The notes below the pieces were generated by a model. It saw nothing but the letters and a program-made list of their open reading frames with translations, was not told the DNA's origin and did no database searches. Below, one piece after another: positions 1 to 64,000 of a DNA stretch of 64,000 nucleotides. Location: positions 1-64,000 of IMG/VR virus record IMGVR_UViG_3300028920_000044, one strand, 5' to 3'. The DNA comes from a virus. The stretch's first letter is position 1; each line of letters begins with the position of its first letter. The position numbers and the translations under genes were made by a program.

Positions 1-24
1 AAATAAAGCAGATAGAGGGGAATC

Positions 25-225
25 ATGAGAGATAGAGATCGAATGGAGCAAATCTTAGTTAAAATTATGAGAGGTTGGCGAGGTGTTCCTGATCTTAGAC
101 TCGGACAATTATTGCTCAATGTAACATCATTAGCAAAGAAAGATCTATATTATGTAGAGGACAAAGAATTAGCTAACCTTGTATTCAAATTTTTGGGAGG
201 TATAAAAGAAAGCGATGGTGGATAA
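25..225 (+). CDS. small conserved phage hypothetical protein (MRD..R...W...PDLRLGQL type)
   Basis: GAGGGG RBS; W-x3-PDLRLGQLL motif typical of a common small phage protein family. Confidence 0.7.
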   Translation: MRDRDRMEQILVKIMRGWRGVPDLRLGQLLLNVTSLAKKDLYYVEDKELANLVFKFLGGIKESDGG

Positions 226-631
226 AAAACAGATTGTGGTTAGTGATGAAGAACTTTTTAAAAAAATCAAAATAGTAGTACAACATTTAGAATCAAAGAA
301 ATCTGAAATTAAACTTGTTCCAGCAATAATGGTTATATTGCTATTCCTAAATCTTGTAGCTAATACCTGTATGATCTTGATATTAACTTCTTATAAAAAG
401 CATATTGTGGACTATGTAAAATTCGAACATATTGTGAGTGAAGCAATTCAACAATCTGCGATAATAGCAAATAAAATTGAAGCTGTTGAAGGTAGAACTT
501 ACACATTTAGTGATCATTTAATTTTTAATACAAATGAACTCTCATTGTTAAAGAAAGACTATGAGAAAAGATTTGGACTTATCGGGGACGACCAATATGC
601 AAAACCAGACGCAACCCCAAAAGAAGAATGA
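215..631 (+). CDS. hypothetical membrane protein
   Basis: GGAGG upstream; one hydrophobic segment LVPAIMVILLFLNLVANTCMILIL. Confidence 0.7.
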   Translation: MVDKKQIVVSDEELFKKIKIVVQHLESKKSEIKLVPAIMVILLFLNLVANTCMILILTSYKKHIVDYVKFEHIVSEAIQQSAIIANKIEAVEGRTYTFSDHLIFNTNELSLLKKDYEKRFGLIGDDQYAKPDATPKEE

Positions 632-938
632 TATCACTATAATAGCAAATATGGATGGTAACATTCATTTCGTAAAACAACTCAAAACTCCGGCACAATT
701 ATGGTATTATTGTACAGTCTATCCAGAAGATGTAACTATCATCTATGCAGAAAGAAAATATAGAAATCGCGAAACAAGTTACCAAGATGATGGTTACTAC
801 GAATCAATATTTAGATTAATATATGATATAAAATGGGAAGGCTCTAAATTAGAAAAATACATAAATAAAAAAATGGAGGAATACGACCGTGAACAAGAGA
901 AGGGAAATAAAACGATTAGCCGAAAAGGCTGTGGGTGA
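561..938 (+). CDS. hypothetical protein (true start may be 597 or 651)
   Basis: Operon-like packing with neighbours. Confidence 0.55.
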   Translation: MRKDLDLSGTTNMQNQTQPQKKNDITIIANMDGNIHFVKQLKTPAQLWYYCTVYPEDVTIIYAERKYRNRETSYQDDGYYESIFRLIYDIKWEGSKLEKYINKKMEEYDREQEKGNKTISRKGCG

Positions 939-3507
939 CATAATAGAAATGTTATACAAACATACGACTCCTATTGGATCAATATGCATTCAAGTAGCAA
1001 CAAATGAATTACCACCTGATGATATTCCTATCTTACACTTAGCTAATGCAGAAGTAACTGTTGATAAATCGATTGTATTATCTCCAGTGAGATATGTTTT
1101 AGCGCCTGAATATTTCGGTGAAAGAATTCGTGATAAGATGAAATTAGCTGCAAGAAAAGAGGAACTCAGAGCTAAAAGTATAGAAGATGCTGCTCAATAT
1201 TTTGTTGATAAATTGAAGACAGAAGGAATTGATAAATCTATAATATATTTAGAAGAAACTGGATTCAATGATTATGGTATTAGACAAGTATTCAGTTCTG
1301 TACTGGATAGAATTCAACAAAAGAATCCACCTCGTCCGGAACCAGTTAATATAGATTTAGAAGAAATAGAGCCTATGCCTCCACCTTCTCCTCCACCAGA
1401 ACCAATCGCAGAACCACTATCTACTCGGGAGGAATTGATATTACGTGATCAAATAAGAAGAAGACCAACTCGGACTATTGTTGAAGATCTTGATTCGATA
1501 ATTAATACGGAACTTCGAGATTCTCACACAGGGGATACGTTGAATATACCACCTATATATGCTGATGACGAACAAGTTCGAGCATGTAGAGTAATTAGAT
1601 CGTATTTTGATGATATCACTGATACTAATTTCATTGGGTTTGAGGATAAAATAGAAATTACTACTCGTGCAAGAGGACAAAACATATCAGTTGATGTAAT
1701 ACGATCAATGATTGCTATGTTTAATAATATACGGCAAATTGGACAAAGACATACTAGACTTAATACTAATCATAGAGCCCAAGCACAAGCATTAGTGCAC
1801 TACCTTTTTGGTAATGACACAGTTATTAGTCTTAGAAACGGTGGAAGACTTACACTCTGTGGCCAATTATTGGGAGTATATGAACCATACGTGATTGAAG
1901 AAGTGGCAAAACACAATACAAAAGCGAATCGAATACTTAATGCAACAGATGCGGTCAATTCGGTAAGAGAGGTCGATACAGTAGACGAAGAGGATCTTCA
2001 AGCTGCAGCAGATGTTTACGATCGAGTCGTAGAAGATGCTCGAGGGGATCTTCCAATCCCAACAGCATCTCAGTTAGATGAAGCTCGAATAGTTGATAAT
2101 GAAATGGAATGGAGAGAACATACTGAATTTCGATTAGGACAGATAGATCCAAATAGAAATTATGTCCAAGTAATCGAAGAGTATTATACTGATTTCATTC
2201 ATAACATTGGATGGATTAGTGATCCGGACAGATCTTATTTGACCCTTGAACTTTGTCGTCAATCAGGGCCAACAAGAACATCACGGACTCCAGCAATTAT
2301 GCACGAGGTTATTAACATTCTTAATTCTCGAGAGCATCTTCCTGTAACGCCATCTAATGATTTATCAGATATTGATAATGAGGATTTAAGAGTATCAATT
2401 GATCAATTTAATGACTTAAACAGACAATTAAATCATTTAGATCCAAGTGGCGGTTGCCGTGTCGCTATTCAAGATTACTTTAATACTTTTCTATATTCTA
2501 TTGGATGGATTTCCTCGGAGGATCGAAGTCAACTGATAGACCCTATTTGTGAAGAACGAGATATTAATCCTGATCTTATGAATCACATTGTTACATTTCT
2601 TAATAGTCGTGAGAATCTCCCTGTAGGTAGATCTGTTCCTACTCGAGGTATTTTTAATAGACCCAGTGAAGAAGTTCCAACACCTGCTCGAGTAGTATCC
2701 GATGAGGAGGATGATGAAGAGGAATTACCAGAAGGGTTTACCCCTGAGGAATTAATCATTGATATAGATGATATACCTCCTTCAAATGAAAGGCACGTTG
2801 CACATAGGTTGATTATTGACTATTTAAGAGGTGAAAATATAGATGTTGATTATATTGATAATGCTCATCGCGGAGAACTATTAGAATTGGCAACATTCGA
2901 AGAGATAGAACATAATGTAATGACTCAAGCGATTAATCAGTTTAATGGGGATGAGGAGGATCGCCGTAGACTTTTTGATGAAATGGAAACTCGACGAGAA
3001 TCTGCTGAAGAACCAACAATAACGATTACTTCTGAAACAGTTCTTGATGGTACTATGCAGAGGATTAATGTTGATGTTGCGGCGTTACAATTATTTGCCC
3101 GTATAACTGGGACAACAAGGGATGATGTAGATTCAATAGGGCGACGAGTTAGTGACGAACTAACAACAGAACTATTCGCTCGTGCAGATGAAAACAATAT
3201 TCCTAGGGACAGTATGTCTTGGGCTATTCGAACGTACAATTCAATACATGGGAATGAACCGATGAGCACTTATAATGATGAGCATAGTAGGCAATCTGTT
3301 ATACTTATAAACTCTAATTATGAGTCAAACTATATTATTAGTGATGACGACAGATTAGACATGATACACAAAGCAGAATTATTTGGTATAGACTCCCACA
3401 TATTTATATCAAGACTTGATATACATAATCGCGCGGCACATATACTTAATGAGGCAAGTGAAGAGGCAAGTGAACCTGAAACTATTCCGAGGCATGAACG
3501 AATTTAA
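889..3507 (+). CDS. large acidic protein with ~6 copies of a ~50-aa helical repeat module
   Basis: GGAGGA RBS before GTG; Pro/Glu-rich linkers; two close repeats IGWIS..DRS.L...M...I..LNSRE.LPV. Confidence 0.85.
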   Translation: MNKRREIKRLAEKAVGDIIEMLYKHTTPIGSICIQVATNELPPDDIPILHLANAEVTVDKSIVLSPVRYVLAPEYFGERIRDKMKLAARKEELRAKSIEDAAQYFVDKLKTEGIDKSIIYLEETGFNDYGIRQVFSSVLDRIQQKNPPRPEPVNIDLEEIEPMPPPSPPPEPIAEPLSTREELILRDQIRRRPTRTIVEDLDSIINTELRDSHTGDTLNIPPIYADDEQVRACRVIRSYFDDITDTNFIGFEDKIEITTRARGQNISVDVIRSMIAMFNNIRQIGQRHTRLNTNHRAQAQALVHYLFGNDTVISLRNGGRLTLCGQLLGVYEPYVIEEVAKHNTKANRILNATDAVNSVREVDTVDEEDLQAAADVYDRVVEDARGDLPIPTASQLDEARIVDNEMEWREHTEFRLGQIDPNRNYVQVIEEYYTDFIHNIGWISDPDRSYLTLELCRQSGPTRTSRTPAIMHEVINILNSREHLPVTPSNDLSDIDNEDLRVSIDQFNDLNRQLNHLDPSGGCRVAIQDYFNTFLYSIGWISSEDRSQLIDPICEERDINPDLMNHIVTFLNSRENLPVGRSVPTRGIFNRPSEEVPTPARVVSDEEDDEEELPEGFTPEELIIDIDDIPPSNERHVAHRLIIDYLRGENIDVDYIDNAHRGELLELATFEEIEHNVMTQAINQFNGDEEDRRRLFDEMETRRESAEEPTITITSETVLDGTMQRINVDVAALQLFARITGTTRDDVDSIGRRVSDELTTELFARADENNIPRDSMSWAIRTYNSIHGNEPMSTYNDEHSRQSVILINSNYESNYIISDDDRLDMIHKAELFGIDSHIFISRLDIHNRAAHILNEASEEASEPETIPRHERI

Positions 3508-3509
3508 TA

Positions 3510-3531
3510 TTTAAACATTTAATAAAGAAAT
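3510..3531 (+). promoter_or_regulatory. degenerate copy of phage promoter/operator motif
   Basis: TTTAA-ACATTT-AATAAAGAAAT followed by TATAAT. Confidence 0.5.
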
Positions 3532-3539
3532 TATAATTT

Positions 3540-3668
3540 AGGAGAATGATAAATGTCTCATGGAGGGAACATTTGTCATTTCTCTGTTAGTGGACACTCT
3601 CCGGAGTTTCACTTTTAAGTTGGCTGGGGGTAGAGAGAGATCTTTGCCCCCACATCTTTTATTTTTTT
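3540..3668 (+). ncRNA. candidate three-hairpin small RNA or leader ending in an intrinsic terminator
   Basis: Hairpins 3540-3585, 3589-3613, 3625-3652 (GAGA tetraloop) then T-rich tract. Confidence 0.45.
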
Positions 3669-3691
3669 CAACTAAATGTTTGGAGGCGACT

Positions 3692-4165
3692 ATGGGCGAA
3701 GTAAGATGTCCTAAATGCAACAGTTTCGATTGTGTTAAAAAGGGCAAAACAAAGGATAAACAATTTCAAAGATTACAATGTAAATCATGTAAAAAAGGAT
3801 TTCAAGTAGAAACAAGTATTGTAAATCGGCAAACAAACTCGCCACATGAAGAATTAAGAATTGTTAAGCATCCAGATGGAGCATTTAGTATTAATACAGT
3901 TAGATTTGTTGATGCTGGAAGAAAAGATAAGATAGCAGAGAACAAAGAATATATCGTATCCAAAGTATCAACATACAAAGATATTGTGTCTTTTACAAAA
4001 GGATTTGCACAATCTGTTAATCCACACGAAATTATGTTAAATAGATTATTAACTGATTCATTAATACATGAAATAGAATTAATATTTCAACCAAACATAT
4101 CTCAACATATTATTAATCTTCTTGAAAACATGGCGAGAGGATTGAAATGGGGTGATAATGTTTGA
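3692..4165 (+). CDS. IS1 InsA-like zinc-ribbon domain protein (start re-called at 3692)
   Basis: GGAGG RBS before ATG 3692; CPKC-x-KKGK-x-QRLQCKSC motif. Confidence 0.7.
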   Translation: MGEVRCPKCNSFDCVKKGKTKDKQFQRLQCKSCKKGFQVETSIVNRQTNSPHEELRIVKHPDGAFSINTVRFVDAGRKDKIAENKEYIVSKVSTYKDIVSFTKGFAQSVNPHEIMLNRLLTDSLIHEIELIFQPNISQHIINLLENMARGLKWGDNV

Positions 4166-4310
4166 AATTCTTACGAACTTCAACAATATGTCGTGGTGGG
4201 AAGGAGCGACATTATTCTATATATTTATAGTATGGGCGATATCAACATATAGTCTTATTAAATATATAGTAAAGTCTTTAATCGCAAGAGGGGAAAAACA
4301 AAAACGATGA
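4158..4310 (+). CDS. 50-aa single-pass membrane protein (not in ORF track)
   Basis: MFEILTNFNNMSWWEGATLFYIFIVWAISTYSLIKYIVKSLIARGEKQKR; overlaps previous stop; ATGA overlap with the polymerase start. Confidence 0.65.
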   Translation: MFEILTNFNNMSWWEGATLFYIFIVWAISTYSLIKYIVKSLIARGEKQKR

Positions 4311-6406
4311 AAACAAAAGATTATCAATCATTTATAGAAGATATTAGAACTGGGGTAATCTCCCCATATCAAATGTATAACACTGATATTGATTACCCAC
4401 AATATTTCGCGGCCCAACATTATTTAAATCACCCAAATGATACGATTGACAAGAATATGCCCGTTCCTATATGTTTTCTTGATATTGAAGTGTATACTGG
4501 TAATGCTGGCGAATTCGCTAAACCAATAGAAGCTAAATATCCAATGAATGCGTTTACTTTGAGAAATTCGTTTGAGAAGAAATATGTATCATTTTATATG
4601 CTAACAAATAGAAATGCTAGCAAGTTTCCGCATGATGATATTAAGATTGCTATAGATTATTACAAAAAAGAATTGGTAGAACATGGATATCTACAAGAAG
4701 ATGAAGATATTGAAATTCATTTATTTAATCAGGAACTACCAATGTTGAAATCATTTTGGAACTATATACATAGTACAGACCCTGCTGTAATAAGTGGATG
4801 GTATAGTAGTGAATTCGATATTCCTTACATGTATCATAGAGCTTGTAAATTGACTGATGATGAAAGAGGATTTGAAGCTGCACAAATAATGAGTAAATTC
4901 GGAGTTATAAAGAAAACCAAATTTAAGAATAAAGTATTAGTCAATATTAGTGATTATACAGATATGGATTTAGCATATCTTTATCGTCCTCGCGACGAAG
5001 GCGGATTAAATTATGGGAAGAAACAAGCATCGTATGCATTAGATTGGGTAGCGGACAACGTTTTAAAATTGAAGAAACTGGAGTATAAAGGGTCTGGTAT
5101 GACACTAGACACATTTTATGATCGAGATCCAGTTAATTTTCTTTTGTATAATATTATTGATGTTGTATTAATTAAATTATTGAACGAAAAATTAAGGCAT
5201 ATTGAATCCCACAACATGCTAAGGAGATTAATGAAGACTCCTATTGGAGTTGCAATGAGAGGTCCTGCAATGTTGTTTGATACAATGACTCAATATAACT
5301 TATCCAAAGAAGGGAAATATACTCGATATGGATTAGTTAATGAAACGACACAACAAATAACTGCTCCTCAAGTATCACAATTGCCTAAACCGAAAGATAG
5401 TTCTGTTAAATGGTCTATCGAAGAAGTAACTGAGGAGAAATATAGAACTATTGTTACTCGATATCCTGGAGCATATGTTAAAGAAGGGTTAGGAAAAACA
5501 ATCTCTCTTAAGGATGGTATTACAATTGATATGGATGCTACTGCTCTATATCCTAGTATGATGCTTCAATACAATATTAGTTTTGATAGTATGTTCGGTA
5601 GAGTGATTGATCCCATTTGTTATGATTTCTTACATTTGATCGATAAACATATTGGTACAGGTGTGCCCTTTCCTCCTGGGTTATATAATAAATTTCTTGA
5701 GTATTCTAAACATTATACTCAACGAATTTCTCCTCAGAACAAAGGTGACTATACACAATATGTATATTATATCTTGTCACATCTAGTAACTAAATTGATT
5801 AATTCTAGAGTTCACATAAATAAATTATTGGTTCCTGAAATTAGAGAACATTATATTATATTAAAACTATATCTATTACCACTAATTGATTTATTGACAG
5901 AAGTACATGATAAATCAGAAGAATATAATACGTTTTCACACGACTATCTTCTGAACGGCAAAACGAATGTACATCATGTATGGGTTGTAGAGAATATAAA
6001 TGAACCAACAATTAGAATTACTAGAGTTCTTGTATCAGAATTTCAAGATTATTTAGTTAAGAACAACATATCGTTAAATTTAGCAGGAACTTTACTTTAC
6101 ACGCATCAACATAAGCTTGGAGTATTTGCAGGATTTCTTCATGAGATTTTACAATTAAGAGGCACTTATAAAGATAAAAGAGACACTTATCCAGAAGGAT
6201 CTGATGAATACAAGTTCTATGATATGCGGCAGTTTGCGACTAAGACCACTGCAAATTCGACTTACGGCTTGATGGGGCAATCAACCTTTAGATACAGTGA
6301 TAAATGGGTTGCTAAGACCATTACTGTTAATGGTCGTCTAACATTAAAAATATCACAGATTTGCGGTGAACTATTTCTAAGGGCACAGAGGGAACAAATG
6401 AGATGA
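4307..6406 (+). CDS. family B DNA polymerase, N-terminal part (3'-5' exonuclease + motifs A and B; no motif C)
   Basis: ExoI FLDIE, ExoII GWYSSEFDIPY, ExoIII YNIIDV, motif A DATALYPS, motif B KTTANSTYG; ends before YGDTDS. Confidence 0.92.
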   Translation: MKTKDYQSFIEDIRTGVISPYQMYNTDIDYPQYFAAQHYLNHPNDTIDKNMPVPICFLDIEVYTGNAGEFAKPIEAKYPMNAFTLRNSFEKKYVSFYMLTNRNASKFPHDDIKIAIDYYKKELVEHGYLQEDEDIEIHLFNQELPMLKSFWNYIHSTDPAVISGWYSSEFDIPYMYHRACKLTDDERGFEAAQIMSKFGVIKKTKFKNKVLVNISDYTDMDLAYLYRPRDEGGLNYGKKQASYALDWVADNVLKLKKLEYKGSGMTLDTFYDRDPVNFLLYNIIDVVLIKLLNEKLRHIESHNMLRRLMKTPIGVAMRGPAMLFDTMTQYNLSKEGKYTRYGLVNETTQQITAPQVSQLPKPKDSSVKWSIEEVTEEKYRTIVTRYPGAYVKEGLGKTISLKDGITIDMDATALYPSMMLQYNISFDSMFGRVIDPICYDFLHLIDKHIGTGVPFPPGLYNKFLEYSKHYTQRISPQNKGDYTQYVYYILSHLVTKLINSRVHINKLLVPEIREHYIILKLYLLPLIDLLTEVHDKSEEYNTFSHDYLLNGKTNVHHVWVVENINEPTIRITRVLVSEFQDYLVKNNISLNLAGTLLYTHQHKLGVFAGFLHEILQLRGTYKDKRDTYPEGSDEYKFYDMRQFATKTTANSTYGLMGQSTFRYSDKWVAKTITVNGRLTLKISQICGELFLRAQREQMR

Positions 6407-6660
6407 TATTTGACAAAGAAGACGTAGAAACTATATTGCTTGAATACGTTGAATATGGAGTACTAGAAATAACAGGACAGAACTCAGAATTACAACCATC
6501 ATTCAGATTTACAGAAGCACATTTAACAAAAATAATTGAAGGTGATCCTTCTTATATTAGATTTATAGAACGAAGATTTAACATTGAATGTGATAAAGAA
6601 CTTGTTGAAATTTATAAGAAGATGTTAAAAAGTCACGCGAAACAAACGAAACTAAATTAA
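6403..6660 (+). CDS. hypothetical protein
   Basis: ATGA overlap with polymerase stop. Confidence 0.7.
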   Translation: MIFDKEDVETILLEYVEYGVLEITGQNSELQPSFRFTEAHLTKIIEGDPSYIRFIERRFNIECDKELVEIYKKMLKSHAKQTKLN

Positions 6661-6685
6661 TTATTCATGTTGTGATATATCAAAT

Positions 6686-6707
6686 ATTTCTAAAAATATA
6701 AAGAAAT
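6686..6707 (+). promoter_or_regulatory. phage promoter/operator motif
   Basis: ATTTC-TAAAAA-TATAAAGAAAT, 27 nt before ATG 6735. Confidence 0.7.
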
Positions 6708-6734
6708 ATTATGATATATAATAAGGAGTAAAAT

Positions 6735-7562
6735 ATGGGTAACAAATCTGATGATGTACCACAGGCGTTTTCTATACAAACAGGAAACACAAGAACAGTA
6801 TATCTCGGTCCAATACACGAGGGACCAGGGAACATTTTACAACAAAATCAATCATTGCCCGTTGAAATAGGTCCAGAGCCAACTCATATTACGGATTATC
6901 CAACAGATGCTTTCACTCCGCCACCTCTTTCACATCAGGAAATTGTGATATCGAGTGAAGCATTAAAACAAGGAGTCCAATTTGATTCTACATCAAATAT
7001 GAATTCAATGAAGCAAAAATCTCAGTATCACATAATAGATTTATTTTGGTTAATCAATCCAAAATATGGGCGATCTGAGATGCCTCAAGACGAAGCGCAT
7101 TTTTGTCAAATCTCATTTAATATTGACTTCGGCAATTTAAAGATTACATTATATAAAATCCCAAATGGATCATTACAAGGACACATATTATATTTAATGT
7201 CGTTACACAGATTGACGTCCGGTACAATTTATCCGTCGTCTATTTTTAATTTAATTTATAGCGATAGGAGGTTTCAAAAGAATAAAGCAACCAATAGTAT
7301 TGATACAGAAAATATAGAACCAATTAAATTTACATGTCTAGAACAATTAATACAACATACGGGCGAGAATTGGCAGAGAAATCGCCCGCTTTGTCATTTT
7401 ACTATTAATGACACAATTAAATTACATATACGCGATCCACTAAGTGGAGCATTTTACTATGATTTTAAAGGTTGGCAAAAAGATGCAATATTACATTCAG
7501 CAAAATTTGTTGTTGATAACGGGTATATCTTAACAGGTAATCAGAATATCAACAGTGGTTAA
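6735..7562 (+). CDS. hypothetical protein
   Basis: AAGGAG RBS; 275 aa. Confidence 0.8.
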   Translation: MGNKSDDVPQAFSIQTGNTRTVYLGPIHEGPGNILQQNQSLPVEIGPEPTHITDYPTDAFTPPPLSHQEIVISSEALKQGVQFDSTSNMNSMKQKSQYHIIDLFWLINPKYGRSEMPQDEAHFCQISFNIDFGNLKITLYKIPNGSLQGHILYLMSLHRLTSGTIYPSSIFNLIYSDRRFQKNKATNSIDTENIEPIKFTCLEQLIQHTGENWQRNRPLCHFTINDTIKLHIRDPLSGAFYYDFKGWQKDAILHSAKFVVDNGYILTGNQNINSG

Positions 7563-7576
7563 GGAGACACACAATC

Positions 7577-8002
7577 ATGTTGAATTACAACAAAGTTATT
7601 CTTTGTGGTGTAGTTTGTAACACTCCGACACTTCGTCATAATGGTACTGGAACAAGTGTAACGAATTTCACCTTAAAGACAATCGAACGATGGAAGGATA
7701 AAAAGACAGGGAATATTAAGAAACATTCCAAATATCATAAGATTGTCGTTTGGGGATTGAATGCAGAGCAAACAGTTAAATTTGTTAAAAAGAATGTGAT
7801 TGTATTAGTGGAGGGGTGTCTCAATTACCATAAGTACCCAAAAAATGGGGATCAAAAGAATATTGCAGAAATTAAAGCATCAAATGTAGAATATCGTGGC
7901 GTATTAAAGATTAAAAGATCTAATTATAAAGAAGAGATAAATCGTGATGATTTACCCGTTAACAAACCACAGGAGATAAACATACATGACCTCGATAACT
8001 GA
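7577..8002 (+). CDS. ssb: bacterial-type single-stranded DNA-binding protein
   Basis: NKVILCG...P.LR...G..VTNF.L...W.DK.TG...HKIVVWG...VLVEG.L OB-fold signature. Confidence 0.9.
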   Translation: MLNYNKVILCGVVCNTPTLRHNGTGTSVTNFTLKTIERWKDKKTGNIKKHSKYHKIVVWGLNAEQTVKFVKKNVIVLVEGCLNYHKYPKNGDQKNIAEIKASNVEYRGVLKIKRSNYKEEINRDDLPVNKPQEINIHDLDN

Positions 8003-8774
8003 TGTGCAGAAATCTAAGCCATCTATAGATTTACCGATACAAAGAGTGGGCATTACAGAATTGAAAGTTCCAATATTTATAAGTGAGCAAGATGGTAGCT
8101 ACCAACACACAGTTGCTGATGTCGACGTATTTGTTGACCTTGCTGCAACTTCTAAAGGTACACATATGTCTCGTCTCGCAATCGGTGTTCAAAAATTTAT
8201 AGATCAACGATTAAATTCGAATCTACTAAGTGACATTGCTGAATATATAAGAAATAAATTAGATGCACAAACAGCACAAATCATTTATAGGTTCCCTTAT
8301 TTTATTAAAAAATTAGCACCTGAATCAAAAGAACCAGGACTCATATATCACAATGTAGTGTTTGACTTAACTCGTACACATAAGGAAGATACAATATTTA
8401 GAATGAGTACAGAAACAACTGCAACAAGTTTGTGTCCTTGTTCGAAAGAAATATCTGATGATGGCGCACATAATCAAAGATCAAAAATCAAATTAACTGT
8501 TATCCCTAGAAATTCTTGCTTTGTGTGGCTTGAAGATTTAATTAATATTAGTGAACAAAATGCTTCTTGTGAAGTATATAGTTCTCTAAAAAGAATCGAT
8601 GAAAAACACGTCACAGAAAGAGCATATAATAACCCGATGTTTGTTGAAGATATGGTTCGTCAAATATATCAAACTCTTTCTAAACGGGATGATTTGCAAT
8701 GGTTTATGGTGGAAATCACAAATGAGGAATCAATTCACCAGCATAGTGCGTATGCGCGTATGTCAAACTGGTAA
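7986..8774 (+). CDS. folE2: GTP cyclohydrolase I type IB (FolE2/MptA family)
   Basis: IQRVGI, KGTHMSR, SLCPCSKEIS, GAHNQRS, KR.DEK.VTE.AY.NP.FVED, ESIH.H.AYA. Confidence 0.93.
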   Translation: MTSITDVQKSKPSIDLPIQRVGITELKVPIFISEQDGSYQHTVADVDVFVDLAATSKGTHMSRLAIGVQKFIDQRLNSNLLSDIAEYIRNKLDAQTAQIIYRFPYFIKKLAPESKEPGLIYHNVVFDLTRTHKEDTIFRMSTETTATSLCPCSKEISDDGAHNQRSKIKLTVIPRNSCFVWLEDLINISEQNASCEVYSSLKRIDEKHVTERAYNNPMFVEDMVRQIYQTLSKRDDLQWFMVEITNEESIHQHSAYARMSNW

Positions 8775-8778
8775 AAAA

Positions 8779-8800
8779 TGGTGGGGAGAAATCCCCACTA
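8779..8800 (+). terminator. GC-rich hairpin (terminator or processing element)
   Basis: TGGTGGGGA-GAAA-TCCCCACTA just after folE2; weak U-tract. Confidence 0.5.
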
Positions 8801-8851
8801 CATCATTAATCGAGAGAAATAATAGATCAGTTTAATATTAAAGGAGGAAAA

Positions 8852-9100
8852 ATGAAAGGATTAGTTGTATTATTAGTATTAGTAATTGGAGTTGGAATCT
8901 CTTTTGGTCAAACACCGGGAGATAATGAAGAATCAGGTAAATTGATAGTTACAATAACGGATGAAGATGGAAATTTAGTCTCGTTACCTTCTGAGCCTCA
9001 TGTAGCACCTATAGTGACTAATGATTCTCTTTCTCCACCAAATTCTGATCTTCCAGCACCAATAGATTTAAAAATTAATAATGTGCAATACAATGAATAA
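8852..9100 (+). CDS. small exported protein
   Basis: AAGGAGG RBS; signal-peptide-like MKGLVVLLVLVIGVGISFG. Confidence 0.7.
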   Translation: MKGLVVLLVLVIGVGISFGQTPGDNEESGKLIVTITDEDGNLVSLPSEPHVAPIVTNDSLSPPNSDLPAPIDLKINNVQYNE

Positions 9101-9136
9101 GAAACAATAGACTCACATATAAAAGGAGGTAAAAAT

Positions 9137-9682
9137 ATGGAAAAGAAGTGGTATTTTGCAATAGGTTATATGTTAAGTATTGTGTTGGCGAATTTGACAG
9201 TCGCTTATTTTGGTTTAGTTACATGGTTCGGATGGCTTGTATTCCCCGCTGGAGCAATCTGGATTGGACTTTGTTTCTCTCTAAGAGATTTTGTTCAACG
9301 GGAATTTGGGCATAAAGATGTTTGGTATTTCATGATAGCAACCACTGTTATTACTACAATCATGAGTATCATTTTATCACACCTTCCTGTACCATTATGG
9401 AAGGTTGCTGTAGGATCTGCATTAGCATTTATTGTGTCTGAAGCTATCGATTGGTTGGTTTACTATTATCTTAAGAAAGATATCATTTGGAGGATATGTG
9501 TGTCCAACTTATTTAGTGTACCAATTGACTCTATAATATTCGTGGGAATAGTCTTCGGAAGTTTTAGCTTTCTCGCGCCTCCAGTATGGGGACAGACAAT
9601 AGTCAAATATATAAGTGGGCTGTTAGTTATACCGATCATTATCTATTTTCGCAAAAAAACAGCAGAACCTGTAACAGCATAA
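9137..9682 (+). CDS. yhhQ: VUT/YhhQ family queuosine-precursor (preQ0/preQ1) transporter
   Basis: Multi-TM; IVLAN, PAGAIWIG..FSLRDFVQ, AFIVSE.ID..VY, SN.FS.PIDS..F, GQ..VK. Confidence 0.85.
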   Translation: MEKKWYFAIGYMLSIVLANLTVAYFGLVTWFGWLVFPAGAIWIGLCFSLRDFVQREFGHKDVWYFMIATTVITTIMSIILSHLPVPLWKVAVGSALAFIVSEAIDWLVYYYLKKDIIWRICVSNLFSVPIDSIIFVGIVFGSFSFLAPPVWGQTIVKYISGLLVIPIIIYFRKKTAEPVTA

Positions 9683-9695
9683 GGAGATTTAAGAA

Positions 9696-10073
9696 ATGAA
9701 AGTTAAACTGAATTTCTTACTAGGGCAACCTACAGTTAATGGTCGATTTTACGAACCTACGATGTTGAAAGAACAAATAGATAATTTAATTAAAGTAAAC
9801 GGTTGCATATTAGTAGGCCCGGATTCAAAACAAATTAATGAAGCAGATGGGTCTGTTGCTGAAGAAGTTATTGTCGGATCTGTCAAAGAATATGAGATTC
9901 TTGAAACCGGAGAAGTGATCTTTGAAGTTGAAGGAATGACAGATCAAACAGAAGCTTATATTTCTAAAAATCCTGGCGTAATTAAACTTTCAATATTTGG
10001 TTTCGGTAACATGGATGAAAACAAAGTTGTCCGAGACTTTACACTCACGTCATTATTTATGACAATGGACTAG
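9696..10073 (+). CDS. degenerate prohead-protease-like protein
   Basis: NGRFY N-terminal motif and collinearity with 23088..23870, but catalytic His and Asp motifs missing. Confidence 0.5.
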   Translation: MKVKLNFLLGQPTVNGRFYEPTMLKEQIDNLIKVNGCILVGPDSKQINEADGSVAEEVIVGSVKEYEILETGEVIFEVEGMTDQTEAYISKNPGVIKLSIFGFGNMDENKVVRDFTLTSLFMTMD

Positions 10074-10080
10074 GCTATGC

Positions 10081-10767
10081 ATGAAAAAAAATATTCTACA
10101 ACGGCTTGCCGAAAGAGTATTACCTGTATCTCTATTAATGGAGCTAAATAAACGAGAAAGGCAAACATTTAAAGGGGAAAATATGTTTAAAGTTGTAAAA
10201 GATGTGGATGAAATACAGTCAATAGCTTCTCAGGCTAAATTAGAAAAAAATATTTTCATTTGTACCCGTTCGAATGAACGATTGATCCGGCAAAACATAG
10301 ACGGAACTCTCAGTCTGATTTTAAATCGTGACGAAAACTTATCTACGGGGAAAAGTGCCTTCGGTGGGAGTATGTCAGTATTTGAGTATTGGCCCCAGAT
10401 AAAGATGTCCATTCCGCAAGGAATTAAAATTCATATAGACGACCCATCATTCTCCTTTAATTTCTTTGATAAGATTTATCCAGACTGTAAAATGTTTTAT
10501 GAGAGTAATAAAGAAACAGACTCAAAGTCGACATCGTTTAATGAATTGCCACCGCATTTTATAATGACAGATTTTTATATCACATTTTATATTGATCTAC
10601 ACAGATTAAAGAACATCAATAAAACATTTCTTCTTAAAAAAGGGCAAAGTATCGCGAATATATTCTTAAGCGAATTGCCACATTTTAGAGATTATGGTGG
10701 TGAATTAGAAAACATATATCTTATCATGAATGATGAGATATTTAAAACATTCATTGACATATTTTAA
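10081..10767 (+). CDS. hypothetical protein, possible degenerate trimeric dUTPase fold
   Basis: FLLKKGQSIANIF resembles dUTPase motif IV; other motifs not recognisable. Confidence 0.35.
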   Translation: MKKNILQRLAERVLPVSLLMELNKRERQTFKGENMFKVVKDVDEIQSIASQAKLEKNIFICTRSNERLIRQNIDGTLSLILNRDENLSTGKSAFGGSMSVFEYWPQIKMSIPQGIKIHIDDPSFSFNFFDKIYPDCKMFYESNKETDSKSTSFNELPPHFIMTDFYITFYIDLHRLKNINKTFLLKKGQSIANIFLSELPHFRDYGGELENIYLIMNDEIFKTFIDIF

Positions 10768-10769
10768 TA

Positions 10770-10791
10770 ATTTCAATTTATATAAAGAAAT
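10770..10791 (+). promoter_or_regulatory. phage promoter/operator motif
   Basis: ATTTC-AATTTA-TATAAAGAAAT; a half copy TATATAGAAAT at 10880-10890. Confidence 0.7.
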
Positions 10792-10803
10792 TATATAGAT
10801 AGT

Positions 10804-10880
10804 TGTTCATGTTTTTATTCTGCTTTAAACATGAACATCTCCTTCTGCGGGCGCTCCCTTGTCAGGGGCGCCCCAACTTT
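10804..10880 (+). ncRNA. candidate two-hairpin small RNA
   Basis: Perfect 11-bp stem 10804-10837, then GGGCGCTCC/GGGGCGCCC stem from 10849; no ORF. Confidence 0.4.
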
Positions 10881-11009
10881 ATATAGAAATTGTAAATACA
10901 AGTTGTCTCAATTATAATCTTTTATTAGGGCTACATAGGGTGAGATAAAAAGAAAATATAAAGGAAACACCATCTCATAACCCATAACCCTAAACAAAGG
11001 AGAAGTATT

Positions 11010-11297
11010 ATGAGTGCAGACAACGGAGTTTACATTCTAATCACCCCGGTATCTTTAGATGATTTAGAAAATGTCTTAGAATATCGGGTTGCTCATTGCC
11101 GGGCAATCGAAAATATTTATTCTGAAGAGAATCAAAAGAAATATCTTCAGATGTATTTCGGTGAATGTCAACCAACTACATTACGTCTGGCAGCAATAAC
11201 AGAGGCACACGATCTATATGATTCAATTGAAAAAGATGGCATCGTTGAATACGGTGTCCAAACTATCCGATTGAATATTATATTTCCTACCCTCTAG
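11010..11297 (+). CDS. conserved phage hypothetical protein (MSADNGVYIL type)
   Basis: AAGGAG RBS; N-terminal MSADNG and C-terminal EYGV motifs. Confidence 0.75.
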   Translation: MSADNGVYILITPVSLDDLENVLEYRVAHCRAIENIYSEENQKKYLQMYFGECQPTTLRLAAITEAHDLYDSIEKDGIVEYGVQTIRLNIIFPTL

Positions 11298-11307
11298 AAT
11301 TGCAAAG

Positions 11308-11343
11308 ACTGGGTAACTCTACCTTTGGAGTTACCCAGTTTTT
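11308..11343 (+). terminator. intrinsic terminator
   Basis: ACTGGGTAACTCTA-CCTT-TGGAGTTACCCAGT followed by TTTT. Confidence 0.85.
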
Positions 11344-11363
11344 ACCTTTAAGAAAGGAGGACA

Positions 11364-11729
11364 ATGAGCGAAGAATACATTATAACATCTTACGCTAAGA
11401 TGCGTATGATTCAAAGGAGTATTCCTCGCCTTTGGATCAACACAGCATTCAAGTATGGTTCAAAACGCAATGGGAGAACTAACACCATACAAATCTCTTT
11501 CGGTAAAAATTTATGCCAAAATGTAATTGATCACATTATTGATCAAGTCTGCGAAAGAGATTCTATCGAGGAAAACGAATTTAAAGAAGTAGCGGAAGAA
11601 ATAAAGTCGATAAAAAAACTTAAAGATTTGGGAGGATTGCAGATCATTTTTAATAATTATACTAAAGAGATCGTAACTCTGTATACAACAAATGATACAA
11701 CGAAAAGAGCACGATTTCGAGTGTTTTAG
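11364..11729 (+). CDS. DUF4258/RelE-like fold protein
   Basis: T(S)YAKMRMIQRSI resembles T.HA..RM.QR.I; C-terminal IVTLY. Confidence 0.5.
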   Translation: MSEEYIITSYAKMRMIQRSIPRLWINTAFKYGSKRNGRTNTIQISFGKNLCQNVIDHIIDQVCERDSIEENEFKEVAEEIKSIKKLKDLGGLQIIFNNYTKEIVTLYTTNDTTKRARFRVF

Positions 11730-11731
11730 TT

Positions 11732-11753
11732 TTTAATCGTTATGTATAGAAAT
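11732..11753 (+). promoter_or_regulatory. degenerate phage promoter/operator motif
   Basis: TTTAA-TCGTTA-TGTATAGAAAT-AATAT. Confidence 0.5.
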
Positions 11754-11803
11754 AATATAATCTATACTAACCAAACTAACCAACTTAAAAGGAGATAAAG
11801 ATC

Positions 11804-11959
11804 ATGAGTTTAGCAGCCATGGGGTTAATCACTTTCGCAACTGGCGGATTGTTAGGTAGCGTATTTGGCTTTAAATGGGTTGTATATACCGCTTTGCTGC
11901 TAACAGCAGCAGAAGCATACAAACGAGCCACAACAGATGAAGAAGAAACAACCAATTAA
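11804..11959 (+). CDS. 51-aa membrane protein (not in ORF track)
   Basis: AAGGAG RBS; MSLAAMGLITFATGGLLGSVFGFKWVVYTALLLTAAEAYKRAITDEEETTN; own promoter motif and terminator. Confidence 0.75.
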   Translation: MSLAAMGLITFATGGLLGSVFGFKWVVYTALLLTAAEAYKRATTDEEETTN

Positions 11960-11963
11960 CAAC

Positions 11964-11997
11964 AGTGGCCCTTCGGGGCTGCTCAATCTTTTTTTTT
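11964..11997 (+). terminator. intrinsic terminator ending the + block
   Basis: AGTGGCCC-TTCG-GGGCTGCT then a T10 run. Confidence 0.85.
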
Positions 11998-12011
11998 GAA
12001 AGTAAACTGGT

Positions 12012-12050
12012 AAAAATGGAGATCGAGGGCAAGGTTCTCGATCTCCATTT
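12012..12050 (-). terminator. terminator of the tail tube/sheath operon
   Basis: Perfect 14-bp inverted repeat AAATGGAGATCGAG/CTCGATCTCCATTT at the convergence point. Confidence 0.8.
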
Positions 12051-12100
12051 ATGCCTGACAACATTGGGAGGCGAAGTCAATGATTATCTGGCACTACTCT

Positions 12101-12898
12101 TTATGCTCCTGCTGGAGTAGGACTACCACCACCAAATACAGTCTCTAATCCGTTCTTGTAATTCTCATATGTGTTGAATGTTTTAAAGTCTGAGAACCAC
12201 GCAGCTGCATCTTTTCTTTTTATTTCAGCAGAACCTAATGGTGCTCCGTCAAAACTAAATGTAACACTTAGTTGAACAGTATCATTACCTGTAATATCAC
12301 TTGCTGCAGCAGTATCAACAGGGATAGTTGTTGGAAAGACTCCCTGATAAACATATAATTCTTCAATATCATCCGCATCAAAAGCAGCCGCTTGAGATTT
12401 AACGGGTTTTGTTTGTATAATACAGGCAGCACCTTTATAATTATTCGGTATAAATTCATTACCTTTAAGAGGTGATACACCAGTGAACGGATCGAAAATT
12501 GCGGCCCACTGCCTCACAACACTCAAAATAGGCATGTTCTGGTATTCCCTAAAGGTACATGTAAACTCACGAGTTGTAGCCACTGATGATATAAAGCTCG
12601 ACCCAACTTGACCCTGTCCTGCAACATCAACTTTATTTAATGTTTGGGTATGCGGAGTAAAACCTTCAACAGTAGAATGCAACCAAGTCGCCGATTGTCC
12701 TGCATTCTCCTTAAACAACTTTTGAGGTAGTGAAAACAATACTTGAAAATAACCAGAGATATAAGGTTGGTTCATTCTAAATTGCCCGCCAATATCTCTA
12801 GTTGCAAGGTCAGGCATCGATGAAACTTTATCACCGTTGCTACCACCAATCTCTGTGAAATTAGCACCTAATCTAGTTAGGATATTTTCTGAAGCCAT
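12101..12898 (-). CDS. tail tube protein (T4 gp19-like)
   Basis: Directly downstream of sheath; FTCTFREY, W....DP.TG, GVFPT, LSVTFSFD pattern. Confidence 0.8.
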   Translation of the reverse strand: MASENILTRLGANFTEIGGSNGDKVSSMPDLATRDIGGQFRMNQPYISGYFQVLFSLPQKLFKENAGQSATWLHSTVEGFTPHTQTLNKVDVAGQGQVGSSFISSVATTREFTCTFREYQNMPILSVVRQWAAIFDPFTGVSPLKGNEFIPNNYKGAACIIQTKPVKSQAAAFDADDIEELYVYQGVFPTTIPVDTAAASDITGNDTVQLSVTFSFDGAPLGSAEIKRKDAAAWFSDFKTFNTYENYKNGLETVFGGGSPTPAGA

Positions 12899-12922
12899 TT
12901 GAATCCTCCATTAATACTATAA

Positions 12923-14905
12923 TTAGTGAACAATAATATAAACATTAATTCTTTCAATTGCTCGAATTGGCGTAATGTTACAATAAATATTCAATTCTGA
13001 TCTAATATCATCAAACTCAACACTAACATTGAAAGATTTAAGAATACTGTATCTTTCCAAAGAAGGATTCTCAACAAATTGACCTAGGAATTCAGTTACC
13101 CTAAAATTCGCCTGATTAATCCAGTACGTGGTTGCTTTTCTTTGGAGAATATCTTTCAACAATGTCGGGATAACTTTCCTAATATACGCAACAAACTTAG
13201 CAACGTGCCCACGTTTAAGAACGGAGAGTCGCTTCCAAGTTGTTAGCTGAGAAAGAATGTATTTACCTTGAGGTTCGACAATTACTGGATTAAGTTCTAC
13301 ATCGAGCAAATCACCTCTTTCAGTATGATTTGCTTTATACGACAATTCAATATTCTCTGCAATAGCACCTTTTTCAATATTAGCAACCGGTTCACCAATA
13401 AAATATACGCCATCACAGTACAGATGTCTTTCAATAGCGTGATATACTGGACTCATATAAGTCCATCTTCCTGTATATTGATCAAATACTTTACGGTATT
13501 GGACATAAAGCATAGAAGTCCAATTATTCCAGGGAACATCATTTAATCTTGCACTCAAGTCATCTTCATATTTATTGAAGTTTGTTCCTGTATCTGCAAG
13601 ATGTATACAGTCCTGCCGATAATCTGCAAGATACCTTGCACCATCTTGAATTTCTGAAGGAAACCCACCAGACACAATGTAATCTGGTTCATACCAAGGA
13701 TATACGCATTCCGGTAACTGCTCGATAGATCCGTCAACACTCTGTAAGTCACCCTTAAATGCTTGTTTAACCAAACCAAGAACTGTAGGAGTAGCTGCAA
13801 TGTCACCAGATATAGCATCAAAAAGACCAGTTCCATCAGTACCATTTTCTAATGCTAACCCACCACTAGAAATATTCAATGTACCAATAGGTCCAGTTTC
13901 ACTTAACAGAAGTGTAACCTGAAGACGCTTATCTTCGGCAGTTGGGCCAGACACTAACTGATCGATTGCTCCACCAGTAACTGCTTTTATATAGATACTT
14001 TCTCTATCAATTACATCTTCAATAAACATTACATTACCAGTGGTTAAATCACGAATCGTATTACCTTCTGCATTTCTCGGAATCAATGAAACAGTCCAAG
14101 GTCCTTCTATCAATCTCTCTGTACCATCTTCTTTAACAAAGTAGATAGCAATATCCATAAATATGTATTTATACAAAGGATTACCAGCATCGTCGGTCCA
14201 CATCTTTTCCATTTCGACGTTTCGAGTACCTTTGATGCGAAGATTATTGTAGTATGCACCAGCACCAGTTGCATAGAAATGATAAATAGCTTCTGGATCT
14301 GTAGCTGGTAGGTCCCCAACAGCAGTCACGTTAGGAGTTGATTCCCCACTAAACGGAGTGTACTTGACAGAACTTGCGGTTCCAGTTGCGCCCGTATAAT
14401 CGTTTGCTAAAACGATAAGGAATCCAGCCGTATCGTCCTTACTCACAATTTGTTCTGCTTCTGCATTCGTATCACCATCAGCATAAATCCAATCACCAAT
14501 ATCGAACGCATCGTACCCTGCTTGGGTATCACAAACAACTTGATCCGAATCAGTAGTGAAATTAAAATCTTCGGCTATTGTTTGAATTGAGGTAGTAGAT
14601 AATTTTAGACTCGCGTTTGACCAATCTGAATCTTCGGGAACAACGCGACAAACCAATACTTTTCCTGTATAATCTAATGCTTTATCGATCTGATAAAATG
14701 ACTGGCTAACTCGTCTAATATCAGGTTGTCCGAATAGTTGATGAAATTCTTCCTTCGAGGTTACAGTGACAATTCGATTATGAGGACCTCGATCACACAA
14801 TATTACCGAATATACCGTCCTTCCAATTTCCAGCGTGGGAGCTATATAGCTAGCATCCTCGATGGTAACATAGACAGCAGGCTCCCTTCTATCTGTAACT
14901 GGCAT
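12923..14905 (-). CDS. contractile tail sheath protein (T4 gp18-like)
   Basis: PAVYVTIED.S N-terminus, RGP...TVTS..EF...FG.P, C-terminal ELNI...ITPIRAIERINV. Confidence 0.92.
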   Translation of the reverse strand: MPVTDRREPAVYVTIEDASYIAPTLEIGRTVYSVILCDRGPHNRIVTVTSKEEFHQLFGQPDIRRVSQSFYQIDKALDYTGKVLVCRVVPEDSDWSNASLKLSTTSIQTIAEDFNFTTDSDQVVCDTQAGYDAFDIGDWIYADGDTNAEAEQIVSKDDTAGFLIVLANDYTGATGTASSVKYTPFSGESTPNVTAVGDLPATDPEAIYHFYATGAGAYYNNLRIKGTRNVEMEKMWTDDAGNPLYKYIFMDIAIYFVKEDGTERLIEGPWTVSLIPRNAEGNTIRDLTTGNVMFIEDVIDRESIYIKAVTGGAIDQLVSGPTAEDKRLQVTLLLSETGPIGTLNISSGGLALENGTDGTGLFDAISGDIAATPTVLGLVKQAFKGDLQSVDGSIEQLPECVYPWYEPDYIVSGGFPSEIQDGARYLADYRQDCIHLADTGTNFNKYEDDLSARLNDVPWNNWTSMLYVQYRKVFDQYTGRWTYMSPVYHAIERHLYCDGVYFIGEPVANIEKGAIAENIELSYKANHTERGDLLDVELNPVIVEPQGKYILSQLTTWKRLSVLKRGHVAKFVAYIRKVIPTLLKDILQRKATTYWINQANFRVTEFLGQFVENPSLERYSILKSFNVSVEFDDIRSELNIYCNITPIRAIERINVYIIVH

Positions 14906-14954
14906 AATTATTCTCCTTATGATAATAATATAATTTTACTTGATAATGTAAAAT

Positions 14955-15650
14955 TTAACAAAGTATATACCAATTTATTGTTAAGTCACTCTCTTTCTCT
15001 TTCCATTTAGGCGGGAAACAGATATGGCTAAACATTTTGACATCTGGTGTAGCATCAACAAAATAAAGACCAGCTTCAGATACTTGCACGGATTCTCCTG
15101 AGAGAATTCCTGAAGGCTCTCCAGCGGGCACTTTACATACACATTTGACCTTAGTATAATATGTACATGCTCCTCCACCATAATCATCTGGTTCTAATAA
15201 TATTTCACCGTCCACTGTTACTGGTTTAACTGAATCTTGATAGTTATGGATATTATCACCAGCATCATAATTTGACGGTTCATCAAGATAGCTTGTATTT
15301 CCCAGTTGAATTGGTTCATTAAGAGCTGTATCACAAATGTAAGGACCTAATAATGTGTAAGTATTACCACTTGAAGTTGCTCCACCACTTCCTATTGAGA
15401 AGTGACCTATGGTATAACCAGTATAGTTTGGTCTAGAGCCACCATCATACGCGGAGGTATTGAATAATTTCTGAGCTACAAACTCTCTGCCTTGGGCGAC
15501 TACGAGATTGTTACCCTCGAATACTTTTTTGTGATTTAGTAATACTTGAACCCAGCCAACAGGTCCTCGCTGCGGGGTCTTTTTATCACCCGCGGCCAAC
15601 CTATCAAATATCTTATAGTCGTCCTTTTCGAAAATAACTAAGTTTGACAC
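14955..15650 (-). CDS. baseplate/tail-fibre collar protein
   Basis: NLVV..GRE, IG.GG, DTAL, SEAGLY, MFS...FP...K.....L.I.W motifs. Confidence 0.7.
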   Translation of the reverse strand: MSNLVIFEKDDYKIFDRLAAGDKKTPQRGPVGWVQVLLNHKKVFEGNNLVVAQGREFVAQKLFNTSAYDGGSRPNYTGYTIGHFSIGSGGATSSGNTYTLLGPYICDTALNEPIQLGNTSYLDEPSNYDAGDNIHNYQDSVKPVTVDGEILLEPDDYGGGACTYYTKVKCVCKVPAGEPSGILSGESVQVSEAGLYFVDATPDVKMFSHICFPPKWKEKESDLTINWYILC

Positions 15651-15668
15651 AATTTTTCCTCCTAATCT

Positions 15669-17567
15669 TCAGATAATCGTATACATATCATCAATTTGAT
15701 AAATATCTCCCTGAACAGGCATATCAACATTCTTAATAGGATCTTCTCCCGGAGTAACCGTTGTATTCTGAGTCATAATAAAACTGGTATGACTTATCTC
15801 TGAACCAAACGAAAGTGAACTATCTAAATTCACAGTAAACATCAGCTCTGTTTCAGATTTAATGTTTAAAACCTCTGAGAAGTTTTGAGCGATAGTTACT
15901 AAATAATCTAAATTAAAAGTTAAATTATCTATTCGTTGTAATTCATCAAAAACTTTGGCACCACTTACAATACCCAAACTATCGCGAGAATCCTTAAGTT
16001 GATCTATTTTTTCCTTCATGTCATTTACACTTACCATACTAGAATTAGTTTGATTCATACTAGCTACAATATATTCTAACAATAACATATCTCGAGAAGT
16101 ATCTCCTAACTGTTCCTCCAAATCTTCCGATAACGTCCACGCACCATGAATAAAAGCTACATCTGCAACATTAGCATCAGATTGCTTATATAACTCTAAT
16201 TGTATATATTTCTCATCTATCAAACTCAATAGTTCATATTTTATCATCTCAAAATGAAACCAATGTTTATCTGATAAAATCGTACTACTGAATTTATCTT
16301 GATAAGTAAGTACATTTGATATTGTTGACAATAGTTCTGTATGGTAAGGTTTAAAATTATAGAGTAGGATATACGAGGTTGTGTCTTCAGGGTTAATTGT
16401 TAGTTGAGGTAAACTGGCGAAAAAATAGTCAACGTACTCTATAAACGGATCATCAAAGGATACGCCAATCGAGGTGTTATATGTATCTCTGAAATATAAG
16501 AGAGAACTATAAATTTCATTGATTATTAAATCGATTTCTTTTTTCTCATCGATTGATTGAGTTATTCGATGATCAATATAATCTGAGAACGTAGTATCTA
16601 GATTGTCTAGTCGGTTCTTCATGTCAGCAGATGTTAAATTCTCACTTTGGACATACTGCGCAAAAAATTCAAAATTGTCTTGATAGAACTTATCTATTTC
16701 TTGATTATTACTTAATCCCTGATATTCATCCAAAAGATCTTTAAGATCATAAATACTAAATGGATTATGAAATTCGTCAAACTGCAACATGTAAGTCGAG
16801 CTAGGTATTTTTAACCATTCAGTACCATAATAGCGACAAGCTAAATAATACCATGCGTAATAAATTGACTTAATGGTTAATGAGTATTGACTATCACTAA
16901 AATATACATTTACATAATTATCTTTATACTCTTTTAAAAATGTAGATATGATAAGATTATTAAGGAGTGATATGTCGTTGACTATCTGCTCATCTAAAAG
17001 GAGTATGTTAGATTTTATCGGCAAAGTTATTTGATTGTTCACTCTAAGATTTTCTAATTGAGTTTTATGAATTAAAAAGTTCGGAACACTATCATAAACC
17101 GTTTCATAAGGTATTTTCTCTTGTACTTCTTTAAGAGAAGTATCTTGATATACTATGACTGGTTTAAATATCCAATCATCATTAGCTTCATCATAATCTA
17201 TAAAGAGTTCATACACGTTAAATGTGTCATCAAAACTTTTACCAATTTTTCTTATAAAATCAATGGTTCCTTTGTACCTTCTAAAATCACTTAGCGATTT
17301 CAAGAAAACAATCTTTTCTTTATAACTTAGTTTGTTTATTACTTGTTGGGGTACACCAATCGCGATCAAAAACTTGTCATAAACACTAGATTTAATTTCC
17401 TGATTTTCATAAAGTGTCTTCAAATTATCTGGAACCTGACCATATAAATCATCGTAATAATAATCAACTAAGAAGTTAATCAACCCTACAAAAAGCTTAT
17501 CGTTTCTATAAGCAGGATAAGTTTCAATATATTTTTCGAAGTACTCCTTTATCTCTTCTTTTTTCAT
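15669..17567 (-). CDS. baseplate wedge protein (P2 gpI/T4 gp7-like)
   Basis: RYKGT and FKPYHTEL motifs; context. Confidence 0.6.
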   Translation of the reverse strand: MKKEEIKEYFEKYIETYPAYRNDKLFVGLINFLVDYYYDDLYGQVPDNLKTLYENQEIKSSVYDKFLIAIGVPQQVINKLSYKEKIVFLKSLSDFRRYKGTIDFIRKIGKSFDDTFNVYELFIDYDEANDDWIFKPVIVYQDTSLKEVQEKIPYETVYDSVPNFLIHKTQLENLRVNNQITLPIKSNILLLDEQIVNDISLLNNLIISTFLKEYKDNYVNVYFSDSQYSLTIKSIYYAWYYLACRYYGTEWLKIPSSTYMLQFDEFHNPFSIYDLKDLLDEYQGLSNNQEIDKFYQDNFEFFAQYVQSENLTSADMKNRLDNLDTTFSDYIDHRITQSIDEKKEIDLIINEIYSSLLYFRDTYNTSIGVSFDDPFIEYVDYFFASLPQLTINPEDTTSYILLYNFKPYHTELLSTISNVLTYQDKFSSTILSDKHWFHFEMIKYELLSLIDEKYIQLELYKQSDANVADVAFIHGAWTLSEDLEEQLGDTSRDMLLLEYIVASMNQTNSSMVSVNDMKEKIDQLKDSRDSLGIVSGAKVFDELQRIDNLTFNLDYLVTIAQNFSEVLNIKSETELMFTVNLDSSLSFGSEISHTSFIMTQNTTVTPGEDPIKNVDMPVQGDIYQIDDMYTII

Positions 17568-18499
17568 AATCCGCTCATTACGATCGCAAGTAATTCTTTA
17601 GAAGAAGTAATTGCTTTATCTGTTTCAGGGTTTCCCCCGATTAAATAATCGATGGTTTTATTTTCTATTAAATCATACACCTCAAATTTAATATTCTCTT
17701 CATCGAATTTAATTTCATCTAAACTTGAGTATTGTATCTCACAATAGTCTCGATATCCGTACGGGGATTTTGATCCTTCAAATAATCTATTCCAATTGTT
17801 ACCAAATTCTCTTTTAAAAAGCAACATTATTTCGTTAAGAATAATAATCACTTTGTTATCATAAGAATACAGATCTTCTCGAATGTTATAATATTCATTA
17901 ATTACATTTAATGTTTCGGATATTTTATTTAACCATGATATCTTATCTAGATAGTCTTTATATAAAAGATATTTCTCTTTCGATAAGTCATAGACATATC
18001 GATTGTGTATTTTTAAATTATCTGTATTCTTTAATGGTGCGTAATCTAGGTCTGCTTCAAACCAGGTGACAGCAGGATCTGAATGTATTAGATTTGTTGT
18101 TGCTCTTACACCTGTTATTCTAAATATTTCACCAGATTCAATTGGATGTGTGAATACGACTAAATCATGTATTCTAGGTCTTCTAATAGTGAACAATGTA
18201 ACGGATGATGTTCCATCGATTCTTTGCCCGTCTAGATCCTGTACATTCATAATTGAATTTGAGACAGGAGCTATATAGAAGACCGGAGTAAGCTCATAAA
18301 TATCAAACCGAACTTCTGAGATTCCATAGATATCCAGAGTTGACTCCAGAGTTTTTTCGTAAATCGATTGTTCTATATTAATATTATAATACCTTACGAA
18401 AACACCAGTTCTCATAATGTTTTGATATTGATTAATTTGAGAAAGGAAGTCTTCGTGATAACTTTGAAGTAATTGAGGTTCATGTAAAGCTGTTAACAT
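17564..18499 (-). CDS. putative neck/head-closure protein (gp14-like)
   Basis: VRYY.......YE, PRIHDLVVF, IFRITGV; context. Confidence 0.45.
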   Translation of the reverse strand: MLTALHEPQLLQSYHEDFLSQINQYQNIMRTGVFVRYYNINIEQSIYEKTLESTLDIYGISEVRFDIYELTPVFYIAPVSNSIMNVQDLDGQRIDGTSSVTLFTIRRPRIHDLVVFTHPIESGEIFRITGVRATTNLIHSDPAVTWFEADLDYAPLKNTDNLKIHNRYVYDLSKEKYLLYKDYLDKISWLNKISETLNVINEYYNIREDLYSYDNKVIIILNEIMLLFKREFGNNWNRLFEGSKSPYGYRDYCEIQYSSLDEIKFDEENIKFEVYDLIENKTIDYLIGGNPETDKAITSSKELLAIVMSGL

Positions 18500-18529
18500 G
18501 ATATATCCTCGCCCTCTTGATTAGATTAA

Positions 18530-18551
18530 ATTTCTAAAAATATATAGAAAT
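18530..18551 (+). promoter_or_regulatory. phage promoter/operator motif
   Basis: ATTTC-TAAAAA-TATATAGAAAT. Confidence 0.75.
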
Positions 18552-18635
18552 ATTATTACTGTCTGTTACTTTACAATATAGGGTGTGGATTTTTTACTAT
18601 AAATATAAATATTTAGGAGGAGGAGAAAATTCTGA

Positions 18636-19463
18636 ATGAATACTACAAATCAAACTACTAAAATTAGAAGACCTAGCAACCAAGTAATAGTGTCCAAAAC
18701 AGACGATAAGTTCCTAATAGGTAAAAGATTTACAAGATCAATCGCCGTTATTTCTCCCTTTGAAAGAGTTGAAGACGCTGTTGTAAGTAACTTTCAGGCA
18801 CCAAATAATAGATCTAAAAGAATTCAAATACTGTACAATATGATTCCGAAGATCTCAAGGTATTCAGTAAGTGACAGTGGTGTCCACTTTGATTGTGTGC
18901 AAGCAATTGATGAAAGTACTGACATCTTCGAAAAAACTAAAGACCAGGCAGATGCAGGGTATGTCCACTTTGATGTGACTACTTTTAAAAAGAAAACAGA
19001 TCAAAATAAAAGAGTCACTACATTTATAGACATAAATCCTAGATTACTCTTTGCAAAACTCGTAGATCAAGACCCGTTTGATTTTAAACTAAATAATCTC
19101 ACACACAAGTTTAAGACAATCAAGTTTAAAGCGTTCTCTGTTATATTAGAGAAAGGGTTTATTTTATGTTCAGTTGATAAATATACAACTTGCCTGTATT
19201 TAACTATCAATCGACCTGATCGAAACTTTGTAGGTAATTGCATCCGAAAAGAAATCAACAACATTACAGCAAACATTTCTCCACTTTGGCCAATATTTAA
19301 TATAAATATGAGTCAAAATAAATTAAGCGTTGCAGTTGATGATGCAGTCACCCAATATTTCAAGCATGTGAACGCCCCTATATTGATTAAATTAGAAAGA
19401 GAAATAGATGACGATGAAACTGTTATAAATTGTTTAGGAATGTCTATCAATTTAGAACCATGA
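18636..19463 (+). CDS. hypothetical protein, opposite orientation inside the virion block
   Basis: AGGAGGAGG RBS, own promoter motif and terminator. Confidence 0.8.
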   Translation: MNTTNQTTKIRRPSNQVIVSKTDDKFLIGKRFTRSIAVISPFERVEDAVVSNFQAPNNRSKRIQILYNMIPKISRYSVSDSGVHFDCVQAIDESTDIFEKTKDQADAGYVHFDVTTFKKKTDQNKRVTTFIDINPRLLFAKLVDQDPFDFKLNNLTHKFKTIKFKAFSVILEKGFILCSVDKYTTCLYLTINRPDRNFVGNCIRKEINNITANISPLWPIFNINMSQNKLSVAVDDAVTQYFKHVNAPILIKLEREIDDDETVINCLGMSINLEP

Positions 19464-19467
19464 ATTT

Positions 19468-19499
19468 GAGGGTAGCCCGGGAGGGTCTACCCTCGTTTT
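19468..19499. terminator. terminator between convergent genes
   Basis: GAGGGTAG/CTACCCTC stem followed by GTTTTT. Confidence 0.75.
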
Positions 19500-20020
19500 T
19501 ACAAGTTCAATGTAGCTAAAATTTCGCCAATCTTTACTTTAATTGAAATAGTATAATCTACATGAGAATCATTGGATATTGGATTAATTTGAACATCTTC
19601 AATCTCAATTATTGTGTTTAAATCTGCGGCAATAACATTAACAATATTTTGAACCTCTGTAGCAATTAATGTTTGCTGTAACGAGGTGTCTCTCATATGT
19701 AAATATTTTTTTAATCTAGACCCAAACGTAGGATCAAAGGGATAATCTTCAGGGAATACCATAAAATAATTCTTAAGATATTCTAATACTAAAGCTTTAA
19801 TAGTAGCAATCGTGTAGAAATCCCCATACTCACTTAAACCTGGAGTAATATCAAATACTGTTGAATATAAAACAGTATTCTGGTGATCAATATATCTTTC
19901 AATAATGCTTCTTATTGCTGCTGGTAACTCCTCTAATTCATAATCATCCTTATAAGTTCTAATGGAATAAGGAATTAACTGTTGGACATCACGAGGTAGT
20001 TCAGTAAGTTTAATTGACAT
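19499..20020 (-). CDS. baseplate wedge subunit (T4 gp25-like)
   Basis: YPFDPTFGS.L motif of the gp25/GPW family. Confidence 0.8.
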   Translation of the reverse strand: MSIKLTELPRDVQQLIPYSIRTYKDDYELEELPAAIRSIIERYIDHQNTVLYSTVFDITPGLSEYGDFYTIATIKALVLEYLKNYFMVFPEDYPFDPTFGSRLKKYLHMRDTSLQQTLIATEVQNIVNVIAADLNTIIEIEDVQINPISNDSHVDYTISIKVKIGEILATLNL

Positions 20021-20030
20021 AGGAATTACC

Positions 20031-20234
20031 TTATTTAAATGCTTTTATTTTTGAATCGAATCTAGACTTCTCTTTTTTCTTCTCTTCAACTTGTCTTAAT
20101 ATTACATCATGATAAAGAGGATACGGCAGGTTTAATATCGACACTAAATCTCCACTATTATCAAAAATGGATTGATAAAGAAGGAATGTATCGATAAAAT
20201 AATGATAATGCTTACTCGCTCTCCCTTCCACCAA
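20031..20234 (-). CDS. small gp26-companion ORF, possibly the +1 frameshift extension of 20212..21111
   Basis: ILNLPY..Y...I..Q.E..KKE pattern; no clear RBS; overlaps upstream gene in +1 frame. Confidence 0.55.
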   Translation of the reverse strand: MVEGRASKHYHYFIDTFLLYQSIFDNSGDLVSILNLPYPLYHDVILRQVEEKKKEKSRFDSKIKAFK

Positions 20235-21111
20235 ATAAGCTTCTGCGAAAGAACTCGACTTCTAAATCGAAGTCGTTTCTCACCTCCTCTCCACATGATG
20301 GACATTTTGTTGCCCTGTAAAACTGTGGAATATATTTATTAAACGCCTCGTTATATTTCACCAAGAAATCTTCTGACACTTGATAAGGAATATAACTATT
20401 GAATGCGATCAATATTTCTTGTAAATTATTTGATTCTACAGCTTCAAAATTCGTATCTTCAATAGATTGTAATCTCATAGCATCTATTAATAGAGCCATG
20501 TTTTGTGCCCGAGAATACACAGATCCTAAATTCTCAAGATTATTCTGAAGTACGTCATTAGACATTGTTGATAATATACGATTATTATCTTGTATTGAAG
20601 GTAGTTTCGACTGAAATGAATAAATCAAGTTTCCGTATGGAATGTCGATTTGATAACGGTATTCATAGAAGGGCAATTCCTCTTCCCATACCTTATAAGT
20701 ATCATCATGAATTACATTATCTAATAAGACTTCTTCTTCAAAAGGATCTTTATTGTGTTTACAATTCTCTGAACCACAAGTAAATTTTCGTTTACCTAAT
20801 GTCTCATATGTAGCTTTAAAAAGCGCCCATAATAGACTTAATTTATCTATGTTCGATGTTTGTGCCGTAAATTTATTAAAATTAATTTTGTGTTCATCAT
20901 CGCCTTCAATATATTCTAAATGATTGTGAATAAGTTTAACCATTTCTCTATCATAAAAAACAGGGCTAGTCAAACTTGTTCGTAGTGCCAAATCATCTCC
21001 GACAACAAGAGGAGTAACATTAACTTGCTTCTTAATGATCGGCAAGGCTGTCATAGTCTTCTTGATGTTAGAAACTTTAGACAGCGTATCCATGAACGGA
21101 CTCATTACCAT
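20212..21111 (-). CDS. baseplate hub / tail assembly chaperone (T4 gp26-like)
   Basis: LP.IKKQV.V.PL.V.D, two Cys pairs (C-x4-C, CPSC), ends near EFF. Confidence 0.7.
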   Translation of the reverse strand: MVMSPFMDTLSKVSNIKKTMTALPIIKKQVNVTPLVVGDDLALRTSLTSPVFYDREMVKLIHNHLEYIEGDDEHKINFNKFTAQTSNIDKLSLLWALFKATYETLGKRKFTCGSENCKHNKDPFEEEVLLDNVIHDDTYKVWEEELPFYEYRYQIDIPYGNLIYSFQSKLPSIQDNNRILSTMSNDVLQNNLENLGSVYSRAQNMALLIDAMRLQSIEDTNFEAVESNNLQEILIAFNSYIPYQVSEDFLVKYNEAFNKYIPQFYRATKCPSCGEEVRNDFDLEVEFFRRSLFGGRESE

Positions 21112-21134
21112 AAAAAGTTCGCCTCCTAAAGAAA

Positions 21135-21383
21135 CTATATCTTTCTCATGTTATTTGCACAGTAAATATTCTGAACCGCCTGACTATATGTTTGTATCGC
21201 TTTTATTAACTTTACCAAAGCATTTATATTTTCTAACGGCACAGTAGGTGCTGTGTTATAATATGTCGACGGATTCTGAGATATTAAATGGAATCCCTTC
21301 ATCCTCATAATTTGATCACAGTCCTTTAAAAAGTCCTTTACTTTTGACGACCTTTTATGATGTACAATTATAATAGACGGCAT
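21135..21383 (-). CDS. VapD/Cas2-like ferredoxin-fold protein
   Basis: D...M...GF...Q..STY and V..I..I.....AVQNI resemble the VapD pattern. Confidence 0.4.
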   Translation of the reverse strand: MPSIIIVHHKRSSKVKDFLKDCDQIMRMKGFHLISQNPSTYYNTAPTVPLENINALVKLIKAIQTYSQAVQNIYCANNMRKI

Positions 21384-21406
21384 CTTTGATCCTTGGTTTT
21401 TTTAAA

Positions 21407-21440
21407 TACGACCGGTGAGGTATGAACCCCACCGGTCATA
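21407..21440 (-). terminator. terminator after major capsid gene
   Basis: GACCGGTG/CACCGGTC stem; second hairpin GGAATCACA/TGTGATTCC at 21445-21489. Confidence 0.7.
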
Positions 21441-21496
21441 GAAGGAATCACAAGCTTAAGTCAGAATTGGCATTACCAATGTGATTCCAGAGACGA

Positions 21497-23050
21497 CTAG
21501 CCAATATAATTCCCCATATTCTCGACTTTGATGTAACCTAAGCCGTCGGTACGGGAGATTTTAATCATGGTTCTGGCACGTACGAAAGTACGGCTATTAC
21601 CATCGGTAACTTCTTTAACAACATACAACGGTTTGAAGATAAGATCCAAGATCGATGATTTCTCCAAAGCATTCTGGGGAGCCTTGGTCGACAGATAGAT
21701 CATATCATCATCAATATGATTCGATTCCAGAATGCGCAATTTCAGGAACTGAGCATTGGAACCAGACCAGCCGAGTTCACCCTTGGCACTTGCAAGGTTC
21801 ACCATCATATCTTGGAGAGACCTCAAGAGAGCCGCAGTTCTCAGACCAGTAACCATATAGGTTGGGTACATATTGTAATTACGACGAATAATACCCATCA
21901 ACAAAGATACTCGAGGTACGATGGCCTTGAACACATCCATCACGTTTGCGGGGGTATATTCACCTACACCAGCAGAGAACTGAGTCAAGTCGACAACTGT
22001 TGCTGCGCCGGCTTTAACAATTTCTGCCTCAGCTGCTTTCAAGAAGTAAGCCAGATCGTAATCTTTATTCAGAAGCACCTGACGTTTAATGGCTTCTGAC
22101 AAAGTTCGGGCCAAATCAATCTTGAAGATGGCCTGATAATCCTGAATATCTTCCTGGGTAAGATCAATGAGGAAATCCTCATTCGGGTCAATAAATACAT
22201 CCGTCATTTCCGTCTCGACCACGACTTTGGTCCTGCCATTCATGGTTGCTACGGGAACAAACCGCATGCTGAATACAGCAAAGTCAACTGTAAAGACAAT
22301 GCCTGCTCCGCCTGCGCCTGCGATGACGTTGTAGGTAATGTTACCCTTTTCATAATCCACATGACCAGTAACGCTACATTCAACAGTAGCTGCGCTACTA
22401 TCTTCAAACGTAAATTCGCCAACAATTTGATTACGCGAATCAGGAATGAAGGAAACATCGGCAGTATGTACGTCGGTGCCAGCTCCACTTTCGGTAATCT
22501 GAACCTGAGTCATCAGAGTATAACGACGATTCATTTTCAGGTTTTCCGGAGAAAGCGTAGCAAGTGTGAAAACGTTGTTGCCGACTCCAGGCAACGCATT
22601 CACCTCTACGACATTTGCACGAATGAGCTTCTTGGTAGTCGGAATGTAAGATTCCTCAACCACGGTACCATCGTAGCTTCTGGTCTGCGATTTGATTCGT
22701 ACACGGGGGATCGAGAGAACCGGAGAATTGGTAGTATAAACGTTACACAATTCAGCAATAATCGGTTCACTGTAGATATCCACCAAAATCGGGAAAGACA
22801 GAACTGTCCAACCAGCTGCGAAGGTAGAAGCAGGAACATTAGCGGCTTCGGACAAAACCATTTCACGTTGCCTATCCAAAACTGCGAGAACTCCACCACG
22901 AACGTGTTCATCCAATCCAGATGTCAGAGCGTCCGCGTAAGACTTGAACATCCCTTCATCTATGACCAATTTCATCGCACCGGATGGGTCCTGTAGCTCA
23001 TCGGCGTTCTCTTTAATAAACATTTCATAATTTTCAAACAGAGTGTCCAT
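21497..23050 (-). CDS. major capsid protein precursor (T4 gp23-like, HK97 fold)
   Basis: Follows portal and protease; acidic propeptide with L-x-E sites (VLSE/A); T.E.IQD..AI..ID motif; distinctive codon usage. Confidence 0.88.
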   Translation of the reverse strand: MDTLFENYEMFIKENADELQDPSGAMKLVIDEGMFKSYADALTSGLDEHVRGGVLAVLDRQREMVLSEAANVPASTFAAGWTVLSFPILVDIYSEPIIAELCNVYTTNSPVLSIPRVRIKSQTRSYDGTVVEESYIPTTKKLIRANVVEVNALPGVGNNVFTLATLSPENLKMNRRYTLMTQVQITESGAGTDVHTADVSFIPDSRNQIVGEFTFEDSSAATVECSVTGHVDYEKGNITYNVIAGAGGAGIVFTVDFAVFSMRFVPVATMNGRTKVVVETEMTDVFIDPNEDFLIDLTQEDIQDYQAIFKIDLARTLSEAIKRQVLLNKDYDLAYFLKAAEAEIVKAGAATVVDLTQFSAGVGEYTPANVMDVFKAIVPRVSLLMGIIRRNYNMYPTYMVTGLRTAALLRSLQDMMVNLASAKGELGWSGSNAQFLKLRILESNHIDDDMIYLSTKAPQNALEKSSILDLIFKPLYVVKEVTDGNSRTFVRARTMIKISRTDGLGYIKVENMGNYIG

Positions 23051-23087
23051 AGTAAATTATCCTCCAAAAGATTTATGTAATTAAATA

Positions 23088-23870
23088 TTATATTCTAAAT
23101 TGAATTTGTCCGGAAATAATAGCGTCAAATCGGTCATTAATTATTTCCTCAATAAAGCAACTAATGTTTCGATTATCTCGAGGTAAATGGATCCCTTCTG
23201 CCTCCAGAATACTTAAATCTTCGTTCTCACACATTACCTGCATATCATTATTCATTGCAGTAAATGATTCTGGGATAAAGTCAACTACCCGAGAGTTTTG
23301 ATGACTCGGACTACTGACTACATCATAAGTAATAGGCATAATTGGAGTTTTAACAAGTAATGTACCATCTGTCATTGGTTCAACAGAACCCAAAGCCCTC
23401 AAACTAAAACCGATGTCAACCTTATCTTTCAGGATAAGGTTTGCAAGATCAGGACCCTTAAAACCGGACAGAGTTTCAATTTCTCCTACAATCTCACCAC
23501 CATCATACTTAATATCCCGAAGTAAAGATCCACAGTTTTTGATTTCCACCACTGTCGCTCTCTTCTTCTGTTGCATAGGATCTCCCGCTCCAAACATCGG
23601 ATGGTCGATCTCCATTAAAAGATTACGGCCAGAAGCTTTAGGGGATAGTTGTGTTGTAATTGATTCACAAACTACCGGCGAATACTTTCGTTTATTACCA
23701 TTTAAAACATTCGCTTCCTGAAGCCTCGCTCTGAAGATACACTTAGCAGCACCTGATTCGGTTTTTGCCTCTTCAAGAATGGTGAGGTCACTATTTGCTA
23801 CAACTGACGTTTGTTCTATCATAAAATGATACTTATTCGTCTTGCTCTCGTTCTTTTGATTTTTTGTCAT
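23088..23870 (-). CDS. prohead protease (T4 gp21-like)
   Basis: NGNKRKY, MEIDHP (His), IGFSLRALG (Ser), TYDVVSSPSH (Asp). Confidence 0.92.
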   Translation of the reverse strand: MTKNQKNESKTNKYHFMIEQTSVVANSDLTILEEAKTESGAAKCIFRARLQEANVLNGNKRKYSPVVCESITTQLSPKASGRNLLMEIDHPMFGAGDPMQQKKRATVVEIKNCGSLLRDIKYDGGEIVGEIETLSGFKGPDLANLILKDKVDIGFSLRALGSVEPMTDGTLLVKTPIMPITYDVVSSPSHQNSRVVDFIPESFTAMNNDMQVMCENEDLSILEAEGIHLPRDNRNISCFIEEIINDRFDAIISGQIQFRI

Positions 23871-24174
23871 TACTTATCTCCGATAGATGCTGATTGATTT
23901 TATCGACAATAGCATTTGTCAACATCAGTAGAGTTTCATATGTTAATTCGGTTCCGAACTTAATGATCAGATCCAAATCATCATCATAAATGTTTTGCCC
24001 ACGAAGAGCGTTTCTCATGAATGTTACTTTTTGTAACAAATCGAATTTTTTAATAGGGGTAGCTTCGGGAAACGCTGGGTCTGCATTTGGATCAGATTCC
24101 ATCGGTTCGTTTGGCATACCACCGAACTGCTGCTCAAGTATAGTGTCTGTGTACATGTAGTTTAGTAACATCAA
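23833..24174 (-). CDS. putative prohead core/scaffold protein
   Basis: Between portal and protease; ILE/Q site. Confidence 0.5.
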   Translation of the reverse strand: MMLLNYMYTDTILEQQFGGMPNEPMESDPNADPAFPEATPIKKFDLLQKVTFMRNALRGQNIYDDDLDLIIKFGTELTYETLLMLTNAIVDKINQHLSEISNDKKSKEREQDE

Positions 24175-26201
24175 AACATCCTTCCACCAGGTTGGTTATC
24201 ACCAGCTCCTCCACCCAGATCCGTTTTTGTCTTCGTTGCTACACTATCTTCTGCTGCAGCTTCTCTAAATTTAGCCCAATCAATATGAGGTACATATTTT
24301 TCTAAGAAGAAATAAGGATCTATCGGGATTTGCAGATTGGTAAACACACCAGCTATATTACCAATTGACGACAGAGTCATTTCTATCAGTTGTACAATCA
24401 ATACAACAGGTGGGATGAGTGAAACTTTTACATATTTAGAGGGTCTATATTTCCACCCTTTAATTTCAGAAATAATATCAACAAGTCTTGTCAACGCCTC
24501 ATTGTCGTTTTCTTGCATATCCGATATTTCTGTTGCAAAAGTCACATTAGTATGAACTAACTGTTCTCGTAGTTCAACCACATCCATGTATCCTAGATAC
24601 GGCGCGGGTACACCCGAAAGTGCAATAATCTCGCGCCTAGAATCTTCTAAATCTGCTACCTTAATTGATGGATCACCAAGGTTTTGGATCTCAACATCTA
24701 GAGCTCTTTGACCTTGTTTCGAGAAGATAAACATATCCTTAAAATCACTAAGGATCTTAGGAATACTTTTAAATGAAGACAAATCGTCAAGAGATACTCG
24801 AGTATTATAAAGTTCTCTTTTCAATTTTTGAATCATTCCACTATGCATTTGTGTCGATCCAGTATCAATAACCCACTTTCTCACAACAGCAGCACGTGAA
24901 AGTTTAATAATAACATTGGACAACTGAGCTAGCATGTACAACTTACAGGGAAGAATTAACGGGTCAACTATGGACTCTCCATAAGGTGAGTAGTCATTCG
25001 ATGGAACAGTAAAGTCGACCATTTTATTAACAGGGATAAACCTTGTTCTTACCTTGTTATATTTCGTTTGCTTTCCACCAAGATCTTGCTCGATGAACAA
25101 TCTCTTAATAAAAATATAAACATCTTCACCTAAAGCTTTTAAGGTACTTTCGATCTTTTTATTATCAAAATTATTAGACTGTAATAAAGTCTTTTTAAGT
25201 ATGTTAGCAATAATTTTATCGATAATCGTTTGTTCAGGAGTACCGCCCTTATTTAATGTGGTAATTTTACCTACCACATTAGAAACATTCTGCGCGACAT
25301 TTTGAAACTCAGTCGATGAATCTTTATGAATTTCAAGATAACCAATCCGTGTTCCATATTTACTCTGAAGAACTATAATACTATGAGGATCGTGGATTTT
25401 TATTATCACGTCCAAAAAAGGATTCATGATGTCTTCTTCAGTCTTTTTTGCTGCGTCTTCATCTTCCCTTTCTTCGGACAACTTACCTCTTTTAATTTCT
25501 TCTTGTTCTTCAATCGCGCCCTCAGAGCTATCAATAATCTCATGAACTACATTAGATATTTTATCAATCATTAAACCCGTTTGTAGTCCAGACATTGTAT
25601 TACCGTTAACATCCGCTGCCTGAATTTCTAACTGATTTACTTCTTGAAGCAGATTGATTTTAGAGAGATCGACCTTCTCTGATTCTTTTGTGACGTCTAC
25701 AACTTCAACAAAACAATTACCATACAATAATTTCTTGGGACATATAGAGTTCTTCAATTTTTTAGGTAAATCGAAATGGTTCTCAACAGACTCAGCGAAT
25801 TTCCTAGATTCTTTAATTTGATCATCGTCATCTTTCGTCACTTTTGATGCTTCACGATAAATTAAACATTTACCATCAACTGGATTCTTTTGTAACAAAT
25901 GTGACGTATAAACTTTAATAATTCTTTTAATGATAGGTACACTACGATTTATTTCTTGATATACGGCATACCTGGCTAATCTTTCTGCAGGAACAGCAAC
26001 ATTCTCAAATAACTTTTGTTGATCTGCACCCATGCCACTATCATCATCTTTTAAAAGAACTTGATCAATAAACTTTCCAGTCACATTCTCTACTGGGGAT
26101 GGTTCTGCTGGAATAGGAATATTGCTGACGAGATCATCAATTTTACCACTGATGTCCGCTAATTCTTTATCTCTAAAAACATGACTAAAAAAGGTTGGCA
26201 T
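24171..26201 (-). CDS. portal protein (T4 gp20-like)
   Basis: YGNCF, YGESI..P, I.KLSRA, VEIQNL, LSGVP..YLG motifs; position. Confidence 0.88.
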   Translation of the reverse strand: MPTFFSHVFRDKELADISGKIDDLVSNIPIPAEPSPVENVTGKFIDQVLLKDDDSGMGADQQKLFENVAVPAERLARYAVYQEINRSVPIIKRIIKVYTSHLLQKNPVDGKCLIYREASKVTKDDDDQIKESRKFAESVENHFDLPKKLKNSICPKKLLYGNCFVEVVDVTKESEKVDLSKINLLQEVNQLEIQAADVNGNTMSGLQTGLMIDKISNVVHEIIDSSEGAIEEQEEIKRGKLSEEREDEDAAKKTEEDIMNPFLDVIIKIHDPHSIIVLQSKYGTRIGYLEIHKDSSTEFQNVAQNVSNVVGKITTLNKGGTPEQTIIDKIIANILKKTLLQSNNFDNKKIESTLKALGEDVYIFIKRLFIEQDLGGKQTKYNKVRTRFIPVNKMVDFTVPSNDYSPYGESIVDPLILPCKLYMLAQLSNVIIKLSRAAVVRKWVIDTGSTQMHSGMIQKLKRELYNTRVSLDDLSSFKSIPKILSDFKDMFIFSKQGQRALDVEIQNLGDPSIKVADLEDSRREIIALSGVPAPYLGYMDVVELREQLVHTNVTFATEISDMQENDNEALTRLVDIISEIKGWKYRPSKYVKVSLIPPVVLIVQLIEMTLSSIGNIAGVFTNLQIPIDPYFFLEKYVPHIDWAKFREAAAEDSVATKTKTDLGGGAGDNQPGGRMF

Positions 26202-26202
26202 T

Positions 26203-26595
26203 CTATCCTCTGAAGTAAGTTAAGATGAAGAGAATTAATCCATCACGAGTATAAAATCGATCTAGATTACGAATCGTTCTCTTGTTAATAAATTTTGAGA
26301 ATATCTCATTCGCTGCTTCTTTAATTAAATCTTCTTTCTTTGTTTGAAAAGTTTTAATACTATTTGATGGCGAATTAGGATCAAGATCGTGATCTTTTAA
26401 CAATTCATCGATCTTTGGTTTTAATACATTATCTTTATATGAAGTTAGAACTGTACTTAAGCTATTAAAAGTAACATTGAACTCTTCGACTTCTTTATGA
26501 GAGTTCTTTCTTCTTGAAAGTAAAACAATAAGTATTCCTAATAACACAATAATATTAAGTGCATTTAAAAGTATGGTATATAGTTCTAAAGTCAT
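26203..26595 (-). CDS. N-terminally membrane-anchored protein upstream of portal
   Basis: TM helix followed by RRK. Confidence 0.7.
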   Translation of the reverse strand: MTLELYTILLNALNIIVLLGILIVLLSRRKNSHKEVEEFNVTFNSLSTVLTSYKDNVLKPKIDELLKDHDLDPNSPSNSIKTFQTKKEDLIKEAANEIFSKFINKRTIRNLDRFYTRDGLILFILTYFRG

Positions 26596-26603
26596 GAGTA
26601 AGT

Positions 26604-26627
26604 ACAGGGGCCTTTAACAGCCCCTGT
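26604..26627 (-). terminator. hairpin terminator
   Basis: ACAGGGGC/GCCCCTGT 8-bp stem. Confidence 0.6.
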
Positions 26628-26630
26628 TCC

Positions 26631-26888
26631 TTAGTCTGCGTTTTTGTCAAGGTCTTTAAGCATTTTATCGACTTTCTCTTCATCCATCTCTTCGAGAGTT
26701 TGAGTTTCGTCGACTTCAATGCCAGCCTCTTCAAAAAGCTGAACCATTACCGGATCTACCCCACCGTTTGATTCAAAAACATGGTCTTTTGCCAAGTCTT
26801 CTTCCAGGTTCTCCATGAAAAGCCCAACACCTCTTTCATGACCTTCATCAACGGCCTCATTTACTAGATTGACAACTTCACGAAGCAT
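26631..26888 (-). CDS. small acidic protein, putative prohead core
   Basis: AAGGAG RBS; many hydrophobic-x-E sites. Confidence 0.6.
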   Translation of the reverse strand: MLREVVNLVNEAVDEGHERGVGLFMENLEEDLAKDHVFESNGGVDPVMVQLFEEAGIEVDETQTLEEMDEEKVDKMLKDLDKNAD

Positions 26889-26942
26889 AATATTTCTCCT
26901 TGAATTAAATGAATTTTTTTGTTGACTGAATATGAATCTATA

Positions 26943-27180
26943 AAAATCACGACCAATTACCCCAGTAATTATTAGTTAGCCCGATTGGAACGTCACTTTT
27001 CACTATATGGTGTTAACGGGTTATTTAAAAGGGTTGAAACTTTTGGTCATGATTTAATAATAATAATAAAATCACGATTAATTGCGTGGTAAAAACCCCC
27101 GCTCCAAGGGATACTCCTGATCGACGGTTCTTAAATGAAATCGATGACAGCGTACGTTCTCCGCAAGGGGTAGGGGTTAC
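26943..27180 (-). ncRNA. candidate structured RNA region (two long irregular hairpins)
   Basis: 13-bp closing stem 26944-26956/27043-27055; second hairpin 27094-27178. Confidence 0.4.
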
Positions 27181-27182
27181 TA

Positions 27183-29057
27183 TCAATGTAGAAAATCTGG
27201 AAGATTCTCTTGATCCTGTATTTCTGGGATCTGATATTCATTTGTTTGATCAAAATCATCAGTTATACTTGTTATCGCCATATCTGTGAGCGATTTAATA
27301 TCGTTTTCTAATCGTTTACTATTCGGATAGAGCAATTTTGCATCATCAATAAATTCTTGAATATTATTATAAATTCTAAGGTTATCTGTACAAAATAATG
27401 AGAACTTACTAAAATCTTTCCCTGATTCTTTTGATTTCGTAATTTTTACTTCAAAAGGAATCAGCACTTCTGTAATCATAGTTTTCATCTTCATGATTTC
27501 TGGGCTAAGTTGATCATTAACCAAATGAAGAGCTGGATTAATTACATGAGATACTACAGGATCAGTCAAAGGATTAAGATCTCTTCTAAGCCTACACATA
27601 TATAAGAAATCGGCATATCTTACCTTTTTGTAACTATCTCCAATCATAGTATTATCCATCGCTATATTCATATTTTCAGAAATCTTTGAATTTTGTGTTG
27701 CTGATATTATTGGAATCTTATGTTCTCTTGATAAATTTCTTAATTCTTGAACAATTTGTCCTTGTACATCATAATCACTTGTGTGAGTATATCTTTGAAT
27801 TGTAGGTTGAGCACAATCAACATAATCCATAAATACTAACTTTGCATTCCAACCTTCGACTCTTAGACGATCTAGAAACCTTCCTAGATCTCCAGGAGAG
27901 AAAGTATTCTCATTTGCATGCTTTACAACAATACCAAATTTACCATTTGTTAATGTTGTTACACTCGAATCTAATAAATTCTTAAACATCGATTTTACTT
28001 TAATACCAATATTTGAACTTGAATCTGTTAATTCGTTTGCTCTAGAAATTTCATAAGACTGTTTGAATACCGTCCTCAATAGATTATGTTTATAATTACC
28101 AAAGATAGCCATAAACCGTCTACTTAATTTATAAATATCATCTTCAAGTGTTATAAACACGACGGCATCATTCGGTTTAAAATCATTTAAGTTCATTTTT
28201 GACATCATATGTGCCAAATTAATCATAAATATACTTTTACCATGATTCGATGGTGCAGATATTAAATGAACGCTTGAGGATTCAAATCCTTCAACATATT
28301 TATCAAATAAATCAAATCCTGTTTTGAAGAAAGAATAATCTTGTGATACATATTTGAAAAGAGTATCAGCTAATGCTTCAGATGAGGCTTTATCATTTAA
28401 TACAAAATAATCACTTCTAGATTCTGCTTTATTAATAGATTGGAGTTTAGAAAGATCATTATAAGTATTAATAATAATATCTTTATAATTCTTAACAGTT
28501 TCAAATACACTAACATCTCCATTTCCAGCGTAATCAGTAAAGTTATTCATTAATATAAGAGATGATTTAATATGATCCAATTCATAAAATAAGCTAATCA
28601 TATTCAATGCATAATCTGTTTTCTTTCGAAATGAATCAATGGAATCTAATCTATTATCGATAGCATTTTTAATTAATGATTGAGTTGCCATATCTTGGGT
28701 AGGCAGATGTTGAAAGACATTCTGATAGCTTAAAATATTTGATCCTGATTCGCGGATTGTAAGTAATGTATCAACTAATCTAATTTTATTTTGCAATATA
28801 TTGACATTTCCTATCTTCAACGTTTTGACAATTTTATCTAAATCGCGAAGATAATCTCTAATATATTGAACTGTTGAATTGTTTGCACCTACTGTTACCG
28901 TACCAAAAGTAGCTGGATATAAACATACATTAATTAAATCAACAAATAAGGCATCATCGAAAAATTTCCCAAAAAATGTTTTAACTAACGTACCTGAGTT
29001 ACCTGCCGTTAGTCCCTGATTAAAGTTTGATACGTTTTGGGCCACAGTCACCTCCAT
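27183..29057 (-). CDS. DnaB-like (SF4) replicative helicase
   Basis: Walker A SAPSNHGKS, FITLED, Walker B VFMDY, IISATQ, IGDS....YAD. Confidence 0.9.
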   Translation of the reverse strand: MEVTVAQNVSNFNQGLTAGNSGTLVKTFFGKFFDDALFVDLINVCLYPATFGTVTVGANNSTVQYIRDYLRDLDKIVKTLKIGNVNILQNKIRLVDTLLTIRESGSNILSYQNVFQHLPTQDMATQSLIKNAIDNRLDSIDSFRKKTDYALNMISLFYELDHIKSSLILMNNFTDYAGNGDVSVFETVKNYKDIIINTYNDLSKLQSINKAESRSDYFVLNDKASSEALADTLFKYVSQDYSFFKTGFDLFDKYVEGFESSSVHLISAPSNHGKSIFMINLAHMMSKMNLNDFKPNDAVVFITLEDDIYKLSRRFMAIFGNYKHNLLRTVFKQSYEISRANELTDSSSNIGIKVKSMFKNLLDSSVTTLTNGKFGIVVKHANENTFSPGDLGRFLDRLRVEGWNAKLVFMDYVDCAQPTIQRYTHTSDYDVQGQIVQELRNLSREHKIPIISATQNSKISENMNIAMDNTMIGDSYKKVRYADFLYMCRLRRDLNPLTDPVVSHVINPALHLVNDQLSPEIMKMKTMITEVLIPFEVKITKSKESGKDFSKFSLFCTDNLRIYNNIQEFIDDAKLLYPNSKRLENDIKSLTDMAITSITDDFDQTNEYQIPEIQDQENLPDFLH

Positions 29058-29093
29058 AGTTTAAGTATTTATTATATTATTTACACTTAAACT

Positions 29094-29115
29094 ATTTCTA
29101 TATATCTTTTGAAAT
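29094..29115 (-). promoter_or_regulatory. phage promoter/operator motif
   Basis: Minus strand ATTTC-AAAAGA-TATATAGAAAT upstream of helicase. Confidence 0.75.
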
Positions 29116-29124
29116 ATAAAATTT

Positions 29125-30834
29125 TTAAGTTTTCACAAAATATCCTAACATACGAATATTAATTTGATTCGTTATTGTTGATAAGTACATACTCTCAATA
29201 AAGTTATGTAATTTCTCAAAATGAGAACTAACAACATTGCCATATAAACTTTTAGTTCTACCTATTTCAAATAATATATCCATATCATATTTAGAATCGC
29301 CTGTTGTATTATTTAATACAGACATAAATATATCTTTAAATTGAACCTGCAAACTATTAAATGCTACACCGGATACTAACTGAGATCGTATAAATGATTT
29401 GAAAAATAGATTAAATAATATTTGACATGTACACCAATTGAAATCGTTTGCTACATACCCTTCGTTTCTTAACATTGTGAACATGTCATTGTAAATTTCT
29501 TTTATAAAATCATTATATAAATCTGATTCCATGAAATCGTCAAATAACTTTGTGAAATATAAGAAAAATGCGAATTCGACAACATTTTCTTGATCTACCA
29601 TATTAGATAAATATGCGTTGTCGATATTGGTATCAAAATGATCAATTAAATTAGGATAGTTCACCTTTGATTCCGATATGTAATAACTAAACAATGATTC
29701 TAAGCTGCTTCGAGTAAATGCTAAACTCGTTTCTGGTTTAATAACCTCTTCTGAGTATTTAGCCATTATAATTGGCAACACATTTATATATTTAATAGGC
29801 CAAAACTTATAAAGATAAGAAATAAATAGATAATTCTGAATACTGGTTGATGAGACTTTATTCATAAATTCGTCAAGTATTTTATCTTCAGAGTAAGATG
29901 TAGATTGTATGAACCCTTGATCAAAGATATCTGAGTTATTATGTAGATCCGAAATCATTCTTGAACCAAACACAAGATAAAACGAATTCAGAACATATTG
30001 AATTATTTCTCCAGTAGGATACCCAATAAAATTATCAATATAGGTATTAAATGAATCTTTTAATCTACCAATATTATGAGATATAGTGTTGATTGAAGTA
30101 GTTATCAATGTATCATCAATCTTTGACATTGAATATAAACTCTGTAATATTATCTTACTAGATATGCTAAAAAATTCAGTTGCATTATCATCAATGAACG
30201 ATGTGAAAGAAGATTTAATATCAGACTTATTAAATATATCATTATCTATACAATACACACTCAATTTTCCACTAACATTTGTAGCATTCCTTAAATGTTG
30301 GCGAAATAGGAAATCAAATAGAAACGTATGAACAAAGCTTCCATTCACATCTAACATATTAGGATTATAAGGTAACTCATTTAAACTATTATAATGATTT
30401 ACGATTTTCTTTAATTCAGAGTAATCATGAAAATGCTGCTTTAAATGAAATAAATCATTAACTGATGAGAAGAATGTGTATTGAAGATATATATCATTTC
30501 TAATCTTAACTATATCTCCTGGAATCTTATCTAATTTTATTCTCATAGATAATGCATCTTTATCAGTTACATAATCTTTAAGAACATTAACCGTATCCAA
30601 TGCGCAATTATGTATTTTCCATAAATCAAATTGAGCGGATTTATCAAAAAACTGATATATACATGGGTATTTTGGATAATCTGATACTTTATTATTTAAC
30701 CCACAATCTATAAATTGACCCTCTTTAATTAAATCGTAAACATGATTAAATGCAGTCGCCAGAGTATCGAGCCTTGGTTGATATTTATGAAAGTGACTCA
30801 TGTATGATGCATATGCATTTGATAGGTTACTCAT
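29125..30834 (-). CDS. hypothetical protein, probably virion structural
   Basis: 569 aa in the tail operon. Confidence 0.7.
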   Translation of the reverse strand: MSNLSNAYASYMSHFHKYQPRLDTLATAFNHVYDLIKEGQFIDCGLNNKVSDYPKYPCIYQFFDKSAQFDLWKIHNCALDTVNVLKDYVTDKDALSMRIKLDKIPGDIVKIRNDIYLQYTFFSSVNDLFHLKQHFHDYSELKKIVNHYNSLNELPYNPNMLDVNGSFVHTFLFDFLFRQHLRNATNVSGKLSVYCIDNDIFNKSDIKSSFTSFIDDNATEFFSISSKIILQSLYSMSKIDDTLITTSINTISHNIGRLKDSFNTYIDNFIGYPTGEIIQYVLNSFYLVFGSRMISDLHNNSDIFDQGFIQSTSYSEDKILDEFMNKVSSTSIQNYLFISYLYKFWPIKYINVLPIIMAKYSEEVIKPETSLAFTRSSLESLFSYYISESKVNYPNLIDHFDTNIDNAYLSNMVDQENVVEFAFFLYFTKLFDDFMESDLYNDFIKEIYNDMFTMLRNEGYVANDFNWCTCQILFNLFFKSFIRSQLVSGVAFNSLQVQFKDIFMSVLNNTTGDSKYDMDILFEIGRTKSLYGNVVSSHFEKLHNFIESMYLSTITNQINIRMLGYFVKT

Positions 30835-30853
30835 TATTTAAAACCCTTTATGG

Positions 30854-32284
30854 TTAGCGATTAACTCTCGCCAATGCGATATGCTGCTCGTTAGCTTGAG
30901 TATTTGCTGTTTGATCTTTCGCCGTCTCTTTCGCCTTTAATTTAGTTGCATCCGCTTGTACATCCTCCATATTAATTGTTCCTTGATTTATTTTCTCAGG
31001 AACTTTCTCATATTGAGGTCCTGTTGAAATTGTAGTTTCTCCTATATTTGCCATCTGTAAACCAGGATCTTTTGGTAATGACCCAATATTATGTTTAGTT
31101 ACAATAGTATTGATAGCAACAGGTCTTAATGAATCAACAAGAGTTCCTAATGTAGGAAATAATGCCCTTGTTCCTGCTACTGCAACATCTAAATCTGCTG
31201 TTATTTTGTCTGTGTCATCATAAATATTTTTATTCTTATGATCGTTTGTTTCTTTTGTGAATACAGCAAACCCATCCATGAGAGATTGAAATTGTACTGA
31301 AACATCTATCGATAACGGTTGTCTATAAATATTAAATGAAGTATCTGCTCCTCCACGACGAAGACTTATACTAGATATATGAGCTAAAGGAAGATTTGCT
31401 GTACCATATCCTTTAACTGTCATTTTAGGAGATTGCCCATAAGATATACCATCTGTAGTTCTTGCAGCTGACATAATAATTAAAAACATTAAAGGTTTTA
31501 TAATAAATTCTTTAATTGCAGAAGGGTGACCATATGGAGAAACAAGTTTAACAACAGCTGATAGATTAGGTGTATAATTTGAATCAGACCATAACTTTGG
31601 TAGACTTATTTTATTACCTGCTGCTATTGCTGTTCCAATAGAAGCTCCGAGACCTTCAAAATCTGCTTCAAGCCCAAACGCACGACCAACAGTTTCTACA
31701 ACTCCACCAGCTTGCGTACCAACCTTTTCTCCTATTCCTCTAGCCCATTCATCATATGCAGTAGTAATAGATCTACCAAAATCTCGAACTACTCTTGTTT
31801 TATCAATTGCTGAATTAAATGCACTTTTGAGAACATTATCAGTGTAACTACTAGAGAATTCATCAGTTGATGTTGTTTCATCAGTCAAATATAATCTAAG
31901 ACCTCCGTAACCTTGAGGTAATCCATATACCTTAGAAACTGATTGAAATCTTTGAACTGCCTGCTCATAACTAATAGCAGGAGTTAGTGCTTCAATGACA
32001 TTTATTTTACCTTCTTTATCTTTTGATATGAATGCTTTCGCTAACGGCATTAAATAGTCACATGGTATTAAATCAATAACACTCATTTTAGACTCAATGT
32101 ATTCCTGAATTCTATTCTTTGGATCAACATCTCTAGAGAATGCAGAAGGTTTACCAATTTTATATAGTTCTAAATTTGCAGCACTAAGTGGAGTTACAGT
32201 CCTCAATGTTGTATCAATAAGCTGCTTTACTCCTGATTTTTGTGCATTATCTTTTTTCTCATTAACAGTTTTACCATTACTCAT
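30854..32284 (-). CDS. baseplate-tube junction / tube initiator (gp48/gp54-like)
   Basis: Follows tape measure; PKLWSDS.Y, L.SPYG, ISSIS..RGG, PLSIDVSVQF. Confidence 0.6.
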   Translation of the reverse strand: MSNGKTVNEKKDNAQKSGVKQLIDTTLRTVTPLSAANLELYKIGKPSAFSRDVDPKNRIQEYIESKMSVIDLIPCDYLMPLAKAFISKDKEGKINVIEALTPAISYEQAVQRFQSVSKVYGLPQGYGGLRLYLTDETTSTDEFSSSYTDNVLKSAFNSAIDKTRVVRDFGRSITTAYDEWARGIGEKVGTQAGGVVETVGRAFGLEADFEGLGASIGTAIAAGNKISLPKLWSDSNYTPNLSAVVKLVSPYGHPSAIKEFIIKPLMFLIIMSAARTTDGISYGQSPKMTVKGYGTANLPLAHISSISLRRGGADTSFNIYRQPLSIDVSVQFQSLMDGFAVFTKETNDHKNKNIYDDTDKITADLDVAVAGTRALFPTLGTLVDSLRPVAINTIVTKHNIGSLPKDPGLQMANIGETTISTGPQYEKVPEKINQGTINMEDVQADATKLKAKETAKDQTANTQANEQHIALARVNR

Positions 32285-32303
32285 ATCACGTTTCTCCTTA
32301 ATA

Positions 32304-32326
32304 GATGGGGGATTTTCTCCCCCATC
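32304..32326 (-). terminator. hairpin after tape measure gene
   Basis: GATGGGGGA/TCCCCCATC. Confidence 0.6.
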
Positions 32327-32331
32327 ATTAA

Positions 32332-35300
32332 TTAACTAAACGCATGACCTACATTACTATTATATGCATAGTTTTTATATCTGTTATTAAATTCATAAGC
32401 ACAATCAACAAACAGGTTTCGGATAAATGTATCTAATGTAGGATCTGTTACTTCTAAATCTTTCTCATCAGCAACTCGACCTTCAGATGTTCCTGGTCTA
32501 GGCAAAGGAATAGTCAAAGGTGGCATTATTTGATTCTGAGAATTTGATCTCTCTTTTAATTTAGCCTCTGATTGAATTTCTGATACTTTGTCTGCTAACG
32601 AATTGCGAAGAGTAGTAGGGTTATATCGTTCATTAAACGGTCCGGCAGCTTCTGCTCCTTCAATTCCAAGTTTACTTGCATCAATTTCTTGTCCACTAAG
32701 TTTTGAACCTAACTGTCTCTCAGCTACAATATCACTAGCATATTCTGGAGTAAAAGAAGGATCAAGACTCTTAAATACTAATTCAGGATCATACCATTTG
32801 CCCTTCTTCTTAACTCCGAAGTGAAGATGTTTCTTCATACCTGGAATAGGACCAACATTACCAGCTTGACCAATTACATCTCCTGGATTGACTTCATCGC
32901 CAATTTTTACTTGCTTATTACCTAAATGCAAATAGTGTGTACTAAATCCCTTTTCAGCTGATGGACCATGGTGAAGCACTAACGATCCCCATCTATCTCC
33001 ACTTCCAATAACTTTACCTTTAAATGCAGCAACTACATCATCAGCTCTCATATCAGAACCTTTATGTAATTTGCTTGCACCTTTAAGTTTAGTTCTTCTT
33101 GGTCCAAATGGAGAAGTTATAAAATTTGCCCCTGGCCACATGAACCCACCTTTGCCCATTCTCTTACCAACCCTAAAGGGCTTGTATTTAAACTTCCTAT
33201 CACTGAATCCTAAAGCAGTTGTTAGCTTTCCCCACCAACTTGTTGGTTTGACTTCATCAACACCGAATGTTTTTTCTGTATCTAACATTCCTAAGTCATC
33301 ATACATATCCATAGCAGCAGCACTAGCTCCACTAGCTCCAGCCATACCACCCATACCAGCATATCTGCCTCCTGGTTGAACTACTTTTCCTGCAGCGGCA
33401 GTACTACCACCAGCTGCTAACATTCTACCAGCAGAACTACCCATCAATCCGGCATTTTTCTTTACTGCTTCTTGATCTTTCTTTTTAGCATCATCAACAA
33501 TTTTCTTTTTCTGATCAAGTCGTTTCGCTTCATTTTCAATAGAAGCTTTCGCAGCAGTTTCTATATCTTTAGCTTTCTTTTCAGAGTCTTTTAATTTATC
33601 AGCATCAGATTTGGTATATTTGCTTGCAGGTGATTTTGGAGCATCACCAGCTTTTGGTTTTAATCTCCCTTCTTGTTGTTGTAACATTTTAAGTTGAACA
33701 GAAGGAGGAAGATCAGACCATGCCGCCATTTGCCCGGCATAATGATCAATATATTCTTTATCATTTTGGTCTACAGCTTGTTCATATTTACGAATTGCTT
33801 CTTTATGTAAATTATTATCAATACGAGTAAATTTCTTTACATCTGTACCCGTCGTTTTCTTAATTTCTGTTTTTACCTGGTTCTCAGCATCTGCTTCGGC
33901 TACAGTAACCCAACCGTATCTATTACTAATAGAAGGCACTATCTTTTTATATCGTAACATCATAAAATTGGTGATAATACCTTCATCATCATAAACATAT
34001 AATTTTTTAGCTTCAGGACTTGAGTTACCTTCTAATCTCTCAGTCATCGTCCCTTTAATCTTTTTAGTCTGCGCTTTAGATTCCTGTACTTGCTTAATTA
34101 CTTTACTGGTGCCTGTCATTTTATCAACATCAATTGCACCTAATGTTGCCCATTTAAGACCAGTACCAGCACCGAGACCTAACTTTTGCCACGCAGATAA
34201 TTTCTCACCCAAAGGATCTCCATACTTTTCTTGAGCTCGATAAGCACCAGCTGCAGTACCTCCTATTCCAGCTAATGCTGTTAATCCAGCAGCACCTATA
34301 GTTCTAGCACCGGTGGCTAATCCTCTACCAAGACCCCCAAGAGCTCTACCAGCCATTGGTACACCTCTTTTAGCAATCCAACTAGCACCTTTTTTAACTC
34401 CTGTTTTAGCAAGACCAGCCGCCTTCTTTGAAGCAAAAAGACCAGCGCCAACACCAAGTCCACCACCAACAATAGCACCAGGAACACCACCAGGAATACC
34501 ACCAGCCACTCCTCCTAAAAGAGCAAGTATAGCAGGAACAGCAAGTGGTAAGAAAGACATTGCACTACTAATATCAAATCCACCTTTCTCTTTCTTCTTT
34601 TTGCTTTTCTTTCCTATACCTTTGTGATCTGTATCTTCAGTATTCTCATCGATCTCACCAAGCTTTTCAAGCACTGAATCCATCCACTTGACAGCTTTCA
34701 ATTGTGCCGTTTTTTCTTTGAGTTCATTTAACTCAGACTTGAGACCTCTACCATATGCTCCAGCAGCACCTTTAACATCATCACCACTACCAGTTAACAT
34801 CTTTAATATAAGTTGAGGTCCACCAATTATTTCACCTTTATGAACATATGCTAAACCAGTTTGACCTACAACTCCACCATCTGCTGCTGCAGCTTTTTTC
34901 TCTCCATACCAATTTTCTGGATCATAATCATCAGCAGCATTTCGTCCAAGACTTTGTAGATATTCAACGATACTGATAATTTTACTAACAGGACTGCGAT
35001 GTGGTAATACGTCGCCAATATCTGAACTATCATCAAACTCTTTTATTATTTTTTGTAGTTCCCGTTGTCTTGAACTAGCAGTTGATCTTTGAACTGTAGG
35101 GCTTTCATGTTCGGCCCATATCCTTTCTAATTCTGCCTGAGGATCACGATTTTGTTTCTCTATTAATGCTTGTCGTTCTTGAGGAGACATACCTCTCATC
35201 ATCTGAGCTTCTTTTCTTACACGAATCTTTTCTTCTTCTATCTTTTTCTCTTCTTCCTGTTTAGCTTTTATTTCTTCTTGTCTCTTTGTCCATTCTTGTG

Positions 35301-38217
35301 AAACTTCAAACAATCCTGGGAATTTAAGGATCATACCATCTGCTACATTCGCCAATGTTACAGGCAAAGGATCTGATGTTCCTCTATGAATGTCTAATAA
35401 TAAACCATACATTCCGCCAGGTTCAGCTAATGCTCTTTCTACTTCTTTATTACCACGGAACATTTGACCTTTTACTTCAGCACCCATTCCACCAATTGTC
35501 GATCCTTTATTCTGCAACGCCATCTGAATGAAACCGAGATTATTAATATTTGTAAAGAACTCGTCATCGTCAACACCAAGCCTACCATACGCATCAGAAG
35601 TTAATCTGCCCTTTAAATATTCTTTAATAAACTTCTTATCACCAGATTTAAACATATCAGGCATTTCAGCAAACCCGGCACTCATTCTTACAATATCTTC
35701 ACCACTAAGTCCTTCAAACGTTTTCTGAGTCTGCATAAACTCCAGTATATTCGGAGGAATAGCACCAGCAGCTCCACCTAACCCACCCATTAACAACAAT
35801 GGTAATAAAGCACCACCTGTTGCTAATGAAGCAGCTCCACCTAATATACCAGCACCAGCACCAGCAGCCACACCACCTATACCACCCATCATTTTACGTT
35901 GCATCTGAGGCCATATATCTTGCTCAAATGACATTTGCTTTCTAGCTTGTTCTGCCCCAAACCATCCTGGAACAACTCGAGCTCTACCTCTACCCTTTGC
36001 ACCACGCTGACGATACATCGCGGTTTCCATTACTTCTTCAGGGGTAAGAGTCATTTCTTGACCAATTTCAATAAGTGGAGCAGCAAGAGCCATTTGTAAT
36101 GCACCTACTAACCCTCCACGTTTTTGACCACCAGTCGCCATATCATAAGGCATAGCTTCAACACCACGAACCATTCCAGCTGCACCTGAAAGTCTTTCTT
36201 CTACTGTTCCTCCACCTGCTCCAGTTATTTTATTAACTAACCACCCTACTCGATCCATTCCTGTTCCCTTGAATGCACCTTCCAGAGCGATTTGCATTCT
36301 TTCTCTATCTTGCTTATGTTGATCTTCAAGACCTTTCTCATCTAAATATTTACCAGCAGTATAACTCCACACACCTTTTTGAACTTGCATACTATAAGTT
36401 CGTTCATCCCTCTTATGAGTTATACCCGTCATTTGTTGAGTTAAAAGAAACATCACACCATAAATATTGGCCAATTCTTGGACCTGTCTCCAACCAATAC
36501 TTCGCATCTCTTCCATTATATCAGGAAGACCACGACCCATAAATTCGTTAGCCATTTCTTGTGGTGATTTATAGATACCAGCTTTCTTTCTTAAAGTCTC
36601 TTCACTCTCTAACATCTCTTGTGTTTCTTCTCCACCTAACATAAAGCTTCGTGCACCACCCCATATACTTTTCGCTGCGCCACGAACTTTACCACCTATT
36701 GAGAATGGAAGTTTCAACATATTCCACAAAGCATTAACACCAGGAATATTAGTCAGCATTTCCGCCGGACTCTTTAGGACATCCCAGATCTTACCAATTG
36801 CAGATCTCTCATAATCATCACTCTTAATAGCAGTGTCTGGAATACCAAATCCAGTTCTACGAATAGCTAATAATTCACTTGCAGATAATCTCTGAATATC
36901 AAATGATGCTCCTAATATACTTAACATTTTAACTTCATGACTAGGAGCCATATCGATAATCTGTCGAGATGTCATTTCAAGTAAACGACTTTGTGCTACT
37001 CCTAAACCTCGTTCTTTAGCAGTCTTCTTCCAATCCTTTCTCTCACTGCTACTGGAATACGCTGCAGATAACTCTTCTTGAAAGTCTTTCGGTAATTTAC
37101 CTGTGCTAATGAAATTAAATAATTGACCAAATATATCATATTTAGCAACTGTTCTTGACATAAAGCCTTCAGCAGCACCTACAGCTTTACTAATAGTGCC
37201 ACCTTCAGTTAGGCCAGTAGTTGCTTTACTATAAGCTTCACCTGCACCAACTATACCCTTTTCTTTTTCTTCTCTTAGATATTTCTGATCAGCCCACATT
37301 TCAGGCAAAACGGATGTATGTGCTTCAATCCATTTCATTATCTGAATTTGTAACTGATCACCAGGCTGCAACTGTCCTTTAGACGCTAACATATTAATTT
37401 GAGCATCAAGGGATTGTGAGAAAGAGAACTTAGCTTCCTCTGCTCCACCAGAACTTCTTTGAGCTGTTATTTTCGCCATCTTACGAGCCTTCATCATACC
37501 AAGACCCATTTGAGCAGCAATCATTGGAGCCATCCCAGTCGCCATTCCAGCCATTGAACTAGGATCTGTCATTCCAGCAGGTAGAGTCATTCCCATCTTT
37601 TTAGCAGCAGCCCCGGCCATTGGTCTACCAGCATCATATAATCCCATTGACCCTTGCAGACTGGAAGGCATACCTCCACCATACACCATACTTGCAACTC
37701 GCGGTGCAGCTATTGCTCTATTAGCTAGACTTAACGTACTAAGTGCGCTACTGGCAGTACCTGTAGCGCCTAATTGTTTTCTATGTTGTTGTTCATAGGC
37801 CAATTGTTTTTGCCTTGGGACATTCATAATCCCAGAAGTACCTAAATAACCCAATCCGCCCATCTTAGTTATAGCATCAGTTAATGCGCCAGTGTCAACT
37901 CCACCAGCAGCTCCACCAGCAACACCTCTTACCTTAGATATTTTAGAAACAGCTTTACCAATAACTTCATCTAAATTATCCATTCTTGATACAGCGCTAA
38001 GAGCCATACCAGGCATAAGAGTAGCTTTTTGAATTGCTGTAGCTACTTTGCTACTACGTTGTGCCTCTAATTCTCCTCTTAGCATTTCACTCATATCTGT
38101 GTCGCCAGGTCGACCTCCACCACCTTTACCTTTATTTCTCGATGCTTCAATCATACCCGCAAGTTGAGCAATTTGTTGATTCGACGTACCATACTGCGGT
38201 TTATTTGGTTGTGGCAT
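32332..38217 (-). CDS. tape measure protein with C-terminal M23 peptidase domain
   Basis: 1961 aa, Ala/Gly/Met-rich; ADGGVV...GLAYVHKGE motif; ITSPFGPR, HKGSD, YLHL, HLHF zinc ligands. Confidence 0.88.
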   Translation of the reverse strand: MPQPNKPQYGTSNQQIAQLAGMIEASRNKGKGGGGRPGDTDMSEMLRGELEAQRSSKVATAIQKATLMPGMALSAVSRMDNLDEVIGKAVSKISKVRGVAGGAAGGVDTGALTDAITKMGGLGYLGTSGIMNVPRQKQLAYEQQHRKQLGATGTASSALSTLSLANRAIAAPRVASMVYGGGMPSSLQGSMGLYDAGRPMAGAAAKKMGMTLPAGMTDPSSMAGMATGMAPMIAAQMGLGMMKARKMAKITAQRSSGGAEEAKFSFSQSLDAQINMLASKGQLQPGDQLQIQIMKWIEAHTSVLPEMWADQKYLREEKEKGIVGAGEAYSKATTGLTEGGTISKAVGAAEGFMSRTVAKYDIFGQLFNFISTGKLPKDFQEELSAAYSSSSERKDWKKTAKERGLGVAQSRLLEMTSRQIIDMAPSHEVKMLSILGASFDIQRLSASELLAIRRTGFGIPDTAIKSDDYERSAIGKIWDVLKSPAEMLTNIPGVNALWNMLKLPFSIGGKVRGAAKSIWGGARSFMLGGEETQEMLESEETLRKKAGIYKSPQEMANEFMGRGLPDIMEEMRSIGWRQVQELANIYGVMFLLTQQMTGITHKRDERTYSMQVQKGVWSYTAGKYLDEKGLEDQHKQDRERMQIALEGAFKGTGMDRVGWLVNKITGAGGGTVEERLSGAAGMVRGVEAMPYDMATGGQKRGGLVGALQMALAAPLIEIGQEMTLTPEEVMETAMYRQRGAKGRGRARVVPGWFGAEQARKQMSFEQDIWPQMQRKMMGGIGGVAAGAGAGILGGAASLATGGALLPLLLMGGLGGAAGAIPPNILEFMQTQKTFEGLSGEDIVRMSAGFAEMPDMFKSGDKKFIKEYLKGRLTSDAYGRLGVDDDEFFTNINNLGFIQMALQNKGSTIGGMGAEVKGQMFRGNKEVERALAEPGGMYGLLLDIHRGTSDPLPVTLANVADGMILKFPGLFEVSQEWTKRQEEIKAKQEEEKKIEEEKIRVRKEAQMMRGMSPQERQALIEKQNRDPQAELERIWAEHESPTVQRSTASSRQRELQKIIKEFDDSSDIGDVLPHRSPVSKIISIVEYLQSLGRNAADDYDPENWYGEKKAAAADGGVVGQTGLAYVHKGEIIGGPQLILKMLTGSGDDVKGAAGAYGRGLKSELNELKEKTAQLKAVKWMDSVLEKLGEIDENTEDTDHKGIGKKSKKKKEKGGFDISSAMSFLPLAVPAILALLGGVAGGIPGGVPGAIVGGGLGVGAGLFASKKAAGLAKTGVKKGASWIAKRGVPMAGRALGGLGRGLATGARTIGAAGLTALAGIGGTAAGAYRAQEKYGDPLGEKLSAWQKLGLGAGTGLKWATLGAIDVDKMTGTSKVIKQVQESKAQTKKIKGTMTERLEGNSSPEAKKLYVYDDEGIITNFMMLRYKKIVPSISNRYGWVTVAEADAENQVKTEIKKTTGTDVKKFTRIDNNLHKEAIRKYEQAVDQNDKEYIDHYAGQMAAWSDLPPSVQLKMLQQQEGRLKPKAGDAPKSPASKYTKSDADKLKDSEKKAKDIETAAKASIENEAKRLDQKKKIVDDAKKKDQEAVKKNAGLMGSSAGRMLAAGGSTAAAGKVVQPGGRYAGMGGMAGASGASAAAMDMYDDLGMLDTEKTFGVDEVKPTSWWGKLTTALGFSDRKFKYKPFRVGKRMGKGGFMWPGANFITSPFGPRRTKLKGASKLHKGSDMRADDVVAAFKGKVIGSGDRWGSLVLHHGPSAEKGFSTHYLHLGNKQVKIGDEVNPGDVIGQAGNVGPIPGMKKHLHFGVKKKGKWYDPELVFKSLDPSFTPEYASDIVAERQLGSKLSGQEIDASKLGIEGAEAAGPFNERYNPTTLRNSLADKVSEIQSEAKLKERSNSQNQIMPPLTIPLPRPGTSEGRVADEKDLEVTDPTLDTFIRNLFVDCAYEFNNRYKNYAYNSNVGHAFS

Positions 38218-38230
38218 TTTATTTCCTCAA

Positions 38231-40084
38231 TTACATAGTGAAAAATGGCATAAAGGAACTTTCTAATGCATCATCTTCAGGTACAACAGTTTCAAATGAA
38301 TAGTCATCATCTGCCCCAAGAATCACACCAGATTCAAATTTTTGTTTAAATGCAATATAATCTTTTGGACTCGCTACACTCGCAGCAGTCTTAATTGTCT
38401 CTAATAATCGGTTCTGTATTTCCATATTAGTGAATTGAACCATGGGCATAATCTCCATAGCTCTTCTGTGTCTAGTAAATGCACAGAAAGAAGAACCCAT
38501 AAACAAATCAGTATGTGATTTAGATCTAATCGACCCTGAATTTGTTTTCTCAATAGCACCAAATTGATTAATTAAATTTTGCGATTTAAATCCTGTTATG
38601 TTTTCATTAATACATTCGATTAAACAACCCACCATTAAGGGTTTAGTTAGACCTGTTGTTTTAACACCTAGTTCGTCTTTTAAATCACCAGTCTTATCTA
38701 TATCTCTCTCAAGGAATGGGAGGTAATTGAACGTTGTTATATGTCTCGTCAGGTATTCTATAGGTGCCTGACCTATCGTATTATTCTCAATCGTTAAAAT
38801 AATACGTTCTCCGACCTGTGCGAATAACCACTGAAAAACAAAATGTATAACTTCCCCAAAATTTGTGTAGGATCCGAATTTGTTATTCATTTCAGCGATT
38901 TGATTAAACTTTCGAAATCCATAAATTTCTATAGCACAATACGCCCCTGTTAATGATTGAGCTGTGTCACATCCTATAATATAGTAATCTGATTTATCGA
39001 GTACATTAGTGTAAATATCCAATCTTGAATGATGTGGACACGGCAAAGTCATTACAGGTTTACTTGAAGTAAAGGCAGCAAGAGTTTCATCGTCAAAAAT
39101 ACATTGAGTAGTACCAACGAATAAAAGATCCAATTCCTGATTAACCTTACGTTGATCACTAAGTTCCTGACATTGTTCTTGATACCATTCCTCAGTTTTA
39201 GTTGGGTCTTCACTCCAATGATATCTAACTCTAACAAAAGTATTCTTAGATGGATCTCTAACAGCATCATCTATAACAACATCTGGATTCCAATTTTCCA
39301 ATCCAGTTTCAGAGTTTTCAACAAATAAATCATCTGATTCAACTCCATTTGTCCATCTATTGTAAAACCATTCACCGTCCCCTTGGGTACCGTTCGGAGT
39401 ACTGGTGATTAGCATGAAGTATGGATAATTATATCTCTGCGCTTGCTCCCTTGCCTTAGATAGAGTTTGTTGAGCAGAACCGTAGATTTCATCCATGTAT
39501 CTAATAAATGCAGCTTCGTCAATATATAAAATACCAACAGTTAATGATCGAGCAAGAGTGCTAGGATCATGAGTAGTTGCAGGATAGAATACGTCTACTC
39601 TAGAATCATTAAACAATTCTAAATATGTAACAATATCACTCTTATTTTTAAAGGGTTTATTTGTTACCATCCATTCCGGCAAATTACTGATTATAAACTT
39701 GACTGTTCTTAAGTTTCGTTTACCAGCATCTTGTTTCATATTCAAAATAACTGCTTTATTCCTAGGAAAGAAAACCATAGCCCATACAACTAAGCAAGCT
39801 GCAATGGTTGATTTCCCTAACTGACGAGAAGCCATTAATATGCATTTTTTAAATCTATAAATCGAGCGAACTACTCGACGCATTTTATTATGCATTAAAT
39901 CTCTTTCATAAAGCGTTTGTCCACCACCTTCGTCTAAGAAGCAATAGTTATGTATAAAATAAAGTGGATTACATCTACACTTCCAGACTTCCATCGCTCT
40001 ATGTTTCTTTTCTTCTTCGGATATTTGCCCTAATGCTCTAGATCGAACCATCGTTCGAAGATTTGTGTTTCTAGCATACCGCAT
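38231..40084 (-). CDS. terL: terminase large subunit
   Basis: Walker A ASRQLGKST, Walker B LYIDEAAF, TSTPNG, RNase-H-like IGCDTA, IENN. Confidence 0.95.
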   Translation of the reverse strand: MRYARNTNLRTMVRSRALGQISEEEKKHRAMEVWKCRCNPLYFIHNYCFLDEGGGQTLYERDLMHNKMRRVVRSIYRFKKCILMASRQLGKSTIAACLVVWAMVFFPRNKAVILNMKQDAGKRNLRTVKFIISNLPEWMVTNKPFKNKSDIVTYLELFNDSRVDVFYPATTHDPSTLARSLTVGILYIDEAAFIRYMDEIYGSAQQTLSKAREQAQRYNYPYFMLITSTPNGTQGDGEWFYNRWTNGVESDDLFVENSETGLENWNPDVVIDDAVRDPSKNTFVRVRYHWSEDPTKTEEWYQEQCQELSDQRKVNQELDLLFVGTTQCIFDDETLAAFTSSKPVMTLPCPHHSRLDIYTNVLDKSDYYIIGCDTAQSLTGAYCAIEIYGFRKFNQIAEMNNKFGSYTNFGEVIHFVFQWLFAQVGERIILTIENNTIGQAPIEYLTRHITTFNYLPFLERDIDKTGDLKDELGVKTTGLTKPLMVGCLIECINENITGFKSQNLINQFGAIEKTNSGSIRSKSHTDLFMGSSFCAFTRHRRAMEIMPMVQFTNMEIQNRLLETIKTAASVASPKDYIAFKQKFESGVILGADDDYSFETVVPEDDALESSFMPFFTM

Positions 40085-40106
40085 GATCGCCTCCGTTCAT
40101 CCGGCA

Positions 40107-40535
40107 TTAGATATAAGCAGAAAGGCCTTCACCAACTGGCTGACCTTGACTGTTACCTTCTGGCGGAGTTGCTATTGATGCAACTTGTTCTTCTTTGTCT
40201 TTTAAAACTCTAGGAGGAACAATACCTTGCTCCATTGATTTTGTATCCTCAGTAGCTTGTGCATTAAGCGCACTTTCAGCAGCCTTAAGTTGCTTTAATT
40301 CTGGATCTCTATTTCTTTCTTCTGCTTGCCTTGCACTCACCTTAGCAGCCCTCTTTTCTTGGTCCATTTTATCAGCAACTTCAGCTTCAATCCCTTCTTC
40401 CTCAGTTTGTTCTGGAGTTACTACTCGACCCATTGCCCTCGCATATATACGATCGCTTATATCTCCTGGAGGAACTTGTTCTTCTGGTGACATCTCTTGT
40501 GCTTGTTGTTCTAATATATATAATATTGAAATCAT
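40107..40535 (-). CDS. acidic putative internal head protein with MISILYILE leader
   Basis: AGGAG RBS; shared leader. Confidence 0.65.
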   Translation of the reverse strand: MISILYILEQQAQEMSPEEQVPPGDISDRIYARAMGRVVTPEQTEEEGIEAEVADKMDQEKRAAKVSARQAEERNRDPELKQLKAAESALNAQATEDTKSMEQGIVPPRVLKDKEEQVASIATPPEGNSQGQPVGEGLSAYI

Positions 40536-41179
40536 ATGTATTCTCCTAAATTCTCTAAGTTATCCAAATATCGTACTGATTGTTCTTTACTTGCTGTGAG
40601 TACGCCTTTCTTTACACCATACAATGATCTAGTTAGTGCGCTGGGATATGGGGATAACATAGTTCCTAATTTTTTAGCTGTCCCTAATTTATAATTCATA
40701 TACTTTCTTGTCCCCGACCCTACTACTGTTCCTGTTTTAGTTAAAAACTGTCTTCGACTCATCTTTGCATTATCTGCAATTTTATCGGCAGTCTTAATAG
40801 CAGGATCTAACTTCTTCTCAATATTGGCCGCTCTATCTCTTATACTCTGTAATCCACTAGATCTATTAACAAATTTTTGTCCTATCTTACTATCTAACGC
40901 CTTCTTAACACCACCAGCCATTTCATGAGAATGTTTAAAAGCGGCACCTTTCTCTCCAGCAGCCATAACGTTCTTAATAGCACCAGAACCTGTTATTTTA
41001 TCGGGTTTTCGGCCTTTAGCTCTTTCTTTTTGTAATGCTGATCCAACAGCGGCAGCCATTAATCCTTTACCTGCTGCTTTCCCAAAGTTTCTTCTACTAG
41101 GATCAAATGGTGGTGCTTTAAATGATGGCATTAATCCTTTAAGTTTGGATAATTTAATAGCTTCATCAATACTGAGCAT
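40532..41179 (-). CDS. basic protein with two twin-arginine (Tat-like) motifs
   Basis: PSRRNFGK and MSRRQFLT. Confidence 0.7.
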   Translation of the reverse strand: MLSIDEAIKLSKLKGLMPSFKAPPFDPSRRNFGKAAGKGLMAAAVGSALQKERAKGRKPDKITGSGAIKNVMAAGEKGAAFKHSHEMAGGVKKALDSKIGQKFVNRSSGLQSIRDRAANIEKKLDPAIKTADKIADNAKMSRRQFLTKTGTVVGSGTRKYMNYKLGTAKKLGTMLSPYPSALTRSLYGVKKGVLTASKEQSVRYLDNLENLGEYI

Positions 41180-41188
41180 AATAATCTC

Positions 41189-41395
41189 CTAATACCAACT
41201 AATCTTTTTGACAATCTTGCCAAACCCTGACATAATGTTCTGTTGACCTACATCTAAATCAAAACATTTAACATAAAAAAAGCCATCTCCCATTTCGACT
41301 TCATATTTGATATCGTATTCCTTCATCTTTTTTAGTATTGATACTATTGCTTCACTATTATTAATACTATACCGTTGGTTTATCTTTAGGTTCAT
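41189..41395 (-). CDS. small hypothetical protein
   Basis: Operon packing; resembles 41669..41860. Confidence 0.6.
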   Translation of the reverse strand: MNLKINQRYSINNSEAIVSILKKMKEYDIKYEVEMGDGFFYVKCFDLDVGQQNIMSGFGKIVKKISWY

Positions 41396-41672
41396 TCCTT
41401 CTCTTTCTTTTGATAACAGTAACTCCTAAATCTAATAATTTAGTTATAATCCAACCAAGTACTCCACCTATTGAACCATTAACAATTACATCACTTTTAG
41501 GTACTAATTTTAATTCTATACCTTTATCAATTATTATCTCTTCAATAGTTTTGTTTTTATTATCTTCTATAGGCGACACTGTTTTAAACTTTGGAGTGTA
41601 TGTTGTAGTCAATGTACCTATCATAATACCTACTAATATTACTGGCAAATAAATCCGAATAAATCGTTTCAT
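41367..41672 (-). CDS. two-TM membrane protein (holin-like topology)
   Basis: Two hydrophobic segments, basic C-terminal tail. Confidence 0.55.
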   Translation of the reverse strand: MKRFIRIYLPVILVGIMIGTLTTTYTPKFKTVSPIEDNKNKTIEEIIIDKGIELKLVPKSDVIVNGSIGGVLGWIITKLLDLGVTVIKRKRRNEPKDKPTV

Positions 41673-41860
41673 TCGTTTATTTCCTCAATCCATTCTATAT
41701 TCTCAAGTATAGATATTTCGCGCTTTAGTATATTCGTTACTGTAAAATATACAATACATTCATCATATTCAGTAATACAATATCCAATATTGTGTTTCTT
41801 AAGTTCCCTCAATATGTGAACTGCATTGCATCCTGTCTTAATTTTATAATATTTGTCCAT
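41669..41860 (-). CDS. small hypothetical protein
   Basis: Operon packing; resembles 41189..41395. Confidence 0.6.
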   Translation of the reverse strand: MDKYYKIKTGCNAVHILRELKKHNIGYCITEYDECIVYFTVTNILKREISILENIEWIEEINE

Positions 41861-41872
41861 AAATATTCTCTT

Positions 41873-42448
41873 TTAATATAATATTCTCTCATTCATCTGT
41901 TTTCTAGCAATCATAAGATTCATAAATTCTTTAACCTTTTTAATTGACGTATGCGCAGTTTTATGAAGTATCCCCATTCCGCCCGCTTGAATAAAATCAT
42001 CAATGTTTTGTTTCTCATCATCAATGAGTACAGCGTTAGATCTAGCGAATTTTGCTTTTAATCTTTTATCAGGAACAACGGACATATTAACTAAATATTG
42101 CGCTCCTAATTCTCGTTCAACCCACATCTCTTTACCTAATTTTCTTTTTCTTCCTGGTCCATGACTTACATTTCGACCAGCAGAGGTAAGAATGTAAGGA
42201 TCTTTATCTTTAATAAATGCCCATAATTCTTTTCCACCCTTTATCCAGGGCATATTGCTCCAAAATATAGAACCACCATGAGAGTCTATTAACTTCCACA
42301 TTTTATTTATTTCGCTATGTTTAAAATCTAGAGATCCTGTCCAACCAATATCTTGCATTGCTTTAACGAAATCTGTAAGTACTCCATCCATGTCACAATA
42401 GATACGGAGTCGTTCTTCTTCATCTATTAAGTACTGTAACGGAATCAT
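41873..42448 (-). CDS. HAD-superfamily 5'(3')-deoxyribonucleotidase (NT5C-like); start re-called at 42448
   Basis: IYCDMDGVLTDF, ILTS, K..W, VLIDD; GGAG 10 nt before ATG-ATT-CCG. Confidence 0.88.
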   Translation of the reverse strand: MIPLQYLIDEEERLRIYCDMDGVLTDFVKAMQDIGWTGSLDFKHSEINKMWKLIDSHGGSIFWSNMPWIKGGKELWAFIKDKDPYILTSAGRNVSHGPGRKRKLGKEMWVERELGAQYLVNMSVVPDKRLKAKFARSNAVLIDDEKQNIDDFIQAGGMGILHKTAHTSIKKVKEFMNLMIARKQMNERILY

Positions 42449-42449
42449 A

Positions 42450-43037
42450 TTATTTAATCTCCACAAATCGAACAGATCCTAAACTTGTTGTTGACGTATT
42501 CTTCTCCATCTTTATTAGTTCTTGCGAAGATCCCCTTCTAACAGGAACAATTATGTACCCATTCTTTGATAACTGTTTGAATAGAAGAGGTGGTACACTA
42601 TTTGTTAACGCAGAAACGATTATGACATCAAATGGAGCTTTCTCTTTCCATCCTTTTTTACCATCACCAAACTTACTCGATACATTCCTAATATTCGATT
42701 TATTAATCCGAACTTTCGCTTTAATAAGTAAATGTCTATTTATTTCAATAGTGTAAACATGTTTACATAGACTTGCTATAAGAGCAGTTTGCCATCCAGA
42801 CCCTGTGCCCACTTCTAATACTTTTTTATTCTTATCTAATTTCGCCGCTTTTAAGACTATTTTAATAAGAGAGGGTGCAGAAGTAGTTTGTTTATGCTGT
42901 ATCGGTAATGGATCATCTGTATTAGCTAAATGACGAATTTCTAAATCCAAGAAATTCTCTCTCGGAATTTTTCTCATAGCTGTTGTTATCTTATCCTCAA
43001 ATAATCTTAAAATAGGTATCATTTTCATATCTCTCAA
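42450..43037 (-). CDS. pcm: protein-L-isoaspartate O-methyltransferase (start may be 43028 or 43022)
   Basis: AM..IPRE.F, D.PLPI...QT.S.P, VLEVGTGSGWQTA, IE, GDG..GW...APFDVIIV, QL...G..IVPV, VRFV. Confidence 0.92.
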   Translation of the reverse strand: MRDMKMIPILRLFEDKITTAMRKIPRENFLDLEIRHLANTDDPLPIQHKQTTSAPSLIKIVLKAAKLDKNKKVLEVGTGSGWQTALIASLCKHVYTIEINRHLLIKAKVRINKSNIRNVSSKFGDGKKGWKEKAPFDVIIVSALTNSVPPLLFKQLSKNGYIIVPVRRGSSQELIKMEKNTSTTSLGSVRFVEIK

Positions 43038-43044
43038 GATTTCT

Positions 43045-43075
43045 CCCTTCCAAGAGAAACATTCTCCTGGAAGGG
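43045..43075 (-). terminator. hairpin after baseplate wedge gene
   Basis: CCCTTCCA...TGGAAGGG extended stem. Confidence 0.55.
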
Positions 43076-43087
43076 GCTTTTTCTTTT

Positions 43088-46006
43088 TTAAATAGTCATC
43101 TTAAAATCAATATCATCAACATCCCAAAACCAGAAGTGTGGAGTATATGTAACAATGCCCAATTTATCATCAGCTATATTTCTCAATCCTTCTTCATCAG
43201 GAATTGTTTCTAATCCACTTGGTATTTCTGTACCCATCGAATCAGTTAATATAACCGATACACTTTTAATCCATTCCTGATCTGTATGAATTAAATCAAC
43301 AACTTGACTATTATAGAATACGATTTCCGTTCCTGTATGCACTGTTTGTAGCCAATCCGCAATCATTAATATAAATAAATCTTTCTTCTCAGAAACGTTG
43401 ATTCTTTTATTAACAATCATTTCAGAATCGACAATGACAGTGATCTGAAGTTTAAGTGGGAGAACAATGTCAAATGTGCTATATTCTTGAACTGTGAAAT
43501 TCTCAAGAAAGTAAGAGTCTGCAGTTAGACTATCAAGAAACCTAAACTGTAGATTATCTGATATCATTCTTTTACCTTCAACATTATTATCAACCACAAA
43601 TTGTTTAATCTTATCTAAATAATATTTTGGATCATCCATATAGGTATCATATCCTATAAGAGGAATATTAATTATATAACGATCCGTGTAGTCTAAAACA
43701 ATTCCATCATACACATTATGATCATACAACAAAACATTAAGTTGGTCTTTGATATTATACATTTGATTAATACTATAAGTAGAACTTTCAAATGAATGAT
43801 CGGTACCTTTTCTTCCAAATAATTCAATATGAAATTCAGCCCAAAAAATTCCATCTTCATCTGTATAATCATACACAAATTCAGTGTTATTCAAATTAAC
43901 TAATGATTCTCTATATATACTTCTTTCGCTTATTGTTATTTCAAAATTATATTCAGAAATATCTTGGTGAGATTTCAATCTAATATAGCTTGTTCTATTT
44001 GAATAATCATATTCGATTAGAAAATATAAAACTGGTATATCGTAATACGCTAATCCGGTGTTTTTAGCCTCAGAAAAATACACAGAAAATGAATCATAAA
44101 AAAGATATCCATCATACCACCCCATAAAAGAATTATAATAATAAAAAAATGGACTTACCATTACTTCCCCACCGATCGTAAATTTTGGGAAGAATGACAT
44201 ATTATAATTAATTGGATAATTACAAAAAACGAATGCAGTTCCATCATCAATAATAGAGTTAGTATTTACTCGTGTAAAAGAATAATTTATTCCATTATAT
44301 TTATATATTATGTATTCGTTTGCATTATCAACGGCGTCCCATGTAATAGAAACTGAAGTAGGATCATATACTTGAATTGTACCTATGTAGTTATCTCCAG
44401 AATATGATCCTGATAAAGTTAGAGTATAAATACCTCCTGCTATATCTTCACTTAATATTTCTAAAGCATCAGCATAATTGCCACCAGTGGGGTAAATAAA
44501 ATCTCCAGGAGACACCGCATCCCAGGCAACTGAATCAGTGCAAGTAACTATATTAGAATCTGTTTCAAATGTATACTCTTCTGTTATTAAAACATCTATT
44601 CCTGTCAAATTAACAGCTATATCAACTTCTTCACCAACAGTAAATTGATCTGTTGGTACTATTTTATAACTTAAATTTTCTGCTTTGACAAATCCTCCAG
44701 TTATAGTAGATAATGCTATATTCTGAACTTCTGATAAATAATCAATTTTCATGAGAGAATGATTAGTTGTTGGAGAAACAAGCTGGTATTTATCTCGAAA
44801 CGATCGACACAAATAAAATGTATTACTTGACACAACGGACTTCTTAAATAAAAATCTAAAGTCATTTAAATACTTTTCAGCAATATTATAAAAATCTCTC
44901 TCACTAACTAACATATCATAACTCTGAATATGAGCAACAACATCATTTCTTAATAAATCACCACTTAAAGGATCTAACCCATCTTTTGAATATTGAAAAT
45001 TAATCTTCACAAACTTCTCAGCATTTTGAGCAGGAAGAGATTCTATTTTATTTGCTTGACTTGCATCATAATAATTAGTTATAACTAAGTAATTCTTTGG
45101 ACCTACAAATACTTCTTTTGCAAGATTACCACTACCTCCCATTGTCACATCTACTCTAACAGTTATTTCAGCTGATGGAATGTATGCTCCTCGTATACCT
45201 GATCCAAATTCAATAACAAACTTTCGAGAAGTCAATTTTCTTAAAAACACAGTCTTAGAAAAACTTTCTTCAAAATATTTCACATAATTAACATTATATT
45301 CTTCAAGAAGATTACTAGAATCATCCTTTCGTTTAACCCAAACACGAATATCACTAATGTGCCCTTCATCAATTTCAATTACATAAGGATAATATGTACC
45401 AAAACTATAATTAGGTAATGTCAGAAAAAATTCTTGAACCTTGAATTGTTGTACATCTTTAAATGGTGCAATAACTTCAGCAGTAGCAGATGGTAATTGT
45501 TGTACATTACCTTCATTCGAAGTTATAATTGTGCTATATCCACTTAACGATTGCACAAATTTATATTTAGCATTTGTTATAAAATTGTATCCTTCATTCT
45601 CAAAAACGATCGAAGAATCATCTCCTATAACTGCTTCTCTTCGTATAACACCATTAGGTAGCTTTGGTAATAATGCAAAATCAAATATTACACTACCAAA
45701 CGCGTTAGAAGGAGTACCAAATGTTGGTAAATATCCATATGTAGCAGAGTGAAAATATAGATTCTCTGTTTCTTGTGCTGTGGCTACAAATGCTTCTTTA
45801 AATAGAGAATCATAATATTGCTTTGCATCAAAATTTGTATGTCCAAGAAGATTTAATAAGAATCCAACAAAACCCAATTTATTAATCTGTAAATCATAGA
45901 CTTGTAATTCACTCTTTAGTAACGTTGAATAATATTCTATGAATTCTTGTGGGCTTTTAAAATTTGTTACAGATATATCCGCCATTTCAACACCCCGTTC
46001 AATCAA
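43088..46006 (-). CDS. baseplate wedge protein (T4 gp6/baseplate J-like)
   Basis: EAF..TAQ, GY.P, EFGSG.RG, GGSGN, LVSERDF motifs. Confidence 0.8.
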   Translation of the reverse strand: MIERGVEMADISVTNFKSPQEFIEYYSTLLKSELQVYDLQINKLGFVGFLLNLLGHTNFDAKQYYDSLFKEAFVATAQETENLYFHSATYGYLPTFGTPSNAFGSVIFDFALLPKLPNGVIRREAVIGDDSSIVFENEGYNFITNAKYKFVQSLSGYSTIITSNEGNVQQLPSATAEVIAPFKDVQQFKVQEFFLTLPNYSFGTYYPYVIEIDEGHISDIRVWVKRKDDSSNLLEEYNVNYVKYFEESFSKTVFLRKLTSRKFVIEFGSGIRGAYIPSAEITVRVDVTMGGSGNLAKEVFVGPKNYLVITNYYDASQANKIESLPAQNAEKFVKINFQYSKDGLDPLSGDLLRNDVVAHIQSYDMLVSERDFYNIAEKYLNDFRFLFKKSVVSSNTFYLCRSFRDKYQLVSPTTNHSLMKIDYLSEVQNIALSTITGGFVKAENLSYKIVPTDQFTVGEEVDIAVNLTGIDVLITEEYTFETDSNIVTCTDSVAWDAVSPGDFIYPTGGNYADALEILSEDIAGGIYTLTLSGSYSGDNYIGTIQVYDPTSVSITWDAVDNANEYIIYKYNGINYSFTRVNTNSIIDDGTAFVFCNYPINYNMSFFPKFTIGGEVMVSPFFYYYNSFMGWYDGYLFYDSFSVYFSEAKNTGLAYYDIPVLYFLIEYDYSNRTSYIRLKSHQDISEYNFEITISERSIYRESLVNLNNTEFVYDYTDEDGIFWAEFHIELFGRKGTDHSFESSTYSINQMYNIKDQLNVLLYDHNVYDGIVLDYTDRYIINIPLIGYDTYMDDPKYYLDKIKQFVVDNNVEGKRMISDNLQFRFLDSLTADSYFLENFTVQEYSTFDIVLPLKLQITVIVDSEMIVNKRINVSEKKDLFILMIADWLQTVHTGTEIVFYNSQVVDLIHTDQEWIKSVSVILTDSMGTEIPSGLETIPDEEGLRNIADDKLGIVTYTPHFWFWDVDDIDFKMTI

Positions 46007-46009
46007 GGT

Positions 46010-46879
46010 TTAAATTTTATTAAATTTAGGGAATACTAAAGTATTAAGTTCATCTAATACCCAACTCTTTGTACCCTCTGAAACTACATATCCACGATAT
46101 GCTGCACAAAAATAACTAAAAGGTAATGTAGTTAATTCGTTGCCTGTGCGTTGTCCTATCAACTCTTTTGATGGTAAAGCTTGAGGAAATAGACCAATAC
46201 ATTTACCTACATATGTTATGTCTTTTAAATTTGGTTTATATTTGACTATATATATAGAAGCTGCATAATCTATTCCACCATATATTCCTCCGCTATCTTG
46301 ATGAAATTTGGTAATGTCTTGATTTAAATAATGAGGATGTGGTCTTATTTTACCTTCAATTATATCCCAAATATAATGAATCCATGCTTGATGGAATTTA
46401 TATATTGATAGTTCAGAATCATCTATATATGTGACAGACACTTGCTCCGAGGTACTGAATTCAGTTGCAAAAGGAATTGCCCCACTTCGACTAGATACTC
46501 GCTCTGAATTGACCTGTTCTTGAGGTGGTGTAAAATCAACAGCAGCAAACGTAACAAATTTTGTAATTCTATTTAATTCTTCACCTATTGAACTGTTCCC
46601 TTTGTATGTATGTTCACCGTGTTCACCAAACACTCTTTTATTACTAAAATCTTGATCTCTAGTAAGCCCACTTAAAGGAGGAGGGATCATGAACATAAAC
46701 GTGTAACCGTTTATATCAGGATTGTATCTATGAAGCATTGTATCATAAAAAAATCGCATCAAGTCGCTATCTTCTTTAGATTCCCCAAATATAATATCTA
46801 TAACATTGACATTTGCTAATTGAGAATTACTATCTTTCGGTGGAACAACTGTTAGCGCCATAATATTCTCCATGACCAA
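46010..46879 (-). CDS. tail-tube-fold paralog (gp54/gp19-like)
   Basis: GYTFMF..PP, DFTPP, VSVTYID, W..YI, G.FP..LP; collinear with 12101..12898. Confidence 0.6.
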   Translation of the reverse strand: MVMENIMALTVVPPKDSNSQLANVNVIDIIFGESKEDSDLMRFFYDTMLHRYNPDINGYTFMFMIPPPLSGLTRDQDFSNKRVFGEHGEHTYKGNSSIGEELNRITKFVTFAAVDFTPPQEQVNSERVSSRSGAIPFATEFSTSEQVSVTYIDDSELSIYKFHQAWIHYIWDIIEGKIRPHPHYLNQDITKFHQDSGGIYGGIDYAASIYIVKYKPNLKDITYVGKCIGLFPQALPSKELIGQRTGNELTTLPFSYFCAAYRGYVVSEGTKSWVLDELNTLVFPKFNKI

Positions 46880-46912
46880 TAGGGCCTAATGCGATTACAC
46901 ATTAGGCCCTAT
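46879..46912 (-). terminator. perfect 13-bp hairpin
   Basis: ATAGGGCCTAATG/CATTAGGCCCTAT. Confidence 0.65.
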
Positions 46913-46920
46913 CAATTCTA

Positions 46921-48183
46921 TTAACTCCCGTATTGTCCACGGCATACAGTTTTGCTCATATTATAAATTAGACCATAAATCAATACATTTCGAATTTGAA
47001 TTCTTGTTACCTCACTATATCGATCATATACTTTAGTCAGGGCTTTCCCATCTGTATCTCTAAGATCATCATCAAAAATTTGTTTCAATAACATATTGCT
47101 AAGTTTCTGTATCTTTCGAGTATCCGGATTATTTTTACTCGAAATAATAACTTTCTTAACAATCGTTCTATAATTCGCTTTACAGATATCAATTTTATCA
47201 ACAACATTGGTCCGCGAAAGAATTACACTAATTAAATCATATAAGATATCATGATATTTATGATTATGAATAGATTGAAGTATTGCTTTAATAGTAACCT
47301 CTTTAACTTTAAATGACTGATTAAAACTTTTAATTAACGTACTAGGATAAGAGGGATTTGGATTCATTGTGATGTAATCGGTTACGTCATTTGTTATTTC
47401 ATCACGAATATGAACAGTAGAATATTGATCAAACCCTGGTTCATCATCACCCATACCAACGCTTGGGCTAGAAATAGACATGCCCATTTTATGTGCTTTC
47501 ATATAAAGAGGCAATAATCCACCTTGTGCTTCGTTTTTACCCGTTGTTATATTTCTTCTCGGGTTAAACATAAAGATCTGATTAATGCGACTATACATTT
47601 GTTCGAATAATCGTTTTAATTTAAAAGAATTTCTTTTAATCTCTGGTCCATATTTGAATATAAGTTTAGGAACATGATAATCATGAAGTAAGCTGATAGG
47701 ACTGTCATATTTAGATACACTATGCTTCTTAGTGATCATATGAGTTACAACATACTTCATGATTTTCTTGTCACAATATTTAATGTACCGTACCTTACGA
47801 CCATTCCAAACTTTCATCAAGCAGCACATCATTGCGTTTTTGTATATGTGTTCTTTCTTTCCCATCAAACCATAATATGTAAGTAATAATAAAATCTGAT
47901 AATATGGGTCACTATGCATAGCATTCTTCATAGCGCCCATACCCCAATCTTTTTTATATGCATTGTAAACATCAATTTGATCAATACCAATTATTTTGTA
48001 TAATTTTAATACGCCTGCCATTGGAAGCGTAAACTTGAAACAATACCCTTCATCAGATGACATAGATTGGGAGAATGCGGTACTCACAAACCTCGAAATC
48101 TCTTGATACACCTGGCGTTCTATTCGCGGATCAGCATGAAATATTTGCTGTAGTTCCTTATGAAGTTTCGTTATTTCTGACAC
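46921..48183 (-). CDS. hypothetical protein
   Basis: AGGAG RBS before GTG; 420 aa. Confidence 0.75.
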   Translation of the reverse strand: MSEITKLHKELQQIFHADPRIERQVYQEISRFVSTAFSQSMSSDEGYCFKFTLPMAGVLKLYKIIGIDQIDVYNAYKKDWGMGAMKNAMHSDPYYQILLLLTYYGLMGKKEHIYKNAMMCCLMKVWNGRKVRYIKYCDKKIMKYVVTHMITKKHSVSKYDSPISLLHDYHVPKLIFKYGPEIKRNSFKLKRLFEQMYSRINQIFMFNPRRNITTGKNEAQGGLLPLYMKAHKMGMSISSPSVGMGDDEPGFDQYSTVHIRDEITNDVTDYITMNPNPSYPSTLIKSFNQSFKVKEVTIKAILQSIHNHKYHDILYDLISVILSRTNVVDKIDICKANYRTIVKKVIISSKNNPDTRKIQKLSNMLLKQIFDDDLRDTDGKALTKVYDRYSEVTRIQIRNVLIYGLIYNMSKTVCRGQYGS

Positions 48184-48212
48184 TTTTCATGCTCCTATTA
48201 TGATGATAAAGA

Positions 48213-48935
48213 TTAAACACATGTAGCAATAATCTTTGCGAGATTATGCATCTTCTTCTCGAAAGATTCAACAAGATCAACTAATTTATCTTGGTCAAAC
48301 ACTCTCCCATAATCGACATTGTCAGTAAGATATTGAATCCGAGCCCAAGAACCAAAAGGAAAAGAAACATTTCTAAGAAGGTTCTCAATAACAGCAACTT
48401 TAATACCAAATTTGATAGCTTCATCTGTATCGGTACCGTCTGTAATTAATGCAGCGATTGTATCTTTCGACGTATCGTAATACCGTTCTTTTCTTTGTTC
48501 GTCGTTAAGTTTGTAAAAGTTACGATCCAAGTTCTCGTAAATAGCTTTTGACAAACGTCTTTGAGCTTTTTCAAGAGAGTCATCTATAATTGATTCATTA
48601 ATCCCTTTCCCATAAAACTCAGGAACGATATTAACAAACTCATAAATTTTTCTTACATTTGTAAACAAAGCACTCATAACGCCTTCGATTTGAGGATGCA
48701 CACTCTCATCAAGCTTCTGAAATAGTTGATCATAGTACATCATATCAACTCTAATTTTTGATTCGAATGCAATTTGATCATAAGGTTTATAAAACCCTTT
48801 ACCCATATCCTTCTGCTTTGCAATTCGTTGTGCTTCTTCAAGAACTGTAACCCTTATACCTTTGCTCTCTGTAATCTTACTCAAAGCATCCCGAGATTCT
48901 CGCATAATATCCATCTGGGTATCTTCGGTAAACAT
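48213..48935 (-). CDS. putative head protein
   Basis: GGAG RBS; N-terminal IMRE/ITE/VLEE candidate processing sites. Confidence 0.6.
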   Translation of the reverse strand: MFTEDTQMDIMRESRDALSKITESKGIRVTVLEEAQRIAKQKDMGKGFYKPYDQIAFESKIRVDMMYYDQLFQKLDESVHPQIEGVMSALFTNVRKIYEFVNIVPEFYGKGINESIIDDSLEKAQRRLSKAIYENLDRNFYKLNDEQRKERYYDTSKDTIAALITDGTDTDEAIKFGIKVAVIENLLRNVSFPFGSWARIQYLTDNVDYGRVFDQDKLVDLVESFEKKMHNLAKIIATCV

Positions 48936-48960
48936 AATATTTCCTCCATAAATGAAAATG

Positions 48961-51225
48961 TTAAATTCTGCCTTCTAACTCATTTCTCGTCATATTCTCG
49001 ACATAGGTCTCAAATGTACGAATGTTAGATTTATTGATTTGTGTCATATACTGAAGTTTATAGTATACTTGCCCACGCTTAGAATCTATGACAATTAAAT
49101 TTGGCACATCTAATCTTTGGTTAATAAATTTGACTATTCCCTTGACATAATTGTCTGTAACATTTAGCCCCTCCTCTACACCTTTAGATAACAAATGGCG
49201 CCAAGACTTTGAAACAACTGCTGCATGTAACATCACAATCGTCTCAAGTGGTACTACTAATGTATAGTTTGGTAAATCCAAAGCATCATTAGCAACAGTT
49301 TCAATTTCTATATCAATGTAATCGACATACTGACACACAGACCCCATCACAGCTACATAATATAATGTTCTAATAAAACTTTTAATATAACCCTTTGTCT
49401 GATTAATAAATTCTTCAACTGCTTCTATTAATTTATCTGGATCATCATGGTCTAATATATTTCGTCTTAATATTGCAATATTATCAGGTACACCTTGGGG
49501 GTTATATCTAAATTCTTGATGATATGTAATAACTATATTTTCAACAGCTTGATCAATTACTCTTTCAACTTTATCAAATATTGGTTTAGGGTTATTAATA
49601 ATTTTTCCTAATTGATATGCTAAACTTTGATGCATACTATCAAATTCTTCTCCAATATCGGTAGAAACTCGAGTAAACATGCCAAAACTTTCTTTAGTAA
49701 TCATTGGATCACTAAGCATCACATTTTTTAAATCCTCTGTTCTTGATTCTACTTTTTGGATTGCTTTACCTAAAGTCTTTGTACATATTGACTTCATAAG
49801 TTTAGCTTTGTTTTCATCAACCCCGGCACCTCTAAAAGAGTTTTCAACAGCAGAGAATACTTCTCCAGTTATTTTCGCTATTTCCCCCATTAAGAACTTA
49901 TCAAGCGTTTCTTCTTTTAACTTTTGATAATCAATAATAGATTCATGAGGATGTATTGTCATCAATAATGATTTCGTATACATATTGATATTGTAACCTA
50001 AATACGCCAAAAAATTATGAAGAACTAGATCGCTTAGTTCTCCCGCTTTTGGAGATAATGTTTTAACTGTTGATTCTATTTGTCCTGGGTTACGAGTCAA
50101 TCCAAATTGTGATCGTAAAAGATTATCATTAAGCATAAACTTAAAGAAAAGCTCTGCCTCTTTTAGATTCCCTTGTACGACATTTAATATATCAAATTCC
50201 TTCACAGGTTTGAATGTATCTCGTGGCATATTAGTTGGTACAACTGTAGGTACACCCTCTTTTCCAGGCGAATAGAGTTCTTTTGAAGCTATTTGGTCTT
50301 GTCTAGATAATGGTAATCTTGATGGTATCCTAGGATCAATCCACGTTTTTCTCCACCGTTTTACGGTTTCATATGGTTTCCCTATGGCTTTCTCAAAACG
50401 ATTTGATATTCTTCTACCAAAAGATTCTAATCCTTGTGCTATTTTAGGATGATCTGGAGCCAACCAAGAAATTAATCTGTCATGAAGTGTGTTTCTATCT
50501 TGTTCAGCATCAAACTTCGACATATTCGCTAAAAGATTCCAAGCTTCTTTCTCATCAAGACGTTTAATAACATTAAATATGTACTTAATATTTGTTTCAC
50601 CTTGCGGCCCACCAATTGGTTTCTTTAAAGCAATCGCTGTGGTTAAGACGTATGCAAGAGTTAAAGAATCAATAGAGTATGCTTTAGTACCAACAATTAC
50701 AGGGACATCAATTAAATTTTCTAGCGTTATTAACTCAACAAAAGGATTCAATTTCTTTACCCTTGGTTCAGTTGCTAGATATCTTTTGATAATAGCTGTT
50801 TTCTCTCTAATCTTTTCCTGGAGTTTATATTCATCCATTCTTGGTATAGCAGAAGGTTCTTGCATCTGATAAGATTGATAACTTCCAGATCCGCCTTGTC
50901 CTAATGAAGATTGAGAGATTAAAGTTTGCACATCTGATGAATTTCCGTTTTCATCAGTTAAAGAAAAACTTTTCGAAGCACTCGCTACTATATTCAATGC
51001 ATTGCTTACGAATATCTCCTTCAACATAGAAACAGCCATAAAGTTTCTCATCGTCTGTTCAAACTTCTGTAATCGCTTATCAAATAACATTGGGTATATA
51101 AATGTTAACTTAAATTGTTGGTCTATATCCTCTACACTGATGTTCTTAGCTCCTACATCAAAGGTCTTTACCTTTCTCAGGTTACGAGTTGCGCTTGAAT
51201 AAAGCTGTCTTCCTGTTAAATTCAT
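48961..51225 (-). CDS. large hypothetical protein, probably virion
   Basis: GAGG RBS; 754 aa. Confidence 0.75.
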   Translation of the reverse strand: MNLTGRQLYSSATRNLRKVKTFDVGAKNISVEDIDQQFKLTFIYPMLFDKRLQKFEQTMRNFMAVSMLKEIFVSNALNIVASASKSFSLTDENGNSSDVQTLISQSSLGQGGSGSYQSYQMQEPSAIPRMDEYKLQEKIREKTAIIKRYLATEPRVKKLNPFVELITLENLIDVPVIVGTKAYSIDSLTLAYVLTTAIALKKPIGGPQGETNIKYIFNVIKRLDEKEAWNLLANMSKFDAEQDRNTLHDRLISWLAPDHPKIAQGLESFGRRISNRFEKAIGKPYETVKRWRKTWIDPRIPSRLPLSRQDQIASKELYSPGKEGVPTVVPTNMPRDTFKPVKEFDILNVVQGNLKEAELFFKFMLNDNLLRSQFGLTRNPGQIESTVKTLSPKAGELSDLVLHNFLAYLGYNINMYTKSLLMTIHPHESIIDYQKLKEETLDKFLMGEIAKITGEVFSAVENSFRGAGVDENKAKLMKSICTKTLGKAIQKVESRTEDLKNVMLSDPMITKESFGMFTRVSTDIGEEFDSMHQSLAYQLGKIINNPKPIFDKVERVIDQAVENIVITYHQEFRYNPQGVPDNIAILRRNILDHDDPDKLIEAVEEFINQTKGYIKSFIRTLYYVAVMGSVCQYVDYIDIEIETVANDALDLPNYTLVVPLETIVMLHAAVVSKSWRHLLSKGVEEGLNVTDNYVKGIVKFINQRLDVPNLIVIDSKRGQVYYKLQYMTQINKSNIRTFETYVENMTRNELEGRI

Positions 51226-51241
51226 ACTTTACCTCTCGTAG

Positions 51242-52141
51242 TTAACATCTGATATCGGCATATATTGTTGTTATCTCTTTCGAAAACTTAGGATAAGTTT
51301 TCTTATAGTCTAATCGCATTTTATCTATTATATCACACATACGCTTTGAATCTTTCGGATAGCTTGACAGCGAAAAGAATGATTTAATACTATCCCAAGT
51401 TTTTTGTATCCAAGTGTGTGGTCTTGCTTTTCCACCAGTTAATTTATTAAACTTAAAGAACACCTTCGCTAAATCATCACCATATCCATATTTGACTGCA
51501 TATTCATCAGCATTCAATTCCCCCATATGATCAGCAAATGTTAAACTTCTAGAGAGAGCAAAAAGAGACAGAACAACAGGCAATAATATTAATGATACTG
51601 CGGGAAAAACAATAACTCTTAAAAGGGTAAGAGCTCCAATCAATAGCCCCCCCTTCGCAACCTGGTTTACTAGAGTCGGAAGTAACATAGAAAAATTAGC
51701 AGTGTGCTGATATATATGACCAATCTCATGCAATAATATCGCTGTAAGTTCTCTAGGTGTAAACATGTCTAATGTCTTCGTTCCAAATATAACATATATT
51801 CCCTTAATATATCTTGGAGATTCTTCAGCCTTAAACTTCTCTGTTTTTAGCTTATTCTCTCCATCTTTCTTAAAAACCTTCGGTAATGTTTGATTGTATT
51901 TTATAAATATACAAGCGTCATGCACATTTTCTTTGACTACAAAGTATACTGATTTTACTCCTGTAAAACTCTTTATATTTCTAACAAGGTCTACTATTTG
52001 TTGTTTATCCTTAGTATTTTTTCTAATACTATCAAAGTTCTTATCGATATTCTTTAACACAGGGGATCTTACTTTAGCAGCTTCAAACATTATATATTCA
52101 AAATTTCTATTGATATCTTCAATGATCAAATCAACATTCAT
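51242..52141 (-). CDS. zincin metallopeptidase (M48-like) with hydrophobic hairpin
   Basis: ELTAILLHEIGH, downstream E..AD.YA...GYG..LA, TM segments. Confidence 0.85.
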   Translation of the reverse strand: MNVDLIIEDINRNFEYIMFEAAKVRSPVLKNIDKNFDSIRKNTKDKQQIVDLVRNIKSFTGVKSVYFVVKENVHDACIFIKYNQTLPKVFKKDGENKLKTEKFKAEESPRYIKGIYVIFGTKTLDMFTPRELTAILLHEIGHIYQHTANFSMLLPTLVNQVAKGGLLIGALTLLRVIVFPAVSLILLPVVLSLFALSRSLTFADHMGELNADEYAVKYGYGDDLAKVFFKFNKLTGGKARPHTWIQKTWDSIKSFFSLSSYPKDSKRMCDIIDKMRLDYKKTYPKFSKEITTIYADIRC

Positions 52142-52160
52142 TGATATCTCCTATATTCGA

Positions 52161-52281
52161 TCCTGGCCCCATACCGGGTGGAGAGGTCGGATAAACCCTG
52201 ACGCCCAAGATGGCAAAACACAAAACCCGCAAATTAAAAAGGGTAATGTTAAGAAAGCGTCATACCGATACGAGACCAGGG
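52161..52281 (-). ncRNA. candidate ~120-nt structured ncRNA
   Basis: 16-bp closing stem with 4 G-U pairs, inner 8-bp stem, further 4-bp stems; GC-rich in an AT-rich genome. Confidence 0.6.
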
Positions 52282-52283
52282 AA

Positions 52284-53249
52284 CTATTTAATGTCACATA
52301 TCTTATAATAGTGACAAAAAAAGCATTTCTTTCGATTCACAAACTCATTATCACCAGGTGGTAAAGTATTGCTATCTAGAAACCCATTTATTTCTTTTAT
52401 TTTACGCCGAATAAAATCGTAATAAGGTTCGGCATCAAAAGTATTCGTATCTAACACCATTGAAGTTATGAAATAAAATGGATTTCTTTTTGAATTTAAT
52501 TGTTTCTTAATAGAATCTACAATTTTAAGTGCCATAGAGAAATCATCAATATCACTTGCAGTGATATCATGTGCGAGATAAATAAACTGTAACGTATCTA
52601 TATTATAATAGTCTAATGCTGGTTTATTTGATCTCGTTTTAATACTTTCATCTTTTGCTTCTGTAAGAAAATTCTCTAATACATACTTATAAGTCATTAC
52701 TTGATAAAAGTCTGCAATTCTAGGTTTTTGATCTCTGATAATCTTTTGATAATCTTTATATGTACAACTTTTAATCTCTGCTAGGACATTAAATCCCTTC
52801 AAATTATCTAATCTTCCACTAAATCGGATCGAAGGTATTTTTACAGATACTTCTGTTTCTGTAAATTGATCAGTTACTCCTTGAATGAAATCATGACATG
52901 CACTTCCAAGTGTCGCTCGAAAAGATAGGGGTAACCACTTGTCCCCAAATGATTTAATAGGTGTTTTAGAAAGTTTATAAATAATTTGTCTGATACAATT
53001 ATCTGCTACATCATATGCATTAATATTCGCGGCAACTTCGGCATAAACTCGATTCTTATTTTCTGCCTTTTCAGCTACTTCCCTTGAAAACACAGATACA
53101 TCAAATGGTTTAGCTCGTTCACTAACTACAGGAACAGATTCTTCCTGTATAGAATCCTGTGTTTTAGATGCCTGAGATGCCGTGATTTTTCTTTCGCCTT
53201 CCTTGCCATTAATTAAATTTACTACGCTATTAAATTCACTCAATTGCAC
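52284..53249 (-). CDS. Cas4-like PD-(D/E)XK exonuclease with Fe-S cysteines
   Basis: N-terminal C.RQ..Y, G...H, SGRLD, EIKS, Q...Y, C-terminal CFFC.....C. Confidence 0.85.
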   Translation of the reverse strand: MQLSEFNSVVNLINGKEGERKITASQASKTQDSIQEESVPVVSERAKPFDVSVFSREVAEKAENKNRVYAEVAANINAYDVADNCIRQIIYKLSKTPIKSFGDKWLPLSFRATLGSACHDFIQGVTDQFTETEVSVKIPSIRFSGRLDNLKGFNVLAEIKSCTYKDYQKIIRDQKPRIADFYQVMTYKYVLENFLTEAKDESIKTRSNKPALDYYNIDTLQFIYLAHDITASDIDDFSMALKIVDSIKKQLNSKRNPFYFITSMVLDTNTFDAEPYYDFIRRKIKEINGFLDSNTLPPGDNEFVNRKKCFFCHYYKICDIK

Positions 53250-53299
53250 GCCTCCAATGTTATATCTTCGTCGTTAGTATTAATATTACTTTTAATACT

Positions 53300-53321
53300 A
53301 TTTCTATATAAAACTAGAAGA
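53300..53321 (-). promoter_or_regulatory. phage promoter/operator motif
   Basis: Minus strand TCTTC-TAGTTT-TATATAGAAAT. Confidence 0.7.
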
Positions 53322-53323
53322 CA

Positions 53324-53363
53324 TAAATTTTCAGGGAGGTGACGAACCCTCCCCAAAAATTTA
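53324..53363 (-). terminator. hairpin terminator
   Basis: TAAATTTT..GGGAGG/CCTCCC..AAAATTTA. Confidence 0.6.
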
Positions 53364-53384
53364 GAGTGCTACCTTCACACAGTC

Positions 53385-54056
53385 TTACTCTTCTTTCTTT
53401 TTCTTTCTACCGCGAAGTAACTTAGCAGCACCTATTGCTCCAGCGCCTAGACCTGCAGCGATAGCAACTTTACCACCATGCTCAGATCCAAATTTCTTAA
53501 TGGCACTACCGGCATCATCAAGGGCTTCTTTAGTTTTATGAATACCTACTGCTGTTCGTGCTCCTGTTTTCATGCTCGTTGCTGGATTAAATCCTACAGC
53601 ATTCATACCTCTGGCAACTTTTACACCAGGTTCAATACTACCCAAATTACTAAGATCTCTCTTTGCAACCCTACCAATCAGAGGCACATTCTTTAATTTT
53701 TTAGCAACGGATTGATATGTATCAATACTATCATCCGTACTTTTGAGGCTTTTACCCAATTCTTCTCTAGACGTGTTCTTAAACTTTTTATCAATCTTAG
53801 CATACAGCTCTTTTCTCTTCTCAGCATCAGGAAAATCACTTTTTTCCTGAAGAGCAATGATCACACCTTCAGAATATTCTTTCGCTATACCAGAAATCTC
53901 TAAGACGAGATCTGTTGTTTTGTGTTCTTTAGCTTCATCGATCCAATTCGCTTTTTGTTCTGGAGAAGCGAGGATCCAAGCTAGAACATCTTCTCGTATT
54001 TCAAGACCCTTTAATGGATCTTTTTGGTTTGATGCAACAAATTGTTGATAGCCCAT
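53385..54056 (-). CDS. putative internal head protein (paralog A)
   Basis: MGYQQFV N-terminus; shares N- and C-termini with 54088..54516. Confidence 0.7.
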   Translation of the reverse strand: MGYQQFVASNQKDPLKGLEIREDVLAWILASPEQKANWIDEAKEHKTTDLVLEISGIAKEYSEGVIIALQEKSDFPDAEKRKELYAKIDKKFKNTSREELGKSLKSTDDSIDTYQSVAKKLKNVPLIGRVAKRDLSNLGSIEPGVKVARGMNAVGFNPATSMKTGARTAVGIHKTKEALDDAGSAIKKFGSEHGGKVAIAAGLGAGAIGAAKLLRGRKKKKEE

Positions 54057-54087
54057 AATTTTAATCTCCTCATATAATTTAATTTAA

Positions 54088-54516
54088 TTATTCAGCAGCG
54101 CCAGAAGGAGAACTAGCCGGAACACCAGCAACCTGTTCTCTTCGTAATTTTTTAGCCAGATTCAATGCACCCAATCCTTGTGCAATTCCGGCGGCGGCGG
54201 CAATTTTGCCTTTGTCAGACATCTGAGGATCATCATCACTCATATTGGTGGCAGCTTTAGGTTCACCAGCTGTGGTAGTAGGATCAATTTCTTTACCTGC
54301 TTCATCACCAGATCCACCAGCTTCGGTATTCGGAACATTTGCAGATTCAGAGATTTCAAGAACGTATTTACTTGCCTCATCATCTCCCTTTACTTCTTGA
54401 ATAACAGCTGCTTTCTCTTTTGGAGACATATTCTTCCAGGCTTCAACATCTTCTTCAAACGTCTTGACAGTCTGTCCCTTGCCTTCTAAATTGTCTATAA
54501 AATCTTGATAAGACAT
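54088..54516 (-). CDS. putative internal head protein (paralog B)
   Basis: MSYQDFI N-terminus; shared termini. Confidence 0.7.
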   Translation of the reverse strand: MSYQDFIDNLEGKGQTVKTFEEDVEAWKNMSPKEKAAVIQEVKGDDEASKYVLEISESANVPNTEAGGSGDEAGKEIDPTTTAGEPKAATNMSDDDPQMSDKGKIAAAAGIAQGLGALNLAKKLRREQVAGVPASSPSGAAE

Positions 54517-54550
54517 ACTTTTTCTCCTTTGATATTCGTTGAATTTAGGT

Positions 54551-54883
54551 TTATGATTTCATTGCGGCCTTACGAGCGGCCTGTTTTCCTCTCATACCAT
54601 ATTTGCGCATAACCTTCGTCTTAAACTTCTTCCATAATTTCTTGTACTTAATCATCTTTTTATAGTCGGTGTCATTCTTATCTTTGGCTAATCTTGCCGC
54701 CATTGATCCGCCTAATCTAGATAATTTCTCTTGTCTACCAACTCTTAGCATAGACATTTTTAATACTTCATTAATTGTATCATCATCCATAAAATCAATA
54801 CATTCAATTAACATATTTTTCAATTCTTCATCCGGTATATCTAATTCTAACAATTCTTGTTCGGACAATTCTGAATAATCCAT
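54551..54883 (-). CDS. small protein: acidic propeptide plus very basic C-terminal domain
   Basis: LLE/LIE/INE sites then Lys/Arg-rich region. Confidence 0.7.
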   Translation of the reverse strand: MDYSELSEQELLELDIPDEELKNMLIECIDFMDDDTINEVLKMSMLRVGRQEKLSRLGGSMAARLAKDKNDTDYKKMIKYKKLWKKFKTKVMRKYGMRGKQAARKAAMKS

Positions 54884-54896
54884 TTAACTCATCCTC

Positions 54897-55775
54897 CTAC
54901 TTATATTGTCTCATATTCCTTGACTTAGTGATTTCATTTCGGGATTCAATCATTTTACTCTTTAACTCCTGTAATGCGTTTCTTTTCTTTACCTCATCTT
55001 TTGCAAAGACATAATCTAATAAATCATTAAACGAATCAAATCCAGCTTTTAGTTCTTTAAAATAATCATTACAAGCAGCAGATAATTGAAGTCCAGCGAC
55101 GCTCTTTAACATATCATCAGGCTTAAGATTTTGAATTTGATCGAATCCTCCCGTATTTTTAAGACAAACAAAATAACTTTTAGAGAGAAGAGCTAATGCC
55201 TCTATCATGTATTTAACATAACATTTTTTAAGGCAATCCCCTTGCTTAAATGATTCGGCACTAGATACAACAGGTCGTTTACCACCAGTTGAGAAATAAG
55301 ACCACATGCTTAAATCTTTTTCGTCAATATCACAAGCCTTATAACATTTTTTAGAGTTTTGTTGAATAATAGCATATCTGAATTTCCAATACCGCCCATG
55401 TTTAGAAAGAAACTTACCTATAGACTCTGAAACTTCACCTATCTTTTGACCCGCAGAGAAAATTGCTCTATTAATCCTATCACCGTATATAAAGAAAAAC
55501 AAAGCAGAGATTCCACCAATGGCCATAAGCGTCAAAGGATCTACTTCTTGCAACACCTCTTCATTATATTGAAAATCGAAGTATGTTTTAAATATCTGTT
55601 GCTGTTGAAGCAAGTTTGTATCGTATAGATGATCATAAAGATCTATATCAGTTTCCCTTAGTTCTTTAACTAATTCGTAGGTTTCATCAAAAAGTTGATC
55701 TTTTGTAATCTTGTCATGAAGGCGATTTTGGTCGATATATGCTTCGGCGATGGTTTTAAAAAATCGTACGTCCAT
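54897..55775 (-). CDS. putative head protein with TM segment and Cys-rich helical region
   Basis: Acidic N-terminus ending VLQE, hydrophobic stretch, C.K.C motifs. Confidence 0.65.
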   Translation of the reverse strand: MDVRFFKTIAEAYIDQNRLHDKITKDQLFDETYELVKELRETDIDLYDHLYDTNLLQQQQIFKTYFDFQYNEEVLQEVDPLTLMAIGGISALFFFIYGDRINRAIFSAGQKIGEVSESIGKFLSKHGRYWKFRYAIIQQNSKKCYKACDIDEKDLSMWSYFSTGGKRPVVSSAESFKQGDCLKKCYVKYMIEALALLSKSYFVCLKNTGGFDQIQNLKPDDMLKSVAGLQLSAACNDYFKELKAGFDSFNDLLDYVFAKDEVKKRNALQELKSKMIESRNEITKSRNMRQYK

Positions 55776-55801
55776 TTATAAGTTCTCCCTTTTAATTAAC
55801 T

Positions 55802-55867
55802 AAAAAGAGGGCGGGGTAATACGGAGGGTCAGATTCTACGTTTGGTTAAAACAACTACCCCACCCTC
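55802..55867 (-). terminator. terminator with unusually large loop after recA
   Basis: GAGGGTGGGGTA/TACCCCGCCCTC followed by TTTTT. Confidence 0.65.
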
Positions 55868-55872
55868 AATAC

Positions 55873-57327
55873 TTATGTAGTCTGTTGTTCATCAAAAACA
55901 GGCTTATATCCCTCTTCAGTTGGTTGATTCTGATTTAGGAAAAAATCCTCACTAACTTGAGGAACTTCTTCTCCTTGTATCGCTGGAGCAGTAGGTTCTT
56001 CTGGGTTAAAATTTTGTAACGGATTTTCATTTAAAGTGTCAGTAACTACATTATGAATAGTTTCATCAATTACACATTGTTCCTTTGCATCATCATACTC
56101 GCCCACTTCGCATCTAAAAATACCTTGAGTTATACGAGTATATACACTTACTTGTACTGCGAAATCAAACCACTGTTTAAATTCTGGATCTGTATCATAC
56201 TTCTCTTTTGCATTCTTTCTGTAAAATGAATTACTTTTCCATTTTTCAACTCCATTTTCATCAGATACTACAAGTTTTACTCTAGGTCCATCTTTCTTTA
56301 TCATAAATAAAGAAGCAGGAGGAGCATTCTTATAAATCTTCTTTTCACTAGGGATTATCTCCATAAGAAAATAGAATTCAGACCAGAACTTACTTATGCC
56401 TGTCTTTTTATCGAACACACAGGTAACGGCATGTTGACTTGGTGCTAACTTATTTTTCTCAGTATACACATCCATAAACCAACCATCAATACCTATTCCG
56501 TCAGCAGGTGTAATTAACTTCTTTTTACTAAGAAAAAGCCATTGTTGAGTCTTGTGTTGCAAAGCATAGATATTAGTAGCGGACTTGAAATCTTTAAATA
56601 CACCAACAGACTTCTCAGATTGAGCATATGGCCCTTCAATCTTAAGATTCGCACGAATTTGATCAATACAAACAAATGTTACTCGATTGAATTTAATTTG
56701 GGGTCCATACTTATCTAAAAGAAAACTGACCTGTCGTGCTTTATTACCTATGATTGAATTAGGACTTTCTGCTTCTAACGCTTTGGGACCAGGTGTTGAT
56801 GCAATACTATCCCAAATAAATGCAACATAAAACTCTTTCTCAAGCTTCTCTTCAAACACTTTCTTAATTGCAATTAATCGATCAATTAATTCAAATATCC
56901 CATCAACATTTACAATGATAGGTTCATATTTAAATCGATTTTCATCTAATCCAAATATTTCAATTCTACTTTGTCTGAACTCGCTATTTTTATTATTTCC
57001 TGATCCTTCTACATCTAGATAAACAACAACTGAGTTCGGATAAATCTTCTGGAATACAGAACTGAATTGAAACGCTAAAGTAGACTTCCCTGTCTCAGGT
57101 GTACTACTAAAGAGAATTGGATCTGATGAAACAATACCTCCACCTAATAAGGCATCAAGATGTTGAATACCAAAGGGAGTAACTATTGGATCTGGCGCCA
57201 TTAAATGACCATATTCACTTAATATAATCTTATCAAATGCCTCTCCTAACTTTTCAGTTAGTCCTTCTTCCGCATTCTCTAAACTATCCAGATCCACTTT
57301 TTCTACTGATGTTTTTTTCCTCGCCAT
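55873..57327 (-). CDS. recA: RecA/UvsX-like recombinase
   Basis: G...LDALLGGG, Walker A STPETGKST, YLD.E, Walker B IWDSIA, IDQIR, KNK..P. Confidence 0.9.
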   Translation of the reverse strand: MARKKTSVEKVDLDSLENAEEGLTEKLGEAFDKIILSEYGHLMAPDPIVTPFGIQHLDALLGGGIVSSDPILFSSTPETGKSTLAFQFSSVFQKIYPNSVVVYLDVEGSGNNKNSEFRQSRIEIFGLDENRFKYEPIIVNVDGIFELIDRLIAIKKVFEEKLEKEFYVAFIWDSIASTPGPKALEAESPNSIIGNKARQVSFLLDKYGPQIKFNRVTFVCIDQIRANLKIEGPYAQSEKSVGVFKDFKSATNIYALQHKTQQWLFLSKKKLITPADGIGIDGWFMDVYTEKNKLAPSQHAVTCVFDKKTGISKFWSEFYFLMEIIPSEKKIYKNAPPASLFMIKKDGPRVKLVVSDENGVEKWKSNSFYRKNAKEKYDTDPEFKQWFDFAVQVSVYTRITQGIFRCEVGEYDDAKEQCVIDETIHNVVTDTLNENPLQNFNPEEPTAPAIQGEEVPQVSEDFFLNQNQPTEEGYKPVFDEQQTT

Positions 57328-57348
57328 ATAGTTTCGCCTCCAGACTAA

Positions 57349-57582
57349 TTACTTCTTTATTTTTTTTCTAATGACAACAGGTTCTTCTTCGATATCTATA
57401 GTCTTGTTATTTTTAGAATCTTTTAATTTCTCTTTTTTAATAATAATTTCTTTCTCCGGTGTAGTTTTCTTTGCAACAGTTATATCAAGATCATTTAATT
57501 CGGGAGGATAAGATTTCTTCCTAACCCGTCTTATAACTATTGACTCTGACTCTTTTAGTATATTACTCAAAGGAATCATCAA
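57349..57582 (-). CDS. small Lys-rich protein with MIPLSNILKE leader
   Basis: GAGG RBS; shared leader. Confidence 0.6.
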   Translation of the reverse strand: MMIPLSNILKESESIVIRRVRKKSYPPELNDLDITVAKKTTPEKEIIIKKEKLKDSKNNKTIDIEEEPVVIRKKIKK

Positions 57583-57599
57583 TATATCCTCGTTTAAAA

Positions 57600-57851
57600 T
57601 TAGTATGCTCCCTGCGATCTTTCAACAGCAGTTGGGTTCTTTCTTCTTCTAAGGTCCCGGATTTGCATAATCTCTGCAGCTTTCTGTTTCTGTTCTGCAG
57701 CTTTCTGCGCTGCCAACATAACACCAGGTGGACCCATTCCTACTCTATACTGTCCTGTAGGATAACCCTTTCCTCCAATCTGTTTCGCTGTTCCCGTCAT
57801 AAACGGTTCATAATGGCTCTGTCTTTCAAATAAATGTGATATAGCAATCAT
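57600..57851 (-). CDS. small protein with MIAISHLFE leader
   Basis: ATGA overlap; shared leader. Confidence 0.6.
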   Translation of the reverse strand: MIAISHLFERQSHYEPFMTGTAKQIGGKGYPTGQYRVGMGPPGVMLAAQKAAEQKQKAAEIMQIRDLRRRKNPTAVERSQGAY

Positions 57852-58372
57852 AGTTTGTATGCCTCATCTTCTTTTTCCATATCTCTCTGAACGTCTTCTG
57901 ACAAGGGAATCTTACCTTGATGTTGACTTCTTTCATGGGCTATAAGATCCATGACTTGTTTCATTACTCCTACGAAATCCCCGTCATCTATTTTTTCGAC
58001 TTTTTCATCAATCCTTCTTATATCAACCGAAACTAAATGATGCATCTTATAAATATTATCAGATATGTCTTTTAAATATTTAACTTTAACATCCTCATAC
58101 TCCCGATTTACGCTATATAATCTAGCAATAAGTTCAATATTTTTAGCAATCGCCCCACGAACAATTCTTTGTTTCTCATTATCTTGTTTAACAGTATTTA
58201 AATATTGTTGCAAGAATTGTATATTACTATCAATATCTGCAATATGTCTCTGAATCTCTTGTTGCTTTAATTCTACACCTGTAATATGTTTTTCTAATTT
58301 TCTTTTTTGATCCGTAAAATCTGTTTCTATGAAATCATAACTGTCGAGTTCCTCGCCTTGTTGATCAGTCAT
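57848..58372 (-). CDS. coiled-coil hypothetical protein
   Basis: Heptad-rich sequence; coupled to upstream gene. Confidence 0.7.
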   Translation of the reverse strand: MTDQQGEELDSYDFIETDFTDQKRKLEKHITGVELKQQEIQRHIADIDSNIQFLQQYLNTVKQDNEKQRIVRGAIAKNIELIARLYSVNREYEDVKVKYLKDISDNIYKMHHLVSVDIRRIDEKVEKIDDGDFVGVMKQVMDLIAHERSQHQGKIPLSEDVQRDMEKEDEAYKL

Positions 58373-59652
58373 CAGTTATTATTCGCTCCTTCTGTTAAAC
58401 ATATTTCGATGAATTTTTTCATCTGTTGTATAAATGTTATTTGATCTATTTTAACATTTGATAGAGTAAACAGATTAATATATTCCCCTGATAAAATTGT
58501 CTTCGTAAAGTTCTCCGCCACTTTCTCTAATATCCCGTATATATAATAATCGTTAAACATATTCTTAAATGGCTGTACTAATTCTTCCATTACTGCTGTC
58601 TTAACCATCTTAGGTTTAATTAACATTTCGTTATACGGTTTCGAGTTTGGATTAATAATGTGAACACATTTAAGAAGTCTGTATATCGTCGGCAATTTCT
58701 TGATCTTTTCTAGCGTTCCATTTTCTTCTATGTCATCATCATAAAACTTCATTAACTTGTATTCACTATTATTCAATACGAAACTATCTCTATAACTACT
58801 AAAATATACGTCTTGAAATTGATTATCTATTATGACATTTTTAAATACTTTATAGTTATAACTTAATTGAGTCATAGTAGGTGATTTTTGATAAAATTTC
58901 TTTGTTTGAAGATCATATAATACATCACGATATATTCCAAGTCTTATTGGTATGCTTACCATATTATCTAAAGTTTGTTCAATCTCCCAGACAGAATCAT
59001 ATACCGTGTTGATCCTTTTCTCTTTCTTAAAATAGTAATTAAACACATATCTAAAACTACTCTTATAAAAAACTGTTATGTTATCTACATCGAGAGGGTT
59101 AAACTTCTTTAAACCATTACCTAAAAACTCATACAATACATCGGTCTTGATGACATCTTGATCTAAATAAAATGTGTTAATATGAGAATGTACAACACCG
59201 TAAGACTTTCTGCAGATTTCGCTATAAACACTTTTAATCGTATTTTGAAGAAATTTATGAGCACTTGAGAGAATTCTTATTAGAATATAAATAATATTAG
59301 GATATAATACTTTAGCACGATATTCAGGATATGAGAAATTTAGAAACTCATTGTTATATCGGTATAAACAATTAACAGTTTGATGTATTACAAACAAATC
59401 CTGAACAATTTTAGATCTACTAGCTAATATTTGGAAGTGTGTAGCCTTTAATTTCTCAACATACTTTTTTAAAGTTCTAGATTTCAAGCAGTTAATTGGC
59501 ATACCAGGTTCCATCGTTTTTAGTTTCTCTAATTCATTATGCAAACATGTGTATAATGTTTTGTAAGATATCTCTAGTGTAATATCATTAGAATAATTCG
59601 CTGGGTGCTCTTCGAAATCGGTAGATATTTGAGGTTGGGGCTCTGCTCCCAC
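58372..59652 (-). CDS. hypothetical protein, possible sigma-like promoter-specificity factor
   Basis: AAGGAG RBS before GTG; GLKKFNP....IT.FY...FR resembles sigma region 2. Confidence 0.4.
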   Translation of the reverse strand: MGAEPQPQISTDFEEHPANYSNDITLEISYKTLYTCLHNELEKLKTMEPGMPINCLKSRTLKKYVEKLKATHFQILASRSKIVQDLFVIHQTVNCLYRYNNEFLNFSYPEYRAKVLYPNIIYILIRILSSAHKFLQNTIKSVYSEICRKSYGVVHSHINTFYLDQDVIKTDVLYEFLGNGLKKFNPLDVDNITVFYKSSFRYVFNYYFKKEKRINTVYDSVWEIEQTLDNMVSIPIRLGIYRDVLYDLQTKKFYQKSPTMTQLSYNYKVFKNVIIDNQFQDVYFSSYRDSFVLNNSEYKLMKFYDDDIEENGTLEKIKKLPTIYRLLKCVHIINPNSKPYNEMLIKPKMVKTAVMEELVQPFKNMFNDYYIYGILEKVAENFTKTILSGEYINLFTLSNVKIDQITFIQQMKKFIEICLTEGANNN

Positions 59653-59701
59653 AGTTTTCTCCTTAAATTAGAAAATTTTATAATTAACAGTTAAGTATAA
59701 A

Positions 59702-59723
59702 ATTTCTATATACAGTGTGAAAT
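59702..59723 (-). promoter_or_regulatory. phage promoter/operator motif
   Basis: Minus strand ATTTC-ACACTG-TATATAGAAAT. Confidence 0.75.
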
Positions 59724-59769
59724 TTTTATAAAACAATTCTAGATCGGAAGTCTCACACAAACTTACTTA

Positions 59770-59910
59770 TTAGACAGTGGGAACCAAATATCTTACATTC
59801 TTTGCTGCTATTTTATCTAAAGGTTCTAACATTTTAGCTAACCCTTTCACAGCAAATTCGCGAAAGTTCTCTTCAATTAATTCAGCATCGTATAATGATG
59901 TTGATAACAT
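59770..59910 (-). CDS. 46-aa protein (not in ORF track)
   Basis: GAGG RBS; MLSTSLYDAELIEENFREFAVKGLAKMLEPLDKIAAKNVRYLVPTV followed by two stops. Confidence 0.55.
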   Translation of the reverse strand: MLSTSLYDAELIEENFREFAVKGLAKMLEPLDKIAAKNVRYLVPTV

Positions 59911-59912
59911 GA

Positions 59913-60536
59913 TTACCTCTTTATAAACTTAGTTAAATAATCCAAGTTAAATCTTTTCCCTATATTAAGTGGGAAAGTTCGTTGAAATAGTCCCTGAGGT
60001 AATTTGAAGTAGCGTATGATTGGAACAATACACATACGACCAATCGTCTCATATGTTTTCTTAGTGTAGATATCTAAATTCGTATCACCAATAATACAAA
60101 TATGAATTGCTTCACTAGGATCAAATATTCTTTCTCTTAAAAATAACTTTGTTATATCATCCCATCCTGTGTCATCAAGCTTATTTACCTGACGTCTTGT
60201 CAACGGGTATTTAATATCAATAGGTCTAGTATTAAATATATAATAACGATTACCAATAAACTCACAAATGTAATGCCATGGTAAAAAGATAGTTGAGAAT
60301 TTACCATAATTTTCTCTTACTCTTTTATACACTTCAATAAGATCCATTTTTGATGTGTCAACTCTAGGTCTAGGTCTTATAGGAAGAAATGGATTATTAT
60401 ATGTGTCTTGTATTAAAAATCCCTGAGGTTTTGTTGTGAACTTATTCGCTACACTTGCGACATCTTTAGATATGTCTAATCTCTCAGGGACTGCTTCATG
60501 TAAAATCTTATACGTTTTATCAGAATCTACAAGCAT
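59913..60536 (-). CDS. N-acetylmuramoyl-L-alanine amidase-like (Amidase_2 fold), probably degenerate; start re-called at 60536
   Basis: PWHYI and AIHICIIGD motifs; AAGGA RBS; a hairpin lies upstream of this start. Confidence 0.55.
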   Translation of the reverse strand: MLVDSDKTYKILHEAVPERLDISKDVASVANKFTTKPQGFLIQDTYNNPFLPIRPRPRVDTSKMDLIEVYKRVRENYGKFSTIFLPWHYICEFIGNRYYIFNTRPIDIKYPLTRRQVNKLDDTGWDDITKLFLRERIFDPSEAIHICIIGDTNLDIYTKKTYETIGRMCIVPIIRYFKLPQGLFQRTFPLNIGKRFNLDYLTKFIKR

Positions 60537-60553
60537 AGTCGTTCCTTTATTTG

Positions 60554-60579
60554 ATTGGGGAGAGTCACCCCTCCCCAAT
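60554..60579 (-). terminator. hairpin after tail fibre gene
   Basis: ATTGGGGAG/CTCCCCAAT. Confidence 0.6.
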
Positions 60580-60583
60580 GGTA

Positions 60584-63500
60584 TTATCCTCCAGCACCAA
60601 GATCTACAAAAGTTCCAACACCATCTACCCAATCAACACCATCATACCATACAGGGATAGATATACCTGCTCTACTTGCTAGACTTCCAATAAACCACAT
60701 TTCACCAGTAACAGGTGAAGGAGGAAGCGAATCTGCGGTAGCTGCATAATTCCAACTCACACCACCAGAAGGTCTAGCAGCTAACTCATCCAACGCACTT
60801 AATACTTCTATTGGAGAACCAGTCCAATCCCCAGACGTTGTTGGTATATAATTAATCTTAGACGCTTCTGCTACTGTTTGATTCACAACTGTTCCCGTCG
60901 AAGATGGATCAACTAATACCCCAGTACCTAGTGAGAATGGAACTGTAACTATAAGCGATCCACCATTCATTACAATAGCATCATTCGTGCTCGCATTAAT
61001 TACTGGATGAACAGCAGTGCCTCCAGAAGTACCATTAAAGTCTATTTGACCAGTAAAGAAAGCCAAGAAACTATCTAATACTGCAGCATTGTTTAACTGT
61101 AATGATATCGCGTTGTTTTGAGAATTATTTTGAGTTTTCCACTGACTTAACGTACCATGATCAACAGTAGCCGACATTCCTGCTCCAGTGTTGTTGAAAT
61201 TTGTATCTTCTGCAATAACAATAGATCCTGCTCCAGTGTTGTTCATGTGCAAAGCAGGTTGCAATCCGGCAGAATTAACTTCACAGTTAATCAAATTAAA
61301 TCTTTGTGGATTTGTACCATAGAACTTAACAGTTGCATCAACAGATCCGCTACCAGAAATATCAATTCCACAAAATGATGCTACATTACCATCTGCTCCA
61401 CCTGATGTATTACTTGTGCTATAACCTACATCACCATTAATAGTACAAATAGAATTCTTTTCAGGTGAATCACAAACGAAATGCATTCCTGCTTCAATTA
61501 CTATATCCTCAGTATATGATCCTGGAGCAACAGATATTAATGTTTCTCCAGATACTGCTCCGATTGCAGCAGTGAGGGTTTTAAACGGTCTACCAAGCGA
61601 ACCATCAGCAGTATATGAATCTACTCTATTCCCATCTACTTTCAATGTAGTTGTTATTGGATGATCGATTACACTAGAAGGATGAGTAGTAGGATGCACA
61701 TACGCAATCGCGTTATCTTCTATACCATTCAATTTAGTGAGAAGAGTATCTGTTAACGCATTAGTCTCCGATTCAGATTCATATGCAATTTTAATTTCTG
61801 CACCAGTCATATCCGCGGTTGCACCATCTTCAATGCCTGATAATTTCGTTAAATTAGCATTAGTAAAAACATTCGTATCTGGATTTAATTCATATGCAGC
61901 TTTAATTTCGACAGAAGACATATCACCAGAAGCACCAGTCTCAACACCATCTAACTTTAATTTATCAGCAGCGGACATAAACCCACCAGTAACTGTTGTT
62001 GCGGCAGAATGCAGATTACCTCCACCTCTTGTTCCGTGTTGAGAATCACTGAAAGGCATTACTGCCCAATTAACACTTAATTCAGAACTACCATTAATCG
62101 ATAAGCCTGTTCCTACTTTAGATACACCAGGAGTTGCTGCACTTGCAATAGGTATAGATATTTCGCCAGTTCCATCATCTACATTAACATTAGCTCCTGC
62201 GATTACTACACCCAAAGCAGAACCTTGTGCATGAGGTACAGATACTATACCACTCGCAACATTAAGATTATCACCAACCTGTAAAACACCCCTTCTAGTA
62301 TCTGACCCTCTATATACATCTATTTCGGATATTTCAGGATCAACATCGATATTACCACCTGATTTAACAGATAGAACACCTTTATTACCATATCCACCTG
62401 TTTCTACAGCAATCTCATCTCCATCCATATAAGTGTTTCTTCCTGCTTTTACACCACCGAGAGTAACAGCAGTTGCCACTGGAAGAACGTAATTGTTAGA
62501 GTTGATTGCGATCGTATTTAATTTAGCTTTATCAGATACTGATATAAAACCTGCTTCAGATCCACTTACAAGATTATGTAAATTCCCACCACCTCTATCA
62601 CCATGTGCAATATCATCAAATGCATAATTAAGACTTAGGATTCCACCACCATCTACATCTAACCCTGTTCCAACTTTTACACCACCTAGAACAGAATCTG
62701 TAGCAATAGGTAATGAATAAGCATTCGCTCCAGATTCAACACCACCTAATTTAGTCTTCTCTGCATCACTAAACTCATTAGTATTCGCATTCGCTTCATA
62801 TGCAGTTTTAACTTGAAGATCTGTCATAGGTGACCAATCAACATCGGCAATCTTAGACCATTGAGATCCATTGTAAGCATACTGTGCCGATTTTCCATCT
62901 CCATCATCTTGGACTAATACACATTGTCCCGCCTGAGGTCCTGCAATAGCATCCCGAGCAGCTATATTAGCAACAGGGCTTAACCAATCCGCAGATCCAA
63001 AAGAAGGAACATTCTGAATATGAGTCCAATCAATTCTATCAGACGCCCCTCCAGTTGCTATCAATTCTGTTTTCGACCAATAATCTGCCGTTGCTGCTTT
63101 ACTATTCCAAGATGATTTTTCAGCATCACTTACAAATCTATGATCTAAATCTTGAACAATCATTACTGATGTATGAGTAGTTGGATGAACATACGCATTA
63201 GCATTTGTTTCGACTGTTCCCAACTTTGCTTTCTCGGCATCATTAAATTCATTCGTATCAGCATTATTCTCATACGCAGTCTTGATTTCTACATCAGTCA
63301 TATCATCTGTTGCACCATCTTCGAGACCACCTAACTTAACTTTCTCTAAATCAGTAAATACGTTCGTGTTGATATTTGATTCATATGAAGTTTTAATATC
63401 AACAGGAGTCATATCTCCAGCCGTTGCACCATCTTCAACACCATCAAGTTTAGTCCTATCAGCGTCAGTAAATGCGTTAGTATCCACATTAATTTCATAT

Positions 63501-64000
63501 GCGAGTTTTACTTCAGATGGCTCCATATCTGCTGATGCATTATCTTCAATAGCATTTAATTTATTTCTATAGTACTCGGTAAAATCATTCGTTGATTGAA
63601 GAGTAGCACTCAATAGTTGGGTAGTTGGATTCATATTTAAACGATCCCCAACTTTTATTCCTCCAATCTCAGTTGGTGAAGCAACAGGCAATGCAACGGA
63701 AGGTCCTTCATTTGTTAATTGTATAAAGACTGATCCATCGTTTGAGTATTCCCATACATTAAGCGCTTCATTATATCTGAATACTGCATTATTTTCTATT
63801 CCTCTTTCAACTTCAATCCCCACATGGGAGGAAGGAGTACCAACATAATCTTTATTTAAAACAAAGACATCATTTATTGTTCCATTTATATCTGCTTTAC
63901 TATCTAATAAATTATCTAATGCACCTTCACTAGCTCTACCATCTAATTCTTCTCTAAGCCCTTCAATGGCTTCAATAGGATGGGAGTCAGGATGATTTCT
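60584..64000 (-). CDS. tail fibre/tailspike (5' end beyond window) with shaft repeats and a C-terminal beta-helix
   Basis: Frame open to the window edge (RNHPDSHPIEAIEGL...); KL.G.E.GA..DM...EIK.AYE.N..TN.F repeats; LP.A....LGGVKVG repeats; DGS..RPFKT...AI beta-helix cap. Confidence 0.88.
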   Translation of the reverse strand, partial: RNHPDSHPIEAIEGLREELDGRASEGALDNLLDSKADINGTINDVFVLNKDYVGTPSSHVGIEVERGIENNAVFRYNEALNVWEYSNDGSVFIQLTNEGPSVALPVASPTEIGGIKVGDRLNMNPTTQLLSATLQSTNDFTEYYRNKLNAIEDNASADMEPSEVKLAYEINVDTNAFTDADRTKLDGVEDGATAGDMTPVDIKTSYESNINTNVFTDLEKVKLGGLEDGATDDMTDVEIKTAYENNADTNEFNDAEKAKLGTVETNANAYVHPTTHTSVMIVQDLDHRFVSDAEKSSWNSKAATADYWSKTELIATGGASDRIDWTHIQNVPSFGSADWLSPVANIAARDAIAGPQAGQCVLVQDDGDGKSAQYAYNGSQWSKIADVDWSPMTDLQVKTAYEANANTNEFSDAEKTKLGGVESGANAYSLPIATDSVLGGVKVGTGLDVDGGGILSLNYAFDDIAHGDRGGGNLHNLVSGSEAGFISVSDKAKLNTIAINSNNYVLPVATAVTLGGVKAGRNTYMDGDEIAVETGGYGNKGVLSVKSGGNIDVDPEISEIDVYRGSDTRRGVLQVGDNLNVASGIVSVPHAQGSALGVVIAGANVNVDDGTGEISIPIASAATPGVSKVGTGLSINGSSELSVNWAVMPFSDSQHGTRGGGNLHSAATTVTGGFMSAADKLKLDGVETGASGDMSSVEIKAAYELNPDTNVFTNANLTKLSGIEDGATADMTGAEIKIAYESESETNALTDTLLTKLNGIEDNAIAYVHPTTHPSSVIDHPITTTLKVDGNRVDSYTADGSLGRPFKTLTAAIGAVSGETLISVAPGSYTEDIVIEAGMHFVCDSPEKNSICTINGDVGYSTSNTSGGADGNVASFCGIDISGSGSVDATVKFYGTNPQRFNLINCEVNSAGLQPALHMNNTGAGSIVIAEDTNFNNTGAGMSATVDHGTLSQWKTQNNSQNNAISLQLNNAAVLDSFLAFFTGQIDFNGTSGGTAVHPVINASTNDAIVMNGGSLIVTVPFSLGTGVLVDPSSTGTVVNQTVAEASKINYIPTTSGDWTGSPIEVLSALDELAARPSGGVSWNYAATADSLPPSPVTGEMWFIGSLASRAGISIPVWYDGVDWVDGVGTFVDLGAGG

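Follow-up and report, generated by a model that had tools for sequence, protein, structure and literature searches.

An N-terminal leader of nine residues, M-I-x-I-S-x-L-F-E in its short form, is carried by about 20 proteins of an uncultured jumbo-phage fragment (IMGVR_UViG_3300028920_000044, 109,194 bp). It can be proposed, with a probability of roughly 50%, that this leader serves as a tag for capsid targeting and processing and corresponds in function to the capsid-targeting sequence (CTS) on the internal proteins of phage T4. In such a scheme, the hydrophobic residues at positions 2, 4, 7, and 8 would attach a freshly synthesized protein to the core of the prohead during assembly. A T4-type S77 prohead protease would then cut after the Glu of L-F-E or, in the variants F-V-D, F-I-D, L-K-E, and I-D-E, after the acidic residue one place further on. 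The mature proteins, mostly basic, would stay with the DNA and be ejected into the next host.

The leader and its occurrence

The window, that is the whole 64,000-nt stretch analyzed, corresponds to bases 1-64000 of the record. A sequence-only reading of the window had pointed to five tagged genes, and their minus-strand starts do read as claimed: MISILYILE, MIPLQYLIDE, MIPILRLFE, MIPLSNILKE, and MIAISHLFE. Each of them comes with a Shine-Dalgarno-like sequence or overlaps the stop codon of the gene upstream. Each of these five members stands, but the set was undercounted. Scanning the 109,194-bp record gave 17 clear leaders and about five weaker ones, the majority lying beyond the window at 65-96 kb. 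The further starts are at 65100, 85166, 88148, 89533, 89997, 90345, 91001, 94566, 95323, 95672, 96079, and 96327, a 34-codon ORF with the leader is at 90446, and the weaker cases are at 76057, 81227, 99503, and 66134. The description of these genes as a late block is only loosely right: the genes starting at 57579 and 57851 adjoin a UvsX-like recombinase, and most tagged genes sit in a small-ORF block at 85-96 kb. This block looks early or accessory, an observation that speaks against head loading; inspection of promoters gave no answer on the expression timing of tagged genes.

The leader consensus is M-I-[SPTA]-[IVL]-S-x-[LI]-F-[ED], with positions 2, 4, 7, 8, and 9 conserved. Positions 7-9 read [LI]-[FLI]-[ED] in 12 of the 17 leaders, and in four others an acidic residue follows hydrophobic-x at position 10. 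The remaining leader, MITIKHLFGK, has no acidic residue at either position, which is unfavorable to head loading; it belongs to a SUKH immunity-type protein (E 2e-15).

That the tag is commoner at gene starts than chance would allow is shown by a position matrix trained solely on 21 leaders of a relative, G001. With this matrix, 14 gene starts of the present record outrank every internal Met (1,011 Met positions scored). In G004, a phage whose base composition is similar and which was taken as a control, a pairwise test found no shared N-terminus. Within the window, the starts at 57851, 43022, and 40535 are strong by the G001 matrix, that at 57579 is moderate, and that at 42448 is weak when taken alone. 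The gene at 40532-41179 (MLSIDEAIKL) was rejected as a tagged candidate, its matrix score being 0.9 and its product showing no similarity to the tagged 220-aa gene that a relative has at that place.

The tagged proteins

The tag is strictly N-terminal and the proteins that bear it are unrelated, as would be expected of a head-loading signal. One of them is a protein-L-isoaspartate O-methyltransferase (PIMT) of 190 aa and pI 10.2, encoded at 42450..43022 (minus strand) with the leader MIPILRLFE. It matches Pfam PCMT (E 1.8e-47) through residues 9-188, aligned on profile positions 18-204 of 210, and has the SAM-binding glycine-rich motif V-L-E-V-G-T-G-S-G-W. The leader is kept in all seven phage PIMT homologues (51-89% identity). 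Cellular homologues are untagged and longer at the N-terminus, the V-L-x-A-M-R-K-V-P-R helix being preceded by 20-35 additional residues; in the phage forms, the leader runs directly into this helix. The earlier proposal that the leader replaces the usual N-terminal segment of the enzyme therefore holds.

The neighboring gene (41873..42448, minus strand) encodes a tagged 5'-3' deoxyribonucleotidase of HAD type, 191 aa long, which matches PHROG 2643 over residues 12-175 (E 7e-27) and has no Pfam match. Its nucleophile motif DxDxV/T is present as D-M-D-G-V at residues 19-23. The leader, MIPLQYLIDE, is diverged and followed by a short acidic linker; orthologues have the canonical forms MISISQLLEQ (L004) and MISISKLFEE (G004). 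The idea of a new portable tag appended to host-derived enzymes is thus upheld for a portable, peptide-level tag on unrelated proteins that include the PIMT and the nucleotidase, while "host-derived" applies only insofar as the closest untagged PIMT homologues are cellular.

The other tagged proteins of the window are small and also encoded on the minus strand. The product of 40107..40535 (142 aa, leader codons 40509-40535) is acidic, with a pI of 4.5, and profile searches found no known family for it; its L004 orthologue (62% identity) starts with MIPISYLFEQ. The 76-aa product of 57349..57579 (leader MIPLSNILKE) is Lys-rich, with a pI of 9.7 and a matrix score of 5.2, and the 83-aa product of 57600..57851 (leader MIAISHLFE) has a pI of 10.3 and a matrix score of 18.0. 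The start of the latter gene overlaps the stop of the upstream gene.

Beyond the window, the tagged protein at 89533-89997 belongs to the family of the type I Thoeris inhibitor Tad6 (Pfam PF25188, E 5e-14, 53 bits versus a cut-off of 27). Only profile positions 52-145 of 145 are matched, and the product is a Tad6-like predicted Thoeris inhibitor. A transglutaminase-like protein is also tagged, and for a 157-aa protein at 64627-65100 an Atlas search gave no match. The putative cargo is a fast-changing accessory set of enzymes and counter-defence-type proteins (Tad6-like, SUKH). Defence-related proteins also occur among the internal proteins of T-even phages (PMC3012670), which favors head loading.

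In the two largest genomes, the tagged proteins are strongly basic. The internal proteins of T4 are basic as well (PMC8442874), a resemblance that favors head loading. The median pI of tagged proteins is 10.0 versus 6.7 in G000 (p 2e-5; size-matched p 4e-4) and 9.4 versus 6.6 in G001 (p 7e-5). The bias is found in G003 (p 0.017). In G002 it is weak (p 0.09) and in G005 there is none (p 0.95); these two genomes count against head loading.

Conservation of the tag and turnover of the cargo in relatives

The same tag is found on about 70 proteins, belonging to at least 53 sequence families, in five related IMG/VR contigs. Over six genomes or fragments, there are 74 tagged ORFs in 53 families; as L021 overlaps L004, four of the ORFs are counted twice. 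One of the relatives is G001, a 285-kb phage with 22 tagged proteins, which shares about 48 syntenic core genes with the present genome; the protease and the capsid protein are 49 and 52% identical, respectively. None of the 22 tagged proteins of G001 has a BLAST match to the proteins of the present genome at E 1e-5. Tagged genes are dispersed over the genome, inserted between conserved core genes at places that differ in relatives, and the tagged cargo of relatives includes an HD hydrolase and a LigD-type phosphoesterase. These comparisons show a tag conserved over the clade while its cargo turns over, which favors head loading. The natural occurrence of the tag on more than 50 families would lend indirect support to the idea that it can by itself load a foreign protein.

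A single tagged nucleotidase occurs in G004, which has a different head module. The tag would thus be able to exist outside the present head system, an observation at odds with head loading.

A cultured relative was searched for by megablast of the region against cultured phages, and nothing was found. With the capsid protein as query, tblastn against cultured phages returned only jumbo Staphylococcus and Bacillus phages, the closest of them being 21-23% identical across 60-65% of the protein. Literature searches on the motif and on capsid targeting in jumbo phages gave no description of the tag.

The head module

The sequence-only reading had also stated that a gp21-like protease is encoded, and this is borne out. 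The 260-aa product of 23088..23870 (minus strand) is a prohead protease of the T4 gp21 family (Peptidase S77; Pfam PF03420, 27.2 bits versus a cut-off of 27, E 3e-6), and its family profile matches the structure of T4 gp21 (5JBL, E 1.4e-10). The catalytic His and Ser of the enzyme are conserved. Across 27 homologues, H90 and S156 never vary, H190 almost never does, and E19 is kept in at least 90%. Cleavage by T4 gp21 occurs after L/I-x-E (PMC9026906), and the tag ends as this rule requires, in a phage that has a T4-type head module. It should be noted that L/I-x-E is short and easily matched by chance, and that the specificity of the present protease is assumed from that of T4, which tells against head loading. 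A prediction of the complex between the catalytic domain of the protease (residues 36-215, 27-row alignment) and PIMT residues 1-40 (8-row alignment) had a score of 0.00 and gave no answer.

Head loading is further favored by the N-termini of head proteins themselves, which are leader-like or contain hydrophobic-x-E. The protease has conserved [FILM]-x-E and I-L-x-E motifs at its N-terminus. The major capsid protein (21497..23050, minus strand; 517 aa, gp23/HK97 fold) has a helical, propeptide-like N-terminal region with L-F-E at residues 4-6, F5 being at least 90% conserved and E6 invariant in 30 aligned homologues. A second motif of this protein, L-x-E (L-[STQ]-E) at residues 66-68, directly precedes a conserved A-N-V-P...G-W-T-V-L-S-F-P block; in the 30 homologues L66 is invariant and E68 at least 90% conserved. 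The AlphaFold model of the capsid protein (pLDDT 74.6) matched the capsid of the jumbo phage S6 in Foldseek (E 9e-15), and T4 gp23 was also matched. L66-x-E68 is a candidate cleavage site by virtue of its conservation, since structural alignments with mature capsids begin mostly at model residues 107-110, T4 gp24 being the exception with residue 68.

Between the portal and protease genes, at the position of the T4 core proteins gp67/gp68, a small protein is encoded (23833..24174, minus strand) whose N-terminus ends in T-I-L-E-Q-Q. Its G001 orthologue starts with MLLVEVLFEQ, which is leader-like. The portal protein (24171..26201, minus strand) is T4-like (Pfam Portal_T4, E 3.5e-6; 46% identical to its G001 orthologue), and by this protein the head module is assigned to the T4 lineage. 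A scaffold (gp22) gene was not found between the protease and capsid genes.

Other possible roles of the leader

The leader might instead be an address or recognition tag for a process outside the head, such as a degron for timed breakdown by a phage or host protease, a signal recruiting a chaperone or a modifying enzyme, or one for delivery to a membrane or replication site. We consider this unlikely, but it is the alternative that survives best. It would fit the many tagged genes amid early-looking small ORFs and the G/A-rich hydrophobic tails, resembling membrane anchors, that end several tagged or neighboring proteins. A HEIGH metallopeptidase is also encoded, at 51242-52141; however, it has no homologue in G001 at E 1e-5. 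Moreover, such a tag leaves unexplained both the basic bias of the cargo and the leader-like N-termini of the capsid protein, the protease and the small core protein. A variant in which the leader is recognized by a radical-SAM enzyme is not supported, as the record contains no radical-SAM gene and the only one of G001 lies about 12 kb from the nearest tagged gene.

A second possibility, which we regard as improbable, is that the first nine codons serve expression, as an AT-rich unstructured segment or through a favorable nascent peptide, with the ATGA fixed by start/stop overlap and translational coupling. The leader codons are indeed AT-rich, and ATGA overlaps with the upstream stop occur at 40535, 57851, 89533, 95672, and 96079, but many tagged genes have no overlap with an upstream gene. 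Conservation is at the level of residues and reaches the acidic residue at position 9 or 10. Third codon positions vary and Ser5 is encoded by both TCN and AGY codons, from which it follows that selection acts on the peptide and not on the DNA; a DNA-level element is thereby ruled out. In addition, highly expressed structural genes do not use the leader, and an expression device does not predict basic cargo.

Slightly less probable still is a recombination joint, in which a conserved 5' sequence would allow accessory cassettes to be swapped between phages while the peptide has no role. Cargo sets are replaced between relatives, tagged genes lie at different places between core genes, and a tagged nucleotidase is found in the unrelated phage G004. 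Two unrelated genes of G005 even have leaders identical at 27 of 27 nt, their G001 orthologues being different. However, leaders would be exchanged just as readily if the peptide acted as a functional module. Leaders within the present genome differ at most third positions, which leaves too little DNA identity for homologous exchange, and the amino-acid pattern persists between genomes with only 25-57% identity in their core proteins. Simple paralogy is excluded, as most tagged proteins have no mutual similarity once the leader is removed.

Comparison with known systems

If the leader is a head-loading tag, its closest counterpart is the CTS of T4. This corresponds to the first 10 residues of the protein, in which positions 4 and 7 are needed for targeting and positions 8 and 10 for processing (PMC9026906). 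As in T4, the tag is of about 10 residues, is only N-terminal and is found on unrelated proteins that are, in the two largest genomes, strongly basic (PMC9026906; PMC8442874), with hydrophobic residues at positions 4, 7, and 8 and hydrophobic-x-Glu at its end. A gp21-family protease, a T4-like portal and a T4-like capsid protein are encoded, and the cargo, with counter-defence proteins among it, is hypervariable from one relative to another (PMC3012670). In contrast, there is no sequence identity with the T4 CTS, MKTYQEFIAE, with which MISISxLFE shares only the hydrophobic 4/7/8 pattern and the terminal Glu, located at position 9 here and 10 in T4. The tag would thus be an analogue of the T4 CTS, and by sequence comparison it is not homologous to it. 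Other differences from T4 are the number of tagged genes (about 20 per genome versus a handful), their scattering, the lack of a gp22 gene at the place mentioned above and the recognizable enzymes among the cargo (PIMT, nucleotidase, HD hydrolase, phosphoesterase). Packaging and cleavage are predicted here from the sequence.

A broader proposal, made more tentatively, is that an uncultured marine jumbo-phage clade pre-loads its capsids by means of one cleavable nine-residue tag that mimics the L-F-E of the capsid protein. The arsenal, exchanged at a rapid pace, would comprise about 20 proteins per genome and more than 50 families, with counter-defence proteins (a Thoeris inhibitor) and repair or nucleotide enzymes, a delivery system far larger than that of T4.

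Should the leader direct head loading, virion-borne proteins of uncultured huge phages that act in the first seconds of infection could be predicted by a simple sequence rule, and dozens of small proteins of unknown function would become candidate injected counter-defence factors. The leader would also join the T4 CTS as a second tag of natural origin with which foreign proteins could be packed into phage heads. Recruitment of an accessory gene would be easy, nine added residues on a PIMT, a nucleotidase or a Thoeris inhibitor being sufficient. Even if head loading is wrong, a clade-conserved tag on 5-15% of a phage's genes represents an undescribed sorting or recognition system.

In the giant phages phiKZ, 201phi2-1, and SPN3US, many head and ejection proteins are cut after S/A/G-x-E or A-x-E by a distant relative of gp21, and the propeptides are thought to direct incorporation (PMC9026906). 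Common points are the large size of the phages and the processing of head proteins after Glu, proposed here. However, the propeptides of the phiKZ group are long and not shared, with a small P3 residue, whereas the present tag is a uniform nine-residue sequence with Leu/Ile at P3, as in T4.

The Dar proteins of phage P1 (DarA, DarB, Hdf, and others) are anti-restriction proteins that enter the capsid while it is being assembled and are delivered together with the DNA (PMC12810830). Counter-defence proteins as head cargo would be common to P1 and the present phages. Loading in P1 depends on longer N-terminal regions and on protein-protein dependencies that follow a set order; it is not known to use one short tag that is shared and cleaved off.

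Finally, the cargo-loading peptides of encapsulins bind the shell protein and are usually C-terminal, with no removal by a protease. As proposed here for the leader, a short portable peptide addresses unrelated enzymes into an HK97-fold shell; by contrast, the present tag is N-terminal and would be removed by a protease. Structural matches to the capsid protein encoded at 21497..23050 include encapsulins.

Unrelated Genes Sharing an N-Terminal Leader

The sequence-only reading listed five otherwise unrelated minus-strand genes that begin with nearly the same residues. All five starts read as claimed, at 40535 (MISILYILE), 42448 (a nucleotidase; MIPLQYLIDE), 43022 (a protein-L-isoaspartate O-methyltransferase, PIMT; MIPILRLFE), 57579 (MIPLSNILKE) and 57851 (MIAISHLFE), and each has either a Shine-Dalgarno-like sequence or a start codon overlapping the upstream stop. 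These five genes make up, however, a minor fraction of those with the leader. The window covers the first 64 kb of one viral record of 109,194 bp, and a scan of this whole record adds 12 genes starting with M-I-[SPTA]-[IV]-x-x-L-F-[ED] or a close variant (65100, 85166, 88148, 89533, 89997, 90345, 91001, 94566, 95323, 95672, 96079 and 96327). Weaker cases are found at 66134, 76057, 81227 and 99503. Since an identical PIMT sits on a 306-kb contig, and CheckV completeness is 41%, the record is a fragment of a jumbo phage.

Two of the tagged proteins in the window belong to known families: the PIMT (42450-43022; Pfam PCMT, E 1.8e-47) and a 5'-3' deoxyribonucleotidase (41873-42448; PHROG 2643, E 7e-27). 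The remaining three of the five gave no family match. Outside the window, the cargo includes a Tad6-like protein of the type I Thoeris inhibitor family (89533-89997; Pfam Tad6, E 5e-14), a SUKH/SMI1-KNR4 immunity-type protein (95669-96079; E 2e-15) and a transglutaminase-like protein (90450-91001; weak Pfam match, Atlas features 0.96-0.97). In G001, a related IMG/VR contig (285,572 bp, 95% complete) with about 22 tagged genes, the tagged products identified comprise an HD hydrolase, a LigD-type 3'-phosphoesterase, DUF5661 and DUF5662, among others. The proposal that the leader of the PIMT joins the conserved helix directly, in place of the usual N-terminus, is borne out by comparison: seven phage homologues (51-89% identity) all begin with the leader followed at once by the helix, whereas cellular PIMTs carry 20-35 extra residues ahead of it. 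More distant phage PIMTs (P0012-P0014, 46-48% identity) keep M-I-P-[LV] without L-F-E; truncation or loss of the tag may have occurred in another lineage.

Head Module and Putative Cleavage Motif

The head module is T4-like. The portal (24171..26201, minus strand) matches Pfam Portal_T4. As first proposed, a gp21-like protease is encoded (23088..23870, minus strand): it matches Peptidase S77 with a score at the cut-off, a 27-sequence profile of its family matches the T4 gp21 structure 5JBL (E 1.4e-10), and H90 and S156 are invariant in the family. The capsid protein (21497..23050, minus strand) has an HK97/gp23-type fold, and its nearest matches are the capsids of Staphylococcus jumbo phage S6, phiKZ, P1 and T4. 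The family of this capsid protein gave 128 hits at E 1e-20 or better.

In T4, gp21 cleaves after L/I-x-E, and the capsid-targeting sequence (CTS) corresponds to the first 10 residues of IPIII, where targeting requires residues 4 and 7, and processing residues 8 and 10 (PMC9026906). T4 internal proteins are strongly basic and undergo a single cut adjoining MKTYQEFIAE (PMC8442874). In the present tag, positions 2, 4, 7 and 8 are conserved as hydrophobic and position 9 is Glu; L7-F8-E9 thus fits the T4 rule. Leaders without Glu9 mostly have hydrophobic-x-acidic one place further on (F-N-D, F-V-D, F-I-D, L-K-E, I-D-E). Judging from their sequences, known head components have N-termini related to the tag. 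The capsid protein begins M-x-x-L-F-E-N-Y-E (in 30 homologues, F5 at least 90% conserved and E6 invariant). A hydrophobic-x-E close to the N-terminus is conserved in the protease family, and the small protein between portal and protease in G001 begins MLLVEVLFEQ. In the same 30 capsid proteins, L66 is invariant and E68 at least 90% conserved, directly before the best-conserved block; L66-x-E68 is likely the propeptide boundary.

Once the leader is removed, the pI exceeds 9 in 15 of this genome's 17 tagged proteins, and the median pI of the tagged set is 10.0 vs 6.7 for the other proteins (p 2e-5; size-matched p 4e-4). The bias recurs in G001, where the cargo is unrelated (9.4 vs 6.6, p 7e-5), and in the tagged contig G003; G002 shows it weakly, and the tagged proteins of G005 lack it. 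Basic cargo is expected of proteins sharing the capsid with DNA, yet is no proof of such sharing.

Possible Function of the Leader

With a probability of about one half, the tag both targets proteins to the capsid and marks them for processing, being cut by the S77 protease, and the cargo is ejected with the DNA. We infer that the tag would dock proteins onto the prohead core, that the protease would remove it by cutting after the Glu, and that the mature, mostly basic proteins would be packaged and leave with the DNA at ejection. The closest known system is that of the T4 CTS and gp21, which likewise combines a short N-terminal tag (cleavable in T4, predicted to be so here) with a protease of the T4 family and a cargo that is basic and hypervariable and has defence-related members. 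It differs in that the tag sequence is another one, that tagged genes are about ten times more numerous here and scattered genome-wide, and that the cargo here contains recognisable enzymes. No paper describing the tag motif was found in a literature search.

Several points count against packaging. Many tagged genes lie within a block that looks early, one leader lacks an acidic residue, the L/I-x-E motif is short, and searches against cultured phages found no cultured relative. Moreover, the control phage G004 has another head module (a 205-aa protease, a separate scaffold and a 560-aa capsid protein) and still carries one tagged nucleotidase. The leader might instead mark proteins for another sorting, degradation or modification process, which we consider unlikely; a radical-SAM partner linked to the tagged genes was looked for, and no linkage was seen.

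Selection Acts on the Peptide

The leader is more than a chance pattern: when a position matrix trained solely on 21 leaders of G001 is applied to this genome, 14 gene starts score higher than all internal methionines (1,011 scored). An all-against-all test detected no common N-terminus in G004, a phage of similar base composition. Information content in the leader is high at codon positions 1 and 2 and near zero at position 3, Ser5 is encoded by TCA, TCT, TCG or AGT, and leader position 3 is in every case a small residue with an NCN codon. Selection thus acts on the peptide. With third positions free and Ser5 codons mixed, the main cause cannot be a promoter, a downstream box or any other element of the DNA or RNA. 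The same codon evidence makes it rather improbable that the leader is an expression device.

Distribution of the Leader and Turnover of the Cargo

Scanning IMG/VR with a back-translated pattern and then at the peptide level returned several more contigs with the tag at gene starts. Five full contigs were retrieved, the control G004 and four with leaders: G001, G005 (at least 12 tagged genes), G002 (about 9) and G003 (about 6). In the related contig L004 (terminase 76% identical), five tagged genes lie between the same two conserved genes; PIMT is missing, and the orthologues of the nucleotidase (42% identity), 40107-40535 (62%) and 64627-65100 (40%) keep the leader. Between G001 and this genome, about 48 core genes are syntenic, at 25-57% identity (protease 49%, capsid protein 52%), but no tagged protein of G001 matches any of this genome's proteins at E 1e-5. 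Stripped of the leader, 74 tagged ORFs (four of them counted twice, because contig L021 overlaps L004) fall into 53 sequence families, 38 being singletons. Hence, conservation of the tag goes together with replacement of the cargo.

Pooled over orthologues, identity is 54% both in the leader and in the remaining protein: the leader drifts while staying within the pattern. In G005, the unrelated tagged neighbours 23068 and 23628 (L049), 560 bp apart, have leaders identical at 27/27 nucleotides, and the leaders of their G001 orthologues differ, which suggests that leaders are occasionally exchanged, or undergo gene conversion inside one genome. Although such exchange does seem to happen, a pure recombination joint is the least probable explanation; the low DNA identity between leaders speaks against it. 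The sole tagged gene of G004 (30769-31308; L043) encodes a nucleotidase homologue with the canonical leader MISISKLFEE, suggesting that tag and cargo were transferred together.

Additional Features of the Genomes

Outside the window, a 34-codon ORF (90343-90446; L002) has the perfect leader MISISWLFEA. The terminal TGA of this ORF and the start of the next tagged gene overlap; the ORF could represent either a cargo of minimal size or a decayed copy. Two adjacent small proteins of the window (53385-54056 and 54088-54516, minus strand) begin M-[GS]-Y-Q-[QD]-F-[VI], resembling Y-Q-E-F-I of the T4 CTS, and at the C-terminus both have a hydrophobic stretch rich in G/A and then a basic tail (A-A-G-L-G-A...A-K-K-L-R-R). 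The same C-terminal tail recurs in G001 and G005, again on pairs of adjacent genes. These products may represent another class of tag, or else membrane proteins with a tail anchor.

Intergenic regions of this genome (29058-29124, 53250-53384 and 59653-59776 of the window, among others) and of G001 repeatedly contain a promoter-like motif, TATATAGAAAT; in G001 it lies directly upstream of two tagged genes (upstream of 51128 and 87942). In L004 (9947-12122, plus strand), two ORFs about 330 bp apart make up the frame of the terminase large subunit, with about 16 query residues unmatched; this split could reflect an intron, an insertion or an assembly error. A 299-aa protein (51242-52141, minus strand) has an H-E-I-G-H zinc-metallopeptidase motif and hydrophobic segments, and no G001 homologue at E 1e-5. 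Finally, the 1961-aa protein adjoining the terminase (32332-38217, minus strand) has a metallo-endopeptidase/endolysin-like C-terminal domain (residues ~1700-1850) and is a possible ejection protein or cell-wall hydrolase carried in the virion.
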